Shown: positions 1-64,000 of the stretch, one piece after another
Position numbering within the stretch: the stretch's first letter is position 1
Layout: each line of letters begins with the position of its first letter
Virus record (IMG/VR): IMGVR_UViG_3300037088_000232
Direction: 5' to 3' (one strand)
Length of the DNA: 64,000 nucleotides
Source of the DNA: a virus
Notes under the pieces: model-generated
What the model saw: only the letters and a program-made list of their open reading frames with translations
Told to the model about the DNA's origin: nothing
Database searches by the model: none
Position numbers and translations under genes: made by a program

Positions 1-20
1 AATATGAAAAATGCTCTATT

Positions 21-365
21 TTGAATGAATTCATAAAGATTAAAGAATTCGATAGTGAGGAGGAATCATATATTGATGAATATACATGGATCAATGAACA
101 GAGAAATATATGTAATAGACAATTAAAAGATCTTAATGAATTAAAAAATTCAGAGGTTTTCGAAGATAAAAAGAATCTTATATTGAAAATTGAAAAAATA
201 TTGAATGATCTTCAAAAGTACGAAAAAGATTTTTGGGATAATATTCATTCTATTCAAGAAGATATAAAAGAGATGATAAAAATAAAAAATGAATTGAAAG
301 AAATAGATAATCTTATCATATTGAAACAAAAAGAAATTGACGAAATAGAAAAATCTGAAAAATGA
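21..365 (+). CDS. hypothetical K/E-rich coiled-coil-like protein
   Basis: 114-aa ORF; stop overlaps ATG (ATGA) of an unlisted 50-aa ORF at 362-514. Confidence 0.4.
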   Translation: MNEFIKIKEFDSEEESYIDEYTWINEQRNICNRQLKDLNELKNSEVFEDKKNLILKIEKILNDLQKYEKDFWDNIHSIQEDIKEMIKIKNELKEIDNLIILKQKEIDEIEKSEK

Positions 366-512
366 ACCAGAAAGAAGAAATGGATACATTCGAACTTCTT
401 TTACCTGAAATGACAAGGGAAGAACTCGAAGAACGATTAAGAGAATATTATAAGTTGAATCTCGAATTGAGAGAAAGACTTATTGAACTTGAACCAGTAA
501 TACTTCATAAAA

Positions 513-920
513 ATGGATAAAGAATTAGATATAGCGAATTATATTATATTGCTTATAAAAGAAAATAAGTTTTTGTTAAACGAGCAAGATCTGATTTATT
601 CATATAAAATATTCATAGAAACTGAAGAATATGAGAAATGTGGAGTATTGAATGACCTTATAAATTCCAAAAAAATCAATAATGATTTTCCATCTTTTTT
701 TAATACATATTCAACAATTCAAACACAAAAGAATAATATTAAAATAATATTAAAAAAGTTGAATGATTTACCCAAGGATGAAAAGATTAATAATATGATA
801 TTAGAAGCCGAATATGACTTGAAAGAATATGATGATCTTGAAAATGATTTCTGGGTACAAATGAAACTTTTTCCAAAATTATTAAAACAAAAGGTTAAAG
901 ATTTGGATATAAAAGTCTAA
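513..920 (+). CDS. hypothetical protein
   Basis: 135-aa ORF in same frame as the polB fragment but separated by two stops; no polymerase-like motifs. Confidence 0.4.
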   Translation: MDKELDIANYIILLIKENKFLLNEQDLIYSYKIFIETEEYEKCGVLNDLINSKKINNDFPSFFNTYSTIQTQKNNIKIILKKLNDLPKDEKINNMILEAEYDLKEYDDLENDFWVQMKLFPKLLKQKVKDLDIKV

Positions 921-959
921 GTTTTAATTAATAAATTCCAAAAAATAATAACCGAATGA

Positions 960-2393
960 TCTCATGTAGATAGTAGTAAACAAGTAAAATTAAGATATTA
1001 TAAGTGGCCCAATGCCACCAAATATATTACCTGTGATGACGATGACCATCAAAGAGATGGAAAGTATGTTACATGGGATGGGCGATCAGTTAAATCAGTT
1101 CCCACCAAAAATCCAAATCGTTATTCCGTCTATGATTACATAGATGAATTACCTCAGGAAGAACAGGATATTATTTTTCAATATAATGAACCTGATATAT
1201 TTTTCATCGATATTGAAAATGAAATTATAGACAAAAAACCAGCTCCTCATTTAGCTGAAAGTGCCATACAATCCATTTCCATTGTCAATAAAGATAAAGT
1301 TCTGGTAATGGGGACTCAGGAATTATCTGAAGTTATTTCCAAATCCATTGAAGAAGATATAAATAATTATTTCGCCAAATTCGGAACTATTTATCAGTTC
1401 AAATATATTCATTTCAAAAGTGAATATGAAATGTTATTGAATTTCTTTGTGAAATTTGTTCCGAGAATGCCAGTTTTAACTGGTTGGAATTTTACCGAAT
1501 ATGACTGGGTTTTTCTTGTTAATAGAGCTCGTAAACTTGGAATAGATCCGAGTGTAGCTTCAGTAACAAAATTACTGAGAGAACCTTGGGATATGGAAAA
1601 AAAGACATATTGTGAATTACCAGCTCATCGAATGGTTGTTGACTATATGGAACTATTCAAAAAATGGGATACATCCATTAGAGTTAAGGAATCAATTAGT
1701 CTGGACTTCGTATCTGATAATGTTCTTGGAGTTAAGAAAGTTAATTATGAAGGAAGTCTTAAAACCTTATATAATACAGATTATAAGAAATTCGTTTATT
1801 ATAACGCGGTTGACTCCGTACTTGTTCAAAAGATTCATGAAAAGACAAAATTGATCAATATTTTATATGGTATTTCAACTCTTTCGAGAGTAAAAATTGG
1901 GGATTCATACAGTACCTTACCTGTAACAGAGGGAATTTTAAGAAGAAAACTGAAAAAAGAGAAGAATGTTGTTCTTTGTAGATTAGACCGTTCTGAAAAT
2001 GTAGTGGATGTTGAAGGTGTTTTGGGTGGTTATGTTAAAGAACCAGTTAAAGGTATGAGCCATTGGACACCCTGTTATGACTTTAAGAGTTTGTATCCAA
2101 CCTGTATGATAATGTTCAATATCTCTGTCGATAGTTATAAAGGTATCATTTCGAGTGATAAGAAATATGCCATATTCAATAATAAGAAAATTGAAATTGA
2201 ACCAACCGACATTGTTCTATTAAATGGGGCTGTATTCCGTAATGAAATTGGAGTAGTAAATCAGGTTATGAGCCTTATCTATGACGATAGACAGAAATAT
2301 AAAAAATTCATGTTAAAAGATGGGGCTGTTCTGGATGAATTAAAAAGTGAGGAATCTAAATTGATTGCTGAATTGGTTGGGGAATTTGAGTGA
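960..2393 (+). CDS. family-B DNA polymerase (T4 gp43-like) internal fragment: 3'-5' exonuclease domain through motif A; no initiator codon, no motif B/C
   Basis: Exo I FIDIENE (1203-1220), Exo II LTGWNFTEYDWVFLVNRARKLG, Exo III YYNAVDSVLVQKI, motif A DFKSLYPTCMIMFNISV, pre-motif-B DDRQKYKK then stop; frame open from 960 but first ATG is 1308, after exo I. Confidence 0.85.
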   Translation, partial: SHVDSSKQVKLRYYKWPNATKYITCDDDDHQRDGKYVTWDGRSVKSVPTKNPNRYSVYDYIDELPQEEQDIIFQYNEPDIFFIDIENEIIDKKPAPHLAESAIQSISIVNKDKVLVMGTQELSEVISKSIEEDINNYFAKFGTIYQFKYIHFKSEYEMLLNFFVKFVPRMPVLTGWNFTEYDWVFLVNRARKLGIDPSVASVTKLLREPWDMEKKTYCELPAHRMVVDYMELFKKWDTSIRVKESISLDFVSDNVLGVKKVNYEGSLKTLYNTDYKKFVYYNAVDSVLVQKIHEKTKLINILYGISTLSRVKIGDSYSTLPVTEGILRRKLKKEKNVVLCRLDRSENVVDVEGVLGGYVKEPVKGMSHWTPCYDFKSLYPTCMIMFNISVDSYKGIISSDKKYAIFNNKKIEIEPTDIVLLNGAVFRNEIGVVNQVMSLIYDDRQKYKKFMLKDGAVLDELKSEESKLIAELVGEFE

Positions 2394-2617
2394 CCAGTTT
2401 ATAGTCTTTCAACATATTATCGAAAGAATGTATTATACCAGTAGTCATACTTATCACCAGCTTAGATTGTTTTTCTCTTAACCACACAAAAATATTGAAT
2501 GTTTGTTTTACTTCAACGGTACAACAAGCATTCATAACCTTTTCTACAAAATCATCAGATGGACAACATTCTGGTGTTTTTTGAAAAAGGTTTTTTAAAA
2601 AATCATCATTTAGATCT

Positions 2618-2893
2618 TTATTTTTCATCATCAAAGGTTGCTTCTTTTGGGGTTGTTGGTCTTAAAGAATATATATTAATCGAATCAAGAGAATCCTCAT
2701 CAAAGGTGGCTTCCAATGGTACTATTGGCTTCAATATATCAATGTTGATTTCTTTTGTTATAGTAGTGGTAATAATTACTTCTGATTTTGTTGATTTGTC
2801 TCCATCAGCTAATGTTATACTTCCAATAAACATTAACATCAAAAATACTATAATTTTTTTCATAATCTCTTTTTTGTTTTGTCCATTTGACAT
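2618..2893 (-). CDS. small secreted protein (N-terminal signal peptide)
   Basis: MKKIIVFLMLMFIGSITLADG hydrophobic leader; 91 aa. Confidence 0.45.
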   Translation of the reverse strand: MSNGQNKKEIMKKIIVFLMLMFIGSITLADGDKSTKSEVIITTTITKEINIDILKPIVPLEATFDEDSLDSINIYSLRPTTPKEATFDDEK

Positions 2894-2948
2894 CAGATAT
2901 TCAAAAAGGTTACAAAAATTTTTAATATATAAAGAAAAAATCTTTCTT

Positions 2949-4268
2949 ATGTTGTATTCATTCTCAGAATTTTTGAATGAAAGATATGGTCAATTCAATG
3001 ATTCGATAAAATTTACTGATTGGTCAGAATTTAAGGAAAAGTTAAAAAATTCCATAAAAACTGGTTTTAATACTGAAGAAGAACTCGTTAATTTGATGGG
3101 AATGGACTTTAATAAATATACTCAAATCAGAGAGAATATGATTCTTAATTGGAAGGATTCAGTTAGTAAATCTTTATTACATACTGTCGCTCAGATAGGA
3201 CAAAAAATTCCAAAGGAGGGAGCTAGCATTTTTAAAGATCTCAGACAACAAACAGCTATGTTAATTGTTGCCTCTGGTGGATTAGAAAGTAGAAATGTGT
3301 TTGGTGATGTGAATTCTACAAATGGACTTAGATTTTTAAATAGATTTACGGATCTTGAAAAAATTAAAAATACAAACCCTAAAAGTACTAAATATGATTT
3401 TGATCTCCACAAGGATGTCGTGAAAAGATGGGTTGATTTTGATGGTATTCCAGCCTATACGATAACAAATAATTTATCAATTAAGAAAGTTAATAACATA
3501 GTTCAATATGTTTGGTTATATTCCTTCTATCACCATTATAAAATAAAAAAAGATAAACCGAAACTTCCAAAGAATTTATATAGGGGAATAAGGGTATTCC
3601 AAGGATTAAAAGGTAAAGAAATTGAACAATTAAGAAAAGTATCACAAGAACAAGCTAAAGGGATTGATGATAAACATACTACTTGGGTCAAAACTTTCAT
3701 TGATAATTTGATTCAATTTATCGTTGAGAAAGGAATGTCAAAAATATCGGATGGAAAATTCTTATCTTTTACCGAATCAAGGGATATAGCTGCTTATTTC
3801 GCAAATAAAGAGGGTATTATTTTGAGAGTTGATCCGACTAAGGTAAAAATAGTCACTTCACCAAAGACAGAAGAATTTTTTGGAGAAGTAGATTATGTTT
3901 CTGGTAAAAAAGAAAAAGAATATATCATAGAAATTCCAGTAAATTACAAATTTACCATAGATGATATAGAAATTGTGGATGGCGATTATTGGATCGGAGC
4001 AAATAGTCCATTATCGGTTCAATTCTTCGATCATGATGATAAAAAGGCCAACTATGAATTAGATGGAATAAGAATAGAATCTCAGTATGTTTGGAGAAGT
4101 AATACAAGTGGTGGAATCGTATTTAATAATTTAGATTCGAAAGGATATGAAAGTTGGGGAATATCGAGGCGTGAATTTAAGAAGAAATTCAATGTAGATC
4201 CTATGCCAACCGAAGAAAATTTAAATAGAATAAAAGATTTTAAGATATCTAATACTAAAAGATGGTAA
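2949..4268 (+). CDS. CTS-tagged ADP-ribosyltransferase, R-S-E type (T4 Alt-like)
   Basis: Start chosen at internal ATG giving N-terminus MLYSFSEFLNE (T4 CTS-like). Upstream part of listed ORF 2559-4268 is antisense of two minus-strand ORFs. Motifs LYRGIRV (Arg), FLSFTES (S-x-S), EKEYIIEIP (E-x-E + hydrophobics) with Alt-like spacing. Confidence 0.55.
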   Translation: MLYSFSEFLNERYGQFNDSIKFTDWSEFKEKLKNSIKTGFNTEEELVNLMGMDFNKYTQIRENMILNWKDSVSKSLLHTVAQIGQKIPKEGASIFKDLRQQTAMLIVASGGLESRNVFGDVNSTNGLRFLNRFTDLEKIKNTNPKSTKYDFDLHKDVVKRWVDFDGIPAYTITNNLSIKKVNNIVQYVWLYSFYHHYKIKKDKPKLPKNLYRGIRVFQGLKGKEIEQLRKVSQEQAKGIDDKHTTWVKTFIDNLIQFIVEKGMSKISDGKFLSFTESRDIAAYFANKEGIILRVDPTKVKIVTSPKTEEFFGEVDYVSGKKEKEYIIEIPVNYKFTIDDIEIVDGDYWIGANSPLSVQFFDHDDKKANYELDGIRIESQYVWRSNTSGGIVFNNLDSKGYESWGISRREFKKKFNVDPMPTEENLNRIKDFKISNTKRW

Positions 4269-4618
4269 ATTCTATGAAATATCTAAAAATGTTTGAAGAA
4301 TATAAAAATTTAAATCCTAATTTTTATAAATGGTTTGATGAAAGTAAAGTCGTAGATGAAAATAATCATCCATTAATTGCTTATCACGGAACAGGTGAAT
4401 ATTATAAATCAACTATTGATAAAATATTTGATTGTAGTAAAGGGTGTTGGTTTACTGAATCATTAAAGGTTGCTAAAGTTTTTACACACAATAAATTAAA
4501 TCCGAAAATTTTAAAAGTTTATTTGAAAATAGAAAATCCAAAGATTTATGAAACTTGGTTTGATTATATGAATGATGTTAAGGAATGGAAGAGTGAGATA
4601 ATTAATATAAAGAATTAG
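4262..4618 (+). CDS. small ART-fold-like protein (H-G-T / WFTES motifs), possibly truncated
   Basis: IAYHGTGEYY ... CWFTESLKVA; 118 aa; stop/start overlap with upstream gene. Confidence 0.35.
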   Translation: MVNSMKYLKMFEEYKNLNPNFYKWFDESKVVDENNHPLIAYHGTGEYYKSTIDKIFDCSKGCWFTESLKVAKVFTHNKLNPKILKVYLKIENPKIYETWFDYMNDVKEWKSEIINIKN

Positions 4619-4703
4619 AAAAGATTTTATTATGTTTTACCCGAATTATATTAAGAATATTAAAAATGATGGAAGTTGGGATATAGATGATTCTAATATT
4701 TAT

Positions 4704-5438
4704 TCATAACAAATGATAATAATCCATATTATAAAATTCTTCATCATTTTCAATTCCTATGAAATTTCTTCCTGTATTCTTAGCTGCTATACAGGTTGTT
4801 CCAATACCACAAGTGTTATCCAGTACTAATTCTCCGGGATTCGTAAAGGTCAATATTAACCATTCACACAATTTTACTGGTTTTTGGGTTCTATGTACAG
4901 GTGGCCAAGGTTTTTCGAAGTTTAAAACACTTTTCGGATATTTTTGTGTAGTTCCTTTTCTTATATCTGGAATTTTCGAATCAAAATAACCATAATTTTG
5001 ATTTTTTCCTTCTTTGAAAGAAAAAGCGTTACCTTTTGAATGCTGAGGTGTCCCCTCTGTAAATTGTGGATGGTAAGTTGGTTGTTTTTTATAGAAAATC
5101 AAAATTTGCTCATGGTTTCTAAGTATTTGTTTTTTTGCATTTAAAAATCCAGTGACCCTTTCTCCTTTTTTCCATATCAAATCATAACGATACATTTTCT
5201 CATTAGATAAAGCAAGTTTGTGAGCGAACATTCCCTGAGCGAATAAAGCAATACATCCATTCGGTTTTATAATTCGATTGTAGTTCTTCCAGAGTAATTC
5301 AAATGGGATCATAATATCTTTCTTGTTTCTTGTGACTCCGTATGGTAAATCAGCAAGAATCATATCAACAATATGAGTATCAATATCAGGCATTAGATGT
5401 AAACAATTATCGAAATATATTTTATTTATATCAATCAT
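4704..5438 (-). CDS. DNA N6-adenine/N4-cytosine methyltransferase, beta class
   Basis: Motif IV DLPYG precedes motif I DNTCGIGTT (FxGxG) near C-terminus; 244 aa. Confidence 0.8.
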   Translation of the reverse strand: MIDINKIYFDNCLHLMPDIDTHIVDMILADLPYGVTRNKKDIMIPFELLWKNYNRIIKPNGCIALFAQGMFAHKLALSNEKMYRYDLIWKKGERVTGFLNAKKQILRNHEQILIFYKKQPTYHPQFTEGTPQHSKGNAFSFKEGKNQNYGYFDSKIPDIRKGTTQKYPKSVLNFEKPWPPVHRTQKPVKLCEWLILTFTNPGELVLDNTCGIGTTCIAAKNTGRNFIGIENDEEFYNMDYYHLL

Positions 5439-5829
5439 TTAACAACGATTTTAATTTTTGAGATCTAATGAAATTTTGTATTTTTTCTGATATTTCATGA
5501 CCCGAATAACAATGAGATACGAATCCATCTGGTCTATTCATAAAGTCAGTTGTAATTATATAACAAGAATTATACATTTCAGTACCAGCTGCACTTTTTG
5601 TTCCAATTCCGATTATTGTTTCCCCGAATTTTGGTTTTCTATAATTAAATTTCCATGAATCCCAATTCATTTCTTCACAATATTTTTTATTTTCTTGAGA
5701 TAAAAATTCCAAAATTCCATCAATATCTTTTTCATTGGTTTCAAATAAATTACACCAAATATGATTTTTAATATCTGGTTCAACCGATTTCCCAATCAAA
5801 AATTTATCTAAAAAATTCATATCAATCAT
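5431..5829 (-). CDS. member of tandem paralog family (C-terminal KL..IL.D motif)
   Basis: N-term MIDMNFLDKFLIGKSVE, C-term SQKLKSLLND; overlaps neighbours by 8 nt. Confidence 0.5.
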   Translation of the reverse strand: MIDMNFLDKFLIGKSVEPDIKNHIWCNLFETNEKDIDGILEFLSQENKKYCEEMNWDSWKFNYRKPKFGETIIGIGTKSAAGTEMYNSCYIITTDFMNRPDGFVSHCYSGHEISEKIQNFIRSQKLKSLLND

Positions 5830-6193
5830 TTAATATTTTTTCTAATTTTTTGTATCTAATATGATTTTGTAGTTTTGCAACTAAATCAATTCCACGAAAA
5901 ACACGAGTTGCTAATCCACTAACATTAATATTTTCCAGATTAAACTCAGTTGTAAATAATTCACAAGAATGTTCGTGCCATAGTCTAATTCCTAAAATCG
6001 TTTCTCCGAATAGTGGTTTATAAGGTGGTGGGATATAGTCAAAATCCATTTCACGAGAATATCTTTGATTCTCTTCATTTAAAAATTCTAAGGTTTCATC
6101 ATCAATCTCAATAATATCATTTCTAATATTATTAACATCCTGAATCATAGATTCAGATTTTCCGATCAAAAATTTATCCAGGAAATCCATCAT
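5822..6193 (-). CDS. member of tandem paralog family
   Basis: N-term MMDFLDKFLIGKSE, C-term RYKKLEKILND; paralog of 5431-5829. Confidence 0.5.
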   Translation of the reverse strand: MMDFLDKFLIGKSESMIQDVNNIRNDIIEIDDETLEFLNEENQRYSREMDFDYIPPPYKPLFGETILGIRLWHEHSCELFTTEFNLENINVSGLATRVFRGIDLVAKLQNHIRYKKLEKILND

Positions 6194-6509
6194 TCAAAAT
6201 ATCATTGAGTTTTTCAGATCTTATGTAATTTATTAATCTGGCTTCTAATATATCTGTGTCATTTCCAAAAAACACTTTAAATGTATTATTTTGTCTTGAA
6301 TTATATAAATCCACGAATTCTGATAAATAATTATAATTATATTCGGATTTTCCAGTTATAATAGTTATTTTATTCTTGGATATTCCTTTCTTAAATAAAT
6401 TATCTAAAAAACTTAAACCTGTCTCAATAGATTCGGATTTTCTTTTATCCAATTCAAAATCATGATATTCTTTCCAGAAATTATCCCAATTAAATTCATT
6501 TTCATTCAT
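6174..6509 (-). CDS. member of tandem paralog family
   Basis: N-term NEFNWDNFW, C-term RSEKLNDILNDGFPG. Confidence 0.5.
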   Translation of the reverse strand: MNENEFNWDNFWKEYHDFELDKRKSESIETGLSFLDNLFKKGISKNKITIITGKSEYNYNYLSEFVDLYNSRQNNTFKVFFGNDTDILEARLINYIRSEKLNDILNDGFPG

Positions 6510-6777
6510 CTAAAATAGTTTTAAGTGTATTTGATCTGTCTTTGTTTTTTGTTATTGCTTCTGACATAACAAAATAATCATCTAAATCCCAATCAAATAT
6601 TGTAAAATTATTTTTTATTAAATTTGAACTTAAAAGATCAGGACGATTTTTTCCTTTTATACAATCATCCCATAAGTCCCAATTTAGATTATACATATTC
6701 TTATAATATTCTTTATTTATTCGTCTTAGTCTATGTATACTATTTATCAAATTGGGTTTTTTTATCATCCTTTTCAT
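6502..6777 (-). CDS. member of tandem paralog family
   Basis: NWDLWDD motif, C-term DRSNTLKTILDE. Confidence 0.45.
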   Translation of the reverse strand: MKRMIKKPNLINSIHRLRRINKEYYKNMYNLNWDLWDDCIKGKNRPDLLSSNLIKNNFTIFDWDLDDYFVMSEAITKNKDRSNTLKTILDE

Positions 6778-6937
6778 CTAAAATGATTTGAAGTTTATCT
6801 GACCTATCTTCATTGATAATTCTTGATACTATTGAATCAGTAAAAGTATTAATGTCATTTTTTTCTATTAACTGAGGATTGTGATAAGCATCGTTAAGTT
6901 CTTTTTCGATCTCTGTCCAAAATTCTTTTGAAATCAT
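6740..6937 (-). CDS. member of tandem paralog family (short)
   Basis: C-term DRSDKLQIILDE; 65 aa. Confidence 0.4.
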   Translation of the reverse strand: MISKEFWTEIEKELNDAYHNPQLIEKNDINTFTDSIVSRIINEDRSDKLQIILDEKDDKKTQFDK

Positions 6938-7518
6938 CTGACTCTTTCTAACTTATCTTTATCAAATATTGCTTTTCTTCCAAAAACAGCCAATCCGAGT
7001 TGATATGTTTCAAGTCCATCATCAATGTCATGCCATCTGTTCATAAATTCAGATTTTGGTATATATCCGACATTAAATAAAGACGGATCACTAATTAATA
7101 AAAGTTTATCTGTGTATCCAATTACAGCCACAAAATGTCCATCTCCCCAAGTTTCTTTATATTTTCTTTTGAATTTAAAATCAGTTCCCCAAGCTTGTAT
7201 CAAAACAATTACTGGAATGTTCTTATCCACATATTTAATCAGATCATCAATTGTCATATCTTGTTGTAATTCAGTCTTTAGATCATGATAATGAAAAAAT
7301 TTCACTATGTTTTTTACAAGTGTTCCTTCTTCTTCGTTAGTTTTCAAAATTTCAACTAAATCAGATTCACGAAAATTTTCACCATAAAATTCCATTGTTC
7401 TTTCTACTATATCACAACCACAAGTATATGAATAGGCTTGTCTTGTTATTGGAAAATCAATAATTTTGATATTTTCATCATCTTCGAAATCCAATTCATC
7501 AATGTATAAATTTGTCAT
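6934..7518 (-). CDS. papain-like cysteine peptidase, C39-like
   Basis: Cys motif YSYTCGCDIVERTMEFYG, His motif GHFVAVIGY, then ISDPS; 194 aa. Confidence 0.55.
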   Translation of the reverse strand: MTNLYIDELDFEDDENIKIIDFPITRQAYSYTCGCDIVERTMEFYGENFRESDLVEILKTNEEEGTLVKNIVKFFHYHDLKTELQQDMTIDDLIKYVDKNIPVIVLIQAWGTDFKFKRKYKETWGDGHFVAVIGYTDKLLLISDPSLFNVGYIPKSEFMNRWHDIDDGLETYQLGLAVFGRKAIFDKDKLERVR

Positions 7519-7525
7519 AATGTGA

Positions 7526-8410
7526 TTATATATTAAATATTTTCTTGAATGGTTTTAAATTTCCATCTGGATTGTGTTCTTTATATGAGTTATGATCATC
7601 ATAGATAGCGAATACTATCTTATGAAAAACCCCTTTATATTCAGTATCTAATAATTCTTTAAAGATTGAAGCTATCTGTTCGGGTGGATTTCCATAAGCA
7701 CCACAACCAAAAGCGGAAAGAACTAAATCTCTATGTCCATTCTCATGAGCGAATTGAAAAATCCTTCTTATTTTTTGTTTGGTTTTGGAGAAGTCATTTT
7801 CATTCATTCTTCTATTCTTCAATTCTGGTCTTTTTATTGCAGGTACAGATATAAAAGCACATTTGAATGGATGGGAGAGTAAATAATATCCATTTTTTTC
7901 AGAACCACGAAAAACGGTTATATCTTTTGAATAGATTGCACCATAATCACCCAATGGATATTTGTATTTAGAATTTTGTTCTATTCCATACTGATGAGCA
8001 TAATCAACATATTGATAAAGAGATTTAAATAAATTGGTTCTTCTGAATAAATTTTCTTCCTGTGCCGATGAACCATTTATTACACCACCACCGGGATTCT
8101 TATAACTGGCCATATTTAAAACTATCGGATTTTCCATCGTTCTTGCTACATCCAAACAATCAGCATCCATGACCAATATTTCAGTTTTAAAGTCATTTAT
8201 CCCCGTTGGGTCATAAATTGGGCCATTTTCAGTAAATAAAGAGTTCTGGCACACTTTCGAGTTGTCAATGATAACTTCTCCATCCGAGAAGTATTTTCCA
8301 TTCTTAACGATTTTAATCGTGTTTTCCCAAACATCAATCAAAAGTTCTTTTCTTCTGTTAAGATTTGAAGTTTTATAGGTTTGTGCCCATTTTATTGCAT
8401 CCCATTCCAT
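7526..8410 (-). CDS. bacterial-type poly(ADP-ribose) glycohydrolase (macrodomain, DUF2263/TIGR02452 family)
   Basis: PARG signature NPGGGVINGSSAQEENLFRR (GGG-x6-8-QEE) and LVLSAFGCGAYGNPPEQIA. Confidence 0.75.
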   Translation of the reverse strand: MEWDAIKWAQTYKTSNLNRRKELLIDVWENTIKIVKNGKYFSDGEVIIDNSKVCQNSLFTENGPIYDPTGINDFKTEILVMDADCLDVARTMENPIVLNMASYKNPGGGVINGSSAQEENLFRRTNLFKSLYQYVDYAHQYGIEQNSKYKYPLGDYGAIYSKDITVFRGSEKNGYYLLSHPFKCAFISVPAIKRPELKNRRMNENDFSKTKQKIRRIFQFAHENGHRDLVLSAFGCGAYGNPPEQIASIFKELLDTEYKGVFHKIVFAIYDDHNSYKEHNPDGNLKPFKKIFNI

Positions 8411-8428
8411 CCGTGTAGTATTTCTTTT

Positions 8429-8902
8429 TTAAATAATTATTTCATCTCTTATTAATATGGATATAGCGTCTTTCAGAGCTTTACCATCGAATCCTTTAGT
8501 CTGATCTATTTCCACCATATTGTCTATTTGTTCAACTAACATATCAATATGATGGTCATCTAAGATAACATAATTCGTAACATATTTTAGTTCATTTTCA
8601 CCATCGAATGAATTAAACTTATTTAACCATTCTTTAATTTCTAATCCTTTGGGAACTTTAATGGTTTCATCTTCTTTAATCGAAAAATTCGGAGTGATTC
8701 CAAGTATTTCACCTTTAACACCATTATCATATAAAATTTTTGTAACATCGTGTTTTCTTTTCCAATCTGAGGTTACAACTATTTTAGCCCCCGTTTTACG
8801 AATAAGTTCATTGAGATTGTCAATATTTCTCATATTGAATCCCTTGGCACTGGCTGGAATTAACACACCATCAAAATCCAAAAATATAATTTTGTATGTC
8901 AT
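8429..8902 (-). CDS. small HAD-superfamily phosphatase (resembles HAD domain of RNA-repair 'Swiss-army-knife' proteins)
   Basis: Motif I FLDFDGVL at N-terminus, 157 aa, VILDDHH motif III/IV-like. Confidence 0.6.
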   Translation of the reverse strand: MTYKIIFLDFDGVLIPASAKGFNMRNIDNLNELIRKTGAKIVVTSDWKRKHDVTKILYDNGVKGEILGITPNFSIKEDETIKVPKGLEIKEWLNKFNSFDGENELKYVTNYVILDDHHIDMLVEQIDNMVEIDQTKGFDGKALKDAISILIRDEIII

Positions 8903-8904
8903 TC

Positions 8905-9282
8905 TTAAAGAAAGGGAATATCATCATGAGAATTATCCTCAATCGATTCAATAGCCCTTATTCTTTTTTCTTCATCTTCAAGATTCTTTAAATCCTTTTC
9001 TAACCCAATAAGATCATGAACAGATCTTGACAGTGAACTAGCTTTTTTATGAAGTTCATAATCTTTTATGACTTGATCACTTGTACCATCTTTCCAACCC
9101 AATCCATACTTTATACCCCATTCCAAATCTTCTTTTCTCCAACCATTCACATCTTGAAGTGAAAGACTTGTAGATATTCCAATAGTAGTACCTACATCAA
9201 AAAGTGTAGATTCTTCTTTCAACATACTTAAATGATGTTGTAAAATCTCAATAAGTTCTTTAATTGTTATTTCTTTAGCCAT
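8905..9282 (-). CDS. hypothetical protein
   Basis: 125-aa ORF between HAD and ASCH genes with stop/start overlaps. Confidence 0.45.
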   Translation of the reverse strand: MAKEITIKELIEILQHHLSMLKEESTLFDVGTTIGISTSLSLQDVNGWRKEDLEWGIKYGLGWKDGTSDQVIKDYELHKKASSLSRSVHDLIGLEKDLKNLEDEEKRIRAIESIEDNSHDDIPFL

Positions 9283-9740
9283 TCTCTTAGATCCTTTTCA
9301 TAATTTATATACTCAATTTTGTCAAAAGTTGTCTTATCCAATTTAGACCAACCTTGTTTTCCCCTGAATGGAAATGGTTTTATTTCTCTAACATCCTCAT
9401 AAACATGGCACCACAAATCAGGATTGTATAAAGCGAAACAATTATCTTCATCTGTTTTTTGCATTGGTCTACAATCAACTAATCTTCCAATGGCTATAGC
9501 CAATCCACAAAGATCATCTACACAACCAAGATCACAATGTAAAGTGTCAAATATTCTATACAATTGATACTGTCCACAAATATCATTTAATTCCTTTAAT
9601 GAATATGACTTCTTAGAAGCACATATCAATACTTCACCCCTGTATTTAGTTTTCCATACTCTGGTTTCAATTTTCCCACATAACATCAGACTAGCAAATG
9701 GTTGTTTCCAACTTAGTGCTAAAATATCATTTTCTGTCAT
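9267..9740 (-). CDS. ASCH-domain (PUA-like) protein
   Basis: LSWKQPFASLMLCGKIETRVW matches ASCH GxKxxExR core. Confidence 0.55.
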   Translation of the reverse strand: MTENDILALSWKQPFASLMLCGKIETRVWKTKYRGEVLICASKKSYSLKELNDICGQYQLYRIFDTLHCDLGCVDDLCGLAIAIGRLVDCRPMQKTDEDNCFALYNPDLWCHVYEDVREIKPFPFRGKQGWSKLDKTTFDKIEYINYEKDLREWLKK

Positions 9741-9745
9741 AAATA

Positions 9746-10291
9746 TTATAATTTTTTGAATAATTCTCGTTTATGTACCAGATGTTTCGGATATGGTGCA
9801 ACTTGACTGTGTTCATCATACCCCAATTTATTTTTCGATCCACCAGTTAATGGAAATTCAATCAAATAATCCTGTTCCCATATTTCACTTATTCGACCAT
9901 AATTGTTTGGAAAGGAGTTCTTCGGGGCAAATGACTGAAACATTAATAGACCACTATCCATTACCTGAACAGGATCTCCGATTTTTAATTCTTCTTTTAC
10001 TGATTTTTCTGGTTTAGTTTTTGTTTTAATATTTTTATCAGGAAGAATACCAAGATAGAAGTATTTATCATCTTTTTGTTTTACTGTTTCGTAATAGAAT
10101 ACTCCATCCCTTTCATCCCATGCTTCACCACATTGACCAATAATTTCATCATCATAATTAGGCGGACAGTATTCACACAATATATGTTCATAAATTTCAT
10201 AATCTATTTCGTCATTTTCGGATAAGAATTCACTCAAATTGAGTTCGGATTTTTCCCAATCTTGATATGTTTTTATATTTCTTTTTTTCAT
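9746..10291 (-). CDS. hypothetical protein
   Basis: 181-aa ORF. Confidence 0.4.
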   Translation of the reverse strand: MKKRNIKTYQDWEKSELNLSEFLSENDEIDYEIYEHILCEYCPPNYDDEIIGQCGEAWDERDGVFYYETVKQKDDKYFYLGILPDKNIKTKTKPEKSVKEELKIGDPVQVMDSGLLMFQSFAPKNSFPNNYGRISEIWEQDYLIEFPLTGGSKNKLGYDEHSQVAPYPKHLVHKRELFKKL

Positions 10292-10298
10292 AATTATT

Positions 10299-10829
10299 TC
10301 ATTTTAACTTATAATCATCATAACCTTCTTTTTCATAATCAAAAATTACATAATAACTACCAGTTCTATAAAAAATATCTACTTGATTACCCATCCTATA
10401 TTCTTCAAATGGTTCTACCCAACAATAACGAAATAAAGCATTTTTGAATGTGAAATCATAATGTGTGGGATGAATGATTCCTTTATATTGAAATCTGAAT
10501 TCTGGATAATTATTACTTTTCGGTTTACCAAAATCTCCATATTGATTTATCTGACATTCCTTAGCATATTTTTCAATTTCATCAAAATTATCATTAAAAA
10601 TTTTATCTTCTTCTAAATGTGGGTACATGAATGGAAGTCCATTTTTTGAATATTGATTTCTACTATTATCCAGATATTGATTTCTACTATTATCCAAAAA
10701 TTCATTTTTAAATAAAAGTAATTCTTGGGCTTTTCTAAATCCTCTTAGAAACCCATTGACTTCATATATATCAACACAGTCTGGATGACCAGCCATTCTT
10801 CTTATTTCATCATCATCATAAATTTTCAT
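10299..10829 (-). CDS. hypothetical protein carrying an in-frame perfect tandem duplication (LDNSRNQY x2)
   Basis: 176-aa ORF; 24-nt direct repeat at 10651-10696. Confidence 0.4.
   Translation of the reverse strand: MKIYDDDEIRRMAGHPDCVDIYEVNGFLRGFRKAQELLLFKNEFLDNSRNQYLDNSRNQYSKNGLPFMYPHLEEDKIFNDNFDEIEKYAKECQINQYGDFGKPKSNNYPEFRFQYKGIIHPTHYDFTFKNALFRYCWVEPFEEYRMGNQVDIFYRTGSYYVIFDYEKEGYDDYKLK
10651..10696. repeat. perfect 24-nt tandem duplication inside CDS
   Basis: tattgatttctactattatcca at 10651-10672, gat spacer, then repeated at 10675-10696. Confidence 0.8.
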
Positions 10830-10833
10830 AATT

Positions 10834-11418
10834 TTAATTCTTTAGAATTATATTTTTTATATCAATAAATGTTCCACCACCAAAAGCAACTTGAATTCCA
10901 GATTCACTTTTTAATTCCCAATTCATATAATATTCACCATCCAAACAAAATCTACCTATTTTTTCAAAATAATCAGGGGGGTCGAATGAATTATGATATG
11001 TAGTTTTATCCTCAACGGTCAATATAGTATTATCATTTTTTCTTAATACCGAATAAATTCTAAAATCTCCGATATTATTGGAAATTATATTATTAAATTC
11101 ATCAGTACCTTTACTAATCACTATTTTTTCGTTTGTATAGTTCTTTTTTTCTTTTACATTCCCGAAAAATCCTTTTTTGGTAGAAATCCATTCATGTTTT
11201 TTATTTGTATAAAAACTTAAAATTTCAAAGTTCGGATTGTTCTGACTATTTAAATAAGATACTTTCTTTTTTAATATTTGTTGAAAAATATCATACGGTT
11301 TTACCCTCTCTGGAACATAGTACGAATATTCCTTTAAAAATTCTACTAAAATTTCTGGTAAAGAATTATTTGTTAATAATTCATTTAATTCATCTAATTT
11401 TTTATTTTCCATCTTCAA
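10834..11418 (-). CDS. hypothetical protein
   Basis: 194-aa ORF. Confidence 0.4.
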   Translation of the reverse strand: MKMENKKLDELNELLTNNSLPEILVEFLKEYSYYVPERVKPYDIFQQILKKKVSYLNSQNNPNFEILSFYTNKKHEWISTKKGFFGNVKEKKNYTNEKIVISKGTDEFNNIISNNIGDFRIYSVLRKNDNTILTVEDKTTYHNSFDPPDYFEKIGRFCLDGEYYMNWELKSESGIQVAFGGGTFIDIKNIILKN

Positions 11419-11423
11419 TTATA

Positions 11424-11633
11424 TTAAAATTTTTCAAATATCAATTTAGCAGTAGGATAATAGTTAATTGTACCTTCCTCGTTATCCTCAGTAATAGAAT
11501 CCTGTTCTATTGATAGTTTAACTGTCTTATAACCATTAGAAAGAGCATCAAGAATTATAATCTGTAAATCTCGAATATCAATACTTTCTTGGTCAAAATC
11601 GATAATCCATTTATTATCTAATAATTCTCTCAT
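11424..11633 (-). CDS. hypothetical small protein
   Basis: 69-aa ORF tightly spaced between neighbours. Confidence 0.35.
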   Translation of the reverse strand: MRELLDNKWIIDFDQESIDIRDLQIIILDALSNGYKTVKLSIEQDSITEDNEEGTINYYPTAKLIFEKF

Positions 11634-11647
11634 ATTTCATATTTTAT

Positions 11648-12415
11648 TTAACAAGCGTAACAGTATGTACAATGATGCTTACAGGTTTTAAATGTTCCTA
11701 TATCTCCACTTTGGATACATCCACATTCAGTTCTTTGATTTTTATCCTTTGTACTCGTTATCCATCTTTGTTTTCCACATATTCGTTCAATTAATTCAGG
11801 ATCTACACATTTATTATGTTCTATACCATCCAAATTAATTGATTCGGCACAGGTGGCTAATTTCAATCCCCAATCTTTATTGAATTCTATTAATTGTTTA
11901 GAAATTCTAATTTTAACATCATCAGGAACTTCTTTGAATTTATTACCCAATTTTTTATAGGGATCAATATAACTAAATACAAGTTTTTCTGTATAATTAT
12001 GTATTTCATTCCCAATTTTTTCAATTCTTCTTAAAAGTTTTTCTTCTGTTATTTTATCAGAAATAATAATCGGGTCAAATCTCCATATTACACACTCCCT
12101 ACCTATTTTATCTGATAATTCCTTGAAAGTTTCAATTCTTTCTAATATCGGTGGGACTTCTAATTCATATTCTGGATATCCATTTAATGTAAATTGGAAA
12201 TAATATTTGAATGGTAAAGAATCCAGATATTTCATAAAAGGTCTTGGATTCTTCGACCAGAATACAGCCAATTTCACTTTTTCGAAAGATATGGTATATG
12301 TTGACCAAGGATTTACCATATTAACATACCCCTTTTTTATTTTCTCCATGAACCAATCGCCACGGAATGCGGGAATATCTTCTCTACGACTTACTGAAAT
12401 TATATGAGGCTCCAT
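11648..12415 (-). CDS. DUF1848-like protein with C-terminal Cys cluster (putative metal/Fe-S binding)
   Basis: N-term HIISVSRREDIPAF resembles DUF1848 start; C-term CGCIQSGD...CKHHCTYCYAC. Confidence 0.4.
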   Translation of the reverse strand: MEPHIISVSRREDIPAFRGDWFMEKIKKGYVNMVNPWSTYTISFEKVKLAVFWSKNPRPFMKYLDSLPFKYYFQFTLNGYPEYELEVPPILERIETFKELSDKIGRECVIWRFDPIIISDKITEEKLLRRIEKIGNEIHNYTEKLVFSYIDPYKKLGNKFKEVPDDVKIRISKQLIEFNKDWGLKLATCAESINLDGIEHNKCVDPELIERICGKQRWITSTKDKNQRTECGCIQSGDIGTFKTCKHHCTYCYAC

Positions 12416-12420
12416 ATTTT

Positions 12421-12606
12421 TTAAATAAAATGTTCACCACAAGCATACTGTTCAAATATGTGGGTTTTCCAAGGGTCTTTCGGTTTTTTACCATAGACTC
12501 TTTCTCTTGTTGTTTTACCACGACCACAAAGAACACATTCTGTCTCAGTGATTATATAATAGTATTTTTTAGATTTTTTCTTCATCTGATTTTGAATTTT
12601 TACCAA
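12421..12606 (-). CDS. small zinc-ribbon protein
   Basis: CVLCGRG...CGEH Cys pairs; 61 aa. Confidence 0.35.
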   Translation of the reverse strand: MVKIQNQMKKKSKKYYYIITETECVLCGRGKTTRERVYGKKPKDPWKTHIFEQYACGEHFI

Positions 12607-12714
12607 AAATCTTTTTGTGAATTCTGAATATATCGATTATACAATAAACGGCATAAATACCAATTATTACCATTATAGAAAAAATAAGTGTTTGCATTTT
12701 ATTTCATTTAATTT

Positions 12715-12930
12715 TTACCATTTCCATCTTTGACCTTCGAGAGATGGGTCACCCGCGTCAATGGCCATATCTCTTGTTATAATGACATATTTTTCTTCTT
12801 CCTGTTCTCTACAACACTCACCCTGAGTTAGAGTTGCATTGTCCAATTCCGATTCACTTATTTCACTACAATTATTCAATGGTACACCATGTTCATCGGT
12901 AGGTGTTCCACAATAACCACATCTATACAT
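12715..12930 (-). CDS. small Cys-rich protein
   Basis: CGYCG...C..GECC; 71 aa. Confidence 0.3.
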   Translation of the reverse strand: MYRCGYCGTPTDEHGVPLNNCSEISESELDNATLTQGECCREQEEEKYVIITRDMAIDAGDPSLEGQRWKW

Positions 12931-13372
12931 TTTTCAGAATATTTTCAACTTCTTTTATATCATAAGTTATTGGTAATTTTCCAACTTCTTGATGATTAAA
13001 ACGAATATCATCTAAAAAGTTTTCAACTGGTGAATCAACAAAAATCTGAATAAAAGAGGCTGGTTTTGTTTTTTCAAAAAAGGAATATTGTGCTATCTTA
13101 GTAACCTGTAACCATTCCTTAGGAACTTTTGGATGTTCCTTGAACCAGTTATTTATATAATCTTTCAGTTCTGACAAATCATTGATTTTCAAATAATCAA
13201 TATCTGGTTCTTTCCAAGTATCATAATCAGGTGGGAGTTCGCTGTTTGGTTTGAATCCTACTATATCACTTCCTATTGTTTTAGAACTTATATTCTTTAC
13301 TTTTGGAAGCAAGGATACATCTTCAACAACGATTTCTCCATTCTGACCAATATCTATACTTTTTTCAAACAT
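12923..13372 (-). CDS. hypothetical protein
   Basis: 149-aa ORF, overlapping stop/start with neighbours. Confidence 0.4.
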   Translation of the reverse strand: MFEKSIDIGQNGEIVVEDVSLLPKVKNISSKTIGSDIVGFKPNSELPPDYDTWKEPDIDYLKINDLSELKDYINNWFKEHPKVPKEWLQVTKIAQYSFFEKTKPASFIQIFVDSPVENFLDDIRFNHQEVGKLPITYDIKEVENILKNV

Positions 13373-13608
13373 TATTTTCCTTCGTAAGTTACTGTTACTA
13401 ATTTAAAACCCTCCAAAACTGTTAATGTTCCGTTTTTCTTATCATATTGAAACTTAATAAGTTCACTATTTTCATTTTCAACATTAAGAACTTTATTACA
13501 TTCTACTGCAATCTCAAATCCATTAGCAACTGTTTTGGTTTGACTTTTTTTAAATGTTTCTGAATATCTCATCTTATTTTTATTATTTTTTAAATTGATT
13601 TTCATCAA
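13372..13608 (-). CDS. hypothetical small protein
   Basis: 78-aa ORF. Confidence 0.35.
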   Translation of the reverse strand: MMKINLKNNKNKMRYSETFKKSQTKTVANGFEIAVECNKVLNVENENSELIKFQYDKKNGTLTVLEGFKLVTVTYEGK

Positions 13609-13700
13609 TTGGAAATAATGGATAAGTAAGTATTGTAAAAAATTTTACAACTCTTATTCCATGATCTAAATTATACCATATTCTATAATTATCTTTCATA

Positions 13701-14180
13701 TTATTCATTTTTAAAATTAAATGTTTTAAATTTTGTTTCCTCACGAAAATCTTTTTCCATTTCCAATACACAACATTGTACCCTACTTCCTTTAAATACA
13801 TTTCTTGGTAAATGTGTAATTGATCTTAAACCGAAATTCATTATATCTTTTGTTCTTTTTTCACTGTTTATTATTGTTAACCAAGGCATTAAAGCTATGA
13901 TTCTATTACTCATATTCATACAACGATATAATATTTTATAACCCATTTCCATTGGACTAAACGGTGGATTCATAATTATATAATCAAAGTATTCTGTTTC
14001 ATCTATATTCCAAAAATCATCTGGTGCTATAACTTCATTGAATGTTAATCTTCTAAGAGCATTTACTAAATTTCCTTCACCGGGAGTTGGTTCTAAAATT
14101 TTAAGATGATTTTTTAAATTATCTGATTTCATTAACGAAACCATATAATCACAAACTTCGGATGGTGTTTGAAAATCCAC
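13701..14180 (-). CDS. small N6-amino methyltransferase (NPPF class; DNA or RNA target unclear)
   Basis: Motif I ILEPTPGEGNLVNAL then motif IV IIMNPPFS; only 159 aa. Confidence 0.55.
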   Translation of the reverse strand: MDFQTPSEVCDYMVSLMKSDNLKNHLKILEPTPGEGNLVNALRRLTFNEVIAPDDFWNIDETEYFDYIIMNPPFSPMEMGYKILYRCMNMSNRIIALMPWLTIINSEKRTKDIMNFGLRSITHLPRNVFKGSRVQCCVLEMEKDFREETKFKTFNFKNE

Positions 14181-14212
14181 AATATATCTTTTTAGATATT
14201 ATATGAATAAAA

Positions 14213-14959
14213 TTACTTTAAGTTTTCTATTTCCTGAGAAATTTTCCAATATTCTACTTCACTATATTGTTTTCCCTCGAACCAAAATTGTTTTTCATCT
14301 TTATTTTCATAGGCTGGCCCCCCAATTCTGTGTCTTATGCCATTCTTAAAGTATTCATTGGCTCCATACATCCATTCGATTGCAGGTCCATCTAAACGGT
14401 GATATTTTCCGGCCTTGTTGAGGAAAAATTTACTTCCTTTATCAGTTTTTAACATCAAAGTGGAATTTTCTTTTACTATACCATTATCACCATCTATTTT
14501 ATCGGTGAGATATGTTTGACAAAATGAAATTCCTGAAAGTTTTTCTTTTAACCATTCACAAAGTTTTTTTTCATCTATTTTATTGATTTCCCCATCAAAA
14601 GATACGAATTTATTAGAAGTGGTGACATCACCTAATTCTTCTTCAATTCGTTTCCAAATATCCAATTCTTCTTCTGAAATTTTAATTTCAGGTTTTTCTT
14701 CTGATTTCGTATTCTCGACTACTGGAACATTACTTGGAACTTGATAAGCATCTTCTGGTTTTTCATAAACAGAGATGTTATCTGGTATATTAAATCCCTC
14801 AAAGGATCTTTCAACAATCGAAATTCCCGGCTTTAATTCTACTGGTTGCTGGGTAATGGCTGGTGGTGGAGTTTGTTCTGGTTGTACACCTATTACTTTC
14901 TCATATTCTTCTGGTTTGTCAATGACAGGAATATTATCTGGTATTTTGAATTCTTCCAT
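14213..14959 (-). CDS. Pro-rich N-terminus plus C-terminal MORN-variant/DGPA-type repeats
   Basis: HRLDGPAIEWMYGANEYFKNGIRHRIGGPAYEN repeat units. Confidence 0.35.
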   Translation of the reverse strand: MEEFKIPDNIPVIDKPEEYEKVIGVQPEQTPPPAITQQPVELKPGISIVERSFEGFNIPDNISVYEKPEDAYQVPSNVPVVENTKSEEKPEIKISEEELDIWKRIEEELGDVTTSNKFVSFDGEINKIDEKKLCEWLKEKLSGISFCQTYLTDKIDGDNGIVKENSTLMLKTDKGSKFFLNKAGKYHRLDGPAIEWMYGANEYFKNGIRHRIGGPAYENKDEKQFWFEGKQYSEVEYWKISQEIENLK

Positions 14960-14987
14960 TTAATTCAGTATTCTTTTTCCGTATATA

Positions 14988-15572
14988 TTAATTTTTAATC
15001 ACCGAATTTAGTTCGTTTATATAAATGGTTCTACCTAATACTTCTTTCTTTACAGTATCTTTTTCTTCAAAAAATTCATCATAATATTTACAATCGGGGG
15101 TTGTTCTTTCAATCAACATTTTTTTTAGTTTTTTATCTGAAATTGGAAACACAGCTCCCATACTCATAACATGAGAGATATCACTAATATCTTTATTCCA
15201 TTTAGATATAAAATTTGTATGATGAAAATAATTCAATTCTCTTTTGATTCCCTTATACATAAAATCCACCTCCCAGCATTTATTTTCATCTAATTGTTTT
15301 ATTATTTTACATGGATCATCTAAATAATAAATAGGAACTTTTTTATAATAATGAGAATAAACCTCTCTATGACGTGAGTTTTTATTGTTACCAGAGGTCA
15401 GAATTTCTAATATATCTTTCTTTTGACCTTCCCAAGTTCCATTTTTAGCAAAAGCTGAATCGAAATAATCAATAACAAATAATTTGGTTAATTCTGGAAC
15501 AAGTAACAAAGGATGTAGAATATCATCAGCCATTCCACAATATAAAACATTACACGGTCTAACTATTTTCAT
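14988..15572 (-). CDS. hypothetical protein
   Basis: 194-aa ORF. Confidence 0.4.
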   Translation of the reverse strand: MKIVRPCNVLYCGMADDILHPLLLVPELTKLFVIDYFDSAFAKNGTWEGQKKDILEILTSGNNKNSRHREVYSHYYKKVPIYYLDDPCKIIKQLDENKCWEVDFMYKGIKRELNYFHHTNFISKWNKDISDISHVMSMGAVFPISDKKLKKMLIERTTPDCKYYDEFFEEKDTVKKEVLGRTIYINELNSVIKN

Positions 15573-15901
15573 TTTTTACGGTATAAATCAATAAATTCAT
15601 CTATATCACCCTTAAAAACGGCTTTTTCTTTTTTACCATCTGTGGATACAATTTTAACTGCTGTTTTTCTGTTTTGATAAAACTGAACATATAAATATAG
15701 TATTTTACTATCATATAGAATTGATAGGAAAGCAAAATTATCATTAAATCTGATAGTTGCAGATTTTGGAGAAAATTCTTCTACTATAAAATCAATGATT
15801 CTGGTTGTATCAGATTCTAAATGAGATAAAAGTTCACTTTTTTTATATTGTTTTTGGAAAGAGGAAAGTAGTTCTTGTTTGATAAAATCATCAATTTTCA
15901 T
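15569..15901 (-). CDS. hypothetical protein
   Basis: 110-aa ORF, ATGA overlap with downstream gene. Confidence 0.4.
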   Translation of the reverse strand: MKIDDFIKQELLSSFQKQYKKSELLSHLESDTTRIIDFIVEEFSPKSATIRFNDNFAFLSILYDSKILYLYVQFYQNRKTAVKIVSTDGKKEKAVFKGDIDEFIDLYRKK

Positions 15902-15917
15902 AGTCCTTAGTTTATTT

Positions 15918-16493
15918 TTATATATTAGTATTTTTTATTGAAAATATTGGTTTCTCACCAGTATTATCTATTTTAATTTTCATTAATTTGGTATTGAGAT
16001 AATTCCAACATAACGGAGATGTTTCTTTCATGTTGGATATTTTCCCTTTTCCAAATGTCATTATTGCTGAGAATTTAATTCCTATATACTTTTCTGTTTT
16101 TAGAATATTTATAATTTGATCTATTTCATCATCTATAATAGATTTATATTCTTCAAACATATAGTCTTTCCATTGTGTTCGTTTATCATCAACAGTTGTT
16201 GTTATCGGATAAGCGTTATCCAACCCCCTGATAACAGCTTGAGTCATGGTTGGATATTTTAGTATTTTATTTTTACCATATTTGTTTTTATACCATCCAT
16301 CTTGGATTGGAATTTTTCCAGATGTTCTACCAGAGTTATCCGTAAACAAATAAATGTATTCTTTATCTTTCTCAACTAAATCTCTTGAAAAATTATTTAT
16401 CAATGGAACAATCTTTATATTGATTTTCATTCTAAATATTATATTTATTGAAAATATTTGGTCGGTATTGTTCCAAAATACTAACAACTTCAT
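15918..16493 (-). CDS. hypothetical protein
   Basis: 191-aa ORF. Confidence 0.4.
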   Translation of the reverse strand: MKLLVFWNNTDQIFSINIIFRMKINIKIVPLINNFSRDLVEKDKEYIYLFTDNSGRTSGKIPIQDGWYKNKYGKNKILKYPTMTQAVIRGLDNAYPITTTVDDKRTQWKDYMFEEYKSIIDDEIDQIINILKTEKYIGIKFSAIMTFGKGKISNMKETSPLCWNYLNTKLMKIKIDNTGEKPIFSIKNTNI

Positions 16494-16643
16494 TTATTTC
16501 CCATTCATTACATATTTCAATATTTAAAAAAACAAGTTCTACCTGTTCATCTGTTTGTTTATCATCCTTACATAATAATTTAAATTTCAATATATCTTCA
16601 TTCGAAGCGTTTTCCAATATATTCATAATATTTTTTTATTTTT

Positions 16644-16970
16644 TCAACAAGGAAATCCATTATGTAGATTTCCATCTTCATCTGTATAAAAAGATCCACA
16701 GACATGATGACAATTACTTTCACATACAATTTCACTTACTTCTGAATATTCTATGTCATTATTTTTAGCATATTCAATCGCTTCGGATTCATCTTCAAAT
16801 CCATTAGCGTTTGGACAACGGAATATTTCTCCCAATACTTTATAATTTGAAGATGGTTCAGAGTAATATCCAATAGGATATGGTTGACTTCCATTTACAT
16901 TTCTACCGGGTTTTCCTCTATAATATTCTTCCTCATAGATGAGGTCGGAGTTACAATATGGACATCTCAT
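16644..16970 (-). CDS. Cys-rich small protein (probable zinc binding)
   Basis: CPYCNS...CPNANG...CESNCHHVCG...C; 108 aa. Confidence 0.35.
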   Translation of the reverse strand: MRCPYCNSDLIYEEEYYRGKPGRNVNGSQPYPIGYYSEPSSNYKVLGEIFRCPNANGFEDESEAIEYAKNNDIEYSEVSEIVCESNCHHVCGSFYTDEDGNLHNGFPC

Positions 16971-17383
16971 AATTTCTTTTCTTTATTATTATACCAATTA
17001 ATAAATTCAACTATTGCTGAATATACTGATGTGATTTTATATTTTTCTTGTTTACATACTAAACCCACATAATGTTCAGCATCTACATCTTCTCCTATTT
17101 CACATTCATTGTTTATTATAGAAACTTCATAACCCATGTTTTCAATTTTTTCTATCACATTCATCAGTTTATTCCATTCACCATACCACAATTCCATATT
17201 TTCAATTTTATAGAATTCTTTCTTTGGTACATTCACATAGTAATCACCAATTTCTGTCAATCCTACATCAAACATCCAATAATCATGTTCTTTTTGCCAT
17301 TCTGTTTCATCATCGGTTCCAAAATAACCAACTGTCACTTTCTCGTAACCCATGAATTCAGCTATTAAATCATTGTTTTCCAT
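16967..17383 (-). CDS. hypothetical protein
   Basis: 138-aa ORF. Confidence 0.4.
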   Translation of the reverse strand: MENNDLIAEFMGYEKVTVGYFGTDDETEWQKEHDYWMFDVGLTEIGDYYVNVPKKEFYKIENMELWYGEWNKLMNVIEKIENMGYEVSIINNECEIGEDVDAEHYVGLVCKQEKYKITSVYSAIVEFINWYNNKEKKL

Positions 17384-17492
17384 TGTTATTATTTTCAGTT
17401 AAATTTTTATTGTTCCCTGAGATTCATTAAAATTTTTTCTCCAAAGGTTAATTTCCTCAGACATTGAATGAATGATATCATCTTTTTTCTTT

Positions 17493-18713
17493 TCATATCA
17501 TTGGATTATATATTTCTATCATTCTCGTTGTTGAATTAAATATCTCAAAATTCTCATTATTTTTCCAAATAGTTGAAATATTTTCACTTATAAAAAAATC
17601 TATTATTTCATTTGATGGTTTCTGGGAAAATACAATTATTTTTTTAGCATTTTCATATCCCTTTTTTAATAGTTGAAAATAATTATATGCTCTCAACTGA
17701 CCAAGACCCTTGATTGATTGTTCCATTTCATCAGATAAATCATTTGAAATCGTTTTCATTTCATAAAGAAGAACAATATCATTATTTACAGCTAATAAAT
17801 CAAAGGGATTTTGACGAAATTTAAATCCATATTTTTCGAGTAAGAAAGAAAGATCACGAAGATCTTTATGATGATGATCGGTTCTTTTTTCTCTGATTCT
17901 ATTAGATTCAGTTGGATCGATATAAAGAGATGGTAAATTTTTAAAAAATGGTGCTTTTGCTATTTCTTGGGCACTTACAAAATTTATTTTTATTTTCTCT
18001 TTTTTATAACTATCAGATGATATAATGCCATCTTCGGTAATTATAACATGGCCAGTTAGATATATCTTATTTTTTATTTTTTCTATATTACCCAATTGTT
18101 CAGCAATACTTGGTAATATTTTAACTGAATTGTCAGCTATTGATTCTGTTATATTAAGAAGTTGAATAATATAATCAATATCTTTGTTAACCAAATTTGA
18201 TATTCTCTCAAATTCATCGTCTGAGTCATTTTCAGCTTCCAAAGCCAACATTAATTTTTTTATTTCTATTCCCGAAAAAGTACTCACAAGTTTAAGTAAA
18301 ATTCTATATGGGTGACTAATTTCTCCATTTGTGGATTCGAGCCTTAATTGTGATAAAGCATTCTTCCATAATTCTTGATCATTCGGGAATTTTAATATTT
18401 CATTCCCCATCGTTGTTAATTTTGCTGTTTTGTCTGGATGAACAACAATAAATCCTAACAAATCCAAAAATCTTCTAATTTCCCTTGATACAGTAAGATA
18501 CCCCCTATTTTGAATCAATTTTTGATTTTCCTTTTGTAAAAATTCATCTGTTGAAAGAGAAGTTTCTCTATATGTATAAATACCTTTTCTCGTTAACTGT
18601 TCTCCAAACTTTTCGTCTGTTAAAGGATCTCCATTATCTATTAATTGTTTAGCTATTTCTAATGATTTTGTTAATTTTTTTAAATCACTGAATTGATGTG
18701 GAAAATTTTTCAT
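17493..18713 (-). CDS. PD-(D/E)xK nuclease-like protein (restriction-endonuclease-like C-terminal domain)
   Basis: C-terminal PFDLLAV ... DIVLLYEMKT (D...E-x-K); 406 aa. Confidence 0.4.
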   Translation of the reverse strand: MKNFPHQFSDLKKLTKSLEIAKQLIDNGDPLTDEKFGEQLTRKGIYTYRETSLSTDEFLQKENQKLIQNRGYLTVSREIRRFLDLLGFIVVHPDKTAKLTTMGNEILKFPNDQELWKNALSQLRLESTNGEISHPYRILLKLVSTFSGIEIKKLMLALEAENDSDDEFERISNLVNKDIDYIIQLLNITESIADNSVKILPSIAEQLGNIEKIKNKIYLTGHVIITEDGIISSDSYKKEKIKINFVSAQEIAKAPFFKNLPSLYIDPTESNRIREKRTDHHHKDLRDLSFLLEKYGFKFRQNPFDLLAVNNDIVLLYEMKTISNDLSDEMEQSIKGLGQLRAYNYFQLLKKGYENAKKIIVFSQKPSNEIIDFFISENISTIWKNNENFEIFNSTTRMIEIYNPMI

Positions 18714-18715
18714 TC

Positions 18716-19381
18716 TTACCAGTTTATTTTTTCAATATTATGTTCCTCTAAATATATGTTAGTTTTACTAAAATGTTTATTTCCAGTGAATGGTCTACTC
18801 GTATTTAATGGTGAGGGATGACCACAACAAAGAATCAAATTATTTTCATCGTCCATGAACTGCCTAAAATTTTGAGCGAAACTACCCCAAAGTAGATAAA
18901 CTAAATTCTGTCTTTTTCTTAATACTTTTATTACATTATACATGAAAGGCTTCCATTTATCTGTATGACTTCCCGGTTTTCCTTTGACTACTGTTAAACC
19001 AGTATTAATTAAAAAAACACCCTGTCTTGACCAATCAGTTAAATTATATTTTACCTGACCACCGACATCCGATTTAACTTCTTTCATTATATTGATAAGC
19101 GATGGACTGAATCCTGATGTCTTTGTTCCATTACTAAAAGCTAATCCATCGAAACTATTATCGTGATAAATATCCTGACCTATAATCACAACCTTAACTT
19201 TATTAAATGGAGTTTCACGAAAAGATCGAAAAGCTAATTCCATTTTTTCTGGATATATAATCTTAGTTTCTTTTTCTTCTTTTAAAAATAATTTGAGATT
19301 GTTAAAATATTCCGAATGTAGGATTTCATTCAATTCTTCATACCACTCGATTCCAAAATATTTCTTGTAAATTTCGTCCAC
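18716..19381 (-). CDS. ung: uracil-DNA glycosylase, family 1
   Basis: VVIIGQDIYH, GVFLINTGLTV, CCGHPSPLNTSRPFTGNKHFSKTN motifs. Confidence 0.85.
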   Translation of the reverse strand: MDEIYKKYFGIEWYEELNEILHSEYFNNLKLFLKEEKETKIIYPEKMELAFRSFRETPFNKVKVVIIGQDIYHDNSFDGLAFSNGTKTSGFSPSLINIMKEVKSDVGGQVKYNLTDWSRQGVFLINTGLTVVKGKPGSHTDKWKPFMYNVIKVLRKRQNLVYLLWGSFAQNFRQFMDDENNLILCCGHPSPLNTSRPFTGNKHFSKTNIYLEEHNIEKINW

Positions 19382-19434
19382 TTAAATTATATCATGATTG
19401 AGGGGTTTTTGTTTTAAAAATTAATATATAACCA

Positions 19435-20340
19435 TTGATGATAACTACTTTTAATACATTCATATTAGAGAATAATCGTATTGATACTACCACATTATCA
19501 AAAGATGATGTAAAACGAATTATTGAAGAAAACTGTAAAGATTTCGATTATAATGATAAGAAAATTTATCGTGGAATATATCTTGAACAAAACCCATATT
19601 TAATAGATCCCAAAAAATATCATCGCCTTTCCGCAAACGCTGATAATTATTATAATATGATTGTAGATAATTCAATTTTATGGAAAGATTACCCGAAAAG
19701 AAAACACGCTTTGATTGGTACACTTATGTATTATCAAGCCGTACCTTATGGAACTGTTTTTAGAGTAATACCTTTTGATGGTGCCAAATTTGGTGTTGTT
19801 TCACAGGGAGATATGTGGCAATCATTTGATTATTTACAATCCAAAACTGGTATTGATGAATTAAATTATTTCGATATTTTGATTGATGATTTTCATCAAG
19901 CTTTGTTTGATGAAAAGAAACTGAATAATCTTGTTTATAATATATTTGTAAAACAGGTGAAAAAAATAGAAGATGAAATTAAAAAAGATCCTAACGGTTC
20001 ATCGAAGAAAATATCTCAATATTATCGTGGTTCTTATGATGATTATGTTGATTTCGGAAGAACTGGTAAGGAATATTATAAGAAATTCTTTAATTATATA
20101 TCTGACCAAATAGTTACAAAAAATAAATCATTACTGTCTGTTCTTGAAGATTTACTTTCACCAATAAGAAATGGATTTGAAGTTCTCAGTTATAAAGGAC
20201 TTTTGAATAAAAAAGTAAAAACATCTGGAGGTGTTCCTGAAGTATGGACAGATAGTAAATGTATATTAATTCCAGATTCATTGATGTTTGATCTCAATAT
20301 GAGAGATTTAGACATAACCAGTAACGGACTTCGTATTTAA
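19435..20340 (+). CDS. CTS-tagged protein, possible R-type ART (IYRGI motif)
   Basis: N-term MMITTFNTFILEN; KKIYRGIYL similar to 2949-4268 LYRGIRV; other ART motifs unclear. Confidence 0.35.
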   Translation: MMITTFNTFILENNRIDTTTLSKDDVKRIIEENCKDFDYNDKKIYRGIYLEQNPYLIDPKKYHRLSANADNYYNMIVDNSILWKDYPKRKHALIGTLMYYQAVPYGTVFRVIPFDGAKFGVVSQGDMWQSFDYLQSKTGIDELNYFDILIDDFHQALFDEKKLNNLVYNIFVKQVKKIEDEIKKDPNGSSKKISQYYRGSYDDYVDFGRTGKEYYKKFFNYISDQIVTKNKSLLSVLEDLLSPIRNGFEVLSYKGLLNKKVKTSGGVPEVWTDSKCILIPDSLMFDLNMRDLDITSNGLRI

Positions 20341-20349
20341 TTTTTTTAT

Positions 20350-20832
20350 TTGGAAACTTCTTCTTATATTTGTCAAAAATCGAATTATATGAATGATAAA
20401 ATCAAAAAAGCCGTTAAAGAATACCAGTGTCCCGGTTGTATGTGTGGTTCTAATATAACCTGTTATAAGAAAAGTGATTTGAGTGTTGGTTGTAGTGGAC
20501 ATCACGCTGGAACTGCTGTATCTTTCCAAGGTAAGATTTTTTCTGGGATGCCGAAAGGTTTTAATCGTCTTGGTTGTTCCTTCGGTGACGAACAACAGTT
20601 GAAAATAGAAATTTACGAAAAATTCGATGAAGAAGAAGTTTGGATGGGTAATCATCCAATGGGTAAATTCAATGTTCCTTGTTGGAAATATCTGAATGAA
20701 TTCGGACACACATTGGTCAGGGGATTGAGGCCGAGAAAAAATGAACCTTTCTTACATATCTTTCTTGAAGATTGTAGAGATAAAATCGGTGGTATCGAAA
20801 TCACAAAAGAGGAACTGGAAGAAATGGATTAA
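20350..20832 (+). CDS. Cys-rich hypothetical protein
   Basis: CPGCMCGS...C...CSGHH; 160 aa. Confidence 0.4.
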   Translation: METSSYICQKSNYMNDKIKKAVKEYQCPGCMCGSNITCYKKSDLSVGCSGHHAGTAVSFQGKIFSGMPKGFNRLGCSFGDEQQLKIEIYEKFDEEEVWMGNHPMGKFNVPCWKYLNEFGHTLVRGLRPRKNEPFLHIFLEDCRDKIGGIEITKEELEEMD

Positions 20833-20973
20833 TTTTAATTAATCAAAAATGAATGAACCTAAATTTCCACAAATATGTAAAAGAGGGTAATATTGGGGGT
20901 GGTTATTACATCATCCTTATCTTTATCCTTATCATAGTAATATTTATTTTATGAATTATAATAAAAAAAAATT

Positions 20974-21519
20974 ATGGGAACATTAATGTTAATTTTAATG
21001 ATTATTGCCATTGTACTAGCCATTTGGACATCAATAAATATCAACGATTCTATTTGGGGGAGAATTGGCGGGGCCATTATTCTCACACTCCTCTATTGGT
21101 GCGTTGTGGCATTGATTGTGATTTTTTTGACTGAAGTATTCAGAGGAATTGCTAATAAGAAAGAAGTACCTCTCAAAACAATGATTTACGGTATCAATAA
21201 GGAAACAACAATTCGTGGAGGATCATTCGTCATTGGATGTGGAAATATTGATAAGGAATACCGTTATTCTTATTATGTAAAGTATGGTAAAACAAGTGGA
21301 TTTATACTTGATGATGTACGATCTAAAAATACCGTTATCATAGAAGATGAAGAAATTCAACCTTATATTCTTAAAAATAAAGTGGTTATTATCATCAACC
21401 CGAAGTGGAAAAATTGGATTCTTGAAATGAAAAGAACAGAGGTCAAAGATGATGATGAAATTATTGAAATTCATGTACCAAAAGGTACGATTGTTCAAGA
21501 AGTTAGAGGAAAACTATGA
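20974..21519 (+). CDS. membrane protein (2 TM helices)
   Basis: Hydrophobic N-terminal 50 aa; 181 aa. Confidence 0.45.
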   Translation: MGTLMLILMIIAIVLAIWTSININDSIWGRIGGAIILTLLYWCVVALIVIFLTEVFRGIANKKEVPLKTMIYGINKETTIRGGSFVIGCGNIDKEYRYSYYVKYGKTSGFILDDVRSKNTVIIEDEEIQPYILKNKVVIIINPKWKNWILEMKRTEVKDDDEIIEIHVPKGTIVQEVRGKL

Positions 21520-21689
21520 GAAAACTTAAAAATATTTTAGGGGGAATTAATCTACCAATGGGTTTACTTCTTGGTATGTCTGGGAATGCACTTTTTAAAC
21601 ACACACATTTATTCATTTGGATTCCAGTTTTTTTATTGTGTTTGTGTTATTCTGTTTGGTACATTCGTTATATTATTGTAAATAGATAA
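21516..21689 (+). CDS. small membrane protein
   Basis: Not in ORF track (57 aa); ATGA overlap with upstream stop; two hydrophobic segments. Confidence 0.35.
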   Translation: MRKLKNILGGINLPMGLLLGMSGNALFKHTHLFIWIPVFLLCLCYSVWYIRYIIVNR

Positions 21690-21758
21690 ATTTCCCATTT
21701 TCATTTTTTTAATTGAATAATTTTTCCTATATTCGAATATACATTAATAAATCGAATT

Positions 21759-21920
21759 ATGAAAAATATTGCTATTTGTATTTTCTTCCTATTATGGTTA
21801 TTGGTCACAGTAATTTTGACAATTCTTGGAGTTGTCATTGTAGGAATCATTGCTCTGCTGATGATGTCAGATGAGGGTTGGTTTGATATTCCAAACAAAT
21901 TAATCAATAAACTAAATTAA
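21759..21920 (+). CDS. small membrane protein
   Basis: 54-aa ORF MKNIAICIFFLLWLLVTVILTILGVVIVGIIALLMM. Confidence 0.35.
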   Translation: MKNIAICIFFLLWLLVTVILTILGVVIVGIIALLMMSDEGWFDIPNKLINKLN

Positions 21921-21930
21921 TAAATATCTG

Positions 21931-22383
21931 ATGAAGAATAAACAATGGTATAAAATAGTAGATCTTGAGAACGGGAAAATAAAAACCTTATTTCATGGAT
22001 TAAATGGCAGTCGAGTATTACCTACTGGTAAATGGTTAACCGCCACTAAAAAAATGGTGAGTGATGGTAAAGGGACGGAATATTTATCAGGATTCCATAT
22101 TATGGAGAATCTGAATGAATCTATTAGATATCTGAAAAGATTTAAAAACATTCAAAATAAAGCAGTTGTTCTTGTATCGGTAAATAAAGTATGGAAGAAA
22201 GAACACAGTAATTCCAATGTTTGGTTGGCTGAAAAAATAATAATCCATAAAGTTGTTTTTCAGTATCAAAAACCAGAGATAAAGGGAGTGGGTAGTTTAC
22301 TCACACATTATTTCGGAATAGATCCCGGATATTATATGACCTTATCAAATGAAGAAGTCTCAAAATTAAAAAGGATAAGGTAA
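21931..22383 (+). CDS. hypothetical protein
   Basis: 150-aa ORF. Confidence 0.4.
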   Translation: MKNKQWYKIVDLENGKIKTLFHGLNGSRVLPTGKWLTATKKMVSDGKGTEYLSGFHIMENLNESIRYLKRFKNIQNKAVVLVSVNKVWKKEHSNSNVWLAEKIIIHKVVFQYQKPEIKGVGSLLTHYFGIDPGYYMTLSNEEVSKLKRIR

Positions 22384-22400
22384 TCCCCCATCCCATATAA

Positions 22401-22447
22401 AAATCCTTTTTCGTTTTTTATATTTAATATATAACGAAAAAGGATTT
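22401..22447 (+). promoter_or_regulatory. perfect 13-15 bp inverted repeat (hairpin) whose 3' arm covers the AAGGA Shine-Dalgarno-like sequence 7 nt upstream of the 22454 ATG
   Basis: aaatcctttttcg (22401-22413) / cgaaaaaggattt (22435-22447), 21-nt AT loop. Confidence 0.45.
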
Positions 22448-22453
22448 GTATTT

Positions 22454-22804
22454 ATGGAAAATTTATTAACTTTCGAAAAATTCATAACAGAAATGGCTGG
22501 GAAAAAAGGTTTCATGGATGTTTATACCAAAAAATATGATCCAAGTAAAAGGGGTTATGGTAATCCCGATAAATGGAAAGATGCTTTTGATATTAGAATG
22601 GATAGGGATGTGGCTAAAGGAATCTTAGCTAACAAAGATCCATATGATGTACTTGGTATTCCAAAAACAGCCAATAAATACGAAATAAAGAGTGCATATA
22701 GAAAGTTAGCTATGGAGTTTCATCCAGACAGGAATCCAAATAAAGATACCACAAAAATTTTCCAAGAAATACAAGCTGCCTACGAAATGTTAAGAGAAGA
22801 TTAA
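22454..22804 (+). CDS. CTS-tagged J-domain (DnaJ-like) protein
   Basis: N-term MENLLTFEKFITE; J domain DPYDVLGIPKTANKYEIKSAYRKLAMEFHPDRNP. Confidence 0.8.
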   Translation: MENLLTFEKFITEMAGKKGFMDVYTKKYDPSKRGYGNPDKWKDAFDIRMDRDVAKGILANKDPYDVLGIPKTANKYEIKSAYRKLAMEFHPDRNPNKDTTKIFQEIQAAYEMLRED

Positions 22805-22834
22805 GTCAGGTACGAGTGGTCAGTAACAAAAAAA

Positions 22835-22858
22835 CCCAGAGTTCATCTGGGTTTTTTG
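22835..22858. terminator. bidirectional rho-independent terminator
   Basis: cccaga-gttca-tctggg hairpin flanked by A7 upstream and T6 downstream. Confidence 0.7.
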
Positions 22859-22880
22859 TTTTGAATATAAATGTAAAATA

Positions 22881-23069
22881 TTATCTTAATTTAACATTAG
22901 TTGCATTTAATCCTTTTTTTCCTTCGGTTAATTCGTACTCAACCTCATCGTTTTTTTGTATTTGATCCACTAAACCTGTTGAGTGTACGAAATACTCTTT
23001 TCCTGTTGATTCATCTAAGATAAAACCAAAACCTTTGGTTTCGTCAAAGAACTTTACTTTTCCATTCAT
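22881..23069 (-). CDS. cold-shock protein (CspA family)
   Basis: KGFGFI RNP1 motif, VHSTGL, 62 aa. Confidence 0.85.
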   Translation of the reverse strand: MNGKVKFFDETKGFGFILDESTGKEYFVHSTGLVDQIQKNDEVEYELTEGKKGLNATNVKLR

Positions 23070-23187
23070 GTAATTGTATTTATTATTTTTTATTAATTGT
23101 AGAATATTCTACAAGTATTGTATTCTAAATATAAACAAAAGTTTCATTTATATTTACGAAGTTATATATAAACTAAAATTAGGTCAT

Positions 23188-23688
23188 TTATTCCATTTCC
23201 AAAACATTCGATGGAATTAATACATTTTTGTTTATGATAACCCAAGCGATATTATCTCCTTTACCATTCAAATCATCTGGAATTTTAACTACATCATACC
23301 CCTCATTCTTTGCATGTGATACGATAAAATCACATTTATGGGTTTTTGACTGAATATCATATTGAAAAAGTCTACCAGAAGTAATATAATTTTCTAAATC
23401 TGTATCTTCTAATTCATCACCATAAATAATTTCATTTTTCACCATCCAACTATATAAATCATATCCGTCACTTAAATCTAAAATTGAGGCTCCATTTTTT
23501 AATTTAAAGGTTAATATATTATTTCCATAATCTTTGGCTACTGAACGAGAGGTACTGGTGTAAATACCTTTTAATCTCTTATCTGGTTCTATTTCACTCT
23601 CAGTTATATTTTCATTCGTTCCATGATATAAAGTAACTAAAAACAGTTCTGATGATTGTTCCTCGAATATTTTGAATTTCTTAATCAT
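23188..23688 (-). CDS. ART-fold-like protein (H-G-T / S-T-S / E-hydrophobic motifs)
   Basis: LYHGTNE ... IYTSTSRS ... KNEIIYGD; weak CTS-like N-term MIKKFKIFEE. Confidence 0.4.
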   Translation of the reverse strand: MIKKFKIFEEQSSELFLVTLYHGTNENITESEIEPDKRLKGIYTSTSRSVAKDYGNNILTFKLKNGASILDLSDGYDLYSWMVKNEIIYGDELEDTDLENYITSGRLFQYDIQSKTHKCDFIVSHAKNEGYDVVKIPDDLNGKGDNIAWVIINKNVLIPSNVLEME

Positions 23689-24472
23689 TTTTCAAAATTT
23701 TTGTTGTATAAATTGTTGATCCAGATTTAATTTTTTCATATTCTGATTTATCAATGATGAACAATTTTGCTGTTTTTACTATTCTTGAAACTTGAAAATG
23801 TAATCCAACATCAGAAAGATTTGTTTCTCCCATACAAACATCAAATGTACAATCTTTTTGTTCTCTTGAAACATTTAACACATATTGTAAATTCTCTATT
23901 TTCTTATTCCAAAATTCCAATAAACTATCTTTGTTTGAAAATGGTGTTAAATTAAAATGTTCACCCCCACTTGGATTTGTTCTTTTTTGAAGATATATAA
24001 AGAATGTTTTTTTATTTTCTTTACCAATTAACTCGTCTCTTATTCCGATCTCTTTAATATTCGGATCATGGGACAATCCAACTTTTATACCAATATTTAA
24101 TTTGTTTATTCGATTCATTTCAGAACGAAAATACATTCCATGTGAACCCCCATAATCCTTATAAATATTTCTTTGTGCTAATAAAACATGAATCATTTCG
24201 TGGGCCAACACATCTCTTAGTTGTTGTCTTGTAAAACTGAAATTTTTAGATATGCATAATCTGTGAGCGGTCATTGTAATACTATGAGTCGTTCTATTTT
24301 TTAATGCCGTTATGTCAACAAAAGCTTTCGAATTCTTATTTGTGACAAAGACAATTGGAATTTTCTTTATTTCATTGTTAAAACATAATTCATTTACATC
24401 GTCAAATTCATTTTCAACATCATGTTCGAATTGAAAATTTTCATTTAAAAAATCTGTGAAGTCTGTTATCAT
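23681..24472 (-). CDS. CTS-tagged SprT-like zinc metalloprotease
   Basis: N-term MITDFTDFLNE; VLAHEMIHVLLAQ...H HExxH motif. Confidence 0.55.
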   Translation of the reverse strand: MITDFTDFLNENFQFEHDVENEFDDVNELCFNNEIKKIPIVFVTNKNSKAFVDITALKNRTTHSITMTAHRLCISKNFSFTRQQLRDVLAHEMIHVLLAQRNIYKDYGGSHGMYFRSEMNRINKLNIGIKVGLSHDPNIKEIGIRDELIGKENKKTFFIYLQKRTNPSGGEHFNLTPFSNKDSLLEFWNKKIENLQYVLNVSREQKDCTFDVCMGETNLSDVGLHFQVSRIVKTAKLFIIDKSEYEKIKSGSTIYTTKILKND

Positions 24473-24564
24473 ATGAGTATATATAAAAAAGTCAACCCAA
24501 AAATAAACCAGATAACCTCAGATAATCATATTTAGTTATATGGTATAAACCTAAAAATTTTGAT

Positions 24565-24762
24565 ATGACAGATTTAGAAAAATTGAAATCGGTTCTCGAT
24601 GAATTAGATTTGTATTATGAATTGGAAGAATTAAATCCTTTCCTTGAACATTCAAAACAATTCAAATTGACTTTGATTAATCGTTGGAAAGAAGAATGTG
24701 GATATTGCTTCAATTCAGATGGTTCATTTTGTCTTTTCCAACAAAAAGAAAAATCTTATTGA
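24565..24762 (+). CDS. hypothetical small protein
   Basis: 65-aa ORF. Confidence 0.3.
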   Translation: MTDLEKLKSVLDELDLYYELEELNPFLEHSKQFKLTLINRWKEECGYCFNSDGSFCLFQQKEKSY

Positions 24763-24788
24763 TATTTTTTTGTTTCATCTTTTTGTAA

Positions 24789-24796
24789 TACCTTTG
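24789..24796 (+). promoter_or_regulatory. Bacteroidota-type -7 promoter element TAnnTTTG
   Basis: TACCTTTG followed by TAG, 17 nt upstream of 24813 ATG. Confidence 0.35.
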
Positions 24797-24812
24797 TAGA
24801 AAATTACAAAGA

Positions 24813-25616
24813 ATGAAACCTTGTGATATCTGTCTGGAAAAAGTTTGTAAAGGGCCGAATGGTCCGGGAACTTGTAATTGTGAAGAATGTTCCGTAAAAG
24901 ATACTTGTCCAAGGAAACTCCACGCTACCGTCAGAATTACTTTAAAATGTACTCAATCCTGTGGACATTGTTGTTATGAATGTTCTCCCAAGATGGATAC
25001 CCACATGACCATAAAAATGGCCAAAAAAGTTTCCGCTTTTCTTAAAAACAACGAAGTACAAATGGTTAATCTCATGGGTGGTGAAATTTTTTGTAATCCA
25101 CATTGGAAAAAAATTCTGGATTTAATTATTCCCTCAGTTCCTTTGGTTCGTATTGTATCCAATGGAGATTGGATTGAAGGATGTCCTGAATTCGCTGAAT
25201 ATCTCACCAAATTCAAAAACTGTTATGTCAGTATCTCAAAAGATGAATGGCATAACATGAAAAATGTTGATAAAGCTCTCAAAGTCCTCAAAGAAAATAA
25301 TATCCTTTTCAATACTCCTAAACACGAAGAAAAAGAAGAAAATTTAGTTCCTGTTGGTAGAGCTGAATTAAGTGGATTCGGTTTTTATGGAACTTTCGGA
25401 TGTTATTGTCATAATCCAGAAAAACAATATTCGTTTCTCATTGACGAAAAAGGTGATATTTTCAAATGTGGATTTGGTATATGGAATTACGATTCAATAG
25501 ATACTTATGTTGATGGTGGATTCACAACAAGATTTAAAGAATTCAACAAAGTTTTTTACGGAGTATTTATTCCCAGCTGTAGTTCTTGTATCAGATCTTG
25601 TAATAATTTCAAATAA
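24813..25616 (+). CDS. radical SAM enzyme with Cys-rich N- and C-termini
   Basis: CTQSCGHC = CxxxCxxC, LMGGEIF (GGE SAM motif); extra Cys clusters. Confidence 0.65.
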   Translation: MKPCDICLEKVCKGPNGPGTCNCEECSVKDTCPRKLHATVRITLKCTQSCGHCCYECSPKMDTHMTIKMAKKVSAFLKNNEVQMVNLMGGEIFCNPHWKKILDLIIPSVPLVRIVSNGDWIEGCPEFAEYLTKFKNCYVSISKDEWHNMKNVDKALKVLKENNILFNTPKHEEKEENLVPVGRAELSGFGFYGTFGCYCHNPEKQYSFLIDEKGDIFKCGFGIWNYDSIDTYVDGGFTTRFKEFNKVFYGVFIPSCSSCIRSCNNFK

Positions 25617-25620
25617 AAAA

Positions 25621-25646
25621 CCCCATTCAGATTTCTCTAAATGGGG
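25621..25646. terminator. hairpin terminator (mainly for minus-strand flotillin gene)
   Basis: ccccatt / aatgggg 7-bp stem; A-run 25611-25620 gives T-run on minus strand. Confidence 0.55.
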
Positions 25647-25729
25647 TCTTAAATCCCGTTTCACCCGTTTGTGGAGTCGTTTTAACGGAAGCGAACTCTA
25701 CACCTCTCCTTGACAAAGTAATGACTACT

Positions 25730-28057
25730 TTATTTTGATGTAGTTGGTGGAAGAGTTTTCTGATTTGGTGTCTGATTTGGTGTCATTAGTTTAGTAAGAA
25801 CACCTGACAGTAATCCACTATCACCGTTTGTTACCAATGTATCAGGTACTATTTTCACACCTCCTTGTGCTATTTTTTCAGCGACTTGAACTTGAATAAC
25901 TCCTTCTTGACCAATAGCTGATTTTTGTTTTTCGTAACCTTCTGCAGTGGCTCCCATCTTTGCCTCGATGGCTACCCCCTCAGCTTTACCAATGGCCTCA
26001 ATACCAGCGGCCTCTCCTTCTTTCTTCAATTTTGTAGATTGACCTTCTCCTTCAGCGAGTTTAATTGTCTTTAATTTGACATTCTCGGCCACTTTTACAT
26101 CAATTTCAGAAGCAACCAATTCTGGTTGTTTATTAGCTTCGGCTGTAGTTTTCTCCATAGAGATACGAGATTGTTGAGCTTTCTGTTGTTCAAAGTACAT
26201 TGCCTGTTGCTGTTGAGCGATAATTCTTTCAGTCTGAGTTTTCATCAAATCCTCTGGTAACTGAATTTGACAAATAAGAACACTTACTAATTCGACATGG
26301 TATTTCACCAATTCCTGACGAGCTCTATCTTCAGCCTTCTGTTGTTCTTCATGACGATTTTGCATGAATGCCATGGCTGATGTTGAAGATGCTTGATTAC
26401 GGAATGACGAGTCAATCATCGGGTGGATGACATGCTCGACTAAGTTCTGGATTGAACCAATTTTTGCTACCATATAAGGTGCTTGGTCAGGACGAATCCT
26501 GATAACAACCTTAACGGATACACTGATTTCAAAACCATCATGAGATACAACTTTCAATGGATCAAAACGAGTTTCTTTCGAATCATCCCAATCAATTGTA
26601 ATGTTAGTGGTATCAACCACATATGCGATATAAGCTCTACGGTTCAAGTAATAAATCCCCGGACCAGCTACTTCCTGTTGAATACCTCTGAATCCCTTAG
26701 GAACTACATATCTTTCGATTCCGATATCCAATCTTTTTTCGATTCCACCTGCTGTAACACTATCGTCTTGAACTCCTTCGGCACTTGGTGTAATAATTGG
26801 GGAAGATTCCTTTTCTTTCTCAGCTCTTGCAACATCATCAACCATTTCTTTTACCTGAGGTGGTTCATCTCCGACATTTGATACAAGAACGGCCACTTGA
26901 CCACGCTCAATTACAGCGACATCATCAAGTTCGACACTAAACATCAACGGATTGATATAGTATGTACCCGGCTTCAACACATCAAATTGAGGTCCACGTT
27001 GACCACCATTCTTTAAGAATGTTGTTAAATCTTGGAAATTATTATGTCCTTCAATTGGTTTAGCTACATATTCAGTTTCAGGTAAAGGTTTACCATCACG
27101 AGCGACAACGATACCAATTTTTTTATCTGGAATAACAATAGTTTCTTTAATTTCGACTTTGAATAAAGCCACATTGATACGATATTTACCCGGAAGTAAT
27201 ATGGTAGTCTGAGGCCCTTTTTCTCCACCGTTATCTAAGAAAGTTTTTCCATCTTCAAAATTCTTTTGACCATCAATATATTTGGCTAATAAACGACCAT
27301 CACTGATAGGTTTACCGTCTTGAGCGGTTACGATACCAATCTGTCCTTTTTCAATAACTGTGATTGGAACTGGTGTTACTTTAAATAAAAGAGTATTGAT
27401 ACGATAGTTACCCGGAGGTAAAATTTGAATTTGAGGACCTTTCTCACCACCATTCTTTAAAAAAGAGGCGGCATCTTGAAATAAATCACAATCAACTACT
27501 TTACCAAAAATACGACCAGATGGTACTGGTTGTCCATCAATAGATTCTACTATACCAATTTGATTCTCAGCAATAACTGTAACTGGAACTGTCTTTACAT
27601 TAAAAAGTAAAGGATTAATACGATAGAGTCCCGGTGGTATGATAGGAATTTGAGGCCCTTTTTCACCACCATTGGTTAAGAATAATTCTCCGTCTTGAAA
27701 CAAATTACATTCAATTGGTTTAGCGAAAATTTTCCCAGATGGAACAGGATCTCCATCCGATGAAACAACTAAACCGATTTCATTTGTACCAATAACTGTG
27801 AAATCCTGTTTCTTTCTTTTATAAATGAAAGGGAATAAGAAGTACAAACCCGGACCCATTGCCCTTGCTTGAACTCCAATTTGTTTACTCATGGCAAAAA
27901 CTCTGTTTTTCGGCATCTGTGCACCCATCCAGCGTCTTTCCAATACTTTAATTTCTTTACCACCCACAATAAGGATTGAACTCCAAATCAGGACAATAAG
28001 AAAGATGACAGCTATAGAAATACCTGCTATCATCAAATAAAATAAAACTGTAGCCAT
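25730..28057 (-). CDS. flotillin/SPFH (band-7) family membrane protein with four internal ~77-aa repeats and C-terminal A/E/G-rich flotillin tail
   Basis: N-terminal TM; repeats IGIV..DG.P.P.G...AK.I....FQD...FL.NGGEKGPQ...PG.YRIN.LLF (approx nt 26857-27787); AEGEGQSTKLKKEGEAAGIEAIGKAEG tail. Confidence 0.7.
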   Translation of the reverse strand: MATVLFYLMIAGISIAVIFLIVLIWSSILIVGGKEIKVLERRWMGAQMPKNRVFAMSKQIGVQARAMGPGLYFLFPFIYKRKKQDFTVIGTNEIGLVVSSDGDPVPSGKIFAKPIECNLFQDGELFLTNGGEKGPQIPIIPPGLYRINPLLFNVKTVPVTVIAENQIGIVESIDGQPVPSGRIFGKVVDCDLFQDAASFLKNGGEKGPQIQILPPGNYRINTLLFKVTPVPITVIEKGQIGIVTAQDGKPISDGRLLAKYIDGQKNFEDGKTFLDNGGEKGPQTTILLPGKYRINVALFKVEIKETIVIPDKKIGIVVARDGKPLPETEYVAKPIEGHNNFQDLTTFLKNGGQRGPQFDVLKPGTYYINPLMFSVELDDVAVIERGQVAVLVSNVGDEPPQVKEMVDDVARAEKEKESSPIITPSAEGVQDDSVTAGGIEKRLDIGIERYVVPKGFRGIQQEVAGPGIYYLNRRAYIAYVVDTTNITIDWDDSKETRFDPLKVVSHDGFEISVSVKVVIRIRPDQAPYMVAKIGSIQNLVEHVIHPMIDSSFRNQASSTSAMAFMQNRHEEQQKAEDRARQELVKYHVELVSVLICQIQLPEDLMKTQTERIIAQQQQAMYFEQQKAQQSRISMEKTTAEANKQPELVASEIDVKVAENVKLKTIKLAEGEGQSTKLKKEGEAAGIEAIGKAEGVAIEAKMGATAEGYEKQKSAIGQEGVIQVQVAEKIAQGGVKIVPDTLVTNGDSGLLSGVLTKLMTPNQTPNQKTLPPTTSK

Positions 28058-28191
28058 TAATTTGTGTATTAAAATTGCCTACTCTTTTCACCATTTTCGG
28101 CTTACTGGTTGAATATTATATCATCGGAAGCCGAAAAAAGTTTTAAAAATTGTTTTAATATATACATAATAGAAAATAATATATCAATATT

Positions 28192-29013
28192 ATGAGAATA
28201 AAAAATTACAAAGAGTTCATAACGGAAAATGTTGATTCTGATAGATTAGGAACAGAATTAGAGATAGAAGGAATATCTAATAAAGAAATCGATTTGATAA
28301 ATAAATTAAAAAGAATATCTGAAAAATCAAATGTTGAAGGTAGCCACAATATCTTTTTTGAAATCCCAATTGTAGTTGGTAAAAGAAGTGGGAAAGATGT
28401 AATATGTAATTATTTTTATCTTCATGATAATCCATATTGGCATGAAAATTATCTGGTATTTCATGTAATGTATAATGAAAGAAAATATAAAAATCCAAAG
28501 ATATATGATAAAGAATTCGATTTCAGTTTAATGAACTATTTCGATATTAAAAGAGGGGTACATTCTCAAAGACCTTATAAGAAAGGTCAATTCCTGAAAC
28601 CAGTAGCTATGAAATTTCAATTTGATCAGGACTTCTTGGAAAAAATATATGATTCAGCTTCTAAACTGAATATGGAGTGGATAAAAAAATGTGAGGAAGT
28701 TCAAAAAGAAAGTCGTGATTGGAGTAGACTATGTAATCAAGAGAGAAAACCTGAAATTAGTTGGGAAAGACAATTATATCATACGAAATGTCAGATTTTT
28801 TATCATAAAATATTAAATGTACAAGAAGATTTAACAGACATTAGACGATTAGAAGAAATGGAAAAAGATGGTGAAAAAGTTTACACTGAAAAAATGAGAA
28901 AAGAAAATGATTATATGAAAGGTATTCTGGATGATATATTAAAAGATCCTGATTCCAATCTGTCCAAATTAATAAAGAAAGATAAAGAAAAGAAAAGAAA
29001 TATTAATTTATGA
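28192..29013 (+). CDS. CTS-tagged hypothetical protein
   Basis: N-term MRIKNYKEFITEN; 273 aa. Confidence 0.45.
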   Translation: MRIKNYKEFITENVDSDRLGTELEIEGISNKEIDLINKLKRISEKSNVEGSHNIFFEIPIVVGKRSGKDVICNYFYLHDNPYWHENYLVFHVMYNERKYKNPKIYDKEFDFSLMNYFDIKRGVHSQRPYKKGQFLKPVAMKFQFDQDFLEKIYDSASKLNMEWIKKCEEVQKESRDWSRLCNQERKPEISWERQLYHTKCQIFYHKILNVQEDLTDIRRLEEMEKDGEKVYTEKMRKENDYMKGILDDILKDPDSNLSKLIKKDKEKKRNINL

Positions 29014-29312
29014 AAAATAAAAATAGGATTCCCAAATCTTTTACCTTAGGTGGACTAAAATTTAAAGTCGAAACAAAAGAGAAGGTAAAACCAGCTGGTG
29101 GATCGTCTGATCCATTTGAGTGTATTATTCAAATATCAAAAACAGTAAAAAATTCAAAATGTTCTGAAGATTATCAAAGACAAACATTTTATCATGAATT
29201 AGTACATCAGATTTTTATCGCGTTAGGTGAATTGAAACTATCTGATAAAGAGAAACTTATACAGAGATTTTCTTTATTATTGGATCAATTCGAACAAACC
29301 AAAGAATTTTAA
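29010..29312 (+). CDS. small HExxH-motif protein (possible minimal zincin)
   Basis: FYHELVHQIF; ATGA overlap with upstream gene. Confidence 0.3.
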   Translation: MKNKNRIPKSFTLGGLKFKVETKEKVKPAGGSSDPFECIIQISKTVKNSKCSEDYQRQTFYHELVHQIFIALGELKLSDKEKLIQRFSLLLDQFEQTKEF

Positions 29313-29335
29313 TTTTTTTATTCCCGAAAAAGTAT

Positions 29336-29343
29336 TAATTTTG
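29336..29343 (+). promoter_or_regulatory. Bacteroidota-type -7 promoter element TAnnTTTG
   Basis: TAATTTTGTAGT 20 nt upstream of 29363 ATG; same 12-mer upstream of 31066. Confidence 0.4.
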
Positions 29344-29362
29344 TAGTGTAAAAATCCTATCA

Positions 29363-30262
29363 ATGGACACAAAGAAACTACAAAAACAAACTGCTGATAC
29401 ATTCAAAGAAAATTTCGGTTACACACCATTTTCTGAGCGTTTAAAAGATATTACAAATGAATTCTTTGAACTGATGAAATGGAATGATATAAAGAACATC
29501 AAGGAAGAAACAGGTGACTTGATGGCTTCTTTAATCATGTTGGCTGAGGAATCAGGATGGAATTTTGAAGATTTAGTTAAAGATACTCTCATAAAAATAA
29601 ACCGTAGAAGGGAACAATATAAGACACTTGGTAGGAAAATAAAAGTGGCTCTTTACGGTGGAGCTTTTGATATGATCCACGATGGTCATATTCAAACAGC
29701 TAAATTCGTTTTGGATACCAGTAATGAATTCGATGAAGTATGGATTTTACCATGTTTTCATCATATGTATAATAAAAGTATGGCACCGGCCGAACATCGT
29801 TTGGAGATGGCTCGAATAGCCGCTGAGGTTGACAAACGAATCAAAGTGTTCGATTATGAAATCAGAAATAAATTTTTCGGGGAAACCTTCTATTTTGTTA
29901 AAAGGTTAAAGGAAGAAACCAATCTTACAGAGATGTATAATTTTTCTATGATTATCGGTCAGGATAACGCCAATACATTCGATACATGGGTAAATTATCA
30001 GGAACTTGAAAGAATGATGAGATTTGTCATTATACCACGAAAAGGGGTCGAAAGGATGGGGAACATTGATTGGTATCTGAAACCCCCTCATATCTTCTTA
30101 AATAAGGAAAAAACGGGTATTATCGAAGCATCATCAACCGAATTAAGGAAGATGATGAAAAGCTATTGGAAAACACCAACCGAAAAGAAGAAAAATCAAT
30201 TATTGGAAAAATTAGATGTCAATGTTTTTGATTATATTTTAAGGAACAATCTATACCACTAA
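29363..30262 (+). CDS. MazG-like NTP pyrophosphohydrolase fused to NMN/NaMN adenylyltransferase (NadD/NMNAT-like)
   Basis: N-term MazG-like EETGDLMASLIMLAEESGWNFEDL..KINRR; C-term LYGGAFDMIHDGH ((H/T)xGH) and ASSTELR (ISSTxIR). Confidence 0.65.
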   Translation: MDTKKLQKQTADTFKENFGYTPFSERLKDITNEFFELMKWNDIKNIKEETGDLMASLIMLAEESGWNFEDLVKDTLIKINRRREQYKTLGRKIKVALYGGAFDMIHDGHIQTAKFVLDTSNEFDEVWILPCFHHMYNKSMAPAEHRLEMARIAAEVDKRIKVFDYEIRNKFFGETFYFVKRLKEETNLTEMYNFSMIIGQDNANTFDTWVNYQELERMMRFVIIPRKGVERMGNIDWYLKPPHIFLNKEKTGIIEASSTELRKMMKSYWKTPTEKKKNQLLEKLDVNVFDYILRNNLYH

Positions 30263-30996
30263 ACATAATTCGATATTCTGTAAGAGGTGTGAGTTTGTTT
30301 TAATAACACATTATTATCTTTTAAATTATAAAATAATACCTTCTCATTAATATTCACATTCTCCCTTTTCGACAATAAGATATTTTTCAGGTTCAAGAAT
30401 GTATTACAATATATATCCATGTTGTTTTCATTTCCGAAGGCGAATTGATCCCAAATCCAATCATTTATCACCCTATTCCCAACAAAAGGATCTAATCTAA
30501 GATATAAAGCATTATTCTGAATAGAATCTTTTATTTCCGTTTCATCAATAGAATTAAACACATAAGGTTGGATAATACTACACTCCATTTTTTCTCCAAA
30601 GTTTAAATCAAATCTGGTTCTGATAACCAGATCATACTTAATCCCACTTCTTTTTTGATATTCCAATCTTAATCTATTGACATTGTGTAATTTATAAAAC
30701 ATGGGAAACATACTCGGAAGAATATCTTTTATTTGATTATCATTTAAAAAATTTGAAAAATCATTCAATTGTTCTTTCATATCTGTGAAGTTCTCGAATT
30801 TACTGTTGATTGGTTTATATAAATTCAAAATATCAGATACGGAAATATCTTTCTCGATCCAAGTTGATATAAACACATCCGGACAAAATGGTTCTATGAG
30901 TGTTTTGTATATCGAATCGTAAAAATATTTGTAATTATCTGGACATTTGCCACATATAAGTAGAGCCGTTTTCATTATTTTTATATATTTTATCAA
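30259..30996 (-). CDS. hypothetical protein
   Basis: 245-aa ORF, ATGA-type overlap with 29363-30262 stop region. Confidence 0.4.
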   Translation of the reverse strand: MIKYIKIMKTALLICGKCPDNYKYFYDSIYKTLIEPFCPDVFISTWIEKDISVSDILNLYKPINSKFENFTDMKEQLNDFSNFLNDNQIKDILPSMFPMFYKLHNVNRLRLEYQKRSGIKYDLVIRTRFDLNFGEKMECSIIQPYVFNSIDETEIKDSIQNNALYLRLDPFVGNRVINDWIWDQFAFGNENNMDIYCNTFLNLKNILLSKRENVNINEKVLFYNLKDNNVLLKQTHTSYRISNYV

Positions 30997-31036
30997 TTTA
31001 TGTTTGTTGAAATTTTTTTATTTCACAAAAAAGCCG

Positions 31037-31044
31037 TAATTTTG
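31037..31044 (+). promoter_or_regulatory. Bacteroidota-type -7 promoter element TAnnTTTG
   Basis: TAATTTTGTAGT 22 nt upstream of 31066 ATG; TTTG about 30 nt further upstream. Confidence 0.4.
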
Positions 31045-31065
31045 TAGTCATAAAAATCAAAAACA

Positions 31066-31455
31066 ATGGAACTTCCCGGAATTTATAAAAGAGAAATCAT
31101 TGAAAAAGAGATTCGGAATAAACAGACCAACAGGAATGGTGGTTATCCGATGTATTTCAAACTCTATAAGGAGTTTAACCAGAAAATGAAGTCTGATTTT
31201 GTATTAATAAATTTCAAACCATTAATGAGGTTTAAAATTCGTTGTCAGATTACACTTCAATTCCTTTTCAAACCCCTGTTATCCCTGTTCCATACAGTAA
31301 CCAATTACGAAAGTAAATTCAAGCTTGTCGATGGTTCATTGGATAAAATCGAATCTTTTTCAAAAGAAACCACAATATACTTTCTCAAAGTGATTCCCAT
31401 TTTGTATATGGTATCGAACAAACCAACAGATAAAGATCTCGAAATCCTTAAATAA
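31066..31455 (+). CDS. hypothetical protein
   Basis: 129-aa ORF. Confidence 0.4.
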   Translation: MELPGIYKREIIEKEIRNKQTNRNGGYPMYFKLYKEFNQKMKSDFVLINFKPLMRFKIRCQITLQFLFKPLLSLFHTVTNYESKFKLVDGSLDKIESFSKETTIYFLKVIPILYMVSNKPTDKDLEILK

Positions 31456-31766
31456 TGGATAATATTATAGTAATCGGAATCGGACCAATTGGTAGTGCAC
31501 AACTCCGTACTCTTGAAATCGTTGGAAAGTTGGATGGTGCCGAAATCGAAATTATCCATGTTGAAAATTTAAATGAATTAAAAGAAAAAGGAATAGTCGG
31601 AGATCTGGTTATCAGTAATGAACCAATCATGGAATTAAGATCACTTCCACCTTTACCAGTAATAAACATTTCTGATTATAATTTTTTTACTGATAGTAGA
31701 AAAAGTAGATATCAGAAAAGAGAATTCAGGAAGCCAGCCACTCCCATAAAAAAGAGAAAGAAATGA
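31455..31766 (+). CDS. hypothetical protein
   Basis: 103-aa ORF, overlaps flanking genes by 1-4 nt. Confidence 0.4.
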   Translation: MDNIIVIGIGPIGSAQLRTLEIVGKLDGAEIEIIHVENLNELKEKGIVGDLVISNEPIMELRSLPPLPVINISDYNFFTDSRKSRYQKREFRKPATPIKKRKK

Positions 31767-32639
31767 AACACGAGAAACGAAAAGTAGCTCTCATTTCTGT
31801 ATTTGCGGCCATTTTTCTAACCACATTTAAATTGGGGATAGGAACTTGGACAAACAGTTTGGGTATTTTATCCGAGGCACTCCATTCGGGATTGGATTTA
31901 GTCGCCGCTTTGATTACCTTATATGCTGTCAAGGCGTCAGTTAAAGAGGCCGATAAGGATCATCATTATGGACATGGTAAGATTGAAAATTTTTCAGCCC
32001 TAATTGAAACATTCCTTCTGTTTATAACCTGTTTCTGGATTTGTTGGGAATCTATTCACCGATTAATCAATGGAAATGTTGATATAAAGATAAGTGTATT
32101 CAGTTATATCATCGTCATAACATCTTTGGAGATCCCGTAAACTTCATAGGACAGCTAAAAAATACAACAGTCCAGCATTGGAAGCCGACGCCATTCATTT
32201 TTCAACAGACATATGGAGTTCATCGGTTGTTCTTTTCGGTTTGATATGTGTGACGATAGGTAAGTTGGTTGGTATGAGATGGTTGTTCTATGCTGACTCC
32301 GTTGCCGCTTTGTTTGTCGCATTGATTGTTATTCATGTATCATACCGACTTGGAAGAAAAGCCGTAGATTCTTTACTTGATAAAGTACCCTTTGATGTAG
32401 CTAAAGATATTGAAGATGTCATAAAGAATTATGGAGATGATATTAAATGTTATCATGGATTTAAAATAAGACAATCTGGACATATCTACTATGTTGATGT
32501 CACCATTCATGTTGGATGTATTACATTGGTTGAGGCACATGAAATATCTGATGATTTAGAAGAAAAAATAAAAAAGGTTCAACCCTTTACTGATGTGACT
32601 ATTCATGTTGAACCACACAATCATCATTCTAAAAAATAA
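31763..32639 (+). pseudogene. cation-diffusion-facilitator (CDF) metal efflux transporter split by a frameshift near 32118-32140
   Basis: ORF1 31763-32140 has TM1-3 and HHYGHGKIE; ORF2 frame (TTG at 32178) reads LHRTAKKYNSPALEADAIHFSTD (CDF signature) back to a stop at 32118; C-terminal cytoplasmic domain intact. Confidence 0.65.
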
Positions 32640-33098
32640 TCAATATCCCCCGTTCCAATTAATTTTTGGAAAGTTATCTGGTTCATTTAATATCTTTTTT
32701 AGTGTTCTTTTTCTGTTTTCATTGATATTCTGTTCATCTGAATCCTCACCTAAACACGGCCTTATATATTCTAAAAATTTAATTAGATTATTGATATCAT
32801 CGATTGTTTCTAATCTAATTTGTAATTTTACTTTTCTGAAACGACATCCTAAAAATTTACTCGATGTTTCTACTTCACCGATATTATCCGATTGTTCATG
32901 TAAAATTCTATCATTTTTCTTATCATATCCTCGAATTATAATTTTACTCTGGGGATCTAATTTATCACTCAGAAAAGAATCCAAAATTTTATCTTTGAAT
33001 GGTATATCCCTTGAAAGAAAGTTATTGATAAATTGATTTAATTCTAATTCTTCTTCACTTTCGGTTGTGGTTATATTTTTCCCCGATTTTCGTATCAT
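32640..33098 (-). CDS. hypothetical protein
   Basis: Start placed at internal Met (MIRKSGKN) to avoid a 70-nt overlap. Confidence 0.35.
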   Translation of the reverse strand: MIRKSGKNITTTESEEELELNQFINNFLSRDIPFKDKILDSFLSDKLDPQSKIIIRGYDKKNDRILHEQSDNIGEVETSSKFLGCRFRKVKLQIRLETIDDINNLIKFLEYIRPCLGEDSDEQNINENRKRTLKKILNEPDNFPKINWNGGY

Positions 33099-33478
33099 TT
33101 TTTCAATTCCTTCAATTTTTTCTGAGCTTTTTTCAATTGGTTTTGGGCTTGTTCTATTTCCCATTCTCTATGACTTATCTCGGCATTGATTATATCCTGT
33201 TTCTTTTTTTCAATGGCCTTTTGAACCCTTTCCTTTTCTTCCAGAATGATACCATTGGTACAATGTAATTCTATCAGTTCTGGAATACCATAATCAGGAT
33301 AATTATTCGACCACCAAGTAACTTGACTTCTTGCAGGGCCTATCCTTGGATATATCTTAGCTTTCTTTATATCATCTACCCAACTATCTCCACTACCACT
33401 ATATCCCTTAGTCCTCAGCCATTTTCCGTCTTTACTTCTGACGGCATAGAATTTTAAATCAACTTCGATGTTTTTCAT
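33095..33478 (-). CDS. hypothetical protein with K/E-rich C-terminal coiled coil
   Basis: 127-aa ORF. Confidence 0.4.
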   Translation of the reverse strand: MKNIEVDLKFYAVRSKDGKWLRTKGYSGSGDSWVDDIKKAKIYPRIGPARSQVTWWSNNYPDYGIPELIELHCTNGIILEEKERVQKAIEKKKQDIINAEISHREWEIEQAQNQLKKAQKKLKELKK

Positions 33479-33891
33479 AATAATTTCAAATGTCCTGTTA
33501 TTTCATCTATTGTTTCTGGATAAGATGGCCCTATTGCAATACAAGTATTCGTTGGAACACCATCAAATTCGGTCAGACCAGAGTCCGTAATCAAAGAACA
33601 AGGTAATCCTTTATCTTTGGATTTTTGATATAAATCAAGTAATTCTGATTCACTATCACAACTAACAACAACTTTTGTGAATATACCATTCAACCATTGA
33701 TCCCAAGGACCATCCCCTCTATATCGAAAGATAATCATCTTCCATTCACCAGTTTCCAAATTTATTCTGTTTTCTTTTTCACATAAATCCAAAAAGGCTT
33801 TAAAAGAGGCATGAGCGCCCTGAGATACCATTTTACCTTTTCTCATATTGAGGTCTTTCCTCATAACAATTACTTGTTTCGGTTTTTCCAT
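33475..33891 (-). CDS. pth2: peptidyl-tRNA hydrolase, PTH2 family
   Basis: DLNMRKGKMVSQGAHAS ... LITDSGLTEF..IAIGP....IDEITGHLKLL matches PTH2 along full length. Confidence 0.8.
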   Translation of the reverse strand: MEKPKQVIVMRKDLNMRKGKMVSQGAHASFKAFLDLCEKENRINLETGEWKMIIFRYRGDGPWDQWLNGIFTKVVVSCDSESELLDLYQKSKDKGLPCSLITDSGLTEFDGVPTNTCIAIGPSYPETIDEITGHLKLL

Positions 33892-33947
33892 AAAAATTTA
33901 TATTTAGGTTAACTTACGAAGTTAACAAATTTTTTTGAATTAAAAAA

Positions 33948-34265
33948 TTATCTACAAAACCATTGATCTTTCGGAATATCATTATATGAATTAAATTCAT
34001 ATTCAACACCACCTATTTTTATTGTTACATTATATGGAATGAATTTAAAACAGATTGATTTTTCACCCATATCAATAATATCTTGATAGTTAATATCTGG
34101 AATGATATACTTAGTAAAAGATTGACCTTCAATTTGTTTATGTAAATATTTATCATCAATAGTAAATGAATTATCGAAAAGAAGTACACCGACCCCCTTT
34201 ACATTGTTATTTTTTTCGATAATCTTTAAATGTTCTTCTCGTGTTTGATTTATTTGTGTTGTCAT
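33948..34265 (-). CDS. hypothetical protein
   Basis: 105-aa ORF. Confidence 0.35.
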   Translation of the reverse strand: MTTQINQTREEHLKIIEKNNNVKGVGVLLFDNSFTIDDKYLHKQIEGQSFTKYIIPDINYQDIIDMGEKSICFKFIPYNVTIKIGGVEYEFNSYNDIPKDQWFCR

Positions 34266-34486
34266 AATTCTTCTAAAATTTCTTTTAATTTTTTAAATCT
34301 TTCATCATTAATAAACTGTTCGTTCCATAACTCAACCATTTGGTCACAAGTTTCAGAGTTCATTACTATAAAATTGGCTTTACCTCCAGTTTGTCTACCA
34401 ATGAGAAAAGTATTCTTCTCAGCATATTGATCTTTATATATTGGAATATTAAATACACCAGTTAATTCATCGCATTTTTCAATCAT
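34262..34486 (-). CDS. hypothetical small protein
   Basis: 74-aa ORF, ATGA overlap. Confidence 0.35.
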   Translation of the reverse strand: MIEKCDELTGVFNIPIYKDQYAEKNTFLIGRQTGGKANFIVMNSETCDQMVELWNEQFINDERFKKLKEILEEL

Positions 34487-34697
34487 CTTTTTCTGTATCT
34501 AATATTTCATCAAGTCTTTCTGACCTTTTATGATTAACGAAATCTTCAATCTTCATTTCTTTTCCATCACTACCAGTTACACCACCATAACCAATACTAC
34601 CACTGCATGTACCGTCAGGATGAACTATTTTTTCTTCTCTGATTCGAGTTATTTCTTCCCATTCTTTTTCAATCGAATTTTCTATTTCTTCTTTCAT
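34479..34697 (-). CDS. hypothetical small protein
   Basis: 72-aa ORF. Confidence 0.3.
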   Translation of the reverse strand: MKEEIENSIEKEWEEITRIREEKIVHPDGTCSGSIGYGGVTGSDGKEMKIEDFVNHKRSERLDEILDTEKDD

Positions 34698-34706
34698 ATT
34701 TCTATT

Positions 34707-35795
34707 TTATTTTTTCATTCTCCATTTATCATTCAATAATGAACTTTCATAAAAATCAGCATCCACTGTAAATCCTGTTAACCATTTAATAACTCTGACA
34801 TCCGCAGTTGTCAATTTTTCCTTGATAACTAAAATATTTCCTGAAATTCTTGAACAATCATCCGATGGAAATTCACATATACCTTTTTTCTTTAAGATAC
34901 ATTCATGATTAGTTTTCATCTTAATTTCAAAATCAAAAGGAATCAAATGTTTAATATCAGTTGGTTGATTATTTTTAAAACCAAAACATTTATCTTTCAT
35001 CACACATTTTTCACAATTCATTTCAGTGGGACGATAATAATGAGCATTGTAATCTCTTTCTAAATCGTGTGTATAAGATATTAAACAGGATGTTTTTCTA
35101 AATATTGGAATATTGTATAAATCTGATAACTCATCAAATATCTGTTGAACATCATTAGAAATTGATTTCTTATGTCCAAATTTAAATCCGGGATATGGTT
35201 TCAAATCTATATTGCTTTCTTCCCAATATTTTACTACCTCAGGAATACCTTGTAATCCAGAATAACCAATTGCAATATTAAAATCTTTAGCAATACTGAA
35301 TACATTTTTAATAGTTTCAAATGAATCGTTTATTCCATAACAAATTGGCCTAAATTCAATGGATTTATGATATTTATATTTTCTAAAATTTGCTACTCGT
35401 AAATTATATGATAATCGTTTGTTTGAATATCTATCAAACTCATGATCAATACCAAAAGTTGAAAAAGCCAAATGTAAATCAAGATTGATATCATTCGGTA
35501 AATCGAAATCTAATAATTCACCCTTTGTAATTATAACAACCGGACCTTTATGATTTTCTTTTTCTAATTTATGTAAATACTTTAGTGTTTTGTCTCTTTG
35601 AATCAATGGATCACCATAAAATAAATTAATTGAAATGGGTAGATTGATGAAATTTTTATTGATTTTGGATGGTAGACATGAATATTCGAATTCAGTATTA
35701 TTCTGGGATACTCTACAAAAGGCACAACCCAAACAATTCTTAGTATTTCGACCTATACAACAAAACGATTTAGATATGTATAATTCATCTATCAT
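34707..35795 (-). CDS. Cys-rich protein, possible Fe-S/radical-SAM-related enzyme (non-canonical motif)
   Basis: N-term SFCCIGRNTKNCLGCAFC; further CEKCVMKDKC and CEFPSDDC clusters. Confidence 0.3.
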   Translation of the reverse strand: MIDELYISKSFCCIGRNTKNCLGCAFCRVSQNNTEFEYSCLPSKINKNFINLPISINLFYGDPLIQRDKTLKYLHKLEKENHKGPVVIITKGELLDFDLPNDINLDLHLAFSTFGIDHEFDRYSNKRLSYNLRVANFRKYKYHKSIEFRPICYGINDSFETIKNVFSIAKDFNIAIGYSGLQGIPEVVKYWEESNIDLKPYPGFKFGHKKSISNDVQQIFDELSDLYNIPIFRKTSCLISYTHDLERDYNAHYYRPTEMNCEKCVMKDKCFGFKNNQPTDIKHLIPFDFEIKMKTNHECILKKKGICEFPSDDCSRISGNILVIKEKLTTADVRVIKWLTGFTVDADFYESSLLNDKWRMKK

Positions 35796-36001
35796 AAATC
35801 TAAATTATCTGGAAATTCAAAATTATATTGGTATCCATCTTTCAATTCTTTATCATCCAAGATATTATCTAACTTTTCTTTTCTTTCAAAATTTAAAAGT
35901 GATTCTTCATCGGTGAATGTAATCCCTTTATAAAATACCATAAAAAACTTCTTTTTCTTCGTGAAAAGAAATGAATCGTTTATTTTATCTTCTTCTGTCA
36001 T
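35792..36001 (-). CDS. small protein with RKEKLDNILDD motif
   Basis: 69 aa; motif shared with the 5431-6937 array. Confidence 0.35.
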   Translation of the reverse strand: MTEEDKINDSFLFTKKKKFFMVFYKGITFTDEESLLNFERKEKLDNILDDKELKDGYQYNFEFPDNLDL

Positions 36002-36082
36002 GTTATATCATATTCTGGAACTTTTGTAATTCTAACAATAGAATTATTTACCCAAATACCTTTATTTTCTGGGAGTTCTTTA

Positions 36083-36196
36083 TTATCTTAAAATATTATC
36101 TAATTTTTCTTTTCTTGTATAATTTTGAAATTCTTCTTCGTTATCAAAAAATTTTCCATCATAAAGAATTGAAATATTTGATTCCCTTTCACTCAT
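36083..36196 (-). CDS. 37-aa mini-ORF, partial duplicate of 35792-36001 (ends RKEKLDNILR)
   Basis: Translated by hand; 27-nt near-identical DNA repeat (35861-35888 vs 36091-36117). Confidence 0.3.
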   Translation of the reverse strand: MSERESNISILYDGKFFDNEEEFQNYTRKEKLDNILR

Positions 36197-36392
36197 AATA
36201 TCATTATAGGAAAAAACAGAAAGATTGTTTTACTTATTCAGTTTCTCTTTGTATTCCAAAAATGTTCTTTCCAACATTTTTATAGCTTCTTGTTTATCAC
36301 AATCAGTTTTGAGATTTACCTTAGATAAGGATTCAACTATTCTTACTGAATATATGAATTCAAGGGTTAATTCGGTATCTTTTTGAAGTTGT

Positions 36393-36914
36393 TCAATTGT
36401 TATGTCCATTACAATTTGTTATTTTTTCTATGTCTTTGATATATATATTAAAATAACTATCTACTATGATATTAAAAAATTCATTAAATTGTTTAGTATA
36501 AGTAGAAATAGTAGTTATATTTTTATCAATCCATTTAAATTCGTTAATTTCTTCTGAATAAGAAACATTTTCGAAGATAACTGAATGGTTATCTTGCTTT
36601 ATGTGGGGTCTACCATGTTTAGAAACAAAATATTTTTCAATTAATGGATCTCTATCACATTTGAAATCAATAAGAATATCATTATAAAAAATCAATCGTA
36701 TATTCAATATATCAATATTTAGCATCTTGTATCTTTGACATACAAATTTTCTAACAAGAGGGCAATCCGTAGAATCTGTTATTTCTTTAATACATGGATA
36801 TTTAGAAATAACAAAATCCACTTTCGTTTTGTTTAATTTAAAATCACCCAATCCCGTTTGTGATTTTGTAGTGATACAAAACATTAATAGTAATATAATT
36901 AATAAAGTCCTCAT
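36393..36914 (-). CDS. secreted protein (signal peptide)
   Basis: MRTLLIILLLMFCITTKSQTG leader; 173 aa. Confidence 0.45.
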   Translation of the reverse strand: MRTLLIILLLMFCITTKSQTGLGDFKLNKTKVDFVISKYPCIKEITDSTDCPLVRKFVCQRYKMLNIDILNIRLIFYNDILIDFKCDRDPLIEKYFVSKHGRPHIKQDNHSVIFENVSYSEEINEFKWIDKNITTISTYTKQFNEFFNIIVDSYFNIYIKDIEKITNCNGHNN

Positions 36915-36978
36915 TCTTTTTATAGATGAAAACTAATTACTGGTTTAACATTTTAATATATAAAGCGAAATAAATTTA

Positions 36979-37176
36979 GTGTTTATGGATAAATTTTCAG
37001 ATTTACTCAAGGAAAATTCCGAATGGTTGGGTCATAAGGAATTAAAAAAAATCCAAAAACTTCCACAAAGACAGGATTCACTATCTGAACAAATGCAAGA
37101 TTTATATCATGTAGCCAATCATTTTGGATTATATGACGCGGCTGATTACATCCGTAAAAATTTCATTGAAAAATAA
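36979..37176 (+). CDS. small protein, weak CTS-like N-terminus
   Basis: MFMDKFSDLLKEN. Confidence 0.35.
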   Translation: MFMDKFSDLLKENSEWLGHKELKKIQKLPQRQDSLSEQMQDLYHVANHFGLYDAADYIRKNFIEK

Positions 37177-37188
37177 AGGATAATTATT

Positions 37189-37437
37189 ATGAAAAGATTT
37201 ACTCAATTTGTAAAAGAAGAAAAAGAGTACAGAGCAAAAGCCAGAACTGATAGATTTCATTTCGGAACTGAAATAACTGGTGTTGAAGTGGAACTCATTT
37301 CTGATTTGTATGGTAGTGAGGTTTCTGATACTGAAGTAAGAGTGGTAAGTGAGGGAACAATTTGTGTAATAGCTGGTGATACCATAGAACAATTTAAGAA
37401 AGAATTACAAGATGTAATTGATAAATACAAAATATGA
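37189..37437 (+). CDS. CTS-tagged small protein
   Basis: MKRFTQFVKEE; first of four overlapping CTS genes. Confidence 0.4.
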   Translation: MKRFTQFVKEEKEYRAKARTDRFHFGTEITGVEVELISDLYGSEVSDTEVRVVSEGTICVIAGDTIEQFKKELQDVIDKYKI

Positions 37438-38027
37438 AAACATTTACTGAATTTTTATTGGAAGCTAAGGGGGGTAAGAAAGTAATAGCTTATCACTTAT
37501 CTAACCAATTGGAACATATGTTAAAAGCTGATTTCAAAATGGACCATAGTAGTGATATTTCCATATTTGGTCGTGCCATTTATTTTTCCAGCAGTCCAGA
37601 TATAAGATTTTATCCGATGAGGGGAGGTAAAAAAATATATACTTGTAAATTTGAAATAACATTGGAAGAACCTTTATTGGACATGAATCGTGAGATACCA
37701 GTATTTGAAGCGAACCGTCTTTTAAATGATTTTCGTATCATATTAGAGAATAAGAATCCAACATATTTGAGAGAATTACAGAATTATAATTTTGAAAGTG
37801 AATTTAAAGATACTATTCAGATGGGAGAATTTTTTGATACCATATACACTCGTCATGTAGAATCAAGTAAGTATTTCGATTATTTCATACATAATTATTT
37901 GAAATACAATTCATTTCAATATTTTCAAAATTCTTTAACAGATTATATAACTGAAAAAGAGGATTATGGCATATCATATGGAGTATATGATAAAAAGAAT
38001 ATAAAATTCATAGATGGACCATTTTAA
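37434..38027 (+). CDS. CTS-tagged ART-fold-like protein (H / S-S-S / E motifs)
   Basis: MKTFTEFLLEA (7 of 11 identical to T4 CTS); VIAYHLSN ... IYFSSSPD ... KFEITL. Confidence 0.4.
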   Translation: MKTFTEFLLEAKGGKKVIAYHLSNQLEHMLKADFKMDHSSDISIFGRAIYFSSSPDIRFYPMRGGKKIYTCKFEITLEEPLLDMNREIPVFEANRLLNDFRIILENKNPTYLRELQNYNFESEFKDTIQMGEFFDTIYTRHVESSKYFDYFIHNYLKYNSFQYFQNSLTDYITEKEDYGISYGVYDKKNIKFIDGPF

Positions 38028-38454
38028 AACATTTAAAGACTTTTTACTTGAATCTACCAACATAAAAACCAAAGAAGAATTATTTGGTAAAAAAATGTAT
38101 CATGGTACTACCTTAGAAACTTGGAGAGAATTGGAGAAAAGTTATTTATTTGTAACAGATGAAGAAGAACATGCTCAATATCACGCTATAAGTCGAACAG
38201 AGGGAATGATACATAATGGGGATAAGGAATACGATAAATTAACGGCTGTCGTGTTTGAAATTGTGATAGATGAAGAAATATTAAATTTAGAATGGGTAGT
38301 TGATGATGATGATGGGAACAGATCATTTTTTGAAACATGGTTAGATTCTTACAATGCAGTAGGAACATTTGTAATTATGGGAATTGATTCAAGTAAATTT
38401 AAAGAAGTATTCAAAGAAAAAATAACAAAAGAAACATCAATAAGATATTTATGA
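38014..38454 (+). CDS. CTS-tagged ART-fold-like protein (H-G-T)
   Basis: MDHFKTFKDFLLES; KMYHGTTLETW ... LFVTDEE ... VVFEIVI. Confidence 0.4.
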   Translation: MDHFKTFKDFLLESTNIKTKEELFGKKMYHGTTLETWRELEKSYLFVTDEEEHAQYHAISRTEGMIHNGDKEYDKLTAVVFEIVIDEEILNLEWVVDDDDGNRSFFETWLDSYNAVGTFVIMGIDSSKFKEVFKEKITKETSIRYL

Positions 38455-39350
38455 AAAATTTTAGAACATATGATGAATTTCTCTTGGAATTTCAGAAAAA
38501 AGATGTTTCGTTGTTAGAGACTTTGGATGACTATTTTACCATCGGATTTGAAATTGAAATGGACACTGACCATAGAAGAATTAGAAGTCTACCTACTCCC
38601 CCAAAAATAATAACCAATGAATCGAAGAAATTAAATGTATTATCGATTCAGGATAGAAGAAAAGTGATGGATATCAAAAATAATTTTCCAAATTTCTTCC
38701 GAAAATATTTCGATATTTTGGAATATCATTATGAAGGGACAGTTTCATCTGGAATGGAATTTGTAACTCCACCATTTCATAGCTTACAAGAATCTAAAGA
38801 ATTCATTAAAATATTTTTCGAAGATTTTGAAAAACAAAATAAATGGTTTTTTAATGATAAAACAAGTATTCATATTAATATCGGTACAAAAAAACCGAAA
38901 TCAAGATGGAATGTTGTTAAAGGTGTTATGATGTTATCGGATGATTATACATTTAAAAACATTGAAGCTCGAAAAACCTGTGGATATTGTAGTAGTTTAA
39001 AGACTGAGATTTTTATGATGATAATAAACAATGATAAAAATTATCAAAAGACATCTAATAATAGAAATATAACTGACATGAATAAGAATCAAATAGAGAA
39101 CCTTATTGAACAAATTATTCAAAAAATATTTACATCCACTCAAAAAACTTATAATATTAATTTTTGGAAATTATTCAATAAAAACTATGTAGAATTTCGT
39201 CAAGTTGGTGGAGAAAATATAAATGAAAATATTGTAATTAATAAAATGATGTATTTTGTTTATTGTGTTTATTTAATGACCAGTTCATATAAGAAAGATG
39301 AATATATTAGAAAATTATTCAGCTTCGTAGAAAAAATTAGAAAATTTTAG
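38451..39350 (+). CDS. CTS-tagged glutamine-synthetase-like amidoligase (Amidoligase_2-like)
   Basis: MKNFRTYDEFLLE; GFEIEMDTD, SGMEFVTPPF, TSIHINIG motifs. Confidence 0.5.
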   Translation: MKNFRTYDEFLLEFQKKDVSLLETLDDYFTIGFEIEMDTDHRRIRSLPTPPKIITNESKKLNVLSIQDRRKVMDIKNNFPNFFRKYFDILEYHYEGTVSSGMEFVTPPFHSLQESKEFIKIFFEDFEKQNKWFFNDKTSIHINIGTKKPKSRWNVVKGVMMLSDDYTFKNIEARKTCGYCSSLKTEIFMMIINNDKNYQKTSNNRNITDMNKNQIENLIEQIIQKIFTSTQKTYNINFWKLFNKNYVEFRQVGGENINENIVINKMMYFVYCVYLMTSSYKKDEYIRKLFSFVEKIRKF

Positions 39351-39380
39351 ATTGATTGATTATAAAGGTAAGGGACATCA

Positions 39381-40283
39381 TTAATCTTTTTCCTTAACTA
39401 TTTTTTCAACATCTTTTTTCTTTAATTGTGGCATTTCCTTTCTCTCGGTGAATTCACTATGAGGACTTGGAATTTTTTTAATGTTTTTAGCTAGATATTC
39501 AGTTGGACTTAATTTTTTCTTATCTTTATGAAAGATTTTTTCATAGAGATCTTCAACCATTTTAGTTTTATCCTTACCTGTTCTCCAAGGATCTTCATCA
39601 GCCATTTTTTTAATTATCTTTTGAAGTTTATCTGGTAATTTTTCCTCTTTTGCTAATTTATAAAGATTGTACTTCTGTTCACCAGTTTGATCTTGAGTTC
39701 TGGATTGATATTCTTTTAAAATAGCATTCAAAATAGGTAGTGCCTTTTCTATTGGAAGATTAATTTTGGTACATTTAATTTTACATTTTGGGTTTAGGAT
39801 AAATACAGAACCCCATCGGTGATGACCATCAATAATATAGTTATCTGAACTGATTAAGATATCTCTGTCATTATACTTACCTTTAATAACATCCTTGACG
39901 AATTCTGCGTTACTTAGAATCCTTGATATAATTTGGTCCAAGTAAATGGTTGTCTGACCGGGATTGAGTTTCTTAGCCCTTATTTTGACCTTTTCTCCCT
40001 CTATGTCATTTTCTTCAACTTCTTTTAAAAATTTAGTTCTATTGGATTCAACTTCTAAGAAATCACCGATTTTTTTCTTCATGTTTTGAAGATCCACCTT
40101 ACCATCCTCGCTCATTACTCCCATTTGCTTGAGTACATCGTTGTATTCTCTTTGATTTATCTTCTTGTCTAACATTTCTTTTATTTGAGTATATCTTATC
40201 ATAAAAACACTGATTAGTTTTATTAGAATATATATTGTTTTCCAATTTGGAAAATTTTTGGAAAAATTATAATATATATACAA
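39381..40283 (-). CDS. ParB/Srx-fold (ParB-like nuclease domain) protein; true start may be the internal Met near 40199
   Basis: ISSDNYIIDGHHRW (DGHHR motif). Confidence 0.5.
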   Translation of the reverse strand: MYIYYNFSKNFPNWKTIYILIKLISVFMIRYTQIKEMLDKKINQREYNDVLKQMGVMSEDGKVDLQNMKKKIGDFLEVESNRTKFLKEVEENDIEGEKVKIRAKKLNPGQTTIYLDQIISRILSNAEFVKDVIKGKYNDRDILISSDNYIIDGHHRWGSVFILNPKCKIKCTKINLPIEKALPILNAILKEYQSRTQDQTGEQKYNLYKLAKEEKLPDKLQKIIKKMADEDPWRTGKDKTKMVEDLYEKIFHKDKKKLSPTEYLAKNIKKIPSPHSEFTERKEMPQLKKKDVEKIVKEKD

Positions 40284-40369
40284 ATGTTAAAAAATGTTAA
40301 AATTTTTTAAAACAAATATTGAAACCTGTGATATAACAGGTATAAAAAATAATAAAACAAATAAAAATT

Positions 40370-40618
40370 ATGAAAAAGTTAATTGCAATTTTAAGTATTT
40401 TAATGATTGTTTCTTTTACGGCTTGTAACAACACAGTCAAAGAGGAAGCTGTGGCTAAAGCAAAAACAGATTCTATCAGAGTTGATTCTATTAAGAAAGA
40501 TTCAATTCAGAAGGTTTTAGTTTTAACTCAAAAGGCTGATTCTATTAAGAAGGCTGATTCTATTACCAAATGTACAAAGAAATGTACAAAGAAAACAAAG
40601 AAAGTTGTGAAGAAGTAA
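40370..40618 (+). CDS. small lysine-rich lipoprotein with DSIKK repeats
   Basis: Signal peptide + lipobox FTAC; repeats DSIKKDSIQK/ADSIKKADSI, CTKKCTKK. Confidence 0.5.
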   Translation: MKKLIAILSILMIVSFTACNNTVKEEAVAKAKTDSIRVDSIKKDSIQKVLVLTQKADSIKKADSITKCTKKCTKKTKKVVKK

Positions 40619-40636
40619 TTCTCAATAAACTTTAAA

Positions 40637-40670
40637 GAAAAGGGATGTCGTTGACACCCCTTTTTCTTTT
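40637..40670. terminator. bidirectional rho-independent terminator
   Basis: gggatgtc-gtt-gacacccc stem followed by T5CT4; A-run on other side. Confidence 0.65.
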
Positions 40671-41550
40671 ATAATTGTTCCTTACATTTCAATAAATTCT
40701 GTTCTTGCTCTTTTGTTAATTGAGGATATTCCAGATTTAATTTTTTCATTCTCTCAACCAAAATTTTCGAAACAATAAGTCGTGATGTTTTTTTATGATT
40801 GGCCGGAACAACATACCAAGGACAATCATCGGTGGATGTTTCATTAATCAGATCTTCATAACATTTCATATAATCACCCCAGAACTGACGCTCTTTTAAG
40901 TCAGATTCCGAAAATTTCCAATTCTTAGATTTATCATCAATCCTCTCCAGTAATCTTTCTTTTTGTTCTTTTTTGGATATGTTCAAGAATATTTTTATAA
41001 CGACTGTTCCATTTTTATGAAGCATCTTTTCAAAATTTCTTATCTGTTCATATCTTTCTTCAAAGATATCCTTATGAATCAAAACGGTTGGAATTCTCTG
41101 AAATTTTATCAGATCATGAACCTTAACTACGAGAACTTCTTCATAATAGGAACGATTAAAGATACCAATGTGTCCTCTCTCTGGTAAACTTTTGTGAGCT
41201 TTCCATAAGAAATCATGATTCAATTCCTCTGAAGTGGGTTGTTTAAAACTATAAACCTGAGTTGCTTGGGGATTAAGACCCGACATTACATGCTTAACGA
41301 TTCCGTCTTTACCAGCCGTATCAAGCGCTTGAATAATTAATAGTATTGAATATTTACCATCAGCATATAACTTATCCTGTAAATCAATGAGGCTTTTTAT
41401 GTTCCCCTCTATTTGTTCGGTAATATCGGAATCGACATCATTCAAATCAATATCATTTAAATTAATATCAACTTTTCCCTTACCGTTTATTTCAAATTGT
41501 TTTATATTCATATTTTTTCCTCTAAAAATTGTTTTATATCGAGCATACAT
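40669..41550 (-). CDS. ppk2: polyphosphate kinase 2 (PPK2) family nucleotide phosphotransferase
   Basis: Walker A DTAGKDG, IFNRSYYEE, KIFLNISKKEQKERLLER, PWYVVPANHK. Confidence 0.85.
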   Translation of the reverse strand: MYARYKTIFRGKNMNIKQFEINGKGKVDINLNDIDLNDVDSDITEQIEGNIKSLIDLQDKLYADGKYSILLIIQALDTAGKDGIVKHVMSGLNPQATQVYSFKQPTSEELNHDFLWKAHKSLPERGHIGIFNRSYYEEVLVVKVHDLIKFQRIPTVLIHKDIFEERYEQIRNFEKMLHKNGTVVIKIFLNISKKEQKERLLERIDDKSKNWKFSESDLKERQFWGDYMKCYEDLINETSTDDCPWYVVPANHKKTSRLIVSKILVERMKKLNLEYPQLTKEQEQNLLKCKEQL

Positions 41551-41709
41551 TGTAATAATTGATTTGCTTTTGCACCGGCTTCAATTCTATCTGGAAAATT
41601 TATCCTCTCATTATCAGCAATTTCGTGTAATTCTTTTGCCCTTTGTTGCCATATTTTTAATAAATCTTCTTTACTCATAATCAATCAACTTTAATTTATT
41701 CTAACAAAA

Positions 41710-42003
41710 TCAATCAATTTCGATTTCTGTTATTTCACCGAAATTATCAACAATCCATTTGTATGCTTCATCGAATGATTTCCATTCACCTAAATCTGGG
41801 AGATTTAAATTTGGGAATGTTTCTTCGTTTACAATAGTCCAATCAGAATCATAAGCCTGACCCCCTTCAAATGGATCGTGCCAAATGCTGTAAGTCTTTT
41901 TGTTGGGTTTCTTACCATGATTTTCTTCCTGAATGGTGAATCCATCACCTTCATAATCATTCGGATTTTTGGTTAATTTATATTTCCAGATTTTCATGAA
42001 CAA
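41710..42003 (-). CDS. hypothetical protein
   Basis: 97-aa ORF. Confidence 0.4.
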   Translation of the reverse strand: MFMKIWKYKLTKNPNDYEGDGFTIQEENHGKKPNKKTYSIWHDPFEGGQAYDSDWTIVNEETFPNLNLPDLGEWKSFDEAYKWIVDNFGEITEIEID

Positions 42004-42217
42004 AAAAGTTTAAATGGAGTTTATAATAATTTGATATATTCACTTCTTATATGCTCGAGCACTTCTTTTATATCATCTGAATCTATTGCTTTAATTTGAG
42101 CATCTAAATGTTTTACGATATCGGTAAGTTTTACATATTTTATATGTGTTCCTGCCTCCAACATTATCTGAAACTTGAAAGTATCTTCCATAAGATTATT
42201 TTTTATTTTTTAAAATG

Positions 42218-42664
42218 TTATGATAGTATAGTTTTTACGATTGAACCAATAGTTTTATTATCTGCACGACCAGAAAAGAATTTGGTGGCCACACCCATCA
42301 CCTTACCCATATCACGAATTGAAGTGGCTCCAGTTTCAGTTATGATTTCTTTCACTTTTTCAGTGATTTCTTCAACTGATAATTGTTCTGGAAGATATGT
42401 TTTATAGACTGTAATAAGAAGCATTTCATGATCAACCAAATCCACTCTACCCCCTTGAGCATATTGAGTAGCGGATTCTGTACTCTGACTAACCATTTTC
42501 TGAATAACTTTCATTACTTGTTCATCAGTCAATAGTTCTTTACCATCTTTGGCTTTTTCAACCTGAATAGTAGATTTAATCAATCTAAGAGCCTCTAATT
42601 TTTCGTTTTCTTGTCTTAAAATTGATTCTTTGATATCGGAATTAATCTTCTCTTCGAGATTCAT
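42218..42664 (-). CDS. GatB/YqeY-domain protein
   Basis: LRLIKSTIQ..., KTYLPEQLSVEEI, IRDMGKVMGVATKFFSGRADNKTI. Confidence 0.65.
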   Translation of the reverse strand: MNLEEKINSDIKESILRQENEKLEALRLIKSTIQVEKAKDGKELLTDEQVMKVIQKMVSQSTESATQYAQGGRVDLVDHEMLLITVYKTYLPEQLSVEEITEKVKEIITETGATSIRDMGKVMGVATKFFSGRADNKTIGSIVKTILS

Positions 42665-42833
42665 TTATTAGTTTTTTAATTAAAATTATTAATATCCAAA
42701 ATAATATTCCAGATATAGTGAATAAAACTATGGACATAATGTAATCCTGTACAATGAACAAACAAATACTCATTAAAAATTCGAATAACATCGTAACAAA
42801 AACTATTATTGCTACTGGTATTTTCATTTTCAT
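42642..42833 (-). CDS. small membrane protein
   Basis: 63 aa, two TM segments. Confidence 0.4.
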   Translation of the reverse strand: MKMKIPVAIIVFVTMLFEFLMSICLFIVQDYIMSIVLFTISGILFWILIILIKKLINESRRED

Positions 42834-43261
42834 TACCCGATAGCTTTAAAAGTTTGTTTCCAAAAGTATCTTTTCTTCACGAAAATTTCAGATTTAGGTA
42901 ATTTCAGTGTAACACCATCAATATATTTACCATCAATACTTTCAACCTTACAAATCATTTTACCAAATTCATCACTATCCCCAACTATTTTTAAATTGAT
43001 ATAACTCAACTTGGAAGATGAACTGGTCATTTGACCCACATTTACATTTGTTGTTGAATCCTGATAAGTAAAATAAGCATCCCCACCTCTTGTAATTGTG
43101 ACAAGTAATCCCATAAAAATCCCAATTGGAATAGACCACCAACTAATTACGAAGGCCAAGAAAAACATGAAAATGAACCAGAATCCGAAGAATAGAAATA
43201 AACTCACATATAAATTGAATTTACATTCTCCAATACATTCTTTAATTTTATCCTTTTTCAT
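42833..43261 (-). CDS. membrane protein
   Basis: TM hairpin near N-terminus; 142 aa. Confidence 0.4.
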   Translation of the reverse strand: MKKDKIKECIGECKFNLYVSLFLFFGFWFIFMFFLAFVISWWSIPIGIFMGLLVTITRGGDAYFTYQDSTTNVNVGQMTSSSSKLSYINLKIVGDSDEFGKMICKVESIDGKYIDGVTLKLPKSEIFVKKRYFWKQTFKAIG

Positions 43262-43463
43262 TTTTCGTAGTTATTTTATGATGACAAACCCCATAACCAA
43301 TCCAGTAAGAAATAAATACTGCAAGGATAAAGGCTCCGGCAATTTTAAAAATAGTTCCGAATGTCATGATGACGAAGGCGTGGCTCAATAACCAGAAGAA
43401 ACCAATCACGAATAATACGAATAGTACTATCGCCCAAATGATAATTTTAGTTTTTGTTGTCAT
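43248..43463 (-). CDS. small membrane protein
   Basis: 71 aa, two TM helices. Confidence 0.4.
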   Translation of the reverse strand: MTTKTKIIIWAIVLFVLFVIGFFWLLSHAFVIMTFGTIFKIAGAFILAVFISYWIGYGVCHHKITTKNEKG

Positions 43464-43496
43464 AATAATTTATTTTTGTTAAATTAATTTTTATTT

Positions 43497-43967
43497 TTAA
43501 AAATCTGAAACTGATGTCGAATCCGAATTGAAATCGGTATCGGGAGTATCGGGTGTATCGGGTGTATCGGGTGTATCAGGAGATATGTCTGAGGGTTGTT
43601 CATCTTGTGGTGATGGTGGAGTATCCATTATATCATGTAATTCCTGACCAATCATGGCACCGGCCATATTACCACCCAAGGCTGTCCCCAATAAAGCATT
43701 ATCTGTAAGTGCACCTATTGCCATAGAAGTAGTGAATCCATCATCCTCTTGTGGGGGTGAAAGTGGATTTATTTGGGGAGGAGGTGGAAGTGGGTTTGTG
43801 TGGCTGGGAAATTTTTTAGTAGCGTAAGGATCTGTATAGAAAGGTATAGGTGGATGTTCAGGGAACGGTTTAGCCGATTCTCTCTTTCGTATTCTCGAAA
43901 CCCAAATACAACCAAGTACAATAAGTACTACAATGATACCGATAATAATTAATATTGTTCCTACCAT
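43497..43967 (-). CDS. membrane-anchored Pro-rich protein with (DTP)n repeat
   Basis: N-terminal TM, PLPPPPQINPLSPPQ, DTPDTPDTPDTPDTD. Confidence 0.45.
   Translation of the reverse strand: MVGTILIIIGIIVVLIVLGCIWVSRIRKRESAKPFPEHPPIPFYTDPYATKKFPSHTNPLPPPPQINPLSPPQEDDGFTTSMAIGALTDNALLGTALGGNMAGAMIGQELHDIMDTPPSPQDEQPSDISPDTPDTPDTPDTPDTDFNSDSTSVSDF
43536..43580. repeat. five tandem 9-nt repeats (gtatcgggt-like) encoding DTP repeats
   Basis: ggtatcggg agtatcggg tgtatcggg tgtatcggg tgtatcagg. Confidence 0.8.
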
Positions 43968-43979
43968 TTGAATTTATTT

Positions 43980-44195
43980 TTATTTTTTATTTTTCTTTTC
44001 ATACCAAGATTGAGTGAACTCTTCATCCCAAAATAAATCAAATCCACCCAAATATCCTTCTGGATTTACTGTAACTTTCATGAAAGCCTTACCTTTACTT
44101 GTTTCTGTTGGAATGGCATAAGTTCCAGCTGGGACATCATTACCATTGAATTTTTTCTTGAGGTAGGTTTGTGCCTCGATCACTTCAGTTAACAT
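43980..44195 (-). CDS. hypothetical small protein
   Basis: 71 aa. Confidence 0.35.
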   Translation of the reverse strand: MLTEVIEAQTYLKKKFNGNDVPAGTYAIPTETSKGKAFMKVTVNPEGYLGGFDLFWDEEFTQSWYEKKNKK

Positions 44196-44257
44196 AAATA
44201 TTTCATTTATAATTATTACAATAATAAGTAAAAAATCTCAATAAAAAAAATATAATC

Positions 44258-44506
44258 TTAATGTTCATATAATTTTCTCATTCTGTATTCCTCAATTTCA
44301 TGCCATAATTTTTCCAATTCATCATCAGTAGCATCTTCAACACACTCTTTCCATTCTTCATATTTCTTTCCAGTTCTCGAAGAAACCAAAGGTGGAAACC
44401 AAGAGAAATCTGCACTTAATAATTCCACCCATGTTGGTCTGTCGGATCTTGTCATTGATCCAACCCACCTTTTACATCTGGTTTTTAATGATTCTCTTTT
44501 GTACAT
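44258..44506 (-). CDS. hypothetical small protein
   Basis: 82 aa. Confidence 0.35.
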   Translation of the reverse strand: MYKRESLKTRCKRWVGSMTRSDRPTWVELLSADFSWFPPLVSSRTGKKYEEWKECVEDATDDELEKLWHEIEEYRMRKLYEH

Positions 44507-44513
44507 ATGTGTT

Positions 44514-46007
44514 TTATAAAATGAACCAATTTGGTTCAGTTAATGCCTTAATTGTTAACTGACTACCAAGTTTTGTAATACATTCATGGTAAGCGTGTTC
44601 ATAATGCCATCCAGCCTTATGTCCTATTTCATGAATGAGAAGGTCTAACATGGTTTGTTTGATATAACCATCTTCTGATGGTGTCCACATTGACTTGGTT
44701 ATCTTTGGAACATTAAATCGTAGGTTATTACCACCGAAATCAGCCACTGTTGAAGCATCAGATGATGATATGAACTCAACACTCAGATCAAAGTGTAAGA
44801 ATTCTTTAGATATTTTCTTAGCGAATTCAGCTATTTTTTTCTGATCGTCTGAGGGATTTACCTTTTTACTTTCGGTGATACCTACTTTATATTTCTGAGA
44901 AGTTGTTTCAAGGAGATCGAAACCTTTTACTTTTGTCCATTCATCCTTATCCATTTCCCTACCATAAATAACATTGTGTCCGTTACTAATGGCTTCGTCC
45001 ATACTTCTTGGATCTAATGGATTAGCGATAAGAGCATTTTCTCCGAATCGTTTAGTAATAACATCCTGAACGGTTTCTTTTGTTACTCTATCAGATGTAG
45101 TTCCAGTTCTTACCCAGATACGACTACTTTGTTCTTCGGTAATTTCTTCATGAGTATGATTTAGGATTTCACCATAAAGAACTTTCAGGTACTTACCATC
45201 CACTTTATCCCTATCATTAGAAAGGGGAACTTTCTGTTGAATATCAATTGAATAATCACATTCGATTTCACAGATAGGAATACCCATTTCATAAATATAA
45301 GCTGAACCGTTCTTATTATGAATATGAACAGCGGTTTCCCTTGTAACATTCCTCATTCTATCACCCTCTTTCAATTCAGTTGGGAGTTTAGTGGTGAAGA
45401 TTTTATGAGGTTTCTGATAAGACAAGGTTTTCCATGTACCCTTCGCGACTGTTCCCATCCAATCATGACCATCTACTTTTTCAATACCAGCCCCCATATT
45501 TCCGACAATGATATCAACTTTAATATTATCAGGAACAAGGATACTATCACAGTATTTACAACATTCAACGAATTCTTCGTGTGTCATTTTTACGGTTACA
45601 AAAACCATACTACCCTTTGGTGTCTTGTTTTTAGTAAGGGTCTTAACACCCTTTTTAATATCGAACTCAACACAACCCGTAGTAGTTAAAATGGTGGCGG
45701 AATCACAAAGACACAATACCTGTTTTTCACCGAAATTGAATCTTCCTCTTTTCTTGACATCACTTCTTTTATATGTGTCTTTGAAAAGAGTATAAGCATC
45801 GGATAAATCACGAAATCCAGTAGGTGAATCATCATTGACCTGAATAAAGGCCTTTCCTCGTTGCCAATCCAGATGAATATCACAGGTTGTAATGTTTTCA
45901 TCGATTGCGTTTTGAAGAAGTTCACGAATGATAAACCATTTCGGTTTACCTTCTTGAAGTTGGCGTAAACCGTCAACATCAACTTCGAAAATATTTGTCG
46001 TTTTCAT
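44514..46007 (-). CDS. protein with GHKL/Bergerat-ATPase-like N-box and C-terminal HExxH zincin motif
   Basis: IIRELLQNAIDE and VNDDSPTGF near N-terminus; DLLIHEIGHKAGWHYEHAYHE at C-terminus. Confidence 0.35.
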   Translation of the reverse strand: MKTTNIFEVDVDGLRQLQEGKPKWFIIRELLQNAIDENITTCDIHLDWQRGKAFIQVNDDSPTGFRDLSDAYTLFKDTYKRSDVKKRGRFNFGEKQVLCLCDSATILTTTGCVEFDIKKGVKTLTKNKTPKGSMVFVTVKMTHEEFVECCKYCDSILVPDNIKVDIIVGNMGAGIEKVDGHDWMGTVAKGTWKTLSYQKPHKIFTTKLPTELKEGDRMRNVTRETAVHIHNKNGSAYIYEMGIPICEIECDYSIDIQQKVPLSNDRDKVDGKYLKVLYGEILNHTHEEITEEQSSRIWVRTGTTSDRVTKETVQDVITKRFGENALIANPLDPRSMDEAISNGHNVIYGREMDKDEWTKVKGFDLLETTSQKYKVGITESKKVNPSDDQKKIAEFAKKISKEFLHFDLSVEFISSSDASTVADFGGNNLRFNVPKITKSMWTPSEDGYIKQTMLDLLIHEIGHKAGWHYEHAYHECITKLGSQLTIKALTEPNWFIL

Positions 46008-46441
46008 TTCCTGTTTTCATTAAAGTTTTCAAATAGTTTCCAGATATTTTTTGCACCTGTGGTGTTTTGTGTATGTATAAGAATTGTAGGACAATCCAAA
46101 TCGTTATTAAGTAAATAATTAATTAACCATTTTGCACATTCATGTCCTGTTCCCTCTACTACGGTATAATCAATCCAACCAGTAAATATTGTGAATGTTC
46201 TGTAATGATAATAATGTTCATCTTTAAGATCGTGATCAAAAGAAATCATTTCTGGTAATCCTCTTTTTTCTATCATCTCAACAAACTGTGGAAAACTTCT
46301 GACGATTACCCAATCAAGATCTTTATATCTTTTATCTCTTGTCAAATCATAAGCACTGTCTAATTCGAAATCAACGGGAACATCTGTACCCCCATTAAAC
46401 GGAAACCTATCATCATCGAGAAAAAGATTATACATCTGCAT
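46004..46441 (-). CDS. hypothetical protein, receiver-(REC)-like pattern
   Basis: LFLDDDR ... DWVIVRSF ... EMISFDHDL ... ILIHTQN; weak. Confidence 0.25.
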   Translation of the reverse strand: MQMYNLFLDDDRFPFNGGTDVPVDFELDSAYDLTRDKRYKDLDWVIVRSFPQFVEMIEKRGLPEMISFDHDLKDEHYYHYRTFTIFTGWIDYTVVEGTGHECAKWLINYLLNNDLDCPTILIHTQNTTGAKNIWKLFENFNENRK

Positions 46442-46495
46442 GTACTATTAACATTGATAGTACAAAGGTACGAAGAATTTATGGAATAAAAAAAT

Positions 46496-47275
46496 TTATA
46501 CTGAGGTTTCTAACACTATCATGAGGTTATAATCATCATATTTAGTAAGAATATACTGTTCAAAAACAAAAATCTCAATATCGGTTGTGGTCGAGATGGT
46601 ATTAAAGTATCTTTTTGGAAATGTATATGTATAATCAGGTTGTTCTATATTATCAGAAATCTTCAATCTCCATTTTTCACCCATATATAATTTATTCTTC
46701 TCAACAGTGATTGTAAGAATGTCATTTTCCTTTACATCAATCGTTGACATTTTCTTTATCTTTTCATAATTAGCATTGGATAGATTAAAATTAAATAAAG
46801 CAGTTGATGTGTCCATTAGACGATTAATATCATCCATATTAATGTCTTTCCCGACAATTAGATTATCTCCAGCTATCAATGTTGTATCGAAAATATCTTC
46901 ATGATGGATTCTCCACGAATCAGCAAATCCGGGAGCTGTATTACTTACAGATATTTCACAACTTACCGAATCATATTCTAAAAACTGATTTATGGTATGA
47001 TAAAGCTTTATACCATTCTTTGCTATATATGAAACTGGTTCTGGTATATCTGTAATAAAACTAAAAATTTCATCATATTTGAAAATATAATTTTTAAAGG
47101 CATAAATATTTTTGAAAGTTTTTCCGACAAATGAAAAGAGTATTAAACTGTCTTTTTCGAATTTCATTACGACAATTTTCTTCTCATGAATCTTAGCCAA
47201 ATCCTTTATCTTATCTAATAATTTCTTTAAATTTGATTGTGAAATTTCAAATTTAATATTCTCACTTTTAGCCAT
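46496..47275 (-). CDS. hypothetical protein (replication-module neighbour)
   Basis: 259-aa ORF immediately downstream of primase. Confidence 0.4.
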   Translation of the reverse strand: MAKSENIKFEISQSNLKKLLDKIKDLAKIHEKKIVVMKFEKDSLILFSFVGKTFKNIYAFKNYIFKYDEIFSFITDIPEPVSYIAKNGIKLYHTINQFLEYDSVSCEISVSNTAPGFADSWRIHHEDIFDTTLIAGDNLIVGKDINMDDINRLMDTSTALFNFNLSNANYEKIKKMSTIDVKENDILTITVEKNKLYMGEKWRLKISDNIEQPDYTYTFPKRYFNTISTTTDIEIFVFEQYILTKYDDYNLMIVLETSV

Positions 47276-47323
47276 TATATTCTGAAATATTTTTTACTTT
47301 ATACATTTTAATAGGATAGAAGT

Positions 47324-48541
47324 TTACAAAATGATATTATCCCATTGAGACGGATCAGTCTTTTTTGTTTTTTTCTTAGTAATATCTTCCAAATAAATCA
47401 TATCAAATCTATCTCTTGAAAAATAATTTTCCAGATTCAAATCAAAATAAATATTTGGATTATTCAGTAAAATAACTAATTGATTCATATCTTTTATGTT
47501 ATTGAGGGTATTGAGATAAACATAATCCCCCTTAGCTAAATCATCAATAAGTTTTCGCCACAGAAAGACGGATTTTCCCTGTTCTAACATTTTCTTAGCT
47601 TTTCGTAATCCCGGTTCATCATTATCAAAAACAAATCGAAGTTCCAGATTGTCATTCTGAATAAGATCTATATTTGTATCCAATCCAATTAACGATATAG
47701 AATTAGGAAAAAAAACACTATCCAAATAACCCTCGAAGGCGTTTATTGGTTGATTAAAATCAACATTCAATATATTGAATAAATGGGATAGTTTATTATA
47801 TGATATTGATTCCAGTTCATCCAAGGAATCAGTCGTGTTCTTATAGTTATACAAATATTCAAACTCATATTCCTTATAAATTCTTTTAGTTTTATCGTCT
47901 TTCAAATTTCTTAATTGAAAACCAAGTAACTTGTTTCCTCTTCGGTTTAATATAATAATGACAGACTCAGCCCATCGATTAGTAATGTGGTAGATTCCTT
48001 GAAGAATATTACTATAATTCTGAATTTTTCTTTTTTTCAAATAATCAAAAGCAAATGAACCTTTTTTTATTGGTGATATATTAGTAAGAAAACACCCCTT
48101 ACGAGAATTTAAAAAATCCATGTATTCTTTAGCATCTAATAATCTGTCTAAGTTTTCAACAGCGAAATCTTCTTTCGAAGTAAAGGAAATATTTTGACTT
48201 ATGTAATCATAAATTTGAAGTTTTTTTTCTGGATCTAATTTAATACCAAAATGATCACACCATTTAGTAAAAAACATACTACACGATTGTTCATTATAGC
48301 ACTTCACATACATATTTTTTAAATATAAATGTGAACGCTTGGCATTCATTTTATCATGACTATCTCCACATACTGCACAGGCCATTGAAATTTCCTTGGG
48401 CGTTTGTTCATTGGGTCTTATTTTTAACATTTTTTTTTGAGAATTAGAATGAACTTTATCTAAGACACTTTGAACAATATTTACAATGTAGTTAATGTCT
48501 AATTCTTTTTTATTGGTGTTTTCAAATAATTCATCAGCCAT
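47324..48541 (-). CDS. DNA primase, T4 gp61-like (zinc ribbon + TOPRIM)
   Basis: ISMACAVCGDSHDKMNAKRSHLY..VKCYNEQSC (compare T4 RCPVCGDSKTDQNKARGWYY..HCYNCNY); TOPRIM AFEGYLD and RFVFDNDEPGLRKAKKMLEQGKSVFLWR. Confidence 0.8.
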   Translation of the reverse strand: MADELFENTNKKELDINYIVNIVQSVLDKVHSNSQKKMLKIRPNEQTPKEISMACAVCGDSHDKMNAKRSHLYLKNMYVKCYNEQSCSMFFTKWCDHFGIKLDPEKKLQIYDYISQNISFTSKEDFAVENLDRLLDAKEYMDFLNSRKGCFLTNISPIKKGSFAFDYLKKRKIQNYSNILQGIYHITNRWAESVIIILNRRGNKLLGFQLRNLKDDKTKRIYKEYEFEYLYNYKNTTDSLDELESISYNKLSHLFNILNVDFNQPINAFEGYLDSVFFPNSISLIGLDTNIDLIQNDNLELRFVFDNDEPGLRKAKKMLEQGKSVFLWRKLIDDLAKGDYVYLNTLNNIKDMNQLVILLNNPNIYFDLNLENYFSRDRFDMIYLEDITKKKTKKTDPSQWDNIIL

Positions 48542-49593
48542 TGTAATCTTTCTTCTATATTTTCTTTATAATTTATTCTCAATAAGAATATACCATTTTT
48601 TTCACAAAATGTTGTTTTTATTTGGTCAGTTATCTTTGTTATTTCAAATCTATCTTTCCCACCGAAATGATCTATTGGTGTAAAATGTTGTTCCCCATCA
48701 TATTCAATACAAATATTATAGTCAAATAGGAAAAAATCAAATTTTAAATATTTTTGAAATATACATTTATTAAATTTTTTCTGTATTTCAAATTTAATAT
48801 CATTATCTGACAAAAATTTATTTATAGTTTTTTCACCGTTACTCAATTTACATTTTGGACATCCACGGCCTTGTATGTGATTATTTGGTACTTGCTTAAA
48901 ATCACCATGTTTAAGGCATATTATAATTACCTTCTCGTTTGCTCTAATATAATTTACTTTTGAATAATCATAAAGATTACCGTGAATATCTTTTGATTTT
49001 TTGATAAAATCATCAGTTGTTACAATATTACAAAATGGACATCCAGAACCACTTAAATGATGTTTGGGATCTTGTAAAAATTCTCCGTGTTTCGGACAAA
49101 TTATTTTTACCTTTTTTTTGTTATTGATAAAAATCGTTTGAGAATAATCATAAAAATTATTATGTACTTTTTTAGCAATTTCTATATATTGTTCGGTGGT
49201 TTTTCTACCCATTTTACTACAAAACGGACATCCATGACCTTTCATATGATGTTCTGGTATTTGTTTAAATTCTCCATGTTCTTTGCATAATATATTTACC
49301 TTTGTATCCAAATTGATATAATTCACTTTTGAATAATCATAAATATCTCCATGAACTTTAATGGATCTTTCAATAAATTCTTCGATTGTTAGTTTTTTAT
49401 TATTTGAACATTTAGAACATCCACGACCTTCTATATGTCCTGATGATAATTGTTCGAACTCTCCATGTTTCTTACAAATTATTTTAACTTTAGAATAACT
49501 ATTTTTATAAACAGTTTTAGAATAATCATATTTATCACCGTGAGCCAATTTACATCTTTCAATAAATTCTTCTTGGGTTAAACTTTTTCCCAT
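48499..49593 (-). CDS. homing-endonuclease-like protein: 4-5 tandem Zn-finger-like repeats + C-terminal Vsr/DUF559-type nuclease motif
   Basis: Repeats YDYSKV.Y.....KV.IIC.KHGEF.Q.P..H..G.GCP.C; C-terminal FDFFLFDYNICIEYDGEQHF; 43-nt overlap with primase 5' end. Confidence 0.5.
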   Translation of the reverse strand: MGKSLTQEEFIERCKLAHGDKYDYSKTVYKNSYSKVKIICKKHGEFEQLSSGHIEGRGCSKCSNNKKLTIEEFIERSIKVHGDIYDYSKVNYINLDTKVNILCKEHGEFKQIPEHHMKGHGCPFCSKMGRKTTEQYIEIAKKVHNNFYDYSQTIFINNKKKVKIICPKHGEFLQDPKHHLSGSGCPFCNIVTTDDFIKKSKDIHGNLYDYSKVNYIRANEKVIIICLKHGDFKQVPNNHIQGRGCPKCKLSNGEKTINKFLSDNDIKFEIQKKFNKCIFQKYLKFDFFLFDYNICIEYDGEQHFTPIDHFGGKDRFEITKITDQIKTTFCEKNGIFLLRINYKENIEERLQWLMNYLKTPIKKN

Positions 49594-49889
49594 TTCACAA
49601 AATTATATTTTTTACATCCATATCAACTTCTTTAAAATGGTTGAGAAGTAACCATTCAATAAGTTTAGAATGATTTCTGATATGTTGTTCATTTAAAATA
49701 TTCACAATATCGGGATTGATTGTGAATGTCGTTCTTATTTTTTTATTTTCTTGTTTCATAATGATTGTTTATTCTTATATATAAATATTTAAAAGTCAAA
49801 AGTCGTTATTTTTGAATTATTTTTACATTATTTTATAAATAAAACAAATTTTATAATATTTAGTATAAAGCTAAAAACAAAATTTATTT

Positions 49890-50072
49890 ATGAGACATAA
49901 ATTACAAGATGAAGATAAAAGAAAGGGATTGTGTGTTACAATCAATCCAAAATTGTATGATTTATTAAATAAAGAATCAGAAGATAATGGAGTTAATAAA
50001 TCGAAGATAGTGGAAAATCTTATAAGGAAATATTTGAATGAAAAAGGTATAAATACTAACGAAATAATTTGA
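49890..50072 (+). CDS. small putative DNA-binding protein (ribbon-helix-helix-like)
   Basis: 60 aa, KSKIVENLIRKYL. Confidence 0.25.
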   Translation: MRHKLQDEDKRKGLCVTINPKLYDLLNKESEDNGVNKSKIVENLIRKYLNEKGINTNEII

Positions 50073-50118
50073 ACCATTATTAGGTAATATATAATTAAAA
50101 AAATAATAAATAACAATT

Positions 50119-50604
50119 ATGGATATTTACACAAAATGGAGTCCTATTATGGACGCTCTAAAAGTAACAGACGAAAAAGTTAGAAAAATTATGGCTGAAT
50201 ACGCTGAATTTCATCTTAAACATGAAATTGAAAATTTAATAGTAACAAAACTTGGTGAGGATGATATTGCTCAAAACTTATTACCAGTTTCTTTAAAAAT
50301 TCTATCTCAATTAAATATAAAGGATAAAAATGTTATATTGAAAGAAGGATTACCAACTTTAAGTTTCGATGTTGAGGTTGATAGTGCTCAAATAACAGCA
50401 ATTAAAGAATCTTCTTTGGATAGTTCAACCATCGTTCAACAGTTAGAAAGGATATTAGTTGATAAATTAGTTGACTATATAAACAAAGAATTAGAAACTA
50501 AAAATAATTTGTATCTTACAACCATCGCTCAATCAATAAGTATCATTTCAACAGAGGAATGGACACCAAGGATGTATTTACATTCTCGTATACATATTGA
50601 CTAA
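50119..50604 (+). CDS. hypothetical protein
   Basis: 161-aa ORF. Confidence 0.4.
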   Translation: MDIYTKWSPIMDALKVTDEKVRKIMAEYAEFHLKHEIENLIVTKLGEDDIAQNLLPVSLKILSQLNIKDKNVILKEGLPTLSFDVEVDSAQITAIKESSLDSSTIVQQLERILVDKLVDYINKELETKNNLYLTTIAQSISIISTEEWTPRMYLHSRIHID

Positions 50605-50945
50605 AAAATAATCAAAAATCTTATGACAAAGGATGAAATGGAAAAAGAAATAGAAAAATTAAAATCAGAAGGAATATTATCTGATGCTCCTCCGATTCAT
50701 AATGAAACACCTGACAACTGAGGAATATATTAGATTCACAAATGAAGAAATTCAGAATATGATCGGGGATTCAAATTTAATTAATTGGACATATATTTTG
50801 AACAAATCAGAAAAATTAAAAAAATGAAAACACTCGTATTCATGTTGAATAATTAATATATACAAATAAAAAGTATTGATAATATGAAATTCACAGATAA
50901 AATGAGTCAAGAATGTACTGAAACATTAAAAAATAAAATAACAAT

Positions 50946-51215
50946 ATGATAACGAAAGAAGAATCAATTAAAAAAACTAACGAATTTATTTATTTGATAG
51001 AAACGGCTAATATGGACCAATCCCAATTTTTGAAAAACATGATTGAAGATATTGAAACTTGTAAAAAAGATTTCGTAGATTATGATGAATCTATGATAGG
51101 TGGGAATGAAGAAAATTTATTAGGGGTAATGGATATGGGTAGTAGATTAGAATATTTATTTTGCGAAAAATATAATGTATTTACTAAATCTGTTCCTAAA
51201 AATAAACACAAATAA
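50946..51215 (+). CDS. hypothetical protein
   Basis: 89-aa ORF. Confidence 0.35.
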   Translation: MITKEESIKKTNEFIYLIETANMDQSQFLKNMIEDIETCKKDFVDYDESMIGGNEENLLGVMDMGSRLEYLFCEKYNVFTKSVPKNKHK

Positions 51216-51216
51216 A

Positions 51217-51408
51217 ATGGAAGAAGAATATGAAATAATTAAAGATTCCGCTTTATCGGAAAAAGAGATAGAAGAATTAAGAGAAGTCTTTAAACGAGAA
51301 TATGCTAAAAAGAAAGGGTGGGACCCCAATAATCTAAGCCTCGAACAACTCAATGAAATATGTTCAGACGGTAGGTGGCAGACAGGTAATTTTTTAATAA
51401 AATCTTAA
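51217..51408 (+). CDS. hypothetical small protein (start at internal Met directly after upstream stop)
   Basis: MEEEYEIIKD...; listed ORF 51175-51408 would overlap by 41 nt. Confidence 0.3.
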   Translation: MEEEYEIIKDSALSEKEIEELREVFKREYAKKKGWDPNNLSLEQLNEICSDGRWQTGNFLIKS

Positions 51409-51455
51409 ACTTATTCCCTTTCTTTTTCTATAATAATTGAAGGGAAAACACAATT

Positions 51456-51779
51456 ATGGATATATTAGAAGATATACTCGATGAAAACAAAAAAGATAAA
51501 GAATTAAAGCACGGTTTGGATTTTAAATCCAAGTTCAAAGTCATAGACACAAGGCAGGGATTTCATGTAAATTTCAATTATTTATTTAAAAGAGGATTAA
51601 CCCCAGAGGAAATTATATTCCTTGAAACTGTCTTTTTCAAAAATACTATTAATGTTAGTGATGTATCTGGTCTGGAATTGAGTGATTTCAACATGAATCG
51701 TCAATATACCGCTGTATTTACATTGTATTATTATGATGATGATACTTTTGATTTCTTCTTGCACCATACGGTGAAATAA
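51456..51779 (+). CDS. hypothetical protein
   Basis: 107-aa ORF. Confidence 0.35.
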   Translation: MDILEDILDENKKDKELKHGLDFKSKFKVIDTRQGFHVNFNYLFKRGLTPEEIIFLETVFFKNTINVSDVSGLELSDFNMNRQYTAVFTLYYYDDDTFDFFLHHTVK

Positions 51780-51794
51780 AATAATAATTAGATA

Positions 51795-52247
51795 ATGCTA
51801 AATAATGTCTTAGAAAATTGGGATAAAAAATTTTTAGATCTCGCCTCTTTTATAAAAAAATGGAGTAAGGATAAATCGACACAGACATCGGCTGTCATTA
51901 TAGATCCTGAGAGTAATGCAATTCTGTCAATCGGATATAATGGATTTCCTCGTGGTGTTGATGATTCAATTAACGAAAGATACGAAAGATCGGTAAAATA
52001 TAAGTACACCGAACACGCTGAAAGGAACTCTATTTATAATGCGGCTCGTAATGGAATAAAACTACGAGGTTCTGTTATGTATATTGAATGGTATCCTTGT
52101 TGCGATTGTGCAAGAGCAATTATTCAATCTGGTGTTTCAACTATCTTTTGTAGTAAGCCTAATTTCGAAGATGAAAGATGGGGTGAAGATTTCAAAATAA
52201 CTCAGGTTCTTTTTGAAGAAAGTGGAGTTCAAGTAAATTATATTTGA
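51795..52247 (+). CDS. dCMP deaminase (cytidine/deoxycytidylate deaminase fold)
   Basis: Zinc motifs YTEHAERN and PCCDCARAI (H-A-E / PC-x-x-C). Confidence 0.75.
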   Translation: MLNNVLENWDKKFLDLASFIKKWSKDKSTQTSAVIIDPESNAILSIGYNGFPRGVDDSINERYERSVKYKYTEHAERNSIYNAARNGIKLRGSVMYIEWYPCCDCARAIIQSGVSTIFCSKPNFEDERWGEDFKITQVLFEESGVQVNYI

Positions 52248-52302
52248 CAGGTTGAAAATTGATTTTTTTATTTTAATATATAAAAAGAAAAACCAATTAG
52301 TC

Positions 52303-52887
52303 ATGAACAAGTTCATTATGAATTTTGATTCCTTCATTAAAGAAAATAAAAAAACAACTATAGCCGAATTACCAGAAGAAGTGACCAAAAGTGCAAAGAC
52401 CATAGTAGATGGTAATTTTGATCATGCTTTAAAGAAAACTTTTGATGGTGATATGATAAGATTTAAAGTTAATCCCGAAGATTTTAATTATGTTGATCCT
52501 CAACAACATCTTGAACTGGAATTGGGAGAAGGTCCATCAAAGAAAAGAAAATTCGATGTTACTCTAATATTTGTTCAGGCAATTGAAGCTACCGAAAGAG
52601 AAAAAGAAAAAAGTAAAGATTCATCAGGTCATTCTAAAGTCGGTGGAGAACTTATTTACAAAATAGAATTTAAACCAAAGGAATTATCTGATGATGAAAA
52701 TACAGAACATGAACAGGAAGAAGAAGATGATGTTTGGAATAAACCAGATCCAGATGATGAAGATTTAATTCCAGAAGAACCAGAAGAAGAGGGAAAACCC
52801 GTATCATCTGGTAGAAAGAAAGTTCATATTGAAGATTTAAATACTTTTTTCCAAACGAGTGATGGTGACGATGATTCTGAACTTTGA
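52303..52887 (+). CDS. CTS-tagged, highly acidic protein (D/E-rich C-terminal half)
   Basis: MNKFIMNFDSFIKEN; EHEQEEEDDVWNKPDPDDEDLIPEEPEEEG. Confidence 0.45.
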   Translation: MNKFIMNFDSFIKENKKTTIAELPEEVTKSAKTIVDGNFDHALKKTFDGDMIRFKVNPEDFNYVDPQQHLELELGEGPSKKRKFDVTLIFVQAIEATEREKEKSKDSSGHSKVGGELIYKIEFKPKELSDDENTEHEQEEEDDVWNKPDPDDEDLIPEEPEEEGKPVSSGRKKVHIEDLNTFFQTSDGDDDSEL

Positions 52888-53284
52888 TGATTATTTAAGT
52901 ATAAATGAGAATTCTGAGAAGATAATCGTTGGTTATCATGTAGCTCCATCGAAATTAGATTCCAAAATTTTAAAAGAGGGTATTAAAAAGATACCAAAAG
53001 AAAGATATTCCAGACTTGGTAAAAAAGAAATGTCACCAATAAGAAATTATTTTTGGTTGGATTTGAAATATGCTGAATGGTTTAAAGAATTCAATGAAGA
53101 AGATGGATATAATCCACAAGAGATGACAATATGGAAAGTCGATTTATCAGGTTATGATTTAATTAAGGATGAAGAAGCAAGTGATATGAGTGAATGGAGT
53201 TCTCAATTTTCAAAAGGTGAAGATGGTAAAGCTGTTTATGTAGAAAGAAACATACCACCAGATAGAATTATAGATGAAGTTTAA
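52859..53284 (+). CDS. CTS-like small protein, ART-fold-like (H variant) weak
   Basis: MILNFDDYLSINE; IVGYHVAP ... QEMTIWKV. Confidence 0.3.
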   Translation: MMVTMILNFDDYLSINENSEKIIVGYHVAPSKLDSKILKEGIKKIPKERYSRLGKKEMSPIRNYFWLDLKYAEWFKEFNEEDGYNPQEMTIWKVDLSGYDLIKDEEASDMSEWSSQFSKGEDGKAVYVERNIPPDRIIDEV

Positions 53285-53288
53285 TTGA

Positions 53289-55268
53289 TTATTTAAGTTT
53301 TGAAAAACGACCCAGAGTGGTTTGTTTCTTTCCCTGATATTCCTCATGTCTCTTAATTTCAGCTGTAGCTGATACCACATCACCTACTAAAATATCATTA
53401 ATAATGAGATTCCCCTGTTCGTCTTTTTGTCTACCTTGTTCAGTAGGTTTTACAATGAACTGAGAACCAATAGTACCAAACTTAGTATAAATATTTCCTA
53501 TCTGGTCTTTTAATTTATATACATTTGACCAATTCCATTCTGTTTGGTATCCACTGATATGAACCACTTCAAGATTTTCAAGTCTTGATTTTTCTCCAAC
53601 TGTACCAACATATTCTGATTCTTTCTTACCACCAGAGAGAGCTTCTTCAGCTTCTCTTCTTTTCCTATCTTCCTGAGAGAGTTTACCGAAGTACCAAGAA
53701 CAAGCACCTGTAATGTAATACAGGAGATGTTTCTGAACGGCACCGGCCTTAATCATGTTACTGGCGTTAAAGATGAAGTTATTATCACGATTGGCGTGAA
53801 TGAAATCAATAACCCATTGTAATTCTTCATCGGATGTGGTTTCTAATCTCTCATTGTATATTGTGACAAAATCAGACCATCTATTAAAATCTTCTTGATA
53901 TTCTGATGAACTTTTACCATGATAATTTCTTCTGTCAGGGGGGTTATGAGCGTAATCAACATCATCTTGTACTCTACCTGATGTTGATTTAACTTCTTTT
54001 TTATTATAATATTCTTCTTTTGGATGATCAGGGTCAGCGAGATAATCTTGGTCTCTTTTTTGATTAATCTTCTCAGCTGTTGCTTTGGACATATATCCAT
54101 TCTTTTTGTAGAACCAATAGAAATACTTGATTACCTCATTAGTTGAGATCTCCACATCAAATTTTGGACCCCAACCACCACTAAATCCTTCATCCCAATC
54201 ATCACCACCACCATCGAAATCACCGTAACTTTCATCAAGGAATGAAATATCGGTTAAATAGGATAATACCTTTTCATAATCATATCCCAAATAGTTACGA
54301 ATACATGAACCCCCAACCCTGAGGATCTCACCTGTCTTTATTTTCTGAACAAAAACAGTCTTGTTTCTGTATATGGTTCTTTTACAATGATCACAATATG
54401 AATGACCTATCATCTGGTCAGGAACTAAACTAATTGGAACTTGTTGACCCGGAGCATTTTTCAAAAGTCCGTCTTTGTGATCAATAGTACCCAAAATTAA
54501 CCATTCATCCTCAGGTTTAAGGACGGTAGCCATTTTCAGGTCATATACTTCAACTTCTTTGGATACTACTCTCCAAGGTTCAAACAATTTATTATCTTCA
54601 TCATCATTCCAAACTTCCATTCCCAATTTTGACTTTTTTTGTTTTTCAATAGAATCTTTATTGAGAAAATTACATCTATCGGTGGCTTCGTTTATATCTG
54701 TATAAACAATCACCACCCTATCTGTTTCTTCTGGTTTTTCTTTCTTTGAAACGGTTTTCCTGTCGTATGATAATCCTCTTTCACTTGGATGACAACAGGC
54801 GAAATATTTTTTCTTTTCAATAAGAGTAAGTGTGGGTTCGGGGACTTTAATAAACTTGGATACTTTCGCTATTCTTCTGAATATTTTTTCAAATGTTTTT
54901 TTCTTATCGTCACTACTTTTGTGTGTATCACTACCAACAGGAATCTCAATCCTCTTTGTTTCTACGGTATAGAATAATTTTATATCTTTACCCTGATTGT
55001 CATCAACTGGATTTTCAGAATCAAGAATTTCTTGAGTAGAAAAGGTCACGAATGCATTAGTCTTTTCGCTTACACATCCCCAATGGTCAGGAATTCCTTT
55101 ACTCTTTACAACCCACCATCCATTCTGATGATAGAATCGAGTACCTATTCCGACTTCTTGATTTTGGGCTTCTTCTTTGAGAAATGTAGGGTAATCACTC
55201 ACGATTCTATCTGACTTTTCCATGTTGGTAGGGATTTGAACTACAAAAATACTATATTTCTCTAACAT
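53289..55268 (-). CDS. large hypothetical protein
   Basis: 659 aa, G/D-rich segment GGGDDWDEGFSGGWGPKFD; no recognised motifs. Confidence 0.45.
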   Translation of the reverse strand: MLEKYSIFVVQIPTNMEKSDRIVSDYPTFLKEEAQNQEVGIGTRFYHQNGWWVVKSKGIPDHWGCVSEKTNAFVTFSTQEILDSENPVDDNQGKDIKLFYTVETKRIEIPVGSDTHKSSDDKKKTFEKIFRRIAKVSKFIKVPEPTLTLIEKKKYFACCHPSERGLSYDRKTVSKKEKPEETDRVVIVYTDINEATDRCNFLNKDSIEKQKKSKLGMEVWNDDEDNKLFEPWRVVSKEVEVYDLKMATVLKPEDEWLILGTIDHKDGLLKNAPGQQVPISLVPDQMIGHSYCDHCKRTIYRNKTVFVQKIKTGEILRVGGSCIRNYLGYDYEKVLSYLTDISFLDESYGDFDGGGDDWDEGFSGGWGPKFDVEISTNEVIKYFYWFYKKNGYMSKATAEKINQKRDQDYLADPDHPKEEYYNKKEVKSTSGRVQDDVDYAHNPPDRRNYHGKSSSEYQEDFNRWSDFVTIYNERLETTSDEELQWVIDFIHANRDNNFIFNASNMIKAGAVQKHLLYYITGACSWYFGKLSQEDRKRREAEEALSGGKKESEYVGTVGEKSRLENLEVVHISGYQTEWNWSNVYKLKDQIGNIYTKFGTIGSQFIVKPTEQGRQKDEQGNLIINDILVGDVVSATAEIKRHEEYQGKKQTTLGRFSKLK

Positions 55269-55275
55269 AAAAAAA

Positions 55276-55812
55276 TTATTTGGCTTTATTTTTTACCAAA
55301 GAAACTAAATTTTCCAAAGAATCAGATATATCACTTTTCTCACCGTCAGTAGTTTTTTTCCAATCAACTTCACGAATAGTTTTTGTTATATTTCTGATTT
55401 GTTCTCTTATGAATTGGAGTTTCCTATATGTCTGAGTATCAGATTCATTTAATAAATTCTCTTTCATTTCTGGTAATTTATCTGGTAAATCGTATTGAAT
55501 AATAAGAATTTTACGTTTTTCATCAGCAAGATCTGATTTTATTTCATATGAATAATCCCAATCTACTATTAACATGAGTGCATTCTTTTCAGTAATTGGA
55601 ATCAAATTACTTTTTTTATATGGTTTAACAGAATAACCTTTAAGAAGTGCGGCATATTCACCACTACAATAATCTAATGGAATACTAATTTCTTGTTTTG
55701 TTTTATTATTGAAAATGATATAAAAAGCTTTGCATTTGGATATTTCCAACAATTTGTCAACATCTTTAACAAGATCTAATTTTTCATTAAATTTTTTGAA
55801 TCTTATAATCAT
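55276..55812 (-). CDS. hypothetical protein (weak CTS-like N-term MIIRFKKFNE)
   Basis: 178 aa. Confidence 0.4.
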   Translation of the reverse strand: MIIRFKKFNEKLDLVKDVDKLLEISKCKAFYIIFNNKTKQEISIPLDYCSGEYAALLKGYSVKPYKKSNLIPITEKNALMLIVDWDYSYEIKSDLADEKRKILIIQYDLPDKLPEMKENLLNESDTQTYRKLQFIREQIRNITKTIREVDWKKTTDGEKSDISDSLENLVSLVKNKAK

Positions 55813-56552
55813 ACATATTTCAATTTATTTAAACCGTAATAGTAATCAACAACTCTTGCTTTGATTACACCCATTGTTTGAGCATTCCAAGATGTAGTTG
55901 CATGTGGTCTTTCCAATAAGGCTGTTAACCATATTATATCACCTCTTTTAACAGATTTTACTTTTAATTCGGTAGAAAAAACAGGTCCACCACTAACAGA
56001 TTCAAGTTTCTTAATCTTTTCTGGATCAGTTATGATTCCAGTGACTTGTAAAATTTTTACTGGTTCTTTAACTTTTTCAATTTCACCATCTTCGAGTTCT
56101 TGAAATACCATGATATCATCGGATAAGGGATCAAATTCCTTGGTCTTGTCGAATTTCTTTATTTTATCCTCTTTAAAATCAGCAAATTTTGTTGTTATAT
56201 TATTATCTTTATCTTCTTCTACCGCTTTATCAAGAGCTAATAAATTTTTATATACTTTTCTTCTCATTCTCTTTTTCTTTTCTTCTTCTATTGGTGTTTC
56301 TTTCTTTTTTCTCCTTCTTCTTTGATTAAAATAATCACTCTTAACATCCTTTATTTCTTCTGTTCCTAATACCTTTTTATCTCCGTTCCAATCACCGATA
56401 CTACTAATACTGGTAATACTTCCACTACTATATTTACCACTTGCTATAATAGGTTGTTGACGGTCATCCGCGTGTATACCCCCACTACCACAACCAACAA
56501 CATCACGATAATCTTCATTTATAAATTCATTGTATGTCAGGATATTCTTCAT
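55809..56552 (-). CDS. CTS-tagged hypothetical protein
   Basis: MKNILTYNEFINE; 247 aa; K/E-rich middle. Confidence 0.45.
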   Translation of the reverse strand: MKNILTYNEFINEDYRDVVGCGSGGIHADDRQQPIIASGKYSSGSITSISSIGDWNGDKKVLGTEEIKDVKSDYFNQRRRRKKKETPIEEEKKKRMRRKVYKNLLALDKAVEEDKDNNITTKFADFKEDKIKKFDKTKEFDPLSDDIMVFQELEDGEIEKVKEPVKILQVTGIITDPEKIKKLESVSGGPVFSTELKVKSVKRGDIIWLTALLERPHATTSWNAQTMGVIKARVVDYYYGLNKLKYV

Positions 56553-57017
56553 TTATTTCCTTATCTTATTTATTTCTTCAACTTTCATTACCTTCTCACC
56601 AACACCAGAATCGATACAACTTTGAATTTCACTTTGTAATTGTTTTATATTGGAGAAACCTTTTACACTTGATGGTAAAGATTTCTTCATCATCATATTA
56701 CTCAAAGCATTACCCATACCAGAACTTTGCCATCCAGAGAAAAATGAATATCCAATTGAATCATCTGACCTCTGATTAACAGCCAAAGTGTGTTTATTAT
56801 GATAAATATCTTCTGTTCTAAATTTAAGCAAAAGTATACTTTCTTTAGTTTTAGAATCTAATTTTTCAATGGCAGCGTCTTTCATGAAATCTAAAACTTC
56901 ATCTGGAATGGTACTATTGTTTTTTCTTATCCAAATATATGCATCCATAATTTCTTTTCTGAAAGAATCAACTGGAGTTGCATTTTCATTCAATTCAAAT
57001 TCTTTAATGTGTTTCAT
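56553..57017 (-). CDS. CTS-like hypothetical protein
   Basis: MKHIKEFELNEN; 154 aa. Confidence 0.4.
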   Translation of the reverse strand: MKHIKEFELNENATPVDSFRKEIMDAYIWIRKNNSTIPDEVLDFMKDAAIEKLDSKTKESILLLKFRTEDIYHNKHTLAVNQRSDDSIGYSFFSGWQSSGMGNALSNMMMKKSLPSSVKGFSNIKQLQSEIQSCIDSGVGEKVMKVEEINKIRK

Positions 57018-57033
57018 ATATTGATTTTATTTT

Positions 57034-57654
57034 TTATTTACCCTTGTATATATTAATTATTTTTATCTGGTTATCATTAAAAACTATCCAATCCCATCTT
57101 TCATCTGATGACCATTCTATTTCATTCAAATAATGTATGGAATCATAACCCTGTTCAATTAAATATTGTTTGTAATCAAGTGTTAATTTCTTTTTATCAA
57201 ATGTGTTATCTTCTAATAGAAAATGATTCAATGAAATTATTTTATTTTCTCTATCGAATGGTGTTATATTACTATATGTTCTATATAATAAGTAATTCTT
57301 TTCAATGAATTCCTTGTCAACATAGTCATTTTCACCTCCCCATTTCAGCATATCCCTCACTAATTGACTTTCTCTCTTTTTTAAAATCTTGTTAACCTTG
57401 ATTTCAACTTCATAAACAACATAATTGGGTGGTTTTGAGAATAATCTTTCGGCCATTTTTTTATCGGGGGTGAAGTGAATTCCAAGAAAATCCATTAAAT
57501 GTACAACATTTCGGCTACTTCCTAATTTTTCATTTGAAAATTTATCGAATACTATTCCACTTCCATGATATAATGGACCAACTATATTGTTTTTTTTTTC
57601 AAATATGTAAAATTTCGTTACCATTTTATTTCCAATCTTGGTTTTAAATCCCAC
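57034..57654 (-). CDS. ART-fold-like protein, H-G-S paralog A
   Basis: GPLYHGSG ... VVHLMDFLGIHFT ... YVVYEVEIKV. Confidence 0.4.
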   Translation of the reverse strand: MGFKTKIGNKMVTKFYIFEKKNNIVGPLYHGSGIVFDKFSNEKLGSSRNVVHLMDFLGIHFTPDKKMAERLFSKPPNYVVYEVEIKVNKILKKRESQLVRDMLKWGGENDYVDKEFIEKNYLLYRTYSNITPFDRENKIISLNHFLLEDNTFDKKKLTLDYKQYLIEQGYDSIHYLNEIEWSSDERWDWIVFNDNQIKIINIYKGK

Positions 57655-58202
57655 ACTTTTAATACTTTTATTTGTTCTGATTTAAAGATAATCCAATCAA
57701 ATCTTTTAATGTCTGGTGATTCTATTTCATTTATATACTTAATACAATCATATCCTTGATTCATTAGGTGGTTTTTATATTCCAATGAAATTTCTTTTGC
57801 TTTTCCATCTGTTAAATTAAATAATTGATTCATTAAACAATTCTTTGTTCCAAAATATGGTAAATCAAATATGTTTTTTGATGGAAAAATTGATAAATCG
57901 ATTATCTTTTTTTCAAGTCCAAACTTCAACATTTCTTTGACTAAATTACCCTCTTTTATTTTCAAGAATTTGTTATATTTCAATTCTATTTCGTAGATAA
58001 TATAATCAGGTGGATTTGTAAATCTTTCAGCAACAGTATCATTTTCAGTAAAATGAATCCCAAGAAAACTTAATAAATGACCATCTTGACCCAATCTATT
58101 AAAGTCAAAGATATCAAATTTACGGCCAGAACCATGAAATAATGGATGTTCATATATTTTAGATTCATTAATGAAACTATTATAAGACAACAGGTTTATC
58201 AC
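57618..58202 (-). CDS. CTS-tagged ART-fold-like protein, H-G-S paralog B
   Basis: MINLLSYNSFINE; HPLFHGSG ... FLGIHFTEND ... YIIYEIELK; clear paralog of 57034-57654. Confidence 0.45.
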   Translation of the reverse strand: MINLLSYNSFINESKIYEHPLFHGSGRKFDIFDFNRLGQDGHLLSFLGIHFTENDTVAERFTNPPDYIIYEIELKYNKFLKIKEGNLVKEMLKFGLEKKIIDLSIFPSKNIFDLPYFGTKNCLMNQLFNLTDGKAKEISLEYKNHLMNQGYDCIKYINEIESPDIKRFDWIIFKSEQIKVLKVWDLKPRLEIKW

Positions 58203-58911
58203 TATTCTTGGATTTTATTTTTATGTAGAAAGAAACATCATCCTCGGAATCATCAATGTATGCTTCTATCTTTTTACCCCAAGGATATTTATTACACCAT
58301 TCAACAAAAGTATTAGTTAGATCATCGGAATTTTTCATATTATCTTTTAATAATTCTTTTGAAATGACTTTTCTGAGTCTCATAGTTGTTAAGATGATTA
58401 TTCCTTTACTGGTCTTATCTTCAAAGAAATATTTTAGATCTTTTTTGATTTCATGTAATAAAGTTAATGTTTTAGTGGATGCTATTCTCAGTACCCCACT
58501 TATCATAGCTAAACAACTATATGATTTTATTTGTCTCAATTCATTGTCTTTTATATTTAATTGTCCAGTTTTATAAATAACATCTTTTAGATCATTATAA
58601 AAACCATATTCTAAAATACCATTCCTGATACCGAAATAAAAAGATAATTTCTCATTACTGATTTTACCATATGTTCTGAATGTATTCTTAACAGAATCTT
58701 TAAATTCAAATCCATCTAATACATCTATTGGTTTTTTTATCCACTCGGTTCTAAAAAAATAAAGGAAGTTTCCAGTATTCAAATAATTTCCAGATTTAAT
58801 AAATGAAAATTTCATTTCATCTAATGTGTGTAAAAACATATAGAATCCGTAACGACCATCTACGGGTGATCCCTGATTTTCCTTTATATATGTTAAAAAA
58901 TCCTTTATCAT
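58180..58911 (-). CDS. CTS-tagged hypothetical protein
   Basis: MIKDFLTYIKEN; 243 aa. Confidence 0.4.
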   Translation of the reverse strand: MIKDFLTYIKENQGSPVDGRYGFYMFLHTLDEMKFSFIKSGNYLNTGNFLYFFRTEWIKKPIDVLDGFEFKDSVKNTFRTYGKISNEKLSFYFGIRNGILEYGFYNDLKDVIYKTGQLNIKDNELRQIKSYSCLAMISGVLRIASTKTLTLLHEIKKDLKYFFEDKTSKGIIILTTMRLRKVISKELLKDNMKNSDDLTNTFVEWCNKYPWGKKIEAYIDDSEDDVSFYIKIKSKNSDKPVVL

Positions 58912-58922
58912 GAATGTATATA

Positions 58923-59387
58923 TTAATTTACAAAGTTGGCTTCTACTTCCTGCATCAAATCATCTAAATCATAAAAATCATCATCATCTGGTTCAAATTC
59001 AAGATTTCTTTCATCAAAGAATTTCCAGAATCCATAAGATGCACTATAAAATTTATCATCTATTGACGATTCATGTTCTATTTCTTGGGGATAGGTGAAA
59101 CAACCATGATATTCTTTTCCTTTATATTTTAAAGTTCCATTGACAATTATTTTTTTATCCTCATTTTTTGTAGAGTCATAATCAAATTCAAAATGTCCTT
59201 TTTCATAATATTTTTGTATCTTTATATCACCCTGATTCTGAAGTATTTCTTTTTCAAAATCCGTTAAAGAATCTTTACCGTGTTTGTTTATTTTATCCAA
59301 TATTTTATTTATATTTTCTTCGTGATATTCAAACATTTTAAATTTTGTTATCATATGATTTTTCATAAATATTTTTTCTCTTTCCAT
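58923..59387 (-). CDS. hypothetical acidic protein
   Basis: 154 aa; weak CTS-like MITKFKMFEYHEE after internal Met. Confidence 0.35.
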   Translation of the reverse strand: MEREKIFMKNHMITKFKMFEYHEENINKILDKINKHGKDSLTDFEKEILQNQGDIKIQKYYEKGHFEFDYDSTKNEDKKIIVNGTLKYKGKEYHGCFTYPQEIEHESSIDDKFYSASYGFWKFFDERNLEFEPDDDDFYDLDDLMQEVEANFVN

Positions 59388-59398
59388 TGAAAGTTGTA

Positions 59399-60955
59399 TT
59401 ATATATTTTTATCAACTACCCATAAGTATTTAGCTGGTATGCTCTTTCCTTGTATGTAACAATTACCTGTAAATAAACTCATTTGGTCTTTATATAATAT
59501 ACCTAAATTCAAATCATCTGTATTTATACCCACAATCGCATATGGTTCTTTATCTGTTTTATCTATCTGCTTCCATACTTTTAATTCCTTTATTAATGAA
59601 TATAAAACCTCTTTGTTCGTAGACATATAGATTCTCGGTGGGTACTTGTGTCGAATATCTTCCGACTTGGATTTTAAACCATGTTTCAAAATATCATTTA
59701 ATCTGGACATTGGACAAGCATGATATAATGTATCTGGAATTAATACATACCCCTTACTCCACTTCGGAGAAATACTTAATGTATGTGTGTTCTTAATCCT
59801 TGTCATTGATGCCCTTGAATACCAACCAAATTTGTTTATGTATTTCAATAACTTGTCAATAAACTCTTTATCATCTAAATCTTCATACCACTTGTAAATA
59901 TCTTCATATTTATCATGACCTTTATAAATACCCCATATCGTTATGGATTCACCACTTATACCTTCTGGTCTGTCAATGTTAATTTCAGGAAACCTTTTTA
60001 TTAACTTGTTATACATAGTCTGACCATCTATCGATTCATTATTCTTCTCTAATAATACAAATTCAAATTCTCCAAAATTGATTATCATTCTATGATGATT
60101 TTCATAAATATTTTTACTCTTTCCATTGAAAGTTGTGTTTTCACCAGTTGCTATTTTTATTCGTTTAGGATTTGTTACCACATATTCATCAGCGAACTGT
60201 GCTCCAGTGTCCGCATTCCTGATTATTTTACAATGAATACTACTATCTGGAACTCGATTTAAACCCACACCTACATTCTCCCCATCTTCTTCCTCAATAA
60301 TTGTCGCTTTTATAAAGCATGGATATATGTAACCCTCTTGATTGTCGTATTTACTTTGAATTTCTTCCAATTCCTTATTCAATTCAATATCGTATTTTTT
60401 ATCCAAGTGTACAAATTCACTTAGTTTTGGACTGATTTCATCTATGTTCTTCTTACCTATCCAAAACAATAAATCCATCAATGTCTTTGATACTTCTTTC
60501 CAATTATCTGATTTCACCCAACTACTTAAATTATAATAACCAGTAGACTTACCATACTCCTTTTCTATGAAAGATAACATTCCATCCCATACCGACATAT
60601 CTACCGTCTTTAAAAATTCAATCTTGTCTTTTTCTATTTTCTCGTTATATTTCTCGTTAACCTCATTCCTTTCATTGTAATACGATCTTGGATAACATTG
60701 TGAATAATGTGTTGCAACATTCAGGTTTGAAAACCAAAAAGCATATTCAGCACCCATCTGACCAGAAGTATCATTCATACCATATTTGAATTCTGTGAAT
60801 TTATAAGGGCTTCCATGATAAACTACCAATGGTTTACCATTTTTATCCACTATTTTACTGGTCTTTTTATTCGGATGTTCCCAATCACCAAACCAATCCT
60901 TAAACTCTTTGGAATGAATGATTTTCTCATATGTTTCTTTGTCTAACTTCATCAC
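59399..60955 (-). CDS. hypothetical protein with N-terminal H-G-S segment
   Basis: 518 aa; LVVYHGSPYKFTEF near N-terminus. Confidence 0.4.
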   Translation of the reverse strand: MMKLDKETYEKIIHSKEFKDWFGDWEHPNKKTSKIVDKNGKPLVVYHGSPYKFTEFKYGMNDTSGQMGAEYAFWFSNLNVATHYSQCYPRSYYNERNEVNEKYNEKIEKDKIEFLKTVDMSVWDGMLSFIEKEYGKSTGYYNLSSWVKSDNWKEVSKTLMDLLFWIGKKNIDEISPKLSEFVHLDKKYDIELNKELEEIQSKYDNQEGYIYPCFIKATIIEEEDGENVGVGLNRVPDSSIHCKIIRNADTGAQFADEYVVTNPKRIKIATGENTTFNGKSKNIYENHHRMIINFGEFEFVLLEKNNESIDGQTMYNKLIKRFPEINIDRPEGISGESITIWGIYKGHDKYEDIYKWYEDLDDKEFIDKLLKYINKFGWYSRASMTRIKNTHTLSISPKWSKGYVLIPDTLYHACPMSRLNDILKHGLKSKSEDIRHKYPPRIYMSTNKEVLYSLIKELKVWKQIDKTDKEPYAIVGINTDDLNLGILYKDQMSLFTGNCYIQGKSIPAKYLWVVDKNI

Positions 60956-61125
60956 TTTCTATATATAAAAATAAAAAGATAAAATGAACAACGATCAGAT
61001 TAAATCAAAAATAATGAAAAGAGTTTTGGAATTAACAGAGGAATTAAAAAATCATATTCATTCAGTGAATATCGAATTCAGTCCAGACGATAAGAAAATA
61101 ATTGTGGATTTTAATATATAAATCT

Positions 61126-61659
61126 ATGATTGTAAATTTTAAAGTATTTGAGGGAATGAAAGAATCAATACCAGATGAATTAGCCATCTGGTTTATGGAT
61201 TTCTTTGCACAACAAACTATAAAGTTTATTGAAGATGTAAACAAAATACCTTCAAATTTGTTTCAGGAAAGTTATAACTTAGTTAAAGAAATGACAAAAA
61301 ATACTTTAGTTTATAGGGGAGAATCAAGAGATTATGAAATAACGAAACCAATTAGATTTTCACCTAAGAACAACGCTGGTATATCTTGGTCATACGAAAA
61401 GGAAATTGCCATGGGTTTTATTGAACCAGATTCGGAAGATATGTTTTCTTACTTATATACCTTAGACTTAAAAGATGTTAAATATCCAGTATCTTTGGAT
61501 TTGGTTATGGATAAAATAACTGAAAGACAAAAAAAATTAATAACAAATCCAATAACCAGATCACAAATCTCTGGATGGTCTGAATATAATTCAGAAAAAG
61601 AAATATTAGTGTTTGATACTTTTTATTCAGATATATTGAAAATAGAGGTTATATCTTAA
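61126..61659 (+). CDS. ADP-ribosyltransferase, R-S-E type (second Alt-like)
   Basis: Start at ATG 61126 (listed ORF uses TTG 61102); LVYRGES, GISWSYEKE, EKEILVFD with Alt-like spacing. Confidence 0.5.
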   Translation: MIVNFKVFEGMKESIPDELAIWFMDFFAQQTIKFIEDVNKIPSNLFQESYNLVKEMTKNTLVYRGESRDYEITKPIRFSPKNNAGISWSYEKEIAMGFIEPDSEDMFSYLYTLDLKDVKYPVSLDLVMDKITERQKKLITNPITRSQISGWSEYNSEKEILVFDTFYSDILKIEVIS

Positions 61660-62455
61660 CTTTTTCTTTCCCCTTATTTGAAGTATTGAAAATATAATAA
61701 TCAACAGCGACATCAAGATCTTTCTCTTTAAAGAAATCTGTCATATGTCTTACAGTATTTTCATCATCATCGGAGAAACCTACTTTTAATTTAGCTCCGA
61801 TTTTAGTGGCAAAATTTTGTAATCTAATCAAGAATGAATCAATGGCCAATTCCTTACCCTCTTCAACATTTTGGGTATTCTCAAAGTCCAATCCAAATCT
61901 ATTTCTAAAATATTGAGACATAATACCAATAAACTCACAAGTATCCAAATAAGAATGAATGGTGGAATCTTTTGAATTAAAAAGTTTTTGAAATTTCTCC
62001 AGATTTTTTTTCATTTTTATTCTTTGTTCTGGAGTCAAATAATTACAAATCAGCCATTTAACAAAATGTTTTATTGTTTCTGGTTCATGACCACGAGCGG
62101 TAATAATAAGAAAAATATTACCATTGATTAATGTTTTGATAAAATCTTGAAAACAGGGACCAAAATTACCCCTCAAAACAGATTTCTTAGCATCTTCGAG
62201 AAAAGATTTATTACCCCTTGGCCCTGTATCTCTAAATTCTTGAAATGTCAATACAAAATCATTATTCCTGTTTCTCCAATTTTCATTTGTTCTTATTTTG
62301 GCAAATTCTTCTGGTAGTATATCTTTTGGAATCCATTTGCCTTTTTTTAAGACTTCGATATGAATTGGAGTGGGCATATGTAGAATGTTGTTATCCCAAT
62401 CAAATATCATGTATTTCAATGTCAATGATTTATAGGCATTAAATTTCTTTATCAT
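61649..62455 (-). CDS. HAD-superfamily hydrolase
   Basis: Motif I IFDWDNNI, motif II LIITARG, motif IV GFSDDDEN. Confidence 0.5.
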   Translation of the reverse strand: MIKKFNAYKSLTLKYMIFDWDNNILHMPTPIHIEVLKKGKWIPKDILPEEFAKIRTNENWRNRNNDFVLTFQEFRDTGPRGNKSFLEDAKKSVLRGNFGPCFQDFIKTLINGNIFLIITARGHEPETIKHFVKWLICNYLTPEQRIKMKKNLEKFQKLFNSKDSTIHSYLDTCEFIGIMSQYFRNRFGLDFENTQNVEEGKELAIDSFLIRLQNFATKIGAKLKVGFSDDDENTVRHMTDFFKEKDLDVAVDYYIFNTSNKGKEKVKI

Positions 62456-62486
62456 AATATATTATATCAAAAAATAAGAAAAATGT

Positions 62487-64000
62487 TTACACCCAATTAA
62501 GATTTACAAAGTTTTCAGCGTAAATATTCTTATCCGCATTATCTGCCAATATCAACTTATCGGCATTCCTGATAATATTTTCATTCAATGTATTATTAAT
62601 TTCATCAGTAGGAATAACATCGTTAAATATTCTGAGATTCGTATATTTTATATTACTTCCCAAAATTTGAATATCAACATCATGATCAAAACTAAATGGA
62701 TCAAATCCATCATAAAATGTTTCGTTTATCGTCTTGAATGTTGTATTTACTGAATGAAGTTCTGTATTATTAACTGGTTTAAACCCACTACTTATTAATG
62801 AAGTATAACCAGTTGTATCCATCCAAGAAATAGTTTCGACCTGATAACTGTTAGGTTCAATGAAAGTAATATCATAATCATTATCTCTCTGGTATAATTT
62901 CAATTCAACTACTCTTTGTCTGTTATCTAACATGACAACTAATCCATACCAAATATTTGTTAGTAATGACAGATTTTGTAATTTATAAAATGAATTGTTG
63001 ATTTGGAAATTGATATCTTTTTTGAAATACCAAATTCTATATCCCAATTTATTTGTTTCATCAAAATTATTCAACAATTGGAAATTAGTAGTCTGGTCTA
63101 TGTCATATTGTTTCCAAGCATTTCTGGCTGGATTCAAAGCATCCCAACCATTATTAAAATTAAACCATAAAGTGAAACTTCTGTTATCTGATACCTTAAC
63201 TGAGTTATCTGTTTTTTTGTATAAAACACATTGTTTACTGATGGCATCTTTAAAGTTATAATAATTCACCGCATAGTTTATATTCCCATTCCAAATGTCT
63301 TGCTTTACACGAATTACCTTATTATTCACAATATATCTCATTACATCGAAGGTAAATGGTTTGAATTGATCTTTATTTGCTATTTTGTCGGAATCTTCTT
63401 TAATTTCCTGACCAAATAATTCTTCCATTGTTGTACTTCTTGTAAGATCTCCCAATTTGGCTTTACTTTCAGCGGAAAGATTAAGAATATTGGCTTTCTG
63501 TTCGTATTTTTCTAACATGACTTTATAATATATTCCAGCGTTCATAACATCTCTGTATACATTTGAACTTGAAACATAATATAACCTATTTAAAGGACAG
63601 AAAAAGATAATATCATCTTCACTTGGACGGCGATGAACACCGAATTTACTTTTGAATTCATCTTTTAATATATGAATTTCGAATTTGTCAAATAAATCTA
63701 AATAAACCGTATTTGCTCTTGGTTGATTTTCTGGAAATTTATTTTCTGGAACAATTACTCTTATAGTTTTTACATCAATAATATTCTTCAACTGGTATTC
63801 GTGTAAGATATAATCTATACCATTTCTATCTGGATCTGTCAAGTGGTAGTCAACATTCCATCCAAATAATTGACTTACTTGATTGGCTAATGAATTATAA
63901 TAGGCCGTTATTGCATCTATATTATACGGTTGCCAAAAAGTAGAAGAGTTGGCTGTATTTTCAGCCGTTAAAGCACCCTCCACATTAGCGTCTGGATTAC
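62487..64000 (-). CDS. large N/Y/W-rich hypothetical protein (possibly virion structural); 5' end may lie beyond window
   Basis: Frame open to window edge (listed start is GTG at 63983); 498+ aa. Confidence 0.4.
   Translation of the reverse strand, partial: NPDANVEGALTAENTANSSTFWQPYNIDAITAYYNSLANQVSQLFGWNVDYHLTDPDRNGIDYILHEYQLKNIIDVKTIRVIVPENKFPENQPRANTVYLDLFDKFEIHILKDEFKSKFGVHRRPSEDDIIFFCPLNRLYYVSSSNVYRDVMNAGIYYKVMLEKYEQKANILNLSAESKAKLGDLTRSTTMEELFGQEIKEDSDKIANKDQFKPFTFDVMRYIVNNKVIRVKQDIWNGNINYAVNYYNFKDAISKQCVLYKKTDNSVKVSDNRSFTLWFNFNNGWDALNPARNAWKQYDIDQTTNFQLLNNFDETNKLGYRIWYFKKDINFQINNSFYKLQNLSLLTNIWYGLVVMLDNRQRVVELKLYQRDNDYDITFIEPNSYQVETISWMDTTGYTSLISSGFKPVNNTELHSVNTTFKTINETFYDGFDPFSFDHDVDIQILGSNIKYTNLRIFNDVIPTDEINNTLNENIIRNADKLILADNADKNIYAENFVNLNWV

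What the first reader, a model, noticed from the sequence alone, without database searches (positions are those of the whole stretch)
960..2393. gp43-like DNA polymerase present only as an internal fragment: no initiator codon before exo I and no motif B/C half
The frame is open from 960 and encodes exo I (FIDIENE) at 1203-1220, but the first ATG/GTG/TTG in frame is at 1308, after exo I; two stops at 918 and 957 lie just upstream. The ORF stops right after pre-motif-B (DDRQKYKK), before KxxxNSxYG and YGDTDS. No ORF anywhere in the 64 kb encodes motifs B/C; the following + ORF is an ART, not polymerase. Candidate explanations are a split gene 43 (as in some Aeromonas T4-likes) with an unusually distant 43B, intron/intein-type interruption, non-canonical initiation, or a decaying pseudogene copy.
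Basis: seen in the sequence. Interest (0 to 1): 0.65.

Follow-up and report, generated by a model that had tools for sequence, protein, structure and literature searches.

The report
Split phage DNA polymerase, start deleted
This is the front half of a DNA polymerase that huge bacteriophages normally encode as two separate genes far apart in the genome, and its missing start is a 42-base deletion found only in this one assembly, so it is not a new way of making the protein.

Summary
Window 960-2393 is an open frame encoding family B polymerase motifs exo I-III, motif A and pre-motif B. It has no ATG/GTG/TTG before 1308, and nothing in the 64 kb encodes motifs B or C.

There are two separate causes.

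(1) The C-terminal "truncation" is a natural, conserved gene split at the fingertip of the fingers domain. Of the 120 best homologues, 119 are 479-509 aa and stop at the same place. The partner half of this same phage is P0310 (563 aa, with KIVLNATYGAF and YQDTDS). It occurs in the same samples and on a contig of the same length (736,551 bp). It is absent from a 597-kb contig that carries the front half, so it lies at least 126 kb away. Complete relatives (462-735 kb huge phages) keep the halves 13-281 kb apart, mostly on opposite strands.

(2) The missing start is private to this contig. At least 14 contigs of the same phage, in nine sequencing runs or assemblies, carry 42 extra bases holding a TTG start and 13 codons. 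A second private 62-base deletion 3.65 kb downstream frameshifts an ADP-ribosyltransferase (ART) gene. The remaining 59 kb is 100% identical to other assemblies.

No intron, intein or recoding is involved. The split is of a known kind with an unusually long separation, and the lost start is probably an assembly artefact or a defective variant.

The parts
960..2393 (+). Remnant of the N-terminal ('A', 43A-like) half of a split family B DNA polymerase: codons 15-491 of the intact 491-aa gene, plus the stop codon
   Evidence: It is 100% identical to P0001 residues 15-491. Pfam PF03104 and PF00136 match, and PHROG 2062 matches positions 90-495 of its 502. P0001 residues 158-467 (window ORF residues 144-453) align to RB69 gp43 residues 183-491. 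An AlphaFold model of P0001 has RB69 gp43 as its best structural match (E=1e-21).
958..959 (+). Junction of a 42-nt deletion private to this contig. It removes the TTG start and 13 further codons (MLVDYEYRNNTLIV). The alignment places the gap here, but its exact position is ambiguous by 2 nt ('AT').
   Evidence: Alignment A1 compares the window with L001-L004, and a 12.3-kb comparison with L001 confirms it. The blastn breakpoint at 943-960 in L013 is consistent with the same gap, and L013 encodes residues 1-491. Missing sequence: ATTGTTAGTAGATTACGAATACAGAAATAATACACTTATTGT.
1203..1223 (+). Exo I motif (FIDIENE)
1482..1508 (+). Exo II motif (GWNFTEYDW)
   Evidence: aligned to RB69 GWNVESFD
1797..1820 (+). 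Exo III motif (YYNAVDSV)
   Evidence: aligned to RB69 SYNIIDVY
2073..2102 (+). Polymerase motif A (CYDFKSLYPT), which supplies the first catalytic aspartate
   Evidence: aligned to RB69 SFDLTSLYPS
2283..2306 (+). Pre-motif B (DDRQKYKK) in the first fingers helix
   Evidence: aligned to RB69 residues 480-487, NQRKEHKG
2307..2390 (+). C-terminal 28-residue helical tail that ends the A half at the fingertip
   Evidence: The AlphaFold model has one long helix over P0001 residues 447-490. All homologues end here.
4612..4613 (+). Junction of a second private deletion (62 nt). It frameshifts the ART-PolyVal gene from 165 aa to 118 aa (ORF 4262-4618). It is not part of the polymerase, but it belongs to the same cluster of private differences.
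   Evidence: the intact protein matches Pfam PF18760

Best explanation
The ORF is the N-terminal subunit of a two-subunit, T4 gp43-type replicative DNA polymerase of a huge (at least 736 kb) Mahaphage-type bacteriophage.

How the gene is organised:
- In this lineage the polymerase gene is permanently split at the tip of the fingers domain.
- The A half (491 aa) carries the N-terminal domain, the 3'-5' exonuclease, motif A and the first fingers helix.
- The B half is a separate gene (P0310, 563 aa). It carries a short TPR-like helical hairpin, the second fingers helix with motif B, motif C with the second catalytic aspartates, the KKxY motif and the thumb.
- In this phage the B gene lies at least 126 kb from the A gene.

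How it most likely works (inferred by analogy with split gp43 of Aeromonas phage 25 and with split Pfu polymerase): the two proteins are translated independently and assemble non-covalently into one enzyme. The active site is built from both chains, and the two long fingers helices pack antiparallel.

Why there is no start codon here: this assembly has lost 42 bp. The lost bases hold the TTG start and the first 14 codons, which form strand 1 and part of strand 2 of the N-terminal domain. A second, 62-bp deletion and one SNP lie within the same 4.6 kb. Everything else in the window is identical to other assemblies. I therefore read the lost start as most likely an assembly or sequence artefact, or otherwise a rare defective variant. 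It is not an expression mechanism.
For: SHOWN - the split is conserved.
- 929 homologues were found. Of the best 120, 119 are 479-509 aa and all end about 25-30 residues after RxxYKK.
- PHROG 2062 is a 502-position A-half family.

SHOWN - the split maps to the fingertip.
- The A half aligns to RB69 gp43 up to residue 491 and ends 24 aa later.
- B-half profile positions 44-128 align to RB69 residues 524-607, which include motif B. Positions 241-278 align to RB69 615-654, which include motif C.

SHOWN - the partner half of this phage exists.
- P0310 is on a contig of 736,551 bp, the same length as the longest contig carrying P0001.
- P0310 occurs in the same samples as the window's phage: ERZ28656406 (scaffold_11, against scaffold_9 for the window region), JGI 3300036884 (Ga0334813_000600, against Ga0334813_000005), and SRR23247747, which also yields a contig 100% identical to window 51649-64000.
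- The A half sits at about 469.9-471.4 kb of the 597,284-bp JGI contig, and P0310 is not recorded on that contig (its look-up gives Ga0334813_000600 instead).

SHOWN - relatives are arranged the same way (genomes stated to be circular in PMC7162821).
- LR756501 (735 kb): 115 kb apart, opposite strands.
- LR756502: 132 kb apart, opposite strands.
- LR756504: 281 kb apart, opposite strands.
- LR745206: 101 kb apart, opposite strands.
- LR756500: 13 kb apart, same strand.
- Each genome has one A match. Each has one B match, except LR756500, which has two.
- Cultured Chryseobacterium phage MA9V-1 has A and B separated by two genes.

SHOWN - the deletion is private.
- The window differs from L001 by the 42-nt and 62-nt gaps and one SNP in 12.3 kb.
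- Window 4613-64000 is 100% identical to other assemblies.
- The 361-aa truncated gene call exists on one contig (73,203 bp). The intact 491-aa call exists on 9 + 5 contigs.
- The deleted residues fall in high-confidence strands (pLDDT 91-93) and are conserved in the family (M1, D4, E6 and L12 at 90% or more).

FROM THE LITERATURE: split 43A/43B of phage 25 co-purify and are active (PMC2988022). Natural fingertip splits occur in T4-like phages, and a fully active engineered fingertip split exists in Pfu polymerase (PMC3061061).
Against: - No experiment or multimer model shows that these A and B halves associate.
- The B-half model is poor (mean pLDDT 55).
- The exact distance and relative orientation of A and B in this phage are unknown. 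I could not read the 736-kb contig, and its identity for both halves rests on equal contig length.
- Whether the 42-bp and 62-bp deletions are artefacts or real cannot be decided without reads. Both have only 2-3 nt of microhomology and no hairpin, which fits either origin.
- The two scans of the JGI contig collection returned nothing even for a control pattern, so they say nothing about how many samples carry the deletion.
Confidence: 0.85

Rival explanations
1. The 42-bp and 62-bp deletions are real. The contig would then represent a defective sub-population of the phage, or an early stage of gene decay, that has lost expression of the polymerase A half and truncated an ART gene. It would be propagated by complementation from intact genomes.
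For: The truncated 361-aa gene call is on record in JGI/IMG on a 73,203-bp contig, so the deletion is in a public assembly and was not introduced into the window. Both deletions have 2-3 nt of microhomology, as expected for template switching in vivo. The three private differences cluster within 4.6 kb.
Against: It is one contig against at least 14 intact ones. The other 59 kb of the window shows zero divergence. A genome without a translatable polymerase subunit should not dominate a sample. The same signature is produced by chimeric reads or amplification artefacts.
Confidence: 0.2
2. The gene is interrupted by an intron, an intein or a trans-splicing element, and the pieces are joined at the RNA or protein level.
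For: Relatives do carry an intein, often a split one, inside motif C of the B half. Huge phages of the gut often have intron-split genes (PMC12880540).
Against: No Rfam family, including group I and II introns, reaches significance in window 1-6000. Neither P0001 nor P0310 has an intein domain. The A tail is a 28-residue helix that lacks the catalytic residues of an intein. The halves are at least 126 kb apart, and on opposite strands in four complete relatives. The 42 nt missing here are coding sequence conserved across the family.
Confidence: 0.02
3. The window copy is translated as it stands, by non-canonical initiation or stop-codon recoding.
For: In-frame ATT and ATA codons exist from position 1026 onwards. 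Some relatives (Lak phages) use alternative genetic codes (PMC12880540).
Against: Reading through TGA 957 gives no start codon before TAA 918. Gene calls across about 80 kb of this phage are dense under the standard code. Every other assembly has a plain TTG start. The product would also lack conserved strand 1.
Confidence: 0.03
4. It is a redundant pseudogene fragment, and a complete polymerase B gene lies elsewhere in the genome.
For: The rest of the 736-kb genome could not be read.
Against: The ORF has no internal stop or frameshift, and its protein is identical across many samples. Each complete relative has exactly one A match, and one B match (two in LR756500), with no full-length gene. 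The separately encoded B half lacks exo motifs and motif A, so it needs the A half.
Confidence: 0.03

Closest known systems
Split gene 43 (43A/43B) of T4-like Aeromonas and Acinetobacter phages 25, 44RR, 31, 65 and 133 (Petrov et al. 2006, as described in PMC2988022 and PMC3061061)
   Same: It is the same polymerase family (RB69/T4 gp43-like). The split is at the same structural place, the fingertip between the two long fingers helices. There are two independently translated ORFs. Motif A is on the first chain and motifs B and C are on the second.
   Different: In those phages the two ORFs are 2 bp to 3 kb apart on one strand. Here the partner is at least 126 kb away, and it is 13-281 kb away, mostly on the opposite strand, in complete relatives. 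The B half here has an extra N-terminal extension of about 40-60 residues that is TPR-like and helical. Sequence identity to RB69 gp43 is only about 20% (Foldseek alignments).
Split polymerase B of jumbo phages of Bacteroidota and relatives: Chryseobacterium phages MA9V-1 and MA9V-2, Tenacibaculum phage pT24, Sphingomonas phage PAU. PHROG 2062 is a 502-position DNA polymerase family of A-half length; its members were not checked.
   Same: The A and B halves are homologous (about 28% identity), with the same break point and the same A-half length, about 495 aa.
   Different: The halves are 1.6-5 kb apart on the same strand in those phages.
Unannotated huge-phage genomes LR756501-LR756504, LR745206 and LR756500 (Mahaphage clade, Al-Shayeb et al. 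2020, PMC7162821)
   Same: These are the closest complete genomes. The A half of LR756501 is 67% identical. They show the same far-separated two-gene arrangement.
   Different: They are different species. The records carry no annotation, and the main text of the paper does not mention the polymerase.
Methanothermobacter thermautotrophicus split polymerase B (as described in PMC3061061)
   Same: It is a family B polymerase encoded by two distant genes (85 kb apart) that assemble into one enzyme.
   Different: It is archaeal. The split is in the palm domain, about 83 residues C-terminal to the fingertip position.

Membership tests
Family B DNA polymerase, T4/RB69 gp43 type | Exonuclease motifs exo I (DxE), exo II (NxxxF/YD) and exo III (YxxxD) | tested here: met
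   FIDIENE at 1203-1223, GWNFTEYDW at 1482-1508 and YYNAVDSV at 1797-1820, aligned to the RB69 motifs. Pfam PF03104 scores 37.4 bits against a cut-off of 23.
Family B DNA polymerase, T4/RB69 gp43 type | Polymerase motif A (DxxSLYPS) | tested here: met
   YDFKSLYPT at 2073-2102.
Family B DNA polymerase, T4/RB69 gp43 type | Motifs B (KxxxNSxYG) and C (YGDTDS) on the same polypeptide | tested here: not met
   They are absent from the ORF and from the whole window. They are present on the separate protein P0310 (KIVLNATYGAF and YQDTDS).
Family B DNA polymerase, T4/RB69 gp43 type | Fold like RB69 gp43 | tested here: met
   The A-half model has mean pLDDT 72, above 90 in the N-terminal and exonuclease domains. 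Its top 50 PDB matches are all RB69 gp43, with E down to 1e-21 and TM-score (query-normalised) of 0.57.
Fingertip-split gp43 (43A/43B) | Two separate ORFs, each with its own start and stop | tested here: met
   In intact assemblies the A half has a TTG start and a TGA stop. The B half is a 563-aa ORF with an ATG start. In this window the A-half start is deleted.
Fingertip-split gp43 (43A/43B) | The break lies in the fingers domain between the two long helices | tested here: met
   The A half ends at about RB69 residue 515, and B homology starts at about RB69 residue 524.
Fingertip-split gp43 (43A/43B) | Halves adjacent (2 bp to 3 kb apart) and co-oriented | tested here: not met
   The B half is missing from the 64-kb window, and its look-up places it on other contigs than the 597-kb contig and the 230-kb scaffold that carry this region, so it is at least 126 kb away.
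Fingertip-split gp43 (43A/43B) | Halves associate and reconstitute polymerase activity | not testable with these tools
   This is known only for phage 25 and for engineered Pfu polymerase (PMC2988022, PMC3061061).
Intein-mediated (trans-)splicing of a split polymerase | Intein splicing blocks flanking the break | tested here: not met
   Pfam finds no PF14890 or other intein domain in the A or B half of this phage. Inteins in relatives sit in motif C of the B half, not at the A/B break.
Intron-interrupted gene (group I or II) | A ribozyme next to the exon ends, with exons collinear on one strand | tested here: not met
   An Rfam E-value scan of window 1-6000 gives only a chance snoRNA match at E=0.87. 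The halves lie on opposite strands in four complete relatives.
Pseudogene | Internal stops or frameshifts, and loss of conservation | tested here: not met
   There is no internal defect in 960-2393. The protein is 100% identical to P0001, and the family has 929 homologues. Only the start is lost, and only in this contig.

The most novel reading that the evidence does not exclude
Huge phages of the Mahaphage clade replicate with an obligate two-chain family B polymerase. Its genes have been dispersed 100-280 kb apart on opposite strands, and the B chain has gained a TPR-like N-terminal hairpin that serves as a docking module. This would allow the exonuclease-bearing and catalytic chains to be regulated or exchanged separately. 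This architecture has not, to my knowledge, been described for these phages. In addition, the deleted contig could be a real polymerase-defective genome that persists by complementation.
Probability: 0.3. Interest if true: 0.5.

Novelty: new variant of a known kind. Interest (0 to 1): 0.33.

Why it matters
For annotation: a roughly 490-aa "polymerase fragment" in huge-phage contigs should not be called a pseudogene or taken as a sign of introns. The partner gene may lie more than 100 kb away, and completeness checks that expect one polymerase B gene will miscount.

For biology: the replicase gene can stay split and dispersed across a large, widespread phage clade. This is a natural test of how modular the family B polymerase is.

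For this window: the apparent loss of the initiator is a data-quality issue that should be flagged, not interpreted.

Tried and rejected
- I searched the window in all six frames for the missing N-terminal peptide (MLVDYEYRNNTLIV) and found nothing. This ruled out an upstream exon inside the window.
This failed because the table gives the contig data of the cluster representative only.
- I followed three wrong candidates, P0150, P0146 and P0142. All came from other sample series, so they belong to other phages.
- The B half was finally found through an IMG/VR locus (L053) and an exact-sequence look-up.
- Two scans of the JGI metagenome contigs, one for the deletion junction and one for a shared control pattern, both returned nothing. 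That collection does not hold this phage, so the result is uninformative.
- Exact look-ups of the truncated 361-aa and 118-aa products in the gene-position index found nothing, although the 361-aa protein is in the protein collection.
- DNA folding around both deletions showed no hairpin that bridges the end points.
- phmmer of P0310 against PDB sequences found nothing. A profile was needed.
- The B-half structure model was too poor (pLDDT 55) to use for a fold search.
- Literature searches found no paper that describes the dispersed split in Mahaphages.

Full report
**What is in the window.**
- Translation of 900-2393 shows stops at 918-920 (TAA, also the stop of the upstream 135-aa gene) and 957-959 (TGA).
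- An open frame of 477 codons then runs from 960 to the TGA at 2391-2393.
- The first ATG/GTG/TTG in that frame is ATG 1308.
- The frame encodes exo I (1203-1223), exo II (1482-1508), exo III (1797-1820), motif A (2073-2102) and pre-motif B (2283-2306), followed by a 28-residue tail.
- Pfam PF03104 and PF00136 match above their cut-offs. PHROG 2062 'DNA polymerase' matches at E=1.8e-68 over positions 90-495 of its 502 positions. The profile of that family itself ends where this ORF ends.
- tblastn of a full-length cyanophage gp43 and of the two halves of a split Chryseobacterium phage polymerase finds only 960-2336 in the whole 64 kb. No motif B or C region is present.

**Why the start is missing.**
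- A protein search returned P0001, which is 100% identical but 491 aa long. It begins MLVDYEYRNNTLIV and then continues SHVDSS..., which is where the window's frame opens.
- That peptide is not encoded anywhere in the window.
- Four Logan contigs from different sequencing runs carry P0001. Aligned to the window they are identical around the start, except that the window lacks 42 nt, ATTGTTAGTAGATTACGAATACAGAAATAATACACTTATTGT, between positions 958 and 959.
- An IMG/VR contig (L013) also encodes residues 1-491. Its blastn match to the window breaks at 943-960, consistent with the same gap.
- In those contigs the gene starts at a TTG 40 nt after the stop of the upstream gene.
- Over 12.3 kb the window differs from L001 in only three places: one SNP at 157, this 42-nt gap, and a 62-nt gap at 4612/4613.
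- The 62-nt gap frameshifts an ART-PolyVal gene, shortening it from 165 aa to 118 aa.
- From 4613 to 64000 the window is 100% identical, with no indels, to contigs from Logan, JGI and ENA assemblies.
- The truncated 361-aa gene call (P0241) is recorded on a single JGI/IMG contig of 73,203 bp, presumably the source of the window. The intact 491-aa protein is recorded on 9 contigs (Logan and ENA) plus 5 contigs (JGI).
- The 14 lost residues are conserved in the family (M1, D4, E6 and L12 in at least 90% of 32 sequences). In an AlphaFold model they form strand 1 and part of strand 2 of the N-terminal domain, with pLDDT 91-93.
- Both deletions have 2-3 nt of microhomology and no bridging hairpin.
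- Conclusion: the missing initiator is a private defect of this one assembly. I judge an assembly or library artefact more likely than a real defective variant. Only reads can settle this.

**Why the second half is missing.**
- All but one of the 120 best homologues of the ORF are 479-509 aa and stop at the same point. The exception is a 359-aa partial.
- P0001 residues 158-467 align to RB69 gp43 residues 183-491, and the protein ends 24 residues later.
- A profile of the separately encoded C-terminal halves aligns from RB69 residue 524 onwards. It covers motif B at RB69 524-607 and motif C at RB69 615-654.
- The break is therefore at the tip of the fingers domain, between its two long helices.
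- This is the position of the natural 43A/43B split in Aeromonas and Acinetobacter T4-like phages. Those halves co-purify and are active. An engineered split of Pfu polymerase at the same place keeps full activity (PMC2988022, PMC3061061).
- Motif A lies on the first chain and motifs B and C lie on the second, so neither chain can polymerise alone. This last point is an inference.

**Where the partner is.**

The window's closest published relatives are the unannotated circular huge-phage genomes of Al-Shayeb et al. 2020 (PMC7162821). The A half of LR756501, the 735,411-bp genome, is 67% identical. Positions of the two halves in those genomes:

| Genome | A half | B half | Separation |
|---|---|---|---|
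| LR756501 | 90194-91693 (-) | 709481-710917 (+) | 115 kb around the circle |
| LR756502 | 253853 (+) | 120501 (-) | 132 kb |
| LR756504 | 255869 (+) | 537995 (-) | 281 kb |
| LR745206 | 232803 (+) | 130583 (-) | 101 kb |
| LR756500 | 262515 (-) | 248786 (-) | 13 kb |

- Each genome has one A match, and one B match (two in LR756500), with no full-length gene.
- Cultured Chryseobacterium phage MA9V-1 has the halves 2.2 kb apart, with two genes between them.
- For the window's own phage, I took the B half from IMG/VR locus L053: 563 aa, with KIVLNATYGAF, YQDTDS and FFEKKHY.
- An exact look-up gives it as P0310, on a contig of 736,551 bp. That is the same length as the longest contig carrying P0001.
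- Its other contigs come from the same samples as the window's phage:
  - ERZ28656406, on scaffold_11; the window region is on scaffold_9.
  - JGI 3300036884, on Ga0334813_000600; the window region is on Ga0334813_000005.
  - Run SRR23247747, which also yields a contig 100% identical to window 51649-64000.
- On the 597,284-bp JGI contig the A half maps to about 469.9-471.4 kb. P0310 is not recorded on that contig, so the partner is at least 126 kb away. Its orientation is unknown.

**Alternatives tested.**
- An Rfam scan of window 1-6000 at E up to 1 gives only a chance snoRNA match, so there is no group I or II intron.
- The two small minus-strand ORFs after the polymerase ORF (2356-2634 and 2618-2893) have no Pfam or PHROG match, so no homing-endonuclease domain is detected.
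- Neither half has an intein domain.
- Reading through TGA 957 yields no start codon before TAA 918. Gene calls across about 80 kb of this phage are dense under the standard genetic code.

**Structure.**
- The A-half model has mean pLDDT 72. It is confident in the N-terminal and exonuclease domains, weak in the incomplete palm, and ends in one long helix over residues 447-490.
- Its best PDB matches are all RB69 gp43.
- The B-half model is poor overall (pLDDT 55). It shows a confident N-terminal helical hairpin (residues 4-40) followed by a long helix (45-95).
- The hairpin gives weak TPR matches (Pfam E=6e-4; designed TPR proteins at E about 1e-4).
- A role for this hairpin in docking the A tail is speculation.

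**Comparison and verdict.**
- The split belongs to a known kind, the fingertip-split gp43. It fails one descriptive feature of the described cases, adjacency of the two genes. In that respect it resembles the 85-kb separation in Methanothermobacter, whose split lies elsewhere in the protein.
- I found no paper that describes the dispersed arrangement in Mahaphages.
- The split is a new variant of a known kind and of modest interest.
- The "no initiator" half of the finding is a contig-specific deletion and should be scored low.

Noticed in passing
window 4612-4613 (ORF 4262-4618): A second deletion private to this contig (62 nt, flanked by 'AAT' microhomology) frameshifts an ART-PolyVal gene. 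The gene is 165 aa in other assemblies (L001 13357-13854) and 118 aa here.
   Followed up: yes
window 157: A single private SNP: T here, A in L001, L002 and L013. Together with the two deletions, all differences from other assemblies fall in the first 4.6 kb. Positions 4613-64000 are 100% identical to other assemblies.
   Followed up: partly
L073 694-3963 (IMGVR_UViG_3300025858_000010); also L074-L088, and proteins P0169, P0157 and P0233: In many relatives the C-terminal polymerase half is itself broken inside an intein that sits in motif C (DTD|S...VHN|S). The arrangement is a B1 piece plus N-intein (364 aa), then a free-standing 359-aa zinc-finger ORF (DUF4379/DUF723), then a C-intein plus B2 piece (362 aa). 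This is the 'fractured gene' split-intein arrangement of Dassa et al. 2009 (PMC2677866), and it puts the polymerase in three pieces. In P0146, P0154, L085 and L092 the intein is contiguous. The window's own phage (P0310) has no intein.
   Followed up: partly
window 48499-49593 (-): A free-standing 364-aa protein has repeated treble-clef zinc-finger motifs (Pfam DUF4379, E=5e-15; DUF723 on record). It belongs to the same family as the ORF that sits between the split-intein halves in relatives. It may be a homing-endonuclease-like mobile gene.
   Followed up: partly
whole window; L001 1968-3797: The window belongs to a phage assembled elsewhere as a 736,551-bp contig, as large as the largest published phage genome (735,411 bp, LR756501). 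That published genome is its relative (67% identity in the polymerase A half). A gp23-type major capsid gene lies about 5-7 kb upstream of the window start.
   Followed up: partly
window 4262-4618, 7526-8410, about 57000-61000; L136, L039: Pfam hits on record for the gene calls of matching contigs (L001, L039, L136) show many ART-PolyVal ADP-ribosyltransferase paralogues and a PARG-like poly(ADP-ribose) glycohydrolase gene. This suggests an expanded set of ADP-ribosylation genes.
   Followed up: no
P0310 residues 16-43 (not in the window): The B half of the polymerase starts with a weakly TPR-like helical hairpin that T4 and RB69 gp43 lack. It could be a docking element for the helical tail of the A half.
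   Followed up: partly

Follow-up and report, generated by a model that had tools for sequence, protein, structure and literature searches.

In bacteriophage T4, the tag MKTYQEFIAE directs internal proteins into the prohead, with residues 4 and 7 serving targeting and residues 8 and 10 serving processing by gp21, which cleaves after L/I-x-E. T4 has three such internal proteins, which are small and basic, and it also has the ADP-ribosyltransferase (ART) Alt, a member of the R-S-E clade whose short N-terminal propeptide is removed by the prohead protease and which is delivered with the DNA. In phiKZ, 201phi2-1 and SPN3US, many head-internal proteins are processed after Glu by a diverged gp21-like protease, and the propeptides are thought to direct proteins to the prohead. 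Polyvalent proteins, which combine 2–15 domains in one giant polypeptide, include ART-PolyVal domains and zincin/SprT-like peptidases and are predicted to accompany the invading DNA (Iyer et al. 2017, PMC5512222); virion packaging and injection were predicted there for ART-PolyVal domains specifically.

The locus described here is a stretch of 64,000 nucleotides (the window), part of a 597-kb contig of a Mahaphage-clade huge phage and not of a classical T4-like phage; unlike T4, these phages have genomes of 0.6–0.74 Mb and probably a Bacteroidota host. As in the T4 internal proteins, a predicted 10-residue N-terminal propeptide with aromatic residues at 4 and 7, I/L at 8 and E at 10, ending in the gp21 motif, sits on otherwise unrelated, fast-evolving proteins, and gp20-, gp21- and gp23-type head genes are present in the genome. 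Unlike T4, the window holds about 20 tagged genes, and a relative about 50, in two coexisting tag dialects; the cargo (60–440 aa) includes recognizable enzymes, and the protease is fused to a scaffold of tandem tag-like repeats. The likeness to Alt lies in an ART with a short predicted propeptide, but the verifiable ARTs belong to the ART-PolyVal (H-Y-D) clade and similarity to Alt was not detected. Domains and predicted role are shared with the polyvalent proteins, whereas the proteins here are separate and small, with one tag each. The tags (10–14 residues, I/L/V-x-E) also differ from the propeptides of the phiKZ group, which usually exceed 100 residues with S/A-x-E, for which no common consensus is reported in the literature, and which are processed by a protease of a different family (S80) with no known scaffold homologue.

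Tag definition and enrichment in the window

The strict tag core was defined as [FY]-x-x-[FYL]-[ILV]-x-E and scored in the first 17 residues of the 112 genes of a simple gene call, in which several starts follow the longest-ATG rule. It was found at the N-terminus of 15 genes against 0.43 expected from internal sites (6 in 17,049 positions), a 35-fold enrichment; when the pooled residues of the N-termini were shuffled 2000 times, the mean was 0.6 cores and the maximum 5. Among internal Met positions, 5 of 324 carried the core. The full form reads M-x(1-5)-[FY]-x-x-[FY]-[ILV]-x-E, with a consensus of K at P9, T/K at P8, F/Y at P7, E as the commonest residue at P5, F/Y at P4, I/L at P3 and E at P1. 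The T4 tag, to which the initial annotation had compared these N-termini, agrees wherever a position is constrained, residues 4, 7, 8 and 10 among them. Conservation is by amino-acid class (F/Y, I/L/V, invariant E) and not by nucleotide identity.

A type-2 tag (F-x-[ILVM]-F-E or M-K-[HY]-[LI]-K-x-F-E) is carried by at least six more genes (Table 1) and has no occurrence at internal positions of the window proteins; two or three further genes are ambiguous (52862, 55276, 61649). Strict and type-2 tags together give about 20–21 tagged genes, where at least 17 had been claimed, and all 14 N-termini quoted at that time lie at real ORF starts. A frequent occurrence on bulk proteins, which would have spoken against a head signal, was not seen, with none of the approximately 19 Pfam-annotated replication/metabolism genes in the window tagged. 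Public gene calls concur with the tagged-gene starts, including the ATG at which the 2949 gene begins within a longer ORF. The tag at 362–520, one of the 15, is doubtful because its start must be an internal Met. The genome is AT-rich, and Shine-Dalgarno sites were seen in 7 of the 112 genes.

Table 1. Tagged and possibly tagged genes of the window; a slash separates the tag from the residue that follows it.
Position	Strand	Class	Tag	Length	Product and remarks
362..520	+	strict core, doubtful	MDTFELLLPE (Met at 380)		possible small tagged protein
2949..4268	+	strict	MLYSFSEFLNE/R	439 aa	YRG/SFT/ExE motifs hint at ART; no match in Pfam and PHROG searches
4274..4618	+	type-2	MKYLKMFEE		ART-PolyVal, Pfam 36.5 bits; shortened in window, 165 aa on public contigs
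19438..20340	+	strict	MITTFNTFILE/N	300 aa	phrog_12810 (E 2.8e-29), PHROG without assigned function
22454..22804	+	strict	MENLLTFEKFITE/M	116 aa	J-domain protein; Pfam DnaJ E 7.9e-20, residues 62–115
23188..23688	-	type-2	MIKKFKIFEE	166 aa	ART-PolyVal-like, Pfam 28.2 bits (below 31.2 cut-off)
23681..24472	-	strict	MITDFTDFLNE/N	263 aa	SprT-like zinc protease; Pfam SprT-like 33.5 bits, residues 23–130
28192..29013	+	strict	MRIKNYKEFITE/N	273 aa	no function assigned (Pfam, PHROG)
36985..37176	+	strict	MDKFSDLLKE/N	63 aa	heads operon of five tagged genes
37189..37437	+	strict	MKRFTQFVKE/E	82 aa	acidic
37434..38027	+	strict	MKTFTEFLLE/A	197 aa	tag nearest to T4 MKTYQEFIAE; identical protein on public contigs
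38014..38454	+	strict	MDHFKTFKDFLLE/S	146 aa	YHGT motif
38451..39350	+	strict	MKNFRTYDEFLLE/F	299 aa	glutamine-synthetase-fold (amidoligase-like) enzyme
52303..52887	+	strict	MNKFIMNFDSFIKE/N	194 aa	acidic protein, pI 4.5; tagged homologue in LR756501
52862..53284	+	ambiguous	MVTMILNFDDYLSINE	140 aa	neither regular expression fits
55276..55812	-	ambiguous	MIIRFKKFNE	178 aa
55809..56552	-	strict	MKNILTYNEFINE/D	247 aa
56553..57017	-	type-2	MKHIKEFE	154 aa	same dialect seen in another phage lineage
57034..57624	-	type-2	MVTKFYIFEK	196 aa	ART-PolyVal, Pfam 41.2 bits
57618..58202	-	strict	MINLLSYNSFINE/S	194 aa	GTG start; ART-PolyVal, Pfam 31.0 bits (cut-off 31.2)
58180..58911	-	strict	MIKDFLTYIKE/N	243 aa
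58923..59387	-	type-2	MITKFKMFEY (internal Met)		DUF6576 protein
61126..61659	+	type-2	MIVNFKVFEG	177 aa

Conservation in a relative and in homologues

The tag is also enriched in the 735-kb relative LR756501, in which 51 of 1012 genes carry it against 3.8 expected. Orthologue pairs between the window and this genome retain the tag while its sequence is altered, as in the orthologue of 58180..58911 (44% identity), which begins MRSYYEYIKE/N. Paralogues occur both tagged and untagged, and the C-terminal half of 55809..56552 matches an untagged LR756501 protein of 136 aa. Turnover of the repertoire is fast, with LR756501 homologues found for 9 of the 24 window proteins checked, and some tagged proteins of this genome resemble metabolic enzymes, namely a DeoC aldolase and a radical SAM enzyme. 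In the glutamine-synthetase (GS)-fold family, 35 of 36 proteins (query included) are tagged, 17 with strict and 18 with type-2 tags, the one exception being a distant Amidoligase_2 member, and orthologues with identity as low as about 30% still have the tag. It is likewise present in each of the five SprT-like homologues whose N-terminus is intact. The type-2 dialect appears at the same N-terminal position in more distant orthologues and probably serves the same purpose as the strict tag, though it often misfits L/I-x-E (e.g., MKHIKEFE, MKYLKMFEE and the tags of locus L039). A promoter-like sequence, TTAATATATA, upstream of tagged operons was considered as a sign of co-regulation with head genes and was rejected, as it is a general motif in LR756501.

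The head module and its scaffold repeats

The same contig encodes, 5–12 kb upstream of the window, a gp20-type portal (Portal_T4), an 818-aa protein (P0001) and a Gp23 capsid protein. The T4-type prohead protease that the initial annotation expected elsewhere in the genome is present between portal and capsid genes, 9.6 kb upstream, with its catalytic His and Ser conserved. Judged from its sequence, P0001 is a gp21-type serine prohead protease fused to a long helical scaffold. The N-terminal domain of its family aligns with T4 gp21 (hhalign probability 94.5%, E 7.8e-8), placing GEFDHP on T4 His85 and VSSR on T4 Ser140, and both are invariant in 22 homologues. Single-sequence evidence is fainter, with no precomputed Pfam match for P0001, a phmmer E-value of 0.42 against PDB 5JBL, an AF2 model of low confidence (mean pLDDT 53.6) and 22.9 bits against Peptidase_S77 for the LR756501 homologue, below the 27-bit cut-off. 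Head genes follow the T4 order in LR756501 (Portal_T4 1e-69, Peptidase_S77 6.7e-5, Gp23 1.8e-25).

The scaffold part of P0001 contains 11 tandem repeats (residues 332–485) with an exact period of 14, I-x-Y-x-x-Y-[IV]-A-E-x-x-D-x-x, which share the core motif of the tag. The T4-type cleavage motif [ILV]-x-E closes the core of each repeat and is 3.3 times as dense here as in the proteome on average. When a PSSM built from the scaffold repeats only was run over the LR756501 proteome, 13 of the top 50 matches were N-terminal against 1.7 expected. Tag and repeat differ at P2 (N/K/L/T in tags, A in the scaffold) and in the placing of the upstream hydrophobic residue (P10 in tags, P9 in repeats). Since similarity to T4 gp22, gp67 or gp68 was not detected, calling the scaffold T4-type is an analogy only. 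LR756501 encodes additional proteins with scaffold-type repeats.

These features suggest how loading could work. The tag would be a short amphipathic helix resembling a single scaffold repeat and, by motif identity and T4 genetics, would dock its cargo onto the scaffold array during assembly of the prohead core. After assembly the protease would cleave after Glu, destroying the scaffold and freeing mature cargo in the head, and the cargo would leave with the DNA and act ahead of phage gene expression, as suggested by T4 internal proteins, Alt and the polyvalent-protein literature.

Cargo and competing explanations

Without their first 16 residues, the tagged proteins show no BLAST-detectable paralogy except for the pair 57034/57618; their Pfam families differ, and every domain begins downstream of the tag. 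The diverse enzyme cargo proposed initially holds for the SprT-like, J-domain, GS-fold and acidic proteins, but the R-S-E ART assignment of the 2949 and 61126 proteins finds no Pfam or PHROG support. The proposed H-G-[ST] ART-fold paralogs are ART-PolyVal domains, of which several score close to or under the Pfam cut-off (31.2 bits); another ART-PolyVal protein of the window (59399–60952) is untagged. For 38451..39350, the AF2 model (mean pLDDT 86.9) matches glutamine synthetases in Foldseek (E about 1e-6) and places tag residues 1–11 in a separate helix (pLDDT <50) ahead of the confident fold. Its homologue P0126 joins a tag, a YHGT-motif region (unverified as ART) and a GS-like domain in a single protein, a fusion which suggests that polyvalent and single-domain formats can interconvert.

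From sequence and analogy, we consider it likely that the tags are T4-type propeptides, each imitating a single scaffold repeat, that direct proteins to the prohead core and can be cleaved off, and that the cargo is packaged and ejected. An unlikely alternative is that the tags target and are cleaved in the prohead core as proposed, with a cargo that is mainly structural or assembly material, such as filler of the core or "inner body", factors that determine size or proteins that are broken down and expelled as the scaffold is, and not injected effectors. T4 gp67, gp68 and gp22 are core proteins cleaved at the same motif, a giant capsid may require internal filler, many of the tagged proteins are short and lack a recognizable enzyme domain, and the extra repeat proteins of LR756501 would fit such a role. 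Yet ART-PolyVal, SprT-like, J-domain and GS-fold ligase proteins are typical host-manipulation enzymes, the fast turnover of the repertoire suits conflict genes better, and ejection is what happens to the precedents, Alt and the internal proteins of T4.

That the motif is a signal unrelated to the capsid, whether a degron or regulated-proteolysis tag, a signal for another compartment or the membrane, or an RNA-level "downstream box", appears quite improbable. The tag is too short and too polar for a signal peptide, conservation by amino-acid class argues against an RNA-level element, and neither the 11–12-fold repetition of the motif in the protease-scaffold protein, the position-by-position match to the experimentally defined T4 tag nor its absence from Pfam-assigned replication/metabolism genes would be expected, even though capsid localization is itself inferred, the type-2 dialect breaks the T4 cleavage rule and unusual initiation signals are conceivable given the AT-rich genome and rare Shine-Dalgarno sites. 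A further alternative takes the similarity as artefactual, arising from composition, from wrongly called starts or from a recently duplicated exon-like N-terminal segment. AT-richness does favor K, N, I, F, Y and E, the longest-ATG rule underlies several starts, and 362–520 and some type-2 tags require internal Met starts. This reading is nevertheless effectively refuted by the enrichment over all shuffles, its replication in the independent LR756501 genome and the conservation in the GS-fold family, together with the public gene calls; the tags vary between genes in sequence and length and are therefore not recent copies.

The capsid-targeting interpretation of the initial annotation is thus supported, with packaging, cleavage and injection as its predictions, and the tag-motif scaffold repeats, the orthologue conservation and the 51 tagged genes of LR756501 add support that was not available to it. 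The predicted cargo of the window would comprise ADP-ribosyltransferases, an SprT-like protease, a J-domain protein, a GS-fold ligase and many small uncharacterized proteins. Because about twenty unrelated small enzymes begin with a T4-like head-loading tag, this phage, with its genome of roughly 600 kb, probably packages many proteins for manipulating its host and probably also injects them.

Occurrence and cargo of the N-terminal tag

The initial annotation described an expanded set of window ORFs whose N-termini resemble the T4 capsid-targeting sequence, and all 14 of the N-termini it quoted were located at ORF starts. MINLLSYNSFINE starts at GTG, and MLYSFSEFLNE starts at an ATG that lies inside a longer ORF and is also the start in public gene calls. 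The window has a GC content of 29% and no tRNAs were found in it. In a simple non-overlapping call of 112 genes, 15 had the strict core [FY]..[FYL][ILV].E among their first 17 residues, against 0.43 expected. Among window proteins the same core occupies 6 of 17,049 internal positions and follows only 5 of 324 internal Met residues, and when the pooled N-terminal residues were shuffled 2000 times the count averaged 0.6 with a maximum of 5. A second pattern (type 2), F-x-[ILVM]-F-E or M-K-[HY]-[LI]-K-x-F-E, begins six more window genes and is absent from internal positions of the window proteins. The tagged set is thus confirmed, with 15 strict and six type-2 genes.

In T4, the first 10 residues of internal protein IPIII (MKTYQEFIAE) suffice for packaging, residues 4 and 7 determining targeting and residues 8 and 10 determining processing by the prohead protease gp21, which cuts after L/I-x-E (PMC9026906). 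Across the 15 window proteins and 51 proteins of the 735-kb relative LR756501, P7 is F/Y, P4 is F/Y/L, P3 is I/L/V and P1 is E, giving the consensus M-[IV]-K-[KNT]-[FY]-x-x-[FY]-[IL]-x-E, which meets each of the IPIII determinant positions (4 and 7 aromatic, 8 I/L, 10 E); the tag of gene 37434, MKTFTEFLLE, is nearly the T4 sequence itself. Strict tags end at residue 10-16 in all cases, in the manner of a short propeptide at the extreme N-terminus. Many type-2 tags deviate from the L/I-x-E rule. The tag is portable and is found on mutually unrelated proteins: once the first 16 residues are removed, tagged proteins share no BLAST similarity, one pair excepted.

The Pfam domains found on tagged proteins are listed in the table below and begin downstream of the tag in every identified case, with at most one recognised domain per tagged window protein. 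Of the ART-PolyVal matches in the window, three exceeded the cut-off (41.2, 39.3 and 36.5 bits), one was at it (31.0 bits) and one fell below it (28.2 bits). A relaxed Pfam search (E <= 5) of the tagged proteins returned nothing useful, and PHROGs matched a single family among them, of unknown function. The AF2 model of 38451 is confident (pLDDT 86.9), with residues 1-11 forming a detached helix (pLDDT <50). The annotation of this protein as a GS-like amidoligase is supported, since Foldseek matches of its body are to glutamine synthetases (E about 1e-6) and Pfam Amidoligase_2 is found on one distant homologue. YRG, S-x-S and E-x-E motifs seen in 2949-4268 and 61126-61659 are suggestive of an R-S-E ART; no Pfam or PHROG match to an R-S-E (Alt/VIP2) ART domain was obtained for either ORF, even at E <= 5.

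Features in and upstream of the window. Tagged genes are given by their start coordinate.
Feature	Position	Strand	Basis or remark
J-domain protein, tagged	22454		Pfam
SprT-like zinc protease, tagged	23681		Pfam
ART-PolyVal ADP-ribosyltransferase domains, tagged	4274, 57034, 57618; 23188 (below cut-off)		Pfam
DUF6576 protein, tagged	58923		Pfam
ART-PolyVal protein, untagged	59399-60952		
PARG, microbial-type, untagged	7526-8410	-	
NMNAT-MazG fusion	29363-30262	+	
CDF (cation-efflux) transporter, split in two ORFs	31763-32140, 32178-32639	+	same split on independent public contigs
Three tandem small ORFs ending ..KL..ILND	5431-5829, 5822-6193, 6174-6509	-	downstream of N6 methylase
SPFH/Band-7 protein, 775 aa	25730-28057	-	membrane-anchored
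Mini capsid protein, 161 aa	50119-50604	+	
Portal, T4 gp20-type, 604 aa	5-12 kb upstream of window start, 597-kb contig		PF07230
P0001, 818 aa	L035 (locus outside the window) 10001-12457, 9.6 kb upstream of window start		protease + scaffold
Major capsid protein, Gp23-family, 609 aa	5-12 kb upstream of window start, 597-kb contig		PF07068
TTAATATATA copies	2922, 19421, 22424, 28155, 36953, 50853, 52273, 61111	+	
TTAATATATA copies	2670, 7527, 14982, 36442, 57047, 58917	-	

None of about 19 Pfam-annotated replication and metabolism genes of the window carries the tag. These include DNA polymerase B, N6 methylase, C39 peptidase, PARG, HAD, DUF1848, UDG, radical SAM, SPFH, NMNAT/MazG, PTH2, the CDF transporter, PPK2, YqeY and dCMP deaminase. 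The microbial-type PARG, the NMNAT-MazG fusion and at least five ART-PolyVal genes make up a dense NAD/ADP-ribose toolkit, in which the untagged PARG might undo modifications made by ARTs that are predicted to be packaged. Among the other window genes, the SPFH/Band-7 protein has four internal repeats of ~75 aa and is most closely related to proteins of huge phages and Vibrio phages. The first two of the tandem small ORFs are BLAST-detectable paralogues (39% identity), and the third shares the common C-terminal motif only, as judged by eye.

Relatives of the window and conservation of the tag

The DNA polymerase fragment in the window shows 67% identity to its counterpart in LR756501/LR756503, the 735-kb 'Mahaphage' genome described by Al-Shayeb et al. 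2020, about 40% to those of 634-642-kb genomes and about 30% to gp43 of T4-like cyanophages. The predicted hosts of these huge phages are Bacteroidetes (PMC7162821), and the scarcity of Shine-Dalgarno-like motifs in the window (7 of 112 genes) agrees with such a host. Identical proteins were found on a 597,284-bp JGI contig and a 736,551-bp contig; a megablast search of phage genomes with 9 kb of window sequence and a tblastn search with the 37434 protein gave no match. The window is otherwise 99.8-100% identical to the public contigs, with two short deletions at ~958 and ~4615. Through a 42-nt deletion the DNA polymerase B gene loses its TTG start and 14 codons, and one of about 60 nt leaves an ART-PolyVal gene with about 115 aa instead of 165 aa; both could be strain variation or assembly error.

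In LR756501, 51 of 1012 genes are tagged against 3.8 expected. Most of these have no Pfam match; among the few with one are methyltransferases, a nucleotidyltransferase, an Ig-domain protein, a radical SAM enzyme and a DeoC aldolase. The tag is kept in orthologue pairs while its sequence changes (MKNFRTYDEFLLE / MITNYTNYINE; MIKDFLTYIKE / MRSYYEYIKE), and paralogues exist both with and without it. For the GS-fold family (38451 as query plus 35 relatives), the strict tag is found on the query, the 15 relatives closest to it and a single more distant protein, and a type-2 tag (MKHLIKFxLFEE) occupies the same position in 18 more distant members, leaving one remote Amidoligase_2 member as the sole untagged protein. 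The tag is also modular: in the GS-fold homologue P0126 a single tag is followed by a YHGT-motif region and the ligase domain in one protein, and in the window the YHGT-motif protein 38014 adjoins the ligase 38451, each separately tagged. SprT-like homologues with an intact N-terminus were tagged in 5 of 5 cases. LR756502 is more distant; a 50-kb sample of it contained a homologue of the protease-scaffold protein and one tagged gene only, and so speaks weakly for generality. In another low-GC phage lineage (L039, a locus outside the window; ENA BUSI22-1 scaffold_256, 35201-56337), 6 of 31 genes start with M-K-[HYF]-[LI]-[KR]-x-[FY]-E, a dialect that corresponds to the second tag type, also present on about six genes of the window genome.

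The promoter-like 10-mer TTAATATATA has 14 copies in the window against 1.5 expected, nine of which precede tagged genes or operons at a distance of 5-45 nt. In LR756501, 135 copies were found, upstream of 20% of tagged and 11% of untagged genes. The argument for a late promoter specific to tagged genes was therefore dropped as evidence, and the 10-mer is uninformative on expression timing because it is a general motif in that genome. Variants also lie ahead of the genes for the portal, the protease-scaffold protein and the capsid protein.

The head module and the protease-scaffold protein

As in T4, a gp20-type portal, a gp23-type capsid protein and a putative gp21-type protease are encoded on the contig that holds the window. 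In LR756501 the three head genes are in T4 order, with Portal_T4 at 1e-69, Gp23 at 1.8e-25 and a sub-threshold Peptidase_S77 match (PF03420, E 6.7e-5). The protease-scaffold protein P0001 belongs to a family of at least 2,531 database proteins of metagenomic origin, many of which have PF03420 recorded. Single-sequence phmmer of its protease domain against PDB reached T4 gp21 at E 0.42 only, and the full-length family profile matched a designed coiled coil alone. The gp21 match emerged only after an alignment of 22 diverse homologues was trimmed to the N-terminal domain (residues 1-205) and compared by hhalign (94.5% probability, E 7.8e-8). The motif GEFDHP lines up with T4 His85 and VSSR with T4 Ser140, corresponding to a catalytic pair of His76 and Ser131 in P0001 that is invariant across the family. 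The initial annotation had proposed looking for a T4-type prohead protease elsewhere in the genome, and its absence would have counted against the capsid-targeting reading; as judged from profile-level similarity, P0001 provides one.

The P0001 chain opens with the protease domain and continues with 11 repeats of 14 aa and a linker that is acidic and rich in Pro and Glu; a small beta domain follows, and a helical domain forms the C-terminus. The repeats (residues 332-485) have an exact 14-residue period, I-x-Y-x-x-Y-[IV]-A-E-x-x-D-x-x, and number 12 in the LR756501 homologue, with which P0001 also shares a conserved PHFL[LE]FL[PS]E element. The repeat core Y-x-x-Y-[IV]-A-E satisfies the strict tag core and can be compared with Y-Q-E-F-I-A-E in T4. 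When a PSSM built from 251 scaffold repeats only was scanned over the whole LR756501 proteome, 13 of the top 50 matches fell at N-termini against 1.7 expected. The repeat region is predicted, at low confidence, to be helical, and [ILV]-x-E sites are 3.3 times as dense in it as in the proteome. With a pLDDT of 53.6, the AF2 model of P0001 was too poor for a fold search. Similarity to the T4 scaffold protein gp22 was not detected, and tblastn of T4 gp22, gp24 and gp68 against LR756501 gave nothing significant. In place of a gp22-type core there is a predicted helical, cleavage-site-rich scaffold with tag-like repeats, fused to the protease.

Three LR756501 genes, starting at 619760, 715658 and 716346, contain 1-3 copies of the 14-aa repeat, and by analogy with T4 gp67 and gp68 their products are possible extra core proteins. 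The mini capsid protein of the window is made of collinear pieces of the phage's own Gp23-family major capsid protein (N-terminal propeptide region, residues 14-100, E 1e-15; 365-411; 561-582); possible roles are those of a decoy, an assembly factor or a vertex factor.

A predicted delivery system and its implications

The most economical reading is that the tags are T4-type capsid-targeting propeptides, as the initial annotation proposed and as the in silico evidence supports. Tagged cargo would dock onto the repeat scaffold, the fused protease would remove the tag, and the cargo would stay in the head for ejection; scaffold binding, cleavage, packaging and injection are inferred, whereas the motif with its enrichment, conservation and modularity, the head module, and the motif common to tags and scaffold repeats are sequence results. 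The system would then be the known T4 tag system, greatly expanded, with tag-like repeats in a protease-scaffold fusion. Many processed ejection proteins are likewise loaded by phiKZ-like giant phages, but with propeptides of over 100 aa that are cleaved at S/A-x-E, whereas the window tags are 10-16 aa long with I/L/V at P3. Delivery of ART-PolyVal domains together with the phage genome has been predicted independently (PMC5512222). The window proteins share part of the domain set of polyvalent proteins, such as ART-PolyVal, but polyvalent proteins combine at least two disparate effector domains per polypeptide (Iyer et al., 2017), unlike the tagged proteins of the window; two regions in one polypeptide are found here only in the homologue P0126. 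Within the literature library searched, no paper links a capsid-targeting sequence to huge phages or megaphages.

It is possible, and we put it tentatively at somewhat less than an even chance, that in huge Mahaphage-clade phages the T4 tag principle has become a general platform for protein delivery, in which the scaffold, fused to the prohead protease, is a rack of 11-12 identical docking repeats. If so, any protein gaining an N-terminal mimic of one repeat would be loaded, trimmed and injected, and ~50 different pre-made enzymes could be delivered per virion as a first-strike arsenal of ARTs, proteases, ligases, methyltransferases and chaperone cofactors. The likeness of tag and repeat leads to a specific and testable model for the recognition of a capsid-targeting tag, which T4 papers such as PMC9026906 do not settle. 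Tag dialects may co-evolve with scaffold repeats, and the tag would be a sequence-only marker of injected effectors across at least 2,500 metagenomic protease-scaffold homologues. The T4 tag is already in use for packaging foreign proteins, and a natural system loading enzymes by the dozen points to a far larger payload and to new design rules. Huge phages carry hundreds of genes without a known role. A ten-residue tag would split this dark matter, from sequence alone, into proteins delivered with the DNA and proteins made after infection, and would flag, in uncultivated Bacteroidota phages, candidates for effectors of anti-defence and host takeover.

Follow-up and report, generated by a model that had tools for sequence, protein, structure and literature searches.

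A predicted R-S-E ADP-ribosyltransferase with a tag resembling a capsid-targeting sequence in a huge phage of the Mahaphage clade

What would a phage do with a 439-residue protein that carries the motifs of an ADP-ribosyltransferase (ART), opens with a short peptide reminiscent of the T4 capsid-targeting sequence (CTS), and is encoded downstream of what appears to be half a DNA polymerase gene? The gene in question lies near one end of a 64,000-nt stretch of viral DNA, which we call the window. The original prediction saw in it a CTS-tagged, Alt-like ART of the R-S-E clade that had been inserted behind a broken polymerase gene. We favor a reading that keeps the enzyme and the tag and drops the insertion: the protein would be an active R-S-E mono-ADP-ribosyltransferase that is packaged by means of its tag, trimmed, injected with the DNA, and directed at host proteins early in infection. 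We put the probability of this proposal as a whole at roughly 55%.

The window is AT-rich, with a G+C content of about 29%. Its first 10.7 kb are 99.8 to 100% identical to two public metagenomic contigs (L002, 82 kb, and L003, 597 kb, Ga0334813_000005), and the exact 439-aa protein is also carried by a Logan/ENA contig of 736,551 bp. The nearest deposited genome is LR756501 (735,411 bp, annotated as “uncultured phage”), which we take to be the genome that a 2020 survey of huge phages called Mahaphage and which goes by that name here. Its family B polymerase (polB) fragment is 67% identical to that of the window, and 30 of the 108 window ORFs have homologs there, scattered over the genome. Given the near-identical huge contigs, the polB identity, and the shared ORFs, the window is evidently part of a huge phage of the Mahaphage clade, with a genome of about 0.6 to 0.74 Mb.

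The ART gene occupies positions 2949..4268 on the plus strand (439 codons and a stop), a call supported by the ORF, its homologs, and an AlphaFold2 model. Gene callers used the same start on four near-identical public contigs, L002 to L004 among them. A promoter-like motif, TTAATATATA, is found at 2922..2931 (plus strand) and ends 17 nt upstream of the start codon. The window holds 14 copies of this motif against 1.46 expected, nearly all of them just upstream of ORF starts. We considered it as a marker of genes with an N-terminal tag and rejected the idea, as the odds ratio in Mahaphage was 1.7 (p = 0.09, not significant); it is a general upstream motif of the clade that is not specific to tagged genes.

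The three sequence motifs on which the original prediction was built are in place within this ORF, LYRGIRV at residue 210, FLSFTES at residue 271, and EKEYIIEIP at residue 322. A word-indexed search returned 40 homologs at 34 to 72% identity, all metagenomic, all “hypothetical” or without a product name, and several of them on contigs of 171 to 501 kb. When the catalytic region was used as a profile in an exhaustive search, only 69 clusters turned up in a set of 1.84 billion representatives, and nearly all of these share one architecture with a length of about 400 aa. In an alignment of 102 family members, the arginine R212 is conserved in 93 of 94, the serine S273 in 96 of 100, E322 in 101 of 101, and E324 in 98 of 101; taken over the family, R212, S273/T275, E322, and E324 are 96 to 100% conserved. 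The catalytic residues are also invariant in alignment A1. Motif conservation of this order is, judging from the alignments, far beyond chance.

The AlphaFold2 model of the protein (pLDDT 89.4) divides it into three domains, all on the plus strand. An N-terminal domain of helices and a small sheet (residues 12 to 204; 2982..3560), which bears a weak resemblance to region 2 of sigma factors, is followed by the catalytic domain (residues 205 to 345; 3561..3983), which holds R212 (codon 3582-3584), S273 (3765-3767), E322 (3912-3914), and E324 (3918-3920), and then by a beta-rich C-terminal domain (residues 355 to 439; 4011..4265) with modelled strands at 365 to 394 and 428 to 435, in which Y369, W382, and P418 are conserved in the 102-sequence alignment. 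In the model, the arginine sits on the first strand and the S-F-T motif on the second, where a helix follows; E324 opens the fifth strand, and E322 stands two residues earlier in a low-confidence loop. The canonical R-S-E arrangement is the same, with Arg on beta1, the Ser motif on beta2, and E-x-E at beta5 (PMC7955679). The 439-aa protein thus has the split beta-sheet fold of ARTs, and the three elements typical of the R-S-E clade (a beta1 Arg, a beta2 Ser-x-[ST], and [QE]-x-E at the fifth strand) are all conserved in it. With the catalytic residues conserved and the ART fold modelled, the assignment to R-S-E ADP-ribosyltransferases in the original prediction holds, and we consider it highly probable that the protein is a functional R-S-ExE enzyme.

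We then considered how such an enzyme might reach its substrate. Ahead of the N-terminal domain stands MLYSFSEFLNE (residues 1 to 11; 2949..2981, plus strand), a peptide that may target the capsid and is predicted to be cut by a protease after L-N-E; it is modelled with a pLDDT below 50. This peptide has the form of a CTS, about 10 residues resembling MKTYQEFIAE and ending in [LIV]-x-E. In T4, this is an experimentally defined capsid-targeting sequence that is removed by gp21 (bioRxiv 10.1101/2021.01.19.427310; PMC5694885; PMC3012670). The T4 N-termini read MKTYQEFIAEA in IPII and IPIII, MKTFKEF in IPI, and MELITELFDE in Alt; the CTS anchors these internal proteins and Alt to the core, and gp21 cuts after Glu (PMC5694885; bioRxiv 10.1101/2021.01.19.427310). 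Close relatives of the ART keep the tag, and many distant members, such as P0098 and P0040, are without it and start directly at the conserved domain. By a strict regular expression, about one-third of the family carries the tag (29 of 81 members), and P0018 and P0020, which have long N-terminal extensions, retain L-L-T-E at the same junction.

A similar N-terminal tag is found on about 20 window ORFs, or about one in five. Examples are MKTFTEFLLEA at 37434, MRIKNYKEFITE at 28192, MITDFTDFLNE at 24472 (minus strand), MKNILTYNEFINE at 56552 (minus strand), and MKYLKMFEE at 4274 (plus strand), the last being the ART-PolyVal gene directly downstream of the ART. Two further ART-PolyVal proteins are tagged, at 57034-57624 and, as a weak match, at 23188-23688; in all, at least four or five ARTs from two clades bear the tag, as do a DnaJ-domain protein and a SprT-like protease. 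We expressed the tag as the pattern M-x(1-4)-[FY]-x(1-2)-[FY]-[ILV]-x-E, which in the window matches 12 of 108 N-termini and 8 of 733 internal windows. Because this pattern was written after the window had been seen, we applied it unchanged to the Mahaphage genome as an independent test, and there it matched 68 of 968 N-termini against a background of 1.07% (p = 3 × 10−33). The tag is therefore common to unrelated proteins of one phage, both in the window and in Mahaphage.

Mahaphage also has candidates for the machinery that such a tag would call for. Its head genes are arranged in the T4 order, with a portal (tblastn E = 1 × 10−26), a Peptidase_S77-like protease, and a capsid protein of the Gp23 family (Pfam E = 2 × 10−25). 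The gp21-like protease is a weak match (tblastn E = 1 × 10−3; 22.9 bits to Peptidase_S77, below the cutoff of 27). It is encoded, between the portal and capsid genes, by an ORF of 807 aa, and downstream of the protease domain this ORF has about 14 tandem repeats of the form ..I.Y(S/A)EYIAE.., which are the tag motif itself in what appears to be a scaffold region. The head module is that of the relative LR756501, where alone the protease was found; the head genes of the phage under study lie outside the window. The CTS-like tag of the original prediction gains support from its recurrence, both in the window and in the Mahaphage genome, and from the T4-type head genes of the clade. Because of this recurrence, the likeness to T4, the head module, and the scaffold repeats, capsid targeting followed by proteolytic removal is the best reading of the tag. 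Whether the ART in particular is packaged, trimmed after L-N-E, and injected is, on the present sequences, an evenly balanced proposition.

The strongest competing explanation accepts the enzyme and rejects the packaging. The ART would be made in the infected cell and act from within it, as T4 ModA and ModB do, and the shared peptide would serve targeting to another compartment or complex, the timing of degradation, or a constraint on translation initiation. The gene neighborhood fits this, for we found no structural or head gene near the ART in the window or near its homologs in L007, L010, L011, and L012. The tagged DnaJ-domain protein and SprT-like protease are not obvious cargo either, and many family members do without the tag. 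Weighing against it are the close match of the tag to the T4 CTS, its ending in an [ILV]-x-E protease motif, and the presence in the clade of a T4-type protease and capsid module whose scaffold repeats the same motif. We regard an active, unpackaged ART as a minority possibility that deserves to be taken seriously. Head-packaged ARTs, for their part, are common in myoviruses (PMC9503650).

If the tag does direct packaging, its reach may extend well beyond one enzyme. In the Mahaphage clade, some 60 to 70 unrelated proteins per genome could be loaded into the capsid by docking to the tag-like repeats of the protease-scaffold protein, cut at [ILV]-x-E, and injected as an arsenal of effectors, with the ART as one member of this arsenal and the founder of an unrecognized R-S-E family. 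We offer this broader idea tentatively and lean slightly away from it. In a search of the literature on huge and mega phages and on prohead-protease cleavage motifs, we met no account of CTS-like tags in such phages, and a search on the CTS brought up only studies of T4, P1, and SPN3US-type phages.

What the enzyme would modify is a separate matter, and profile libraries gave little guidance. The 439-aa protein was not recognized by any Pfam, PHROGs, NCBIfam, or PADLOC profile, and it had no Pfam match at an E value of 1 or less. A phmmer search against PDB sequences gave only noise; a Foldseek search of the whole model against the PDB gave nothing significant, with cholera toxin A1 in 21st place (E = 1.7); tblastn against 50,697 phage records gave no match; and a Pfam scan of the 10 most distant family members, meant to connect them with an ART family that has a name, found no such connection. 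The original prediction was to fall if profile searches gave no ART hit and the motif residues varied among homologs. The library searches indeed came back empty for this protein, and the motif residues are conserved.

The E-x-E motif is the signature of arginine-directed protein ARTs in the R-S-E clade. When the family profile was run against the PDB, a single sequence was found, 2kxi (E = 0.035 with the profile of the whole protein and 0.006 with that of the domain). In this alignment, LYRGI pairs with LYRGI and SFT..IAkYFA with STT..IAKKFA; the match is marginal, spans the R and S motifs, and stops short of the E-x-E region. The 2kxi chain was identified as NarE through PF21641 (E = 1 × 10−47), and NarE is an arginine-specific ART (PMC4440719). 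We conclude from these alignments that the 439-aa ART probably represents a divergent, unannotated R-S-E family, closest to the group of NarE and the enterotoxins. Based on the known E-x-E enzymes and the link to NarE, we infer that it is specific for arginine.

An ART fold may also act on DNA or RNA, as do pierisin, Scabin, DarT, and RNA 2′-phosphotransferase, or may simply destroy NAD+. For the present protein, we find this doubtful. Its triad is R, S-x-T, and E-x-E rather than the Arg-His-Arg-Arg of Tpt1 or H-Y-E, there is no His beside the beta1 arginine, and both the E-x-E signature and the arginine specificity of NarE, its only sequence relative (PMC4440719), speak for a protein substrate. 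It is still less probable that the protein is a catalytically dead ART fold with a structural or binding role, for instance, as a decoy or a scaffold component. The large extra domains would suit such a role, but R, S, and both Glu residues are nearly invariant down to 34% identity, which is the pattern expected from purifying selection on catalysis; we consider a dead enzyme very improbable.

The remaining question is how the gene relates to its broken neighbor. A T4-type DNA polymerase of family B is represented in the window by its N-terminal half (polB-N; 959..2393, plus strand), recognized by Pfam and PHROG matches and of interest here only as context. The ART had been placed directly behind it; between the two, there are 555 nt with two small minus-strand ORFs, 2356-2634 and 2618-2893 (together 2356..2893). 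The ORF at 2618-2893 has a signal-peptide-like N-terminus. As for the split itself, polB-N of the window aligns to residues 15 to 500 of a 504-aa Mahaphage ORF, and both end at the same residue. PHROGs already has a family of such N-terminal polB fragments, 502 aa in length, and the C-terminal half is absent both from the window and from the vicinity of polB-N in Mahaphage. Mahaphage has no ART homolog within 8 kb of polB-N or elsewhere in its genome, and the ART homologs in L007, L010, L011, and L012 are not near polB. Since Mahaphage polB-N ends alike and has no such ART, the split is ancestral; it predates the present arrangement and is independent of it, with the ART not its cause. That an Alt-family gene split polB by inserting itself, or marks a hotspot for effector acquisition behind polB, can consequently be set aside as extremely improbable: it draws on an R-S-E enzyme with a CTS-like tag, as in Alt, lying 555 nt downstream of an N-terminal-only polB ORF, and it runs against the identical split in Mahaphage, the 502-aa PHROG family, the four genomes in which the homolog lies away from polB, the absence of an ART homolog from the 50,697 phage records, and the failure to find membership in the Alt or ADPrib_exo_Tox families, for which the Pfam and Alt checks gave no PF03496 match at an E value of 1 or less and an hhalign probability of 0.1.

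The polB region raised one further point. An in-frame TGA at 956-958, upstream of polB, could be taken for a recoded stop codon. We rejected this candidate; in comparison with L002 and the near-identical contigs, a run of 42 nt, the TTG start codon of polB-N included, is missing from the window, and the apparent in-frame TGA results from its absence.

Directly downstream of the ART lies a second ADP-ribosyltransferase gene, of the H type, a truncated stand-alone ART-PolyVal (PF18760) of 114 aa at 4274..4618 (plus strand). An alternative ATG at 4262 gives an ORF of 118 aa (4262-4618), but the likely start is that at 4274, which reads MKYLKM. The His of its AYHGT motif is encoded at 4385-4387 (plus strand). 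The 118-aa ORF matches PF18760 with an E value of 3.6 × 10−10 and 41.2 bits (cutoff, 31.2), over profile positions 1 to 82 of 140, so that the domain is incomplete in the window copy. Its nearest relative, P0041, is 165 aa long, is identical over the common part, and covers positions 1 to 137 of 140 (E = 2.8 × 10−15). The cause of the shortening is a 62-nt deletion relative to L002 to L005, with its junction at 4612..4613 (plus strand) and AAT microhomology at its flanks, which shifts the reading frame. The orphaned 3′ end persists out of frame at 4614..4709 (plus strand; IRKDFIMFYPNYIKNIKNDGSWDIDDSNIYS, then a stop) and matches the C-terminus of P0041. In L002 to L005, the 62 nt are retained and the gene encodes 165 aa. 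The 114-aa form also occurs, identical, as P0105 on one 73-kb JGI contig, from which the window probably derives, and P0106, from another assembly, has an in-frame deletion of 66 nt in the same gene. Thus, the reading of the ORF with AYHGT and WFTES as an H-type ART stands, with PF18760 above threshold, and its status as a naturally minimal “mini” ART does not: we rejected that idea, and what the window has is evidently a deletion allele of a gene whose product is a small, free-standing H-type ART. A similar pairing is seen in L011, a 421-kb relative in which the ART homolog is followed directly by an 850-aa polyvalent protein with an ART-PolyVal domain. No such polyvalent protein follows the homologs in L007, L010, and L012, and the pairing is recurrent but not fixed.

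Taken together, we propose the following course of events. MLYSFSEFLNE would act like the T4 capsid-targeting sequence and bind the scaffolding core of the prohead. The ART would be enclosed in the capsid, where the prohead protease would remove the tag after L-N-E, and would pass into the host together with the DNA. In its active site, Arg212 (beta1) and the Ser273-Phe-Thr motif (beta2) would hold NAD+; the transfer would be catalyzed by Glu324, where beta5 begins, and Glu322 in the preceding loop, the first residue of E-x-E, would favor arginine acceptors. The flanking N- and C-terminal domains may choose the target, and the enzyme would modify one host protein or several early in infection, as T4 Alt does. 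The ART-PolyVal of the next gene has a similar tag and is probably cotranscribed with the ART; here it would be disabled by the 62-nt deletion.

Phage ARTs that are injected, with T4 Alt as their prototype, begin to reprogram the host within seconds of infection, and they are increasingly regarded as weapons in phage-host conflict. Since the present family is invisible to Pfam, PHROGs, NCBIfam, and PADLOC, library-based surveys of NAD+ and ADP-ribose functions in phages would miss it. For uncultivated phages of 0.6 to 0.74 Mb, the tag offers a simple rule by which capsid cargo may be predicted from sequence and “hypothetical proteins” turned into a list of candidate injected effectors. The attractive story of an ART gene breaking polB is corrected in that the split was already in the ancestor. 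That a jumbo phage may have several ARTs and that ARTs may be packaged in the head was known (PMC9503650); what is new here is the ART family with its architecture, and how widely the clade uses T4-like tags.

Among the closest known systems is the group of NarE (from Neisseria meningitidis), cholera toxin, and heat-labile enterotoxin A1, which belongs to the R-S-E clade as does the ART described here. The distance from R7 to S70 in NarE is 63 residues, similar to the 61 residues between R and S in the phage protein. The phage protein nonetheless matches neither the NarE nor the Enterotoxin_a model of Pfam, and the reverse match to NarE is marginal (E = 0.006). It also differs in its phage origin and its N-terminal tag, in the two long helices that separate beta1 from beta2, and in its additional domains, one of about 190 residues and one of about 85.

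The likeness to T4 Alt is of another kind. Both are phage R-S-ExE ARTs whose first 10 or so residues form a peptide that ends in hydrophobic-x-E, and the biology we propose is that of Alt, with packaging on the scaffold core, trimming by the prohead protease, and injection (PMC5694885). However, Alt matches PF03496 at 124 bits, whereas the phage protein has no match to it, and hhalign of Alt against the family profile (probability 0.1) detected no sequence relationship. The motifs, which had been described as spaced like those of Alt, are in fact nearer to NarE: R-S and S-E distances are about 26 and about 72 residues in Alt (R478, S503, and E576) and 61 and 51 residues here. The catalytic domain occupies residues 374 to 614 of 682 in Alt and about 205 to 345 of 439 in the phage protein. 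With the T4 internal proteins, the likeness is in the tag, of the type M-K-T-[YF]-x-E-F-[IL]-x-E, on otherwise unrelated proteins; T4 has a handful of these, while the present clade has about 20 in the 64 kb of the window and about 60 to 70 per Mahaphage genome, many of them enzymes. Finally, ART-PolyVal (PF18760) is the ART domain of phage polyvalent proteins, a single module of a giant chain, and here it is a stand-alone protein of 165 aa with a tag of its own.

The family B polymerase is broken after approximately 490 to 500 residues in both phages, at 959-2393 in the window and at 90-92 kb in LR756501, the nearest deposited genome, which we call Mahaphage. We looked for the C-terminal half near the split polB gene in the window and in Mahaphage and did not find it nearby. 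Compared with the near-identical metagenomic contigs L002-L004, the N-terminal polB gene of the window lacks 42 nt, with the junction at 958/959, and has thereby lost its TTG start and first 14 codons. The frame stays open after this deletion, and its first start codon comes only at 1308. The terminase homolog of Mahaphage likewise appears divided, with one fragment each near 700, 610, and 624 kb, and the breaking up of core genes may be a recurring feature of the Mahaphage clade.

The small ART-PolyVal gene, which follows the ADP-ribosyltransferase (ART) gene and is truncated in the window, has a second allele, P0106, on a 6.8-kb JGI contig from another assembly. P0106 carries an in-frame 66-nt deletion that falls in the same 3′ region of the gene as the window deletion. 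Either this 3′ end is deletion-prone in natural populations or it is hard to assemble.

Pfam identified three additional ART-PolyVal-type proteins, all on the minus strand (57034-57624, 59399-60955, and 23188-23688). Two exceed the threshold, and one falls under it at 28.2 bits. This brings the number of ART-fold proteins encoded by the window to five or more. The opposite strand carries two genes, some 3 kb downstream of the ART, whose products lack the N-terminal tag described below: one encodes a microbial-type PARG/macro-domain protein (7526-8410, minus strand; PF10021, E = 1.5e-26), the other a C39-like cysteine peptidase (6934-7518, minus strand). Five small ORFs stand in tandem on the minus strand at 5431-5829, 5822-6193, 6174-6509, 6502-6777, and 6740-6937. 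The motif K-L-x-x-I-L-[ND]-[DE] is common to their C-terminal regions, and they appear to be an array of paralogs of unknown function. Further along, G+C content rises to 0.35-0.40 at 25001-28000, against about 0.29 elsewhere, over a gene for a 775-aa SPFH/Band-7 protein (25730-28057, minus strand); this may reflect recent acquisition.

The motif TTAATATATA occurs 14 times in the window versus 1.46 expected, mostly immediately upstream of ORF starts, and probably serves as a promoter element of the phage. Among the sites are 2922, 19421, 22424, 28155, 52273, and 61111 on the plus strand and 2670, 7527, 14982, 57047, and 58917 on the minus strand. The 9-mer TAATATATA is present in 169 copies in Mahaphage, where it is not specific for tagged genes.

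The 807-aa Mahaphage ORF at 73913-76336 (L015:24913-27336) joins a gp21-like protease domain to about 14 tandem 14-residue repeats, ..I.Y(S/A)EYIAE.L.., and is flanked by the portal gene (71969-73795) and a Gp23-type capsid gene (76415-78166). The repeats carry the same motif as the N-terminal tags. In the window, the N-termini of about 20 ORFs share the tag M-x(1-4)-[FY]-x(1-2)-[FY]-[ILV]-x-E, with tagged starts at 19438, 22454, 28192, 37189, 37434, 38014, 38451, 52303, 52862, and 61126 on the plus strand and 23688, 24472, 55812, 56552, 57017, 57624, 58911, 59354, and 62455 on the minus strand. Among the carriers are ART-PolyVal, DnaJ-domain, and SprT-like proteins, together with many proteins of unknown function, and their shared tag strongly resembles the capsid-targeting sequence of T4.
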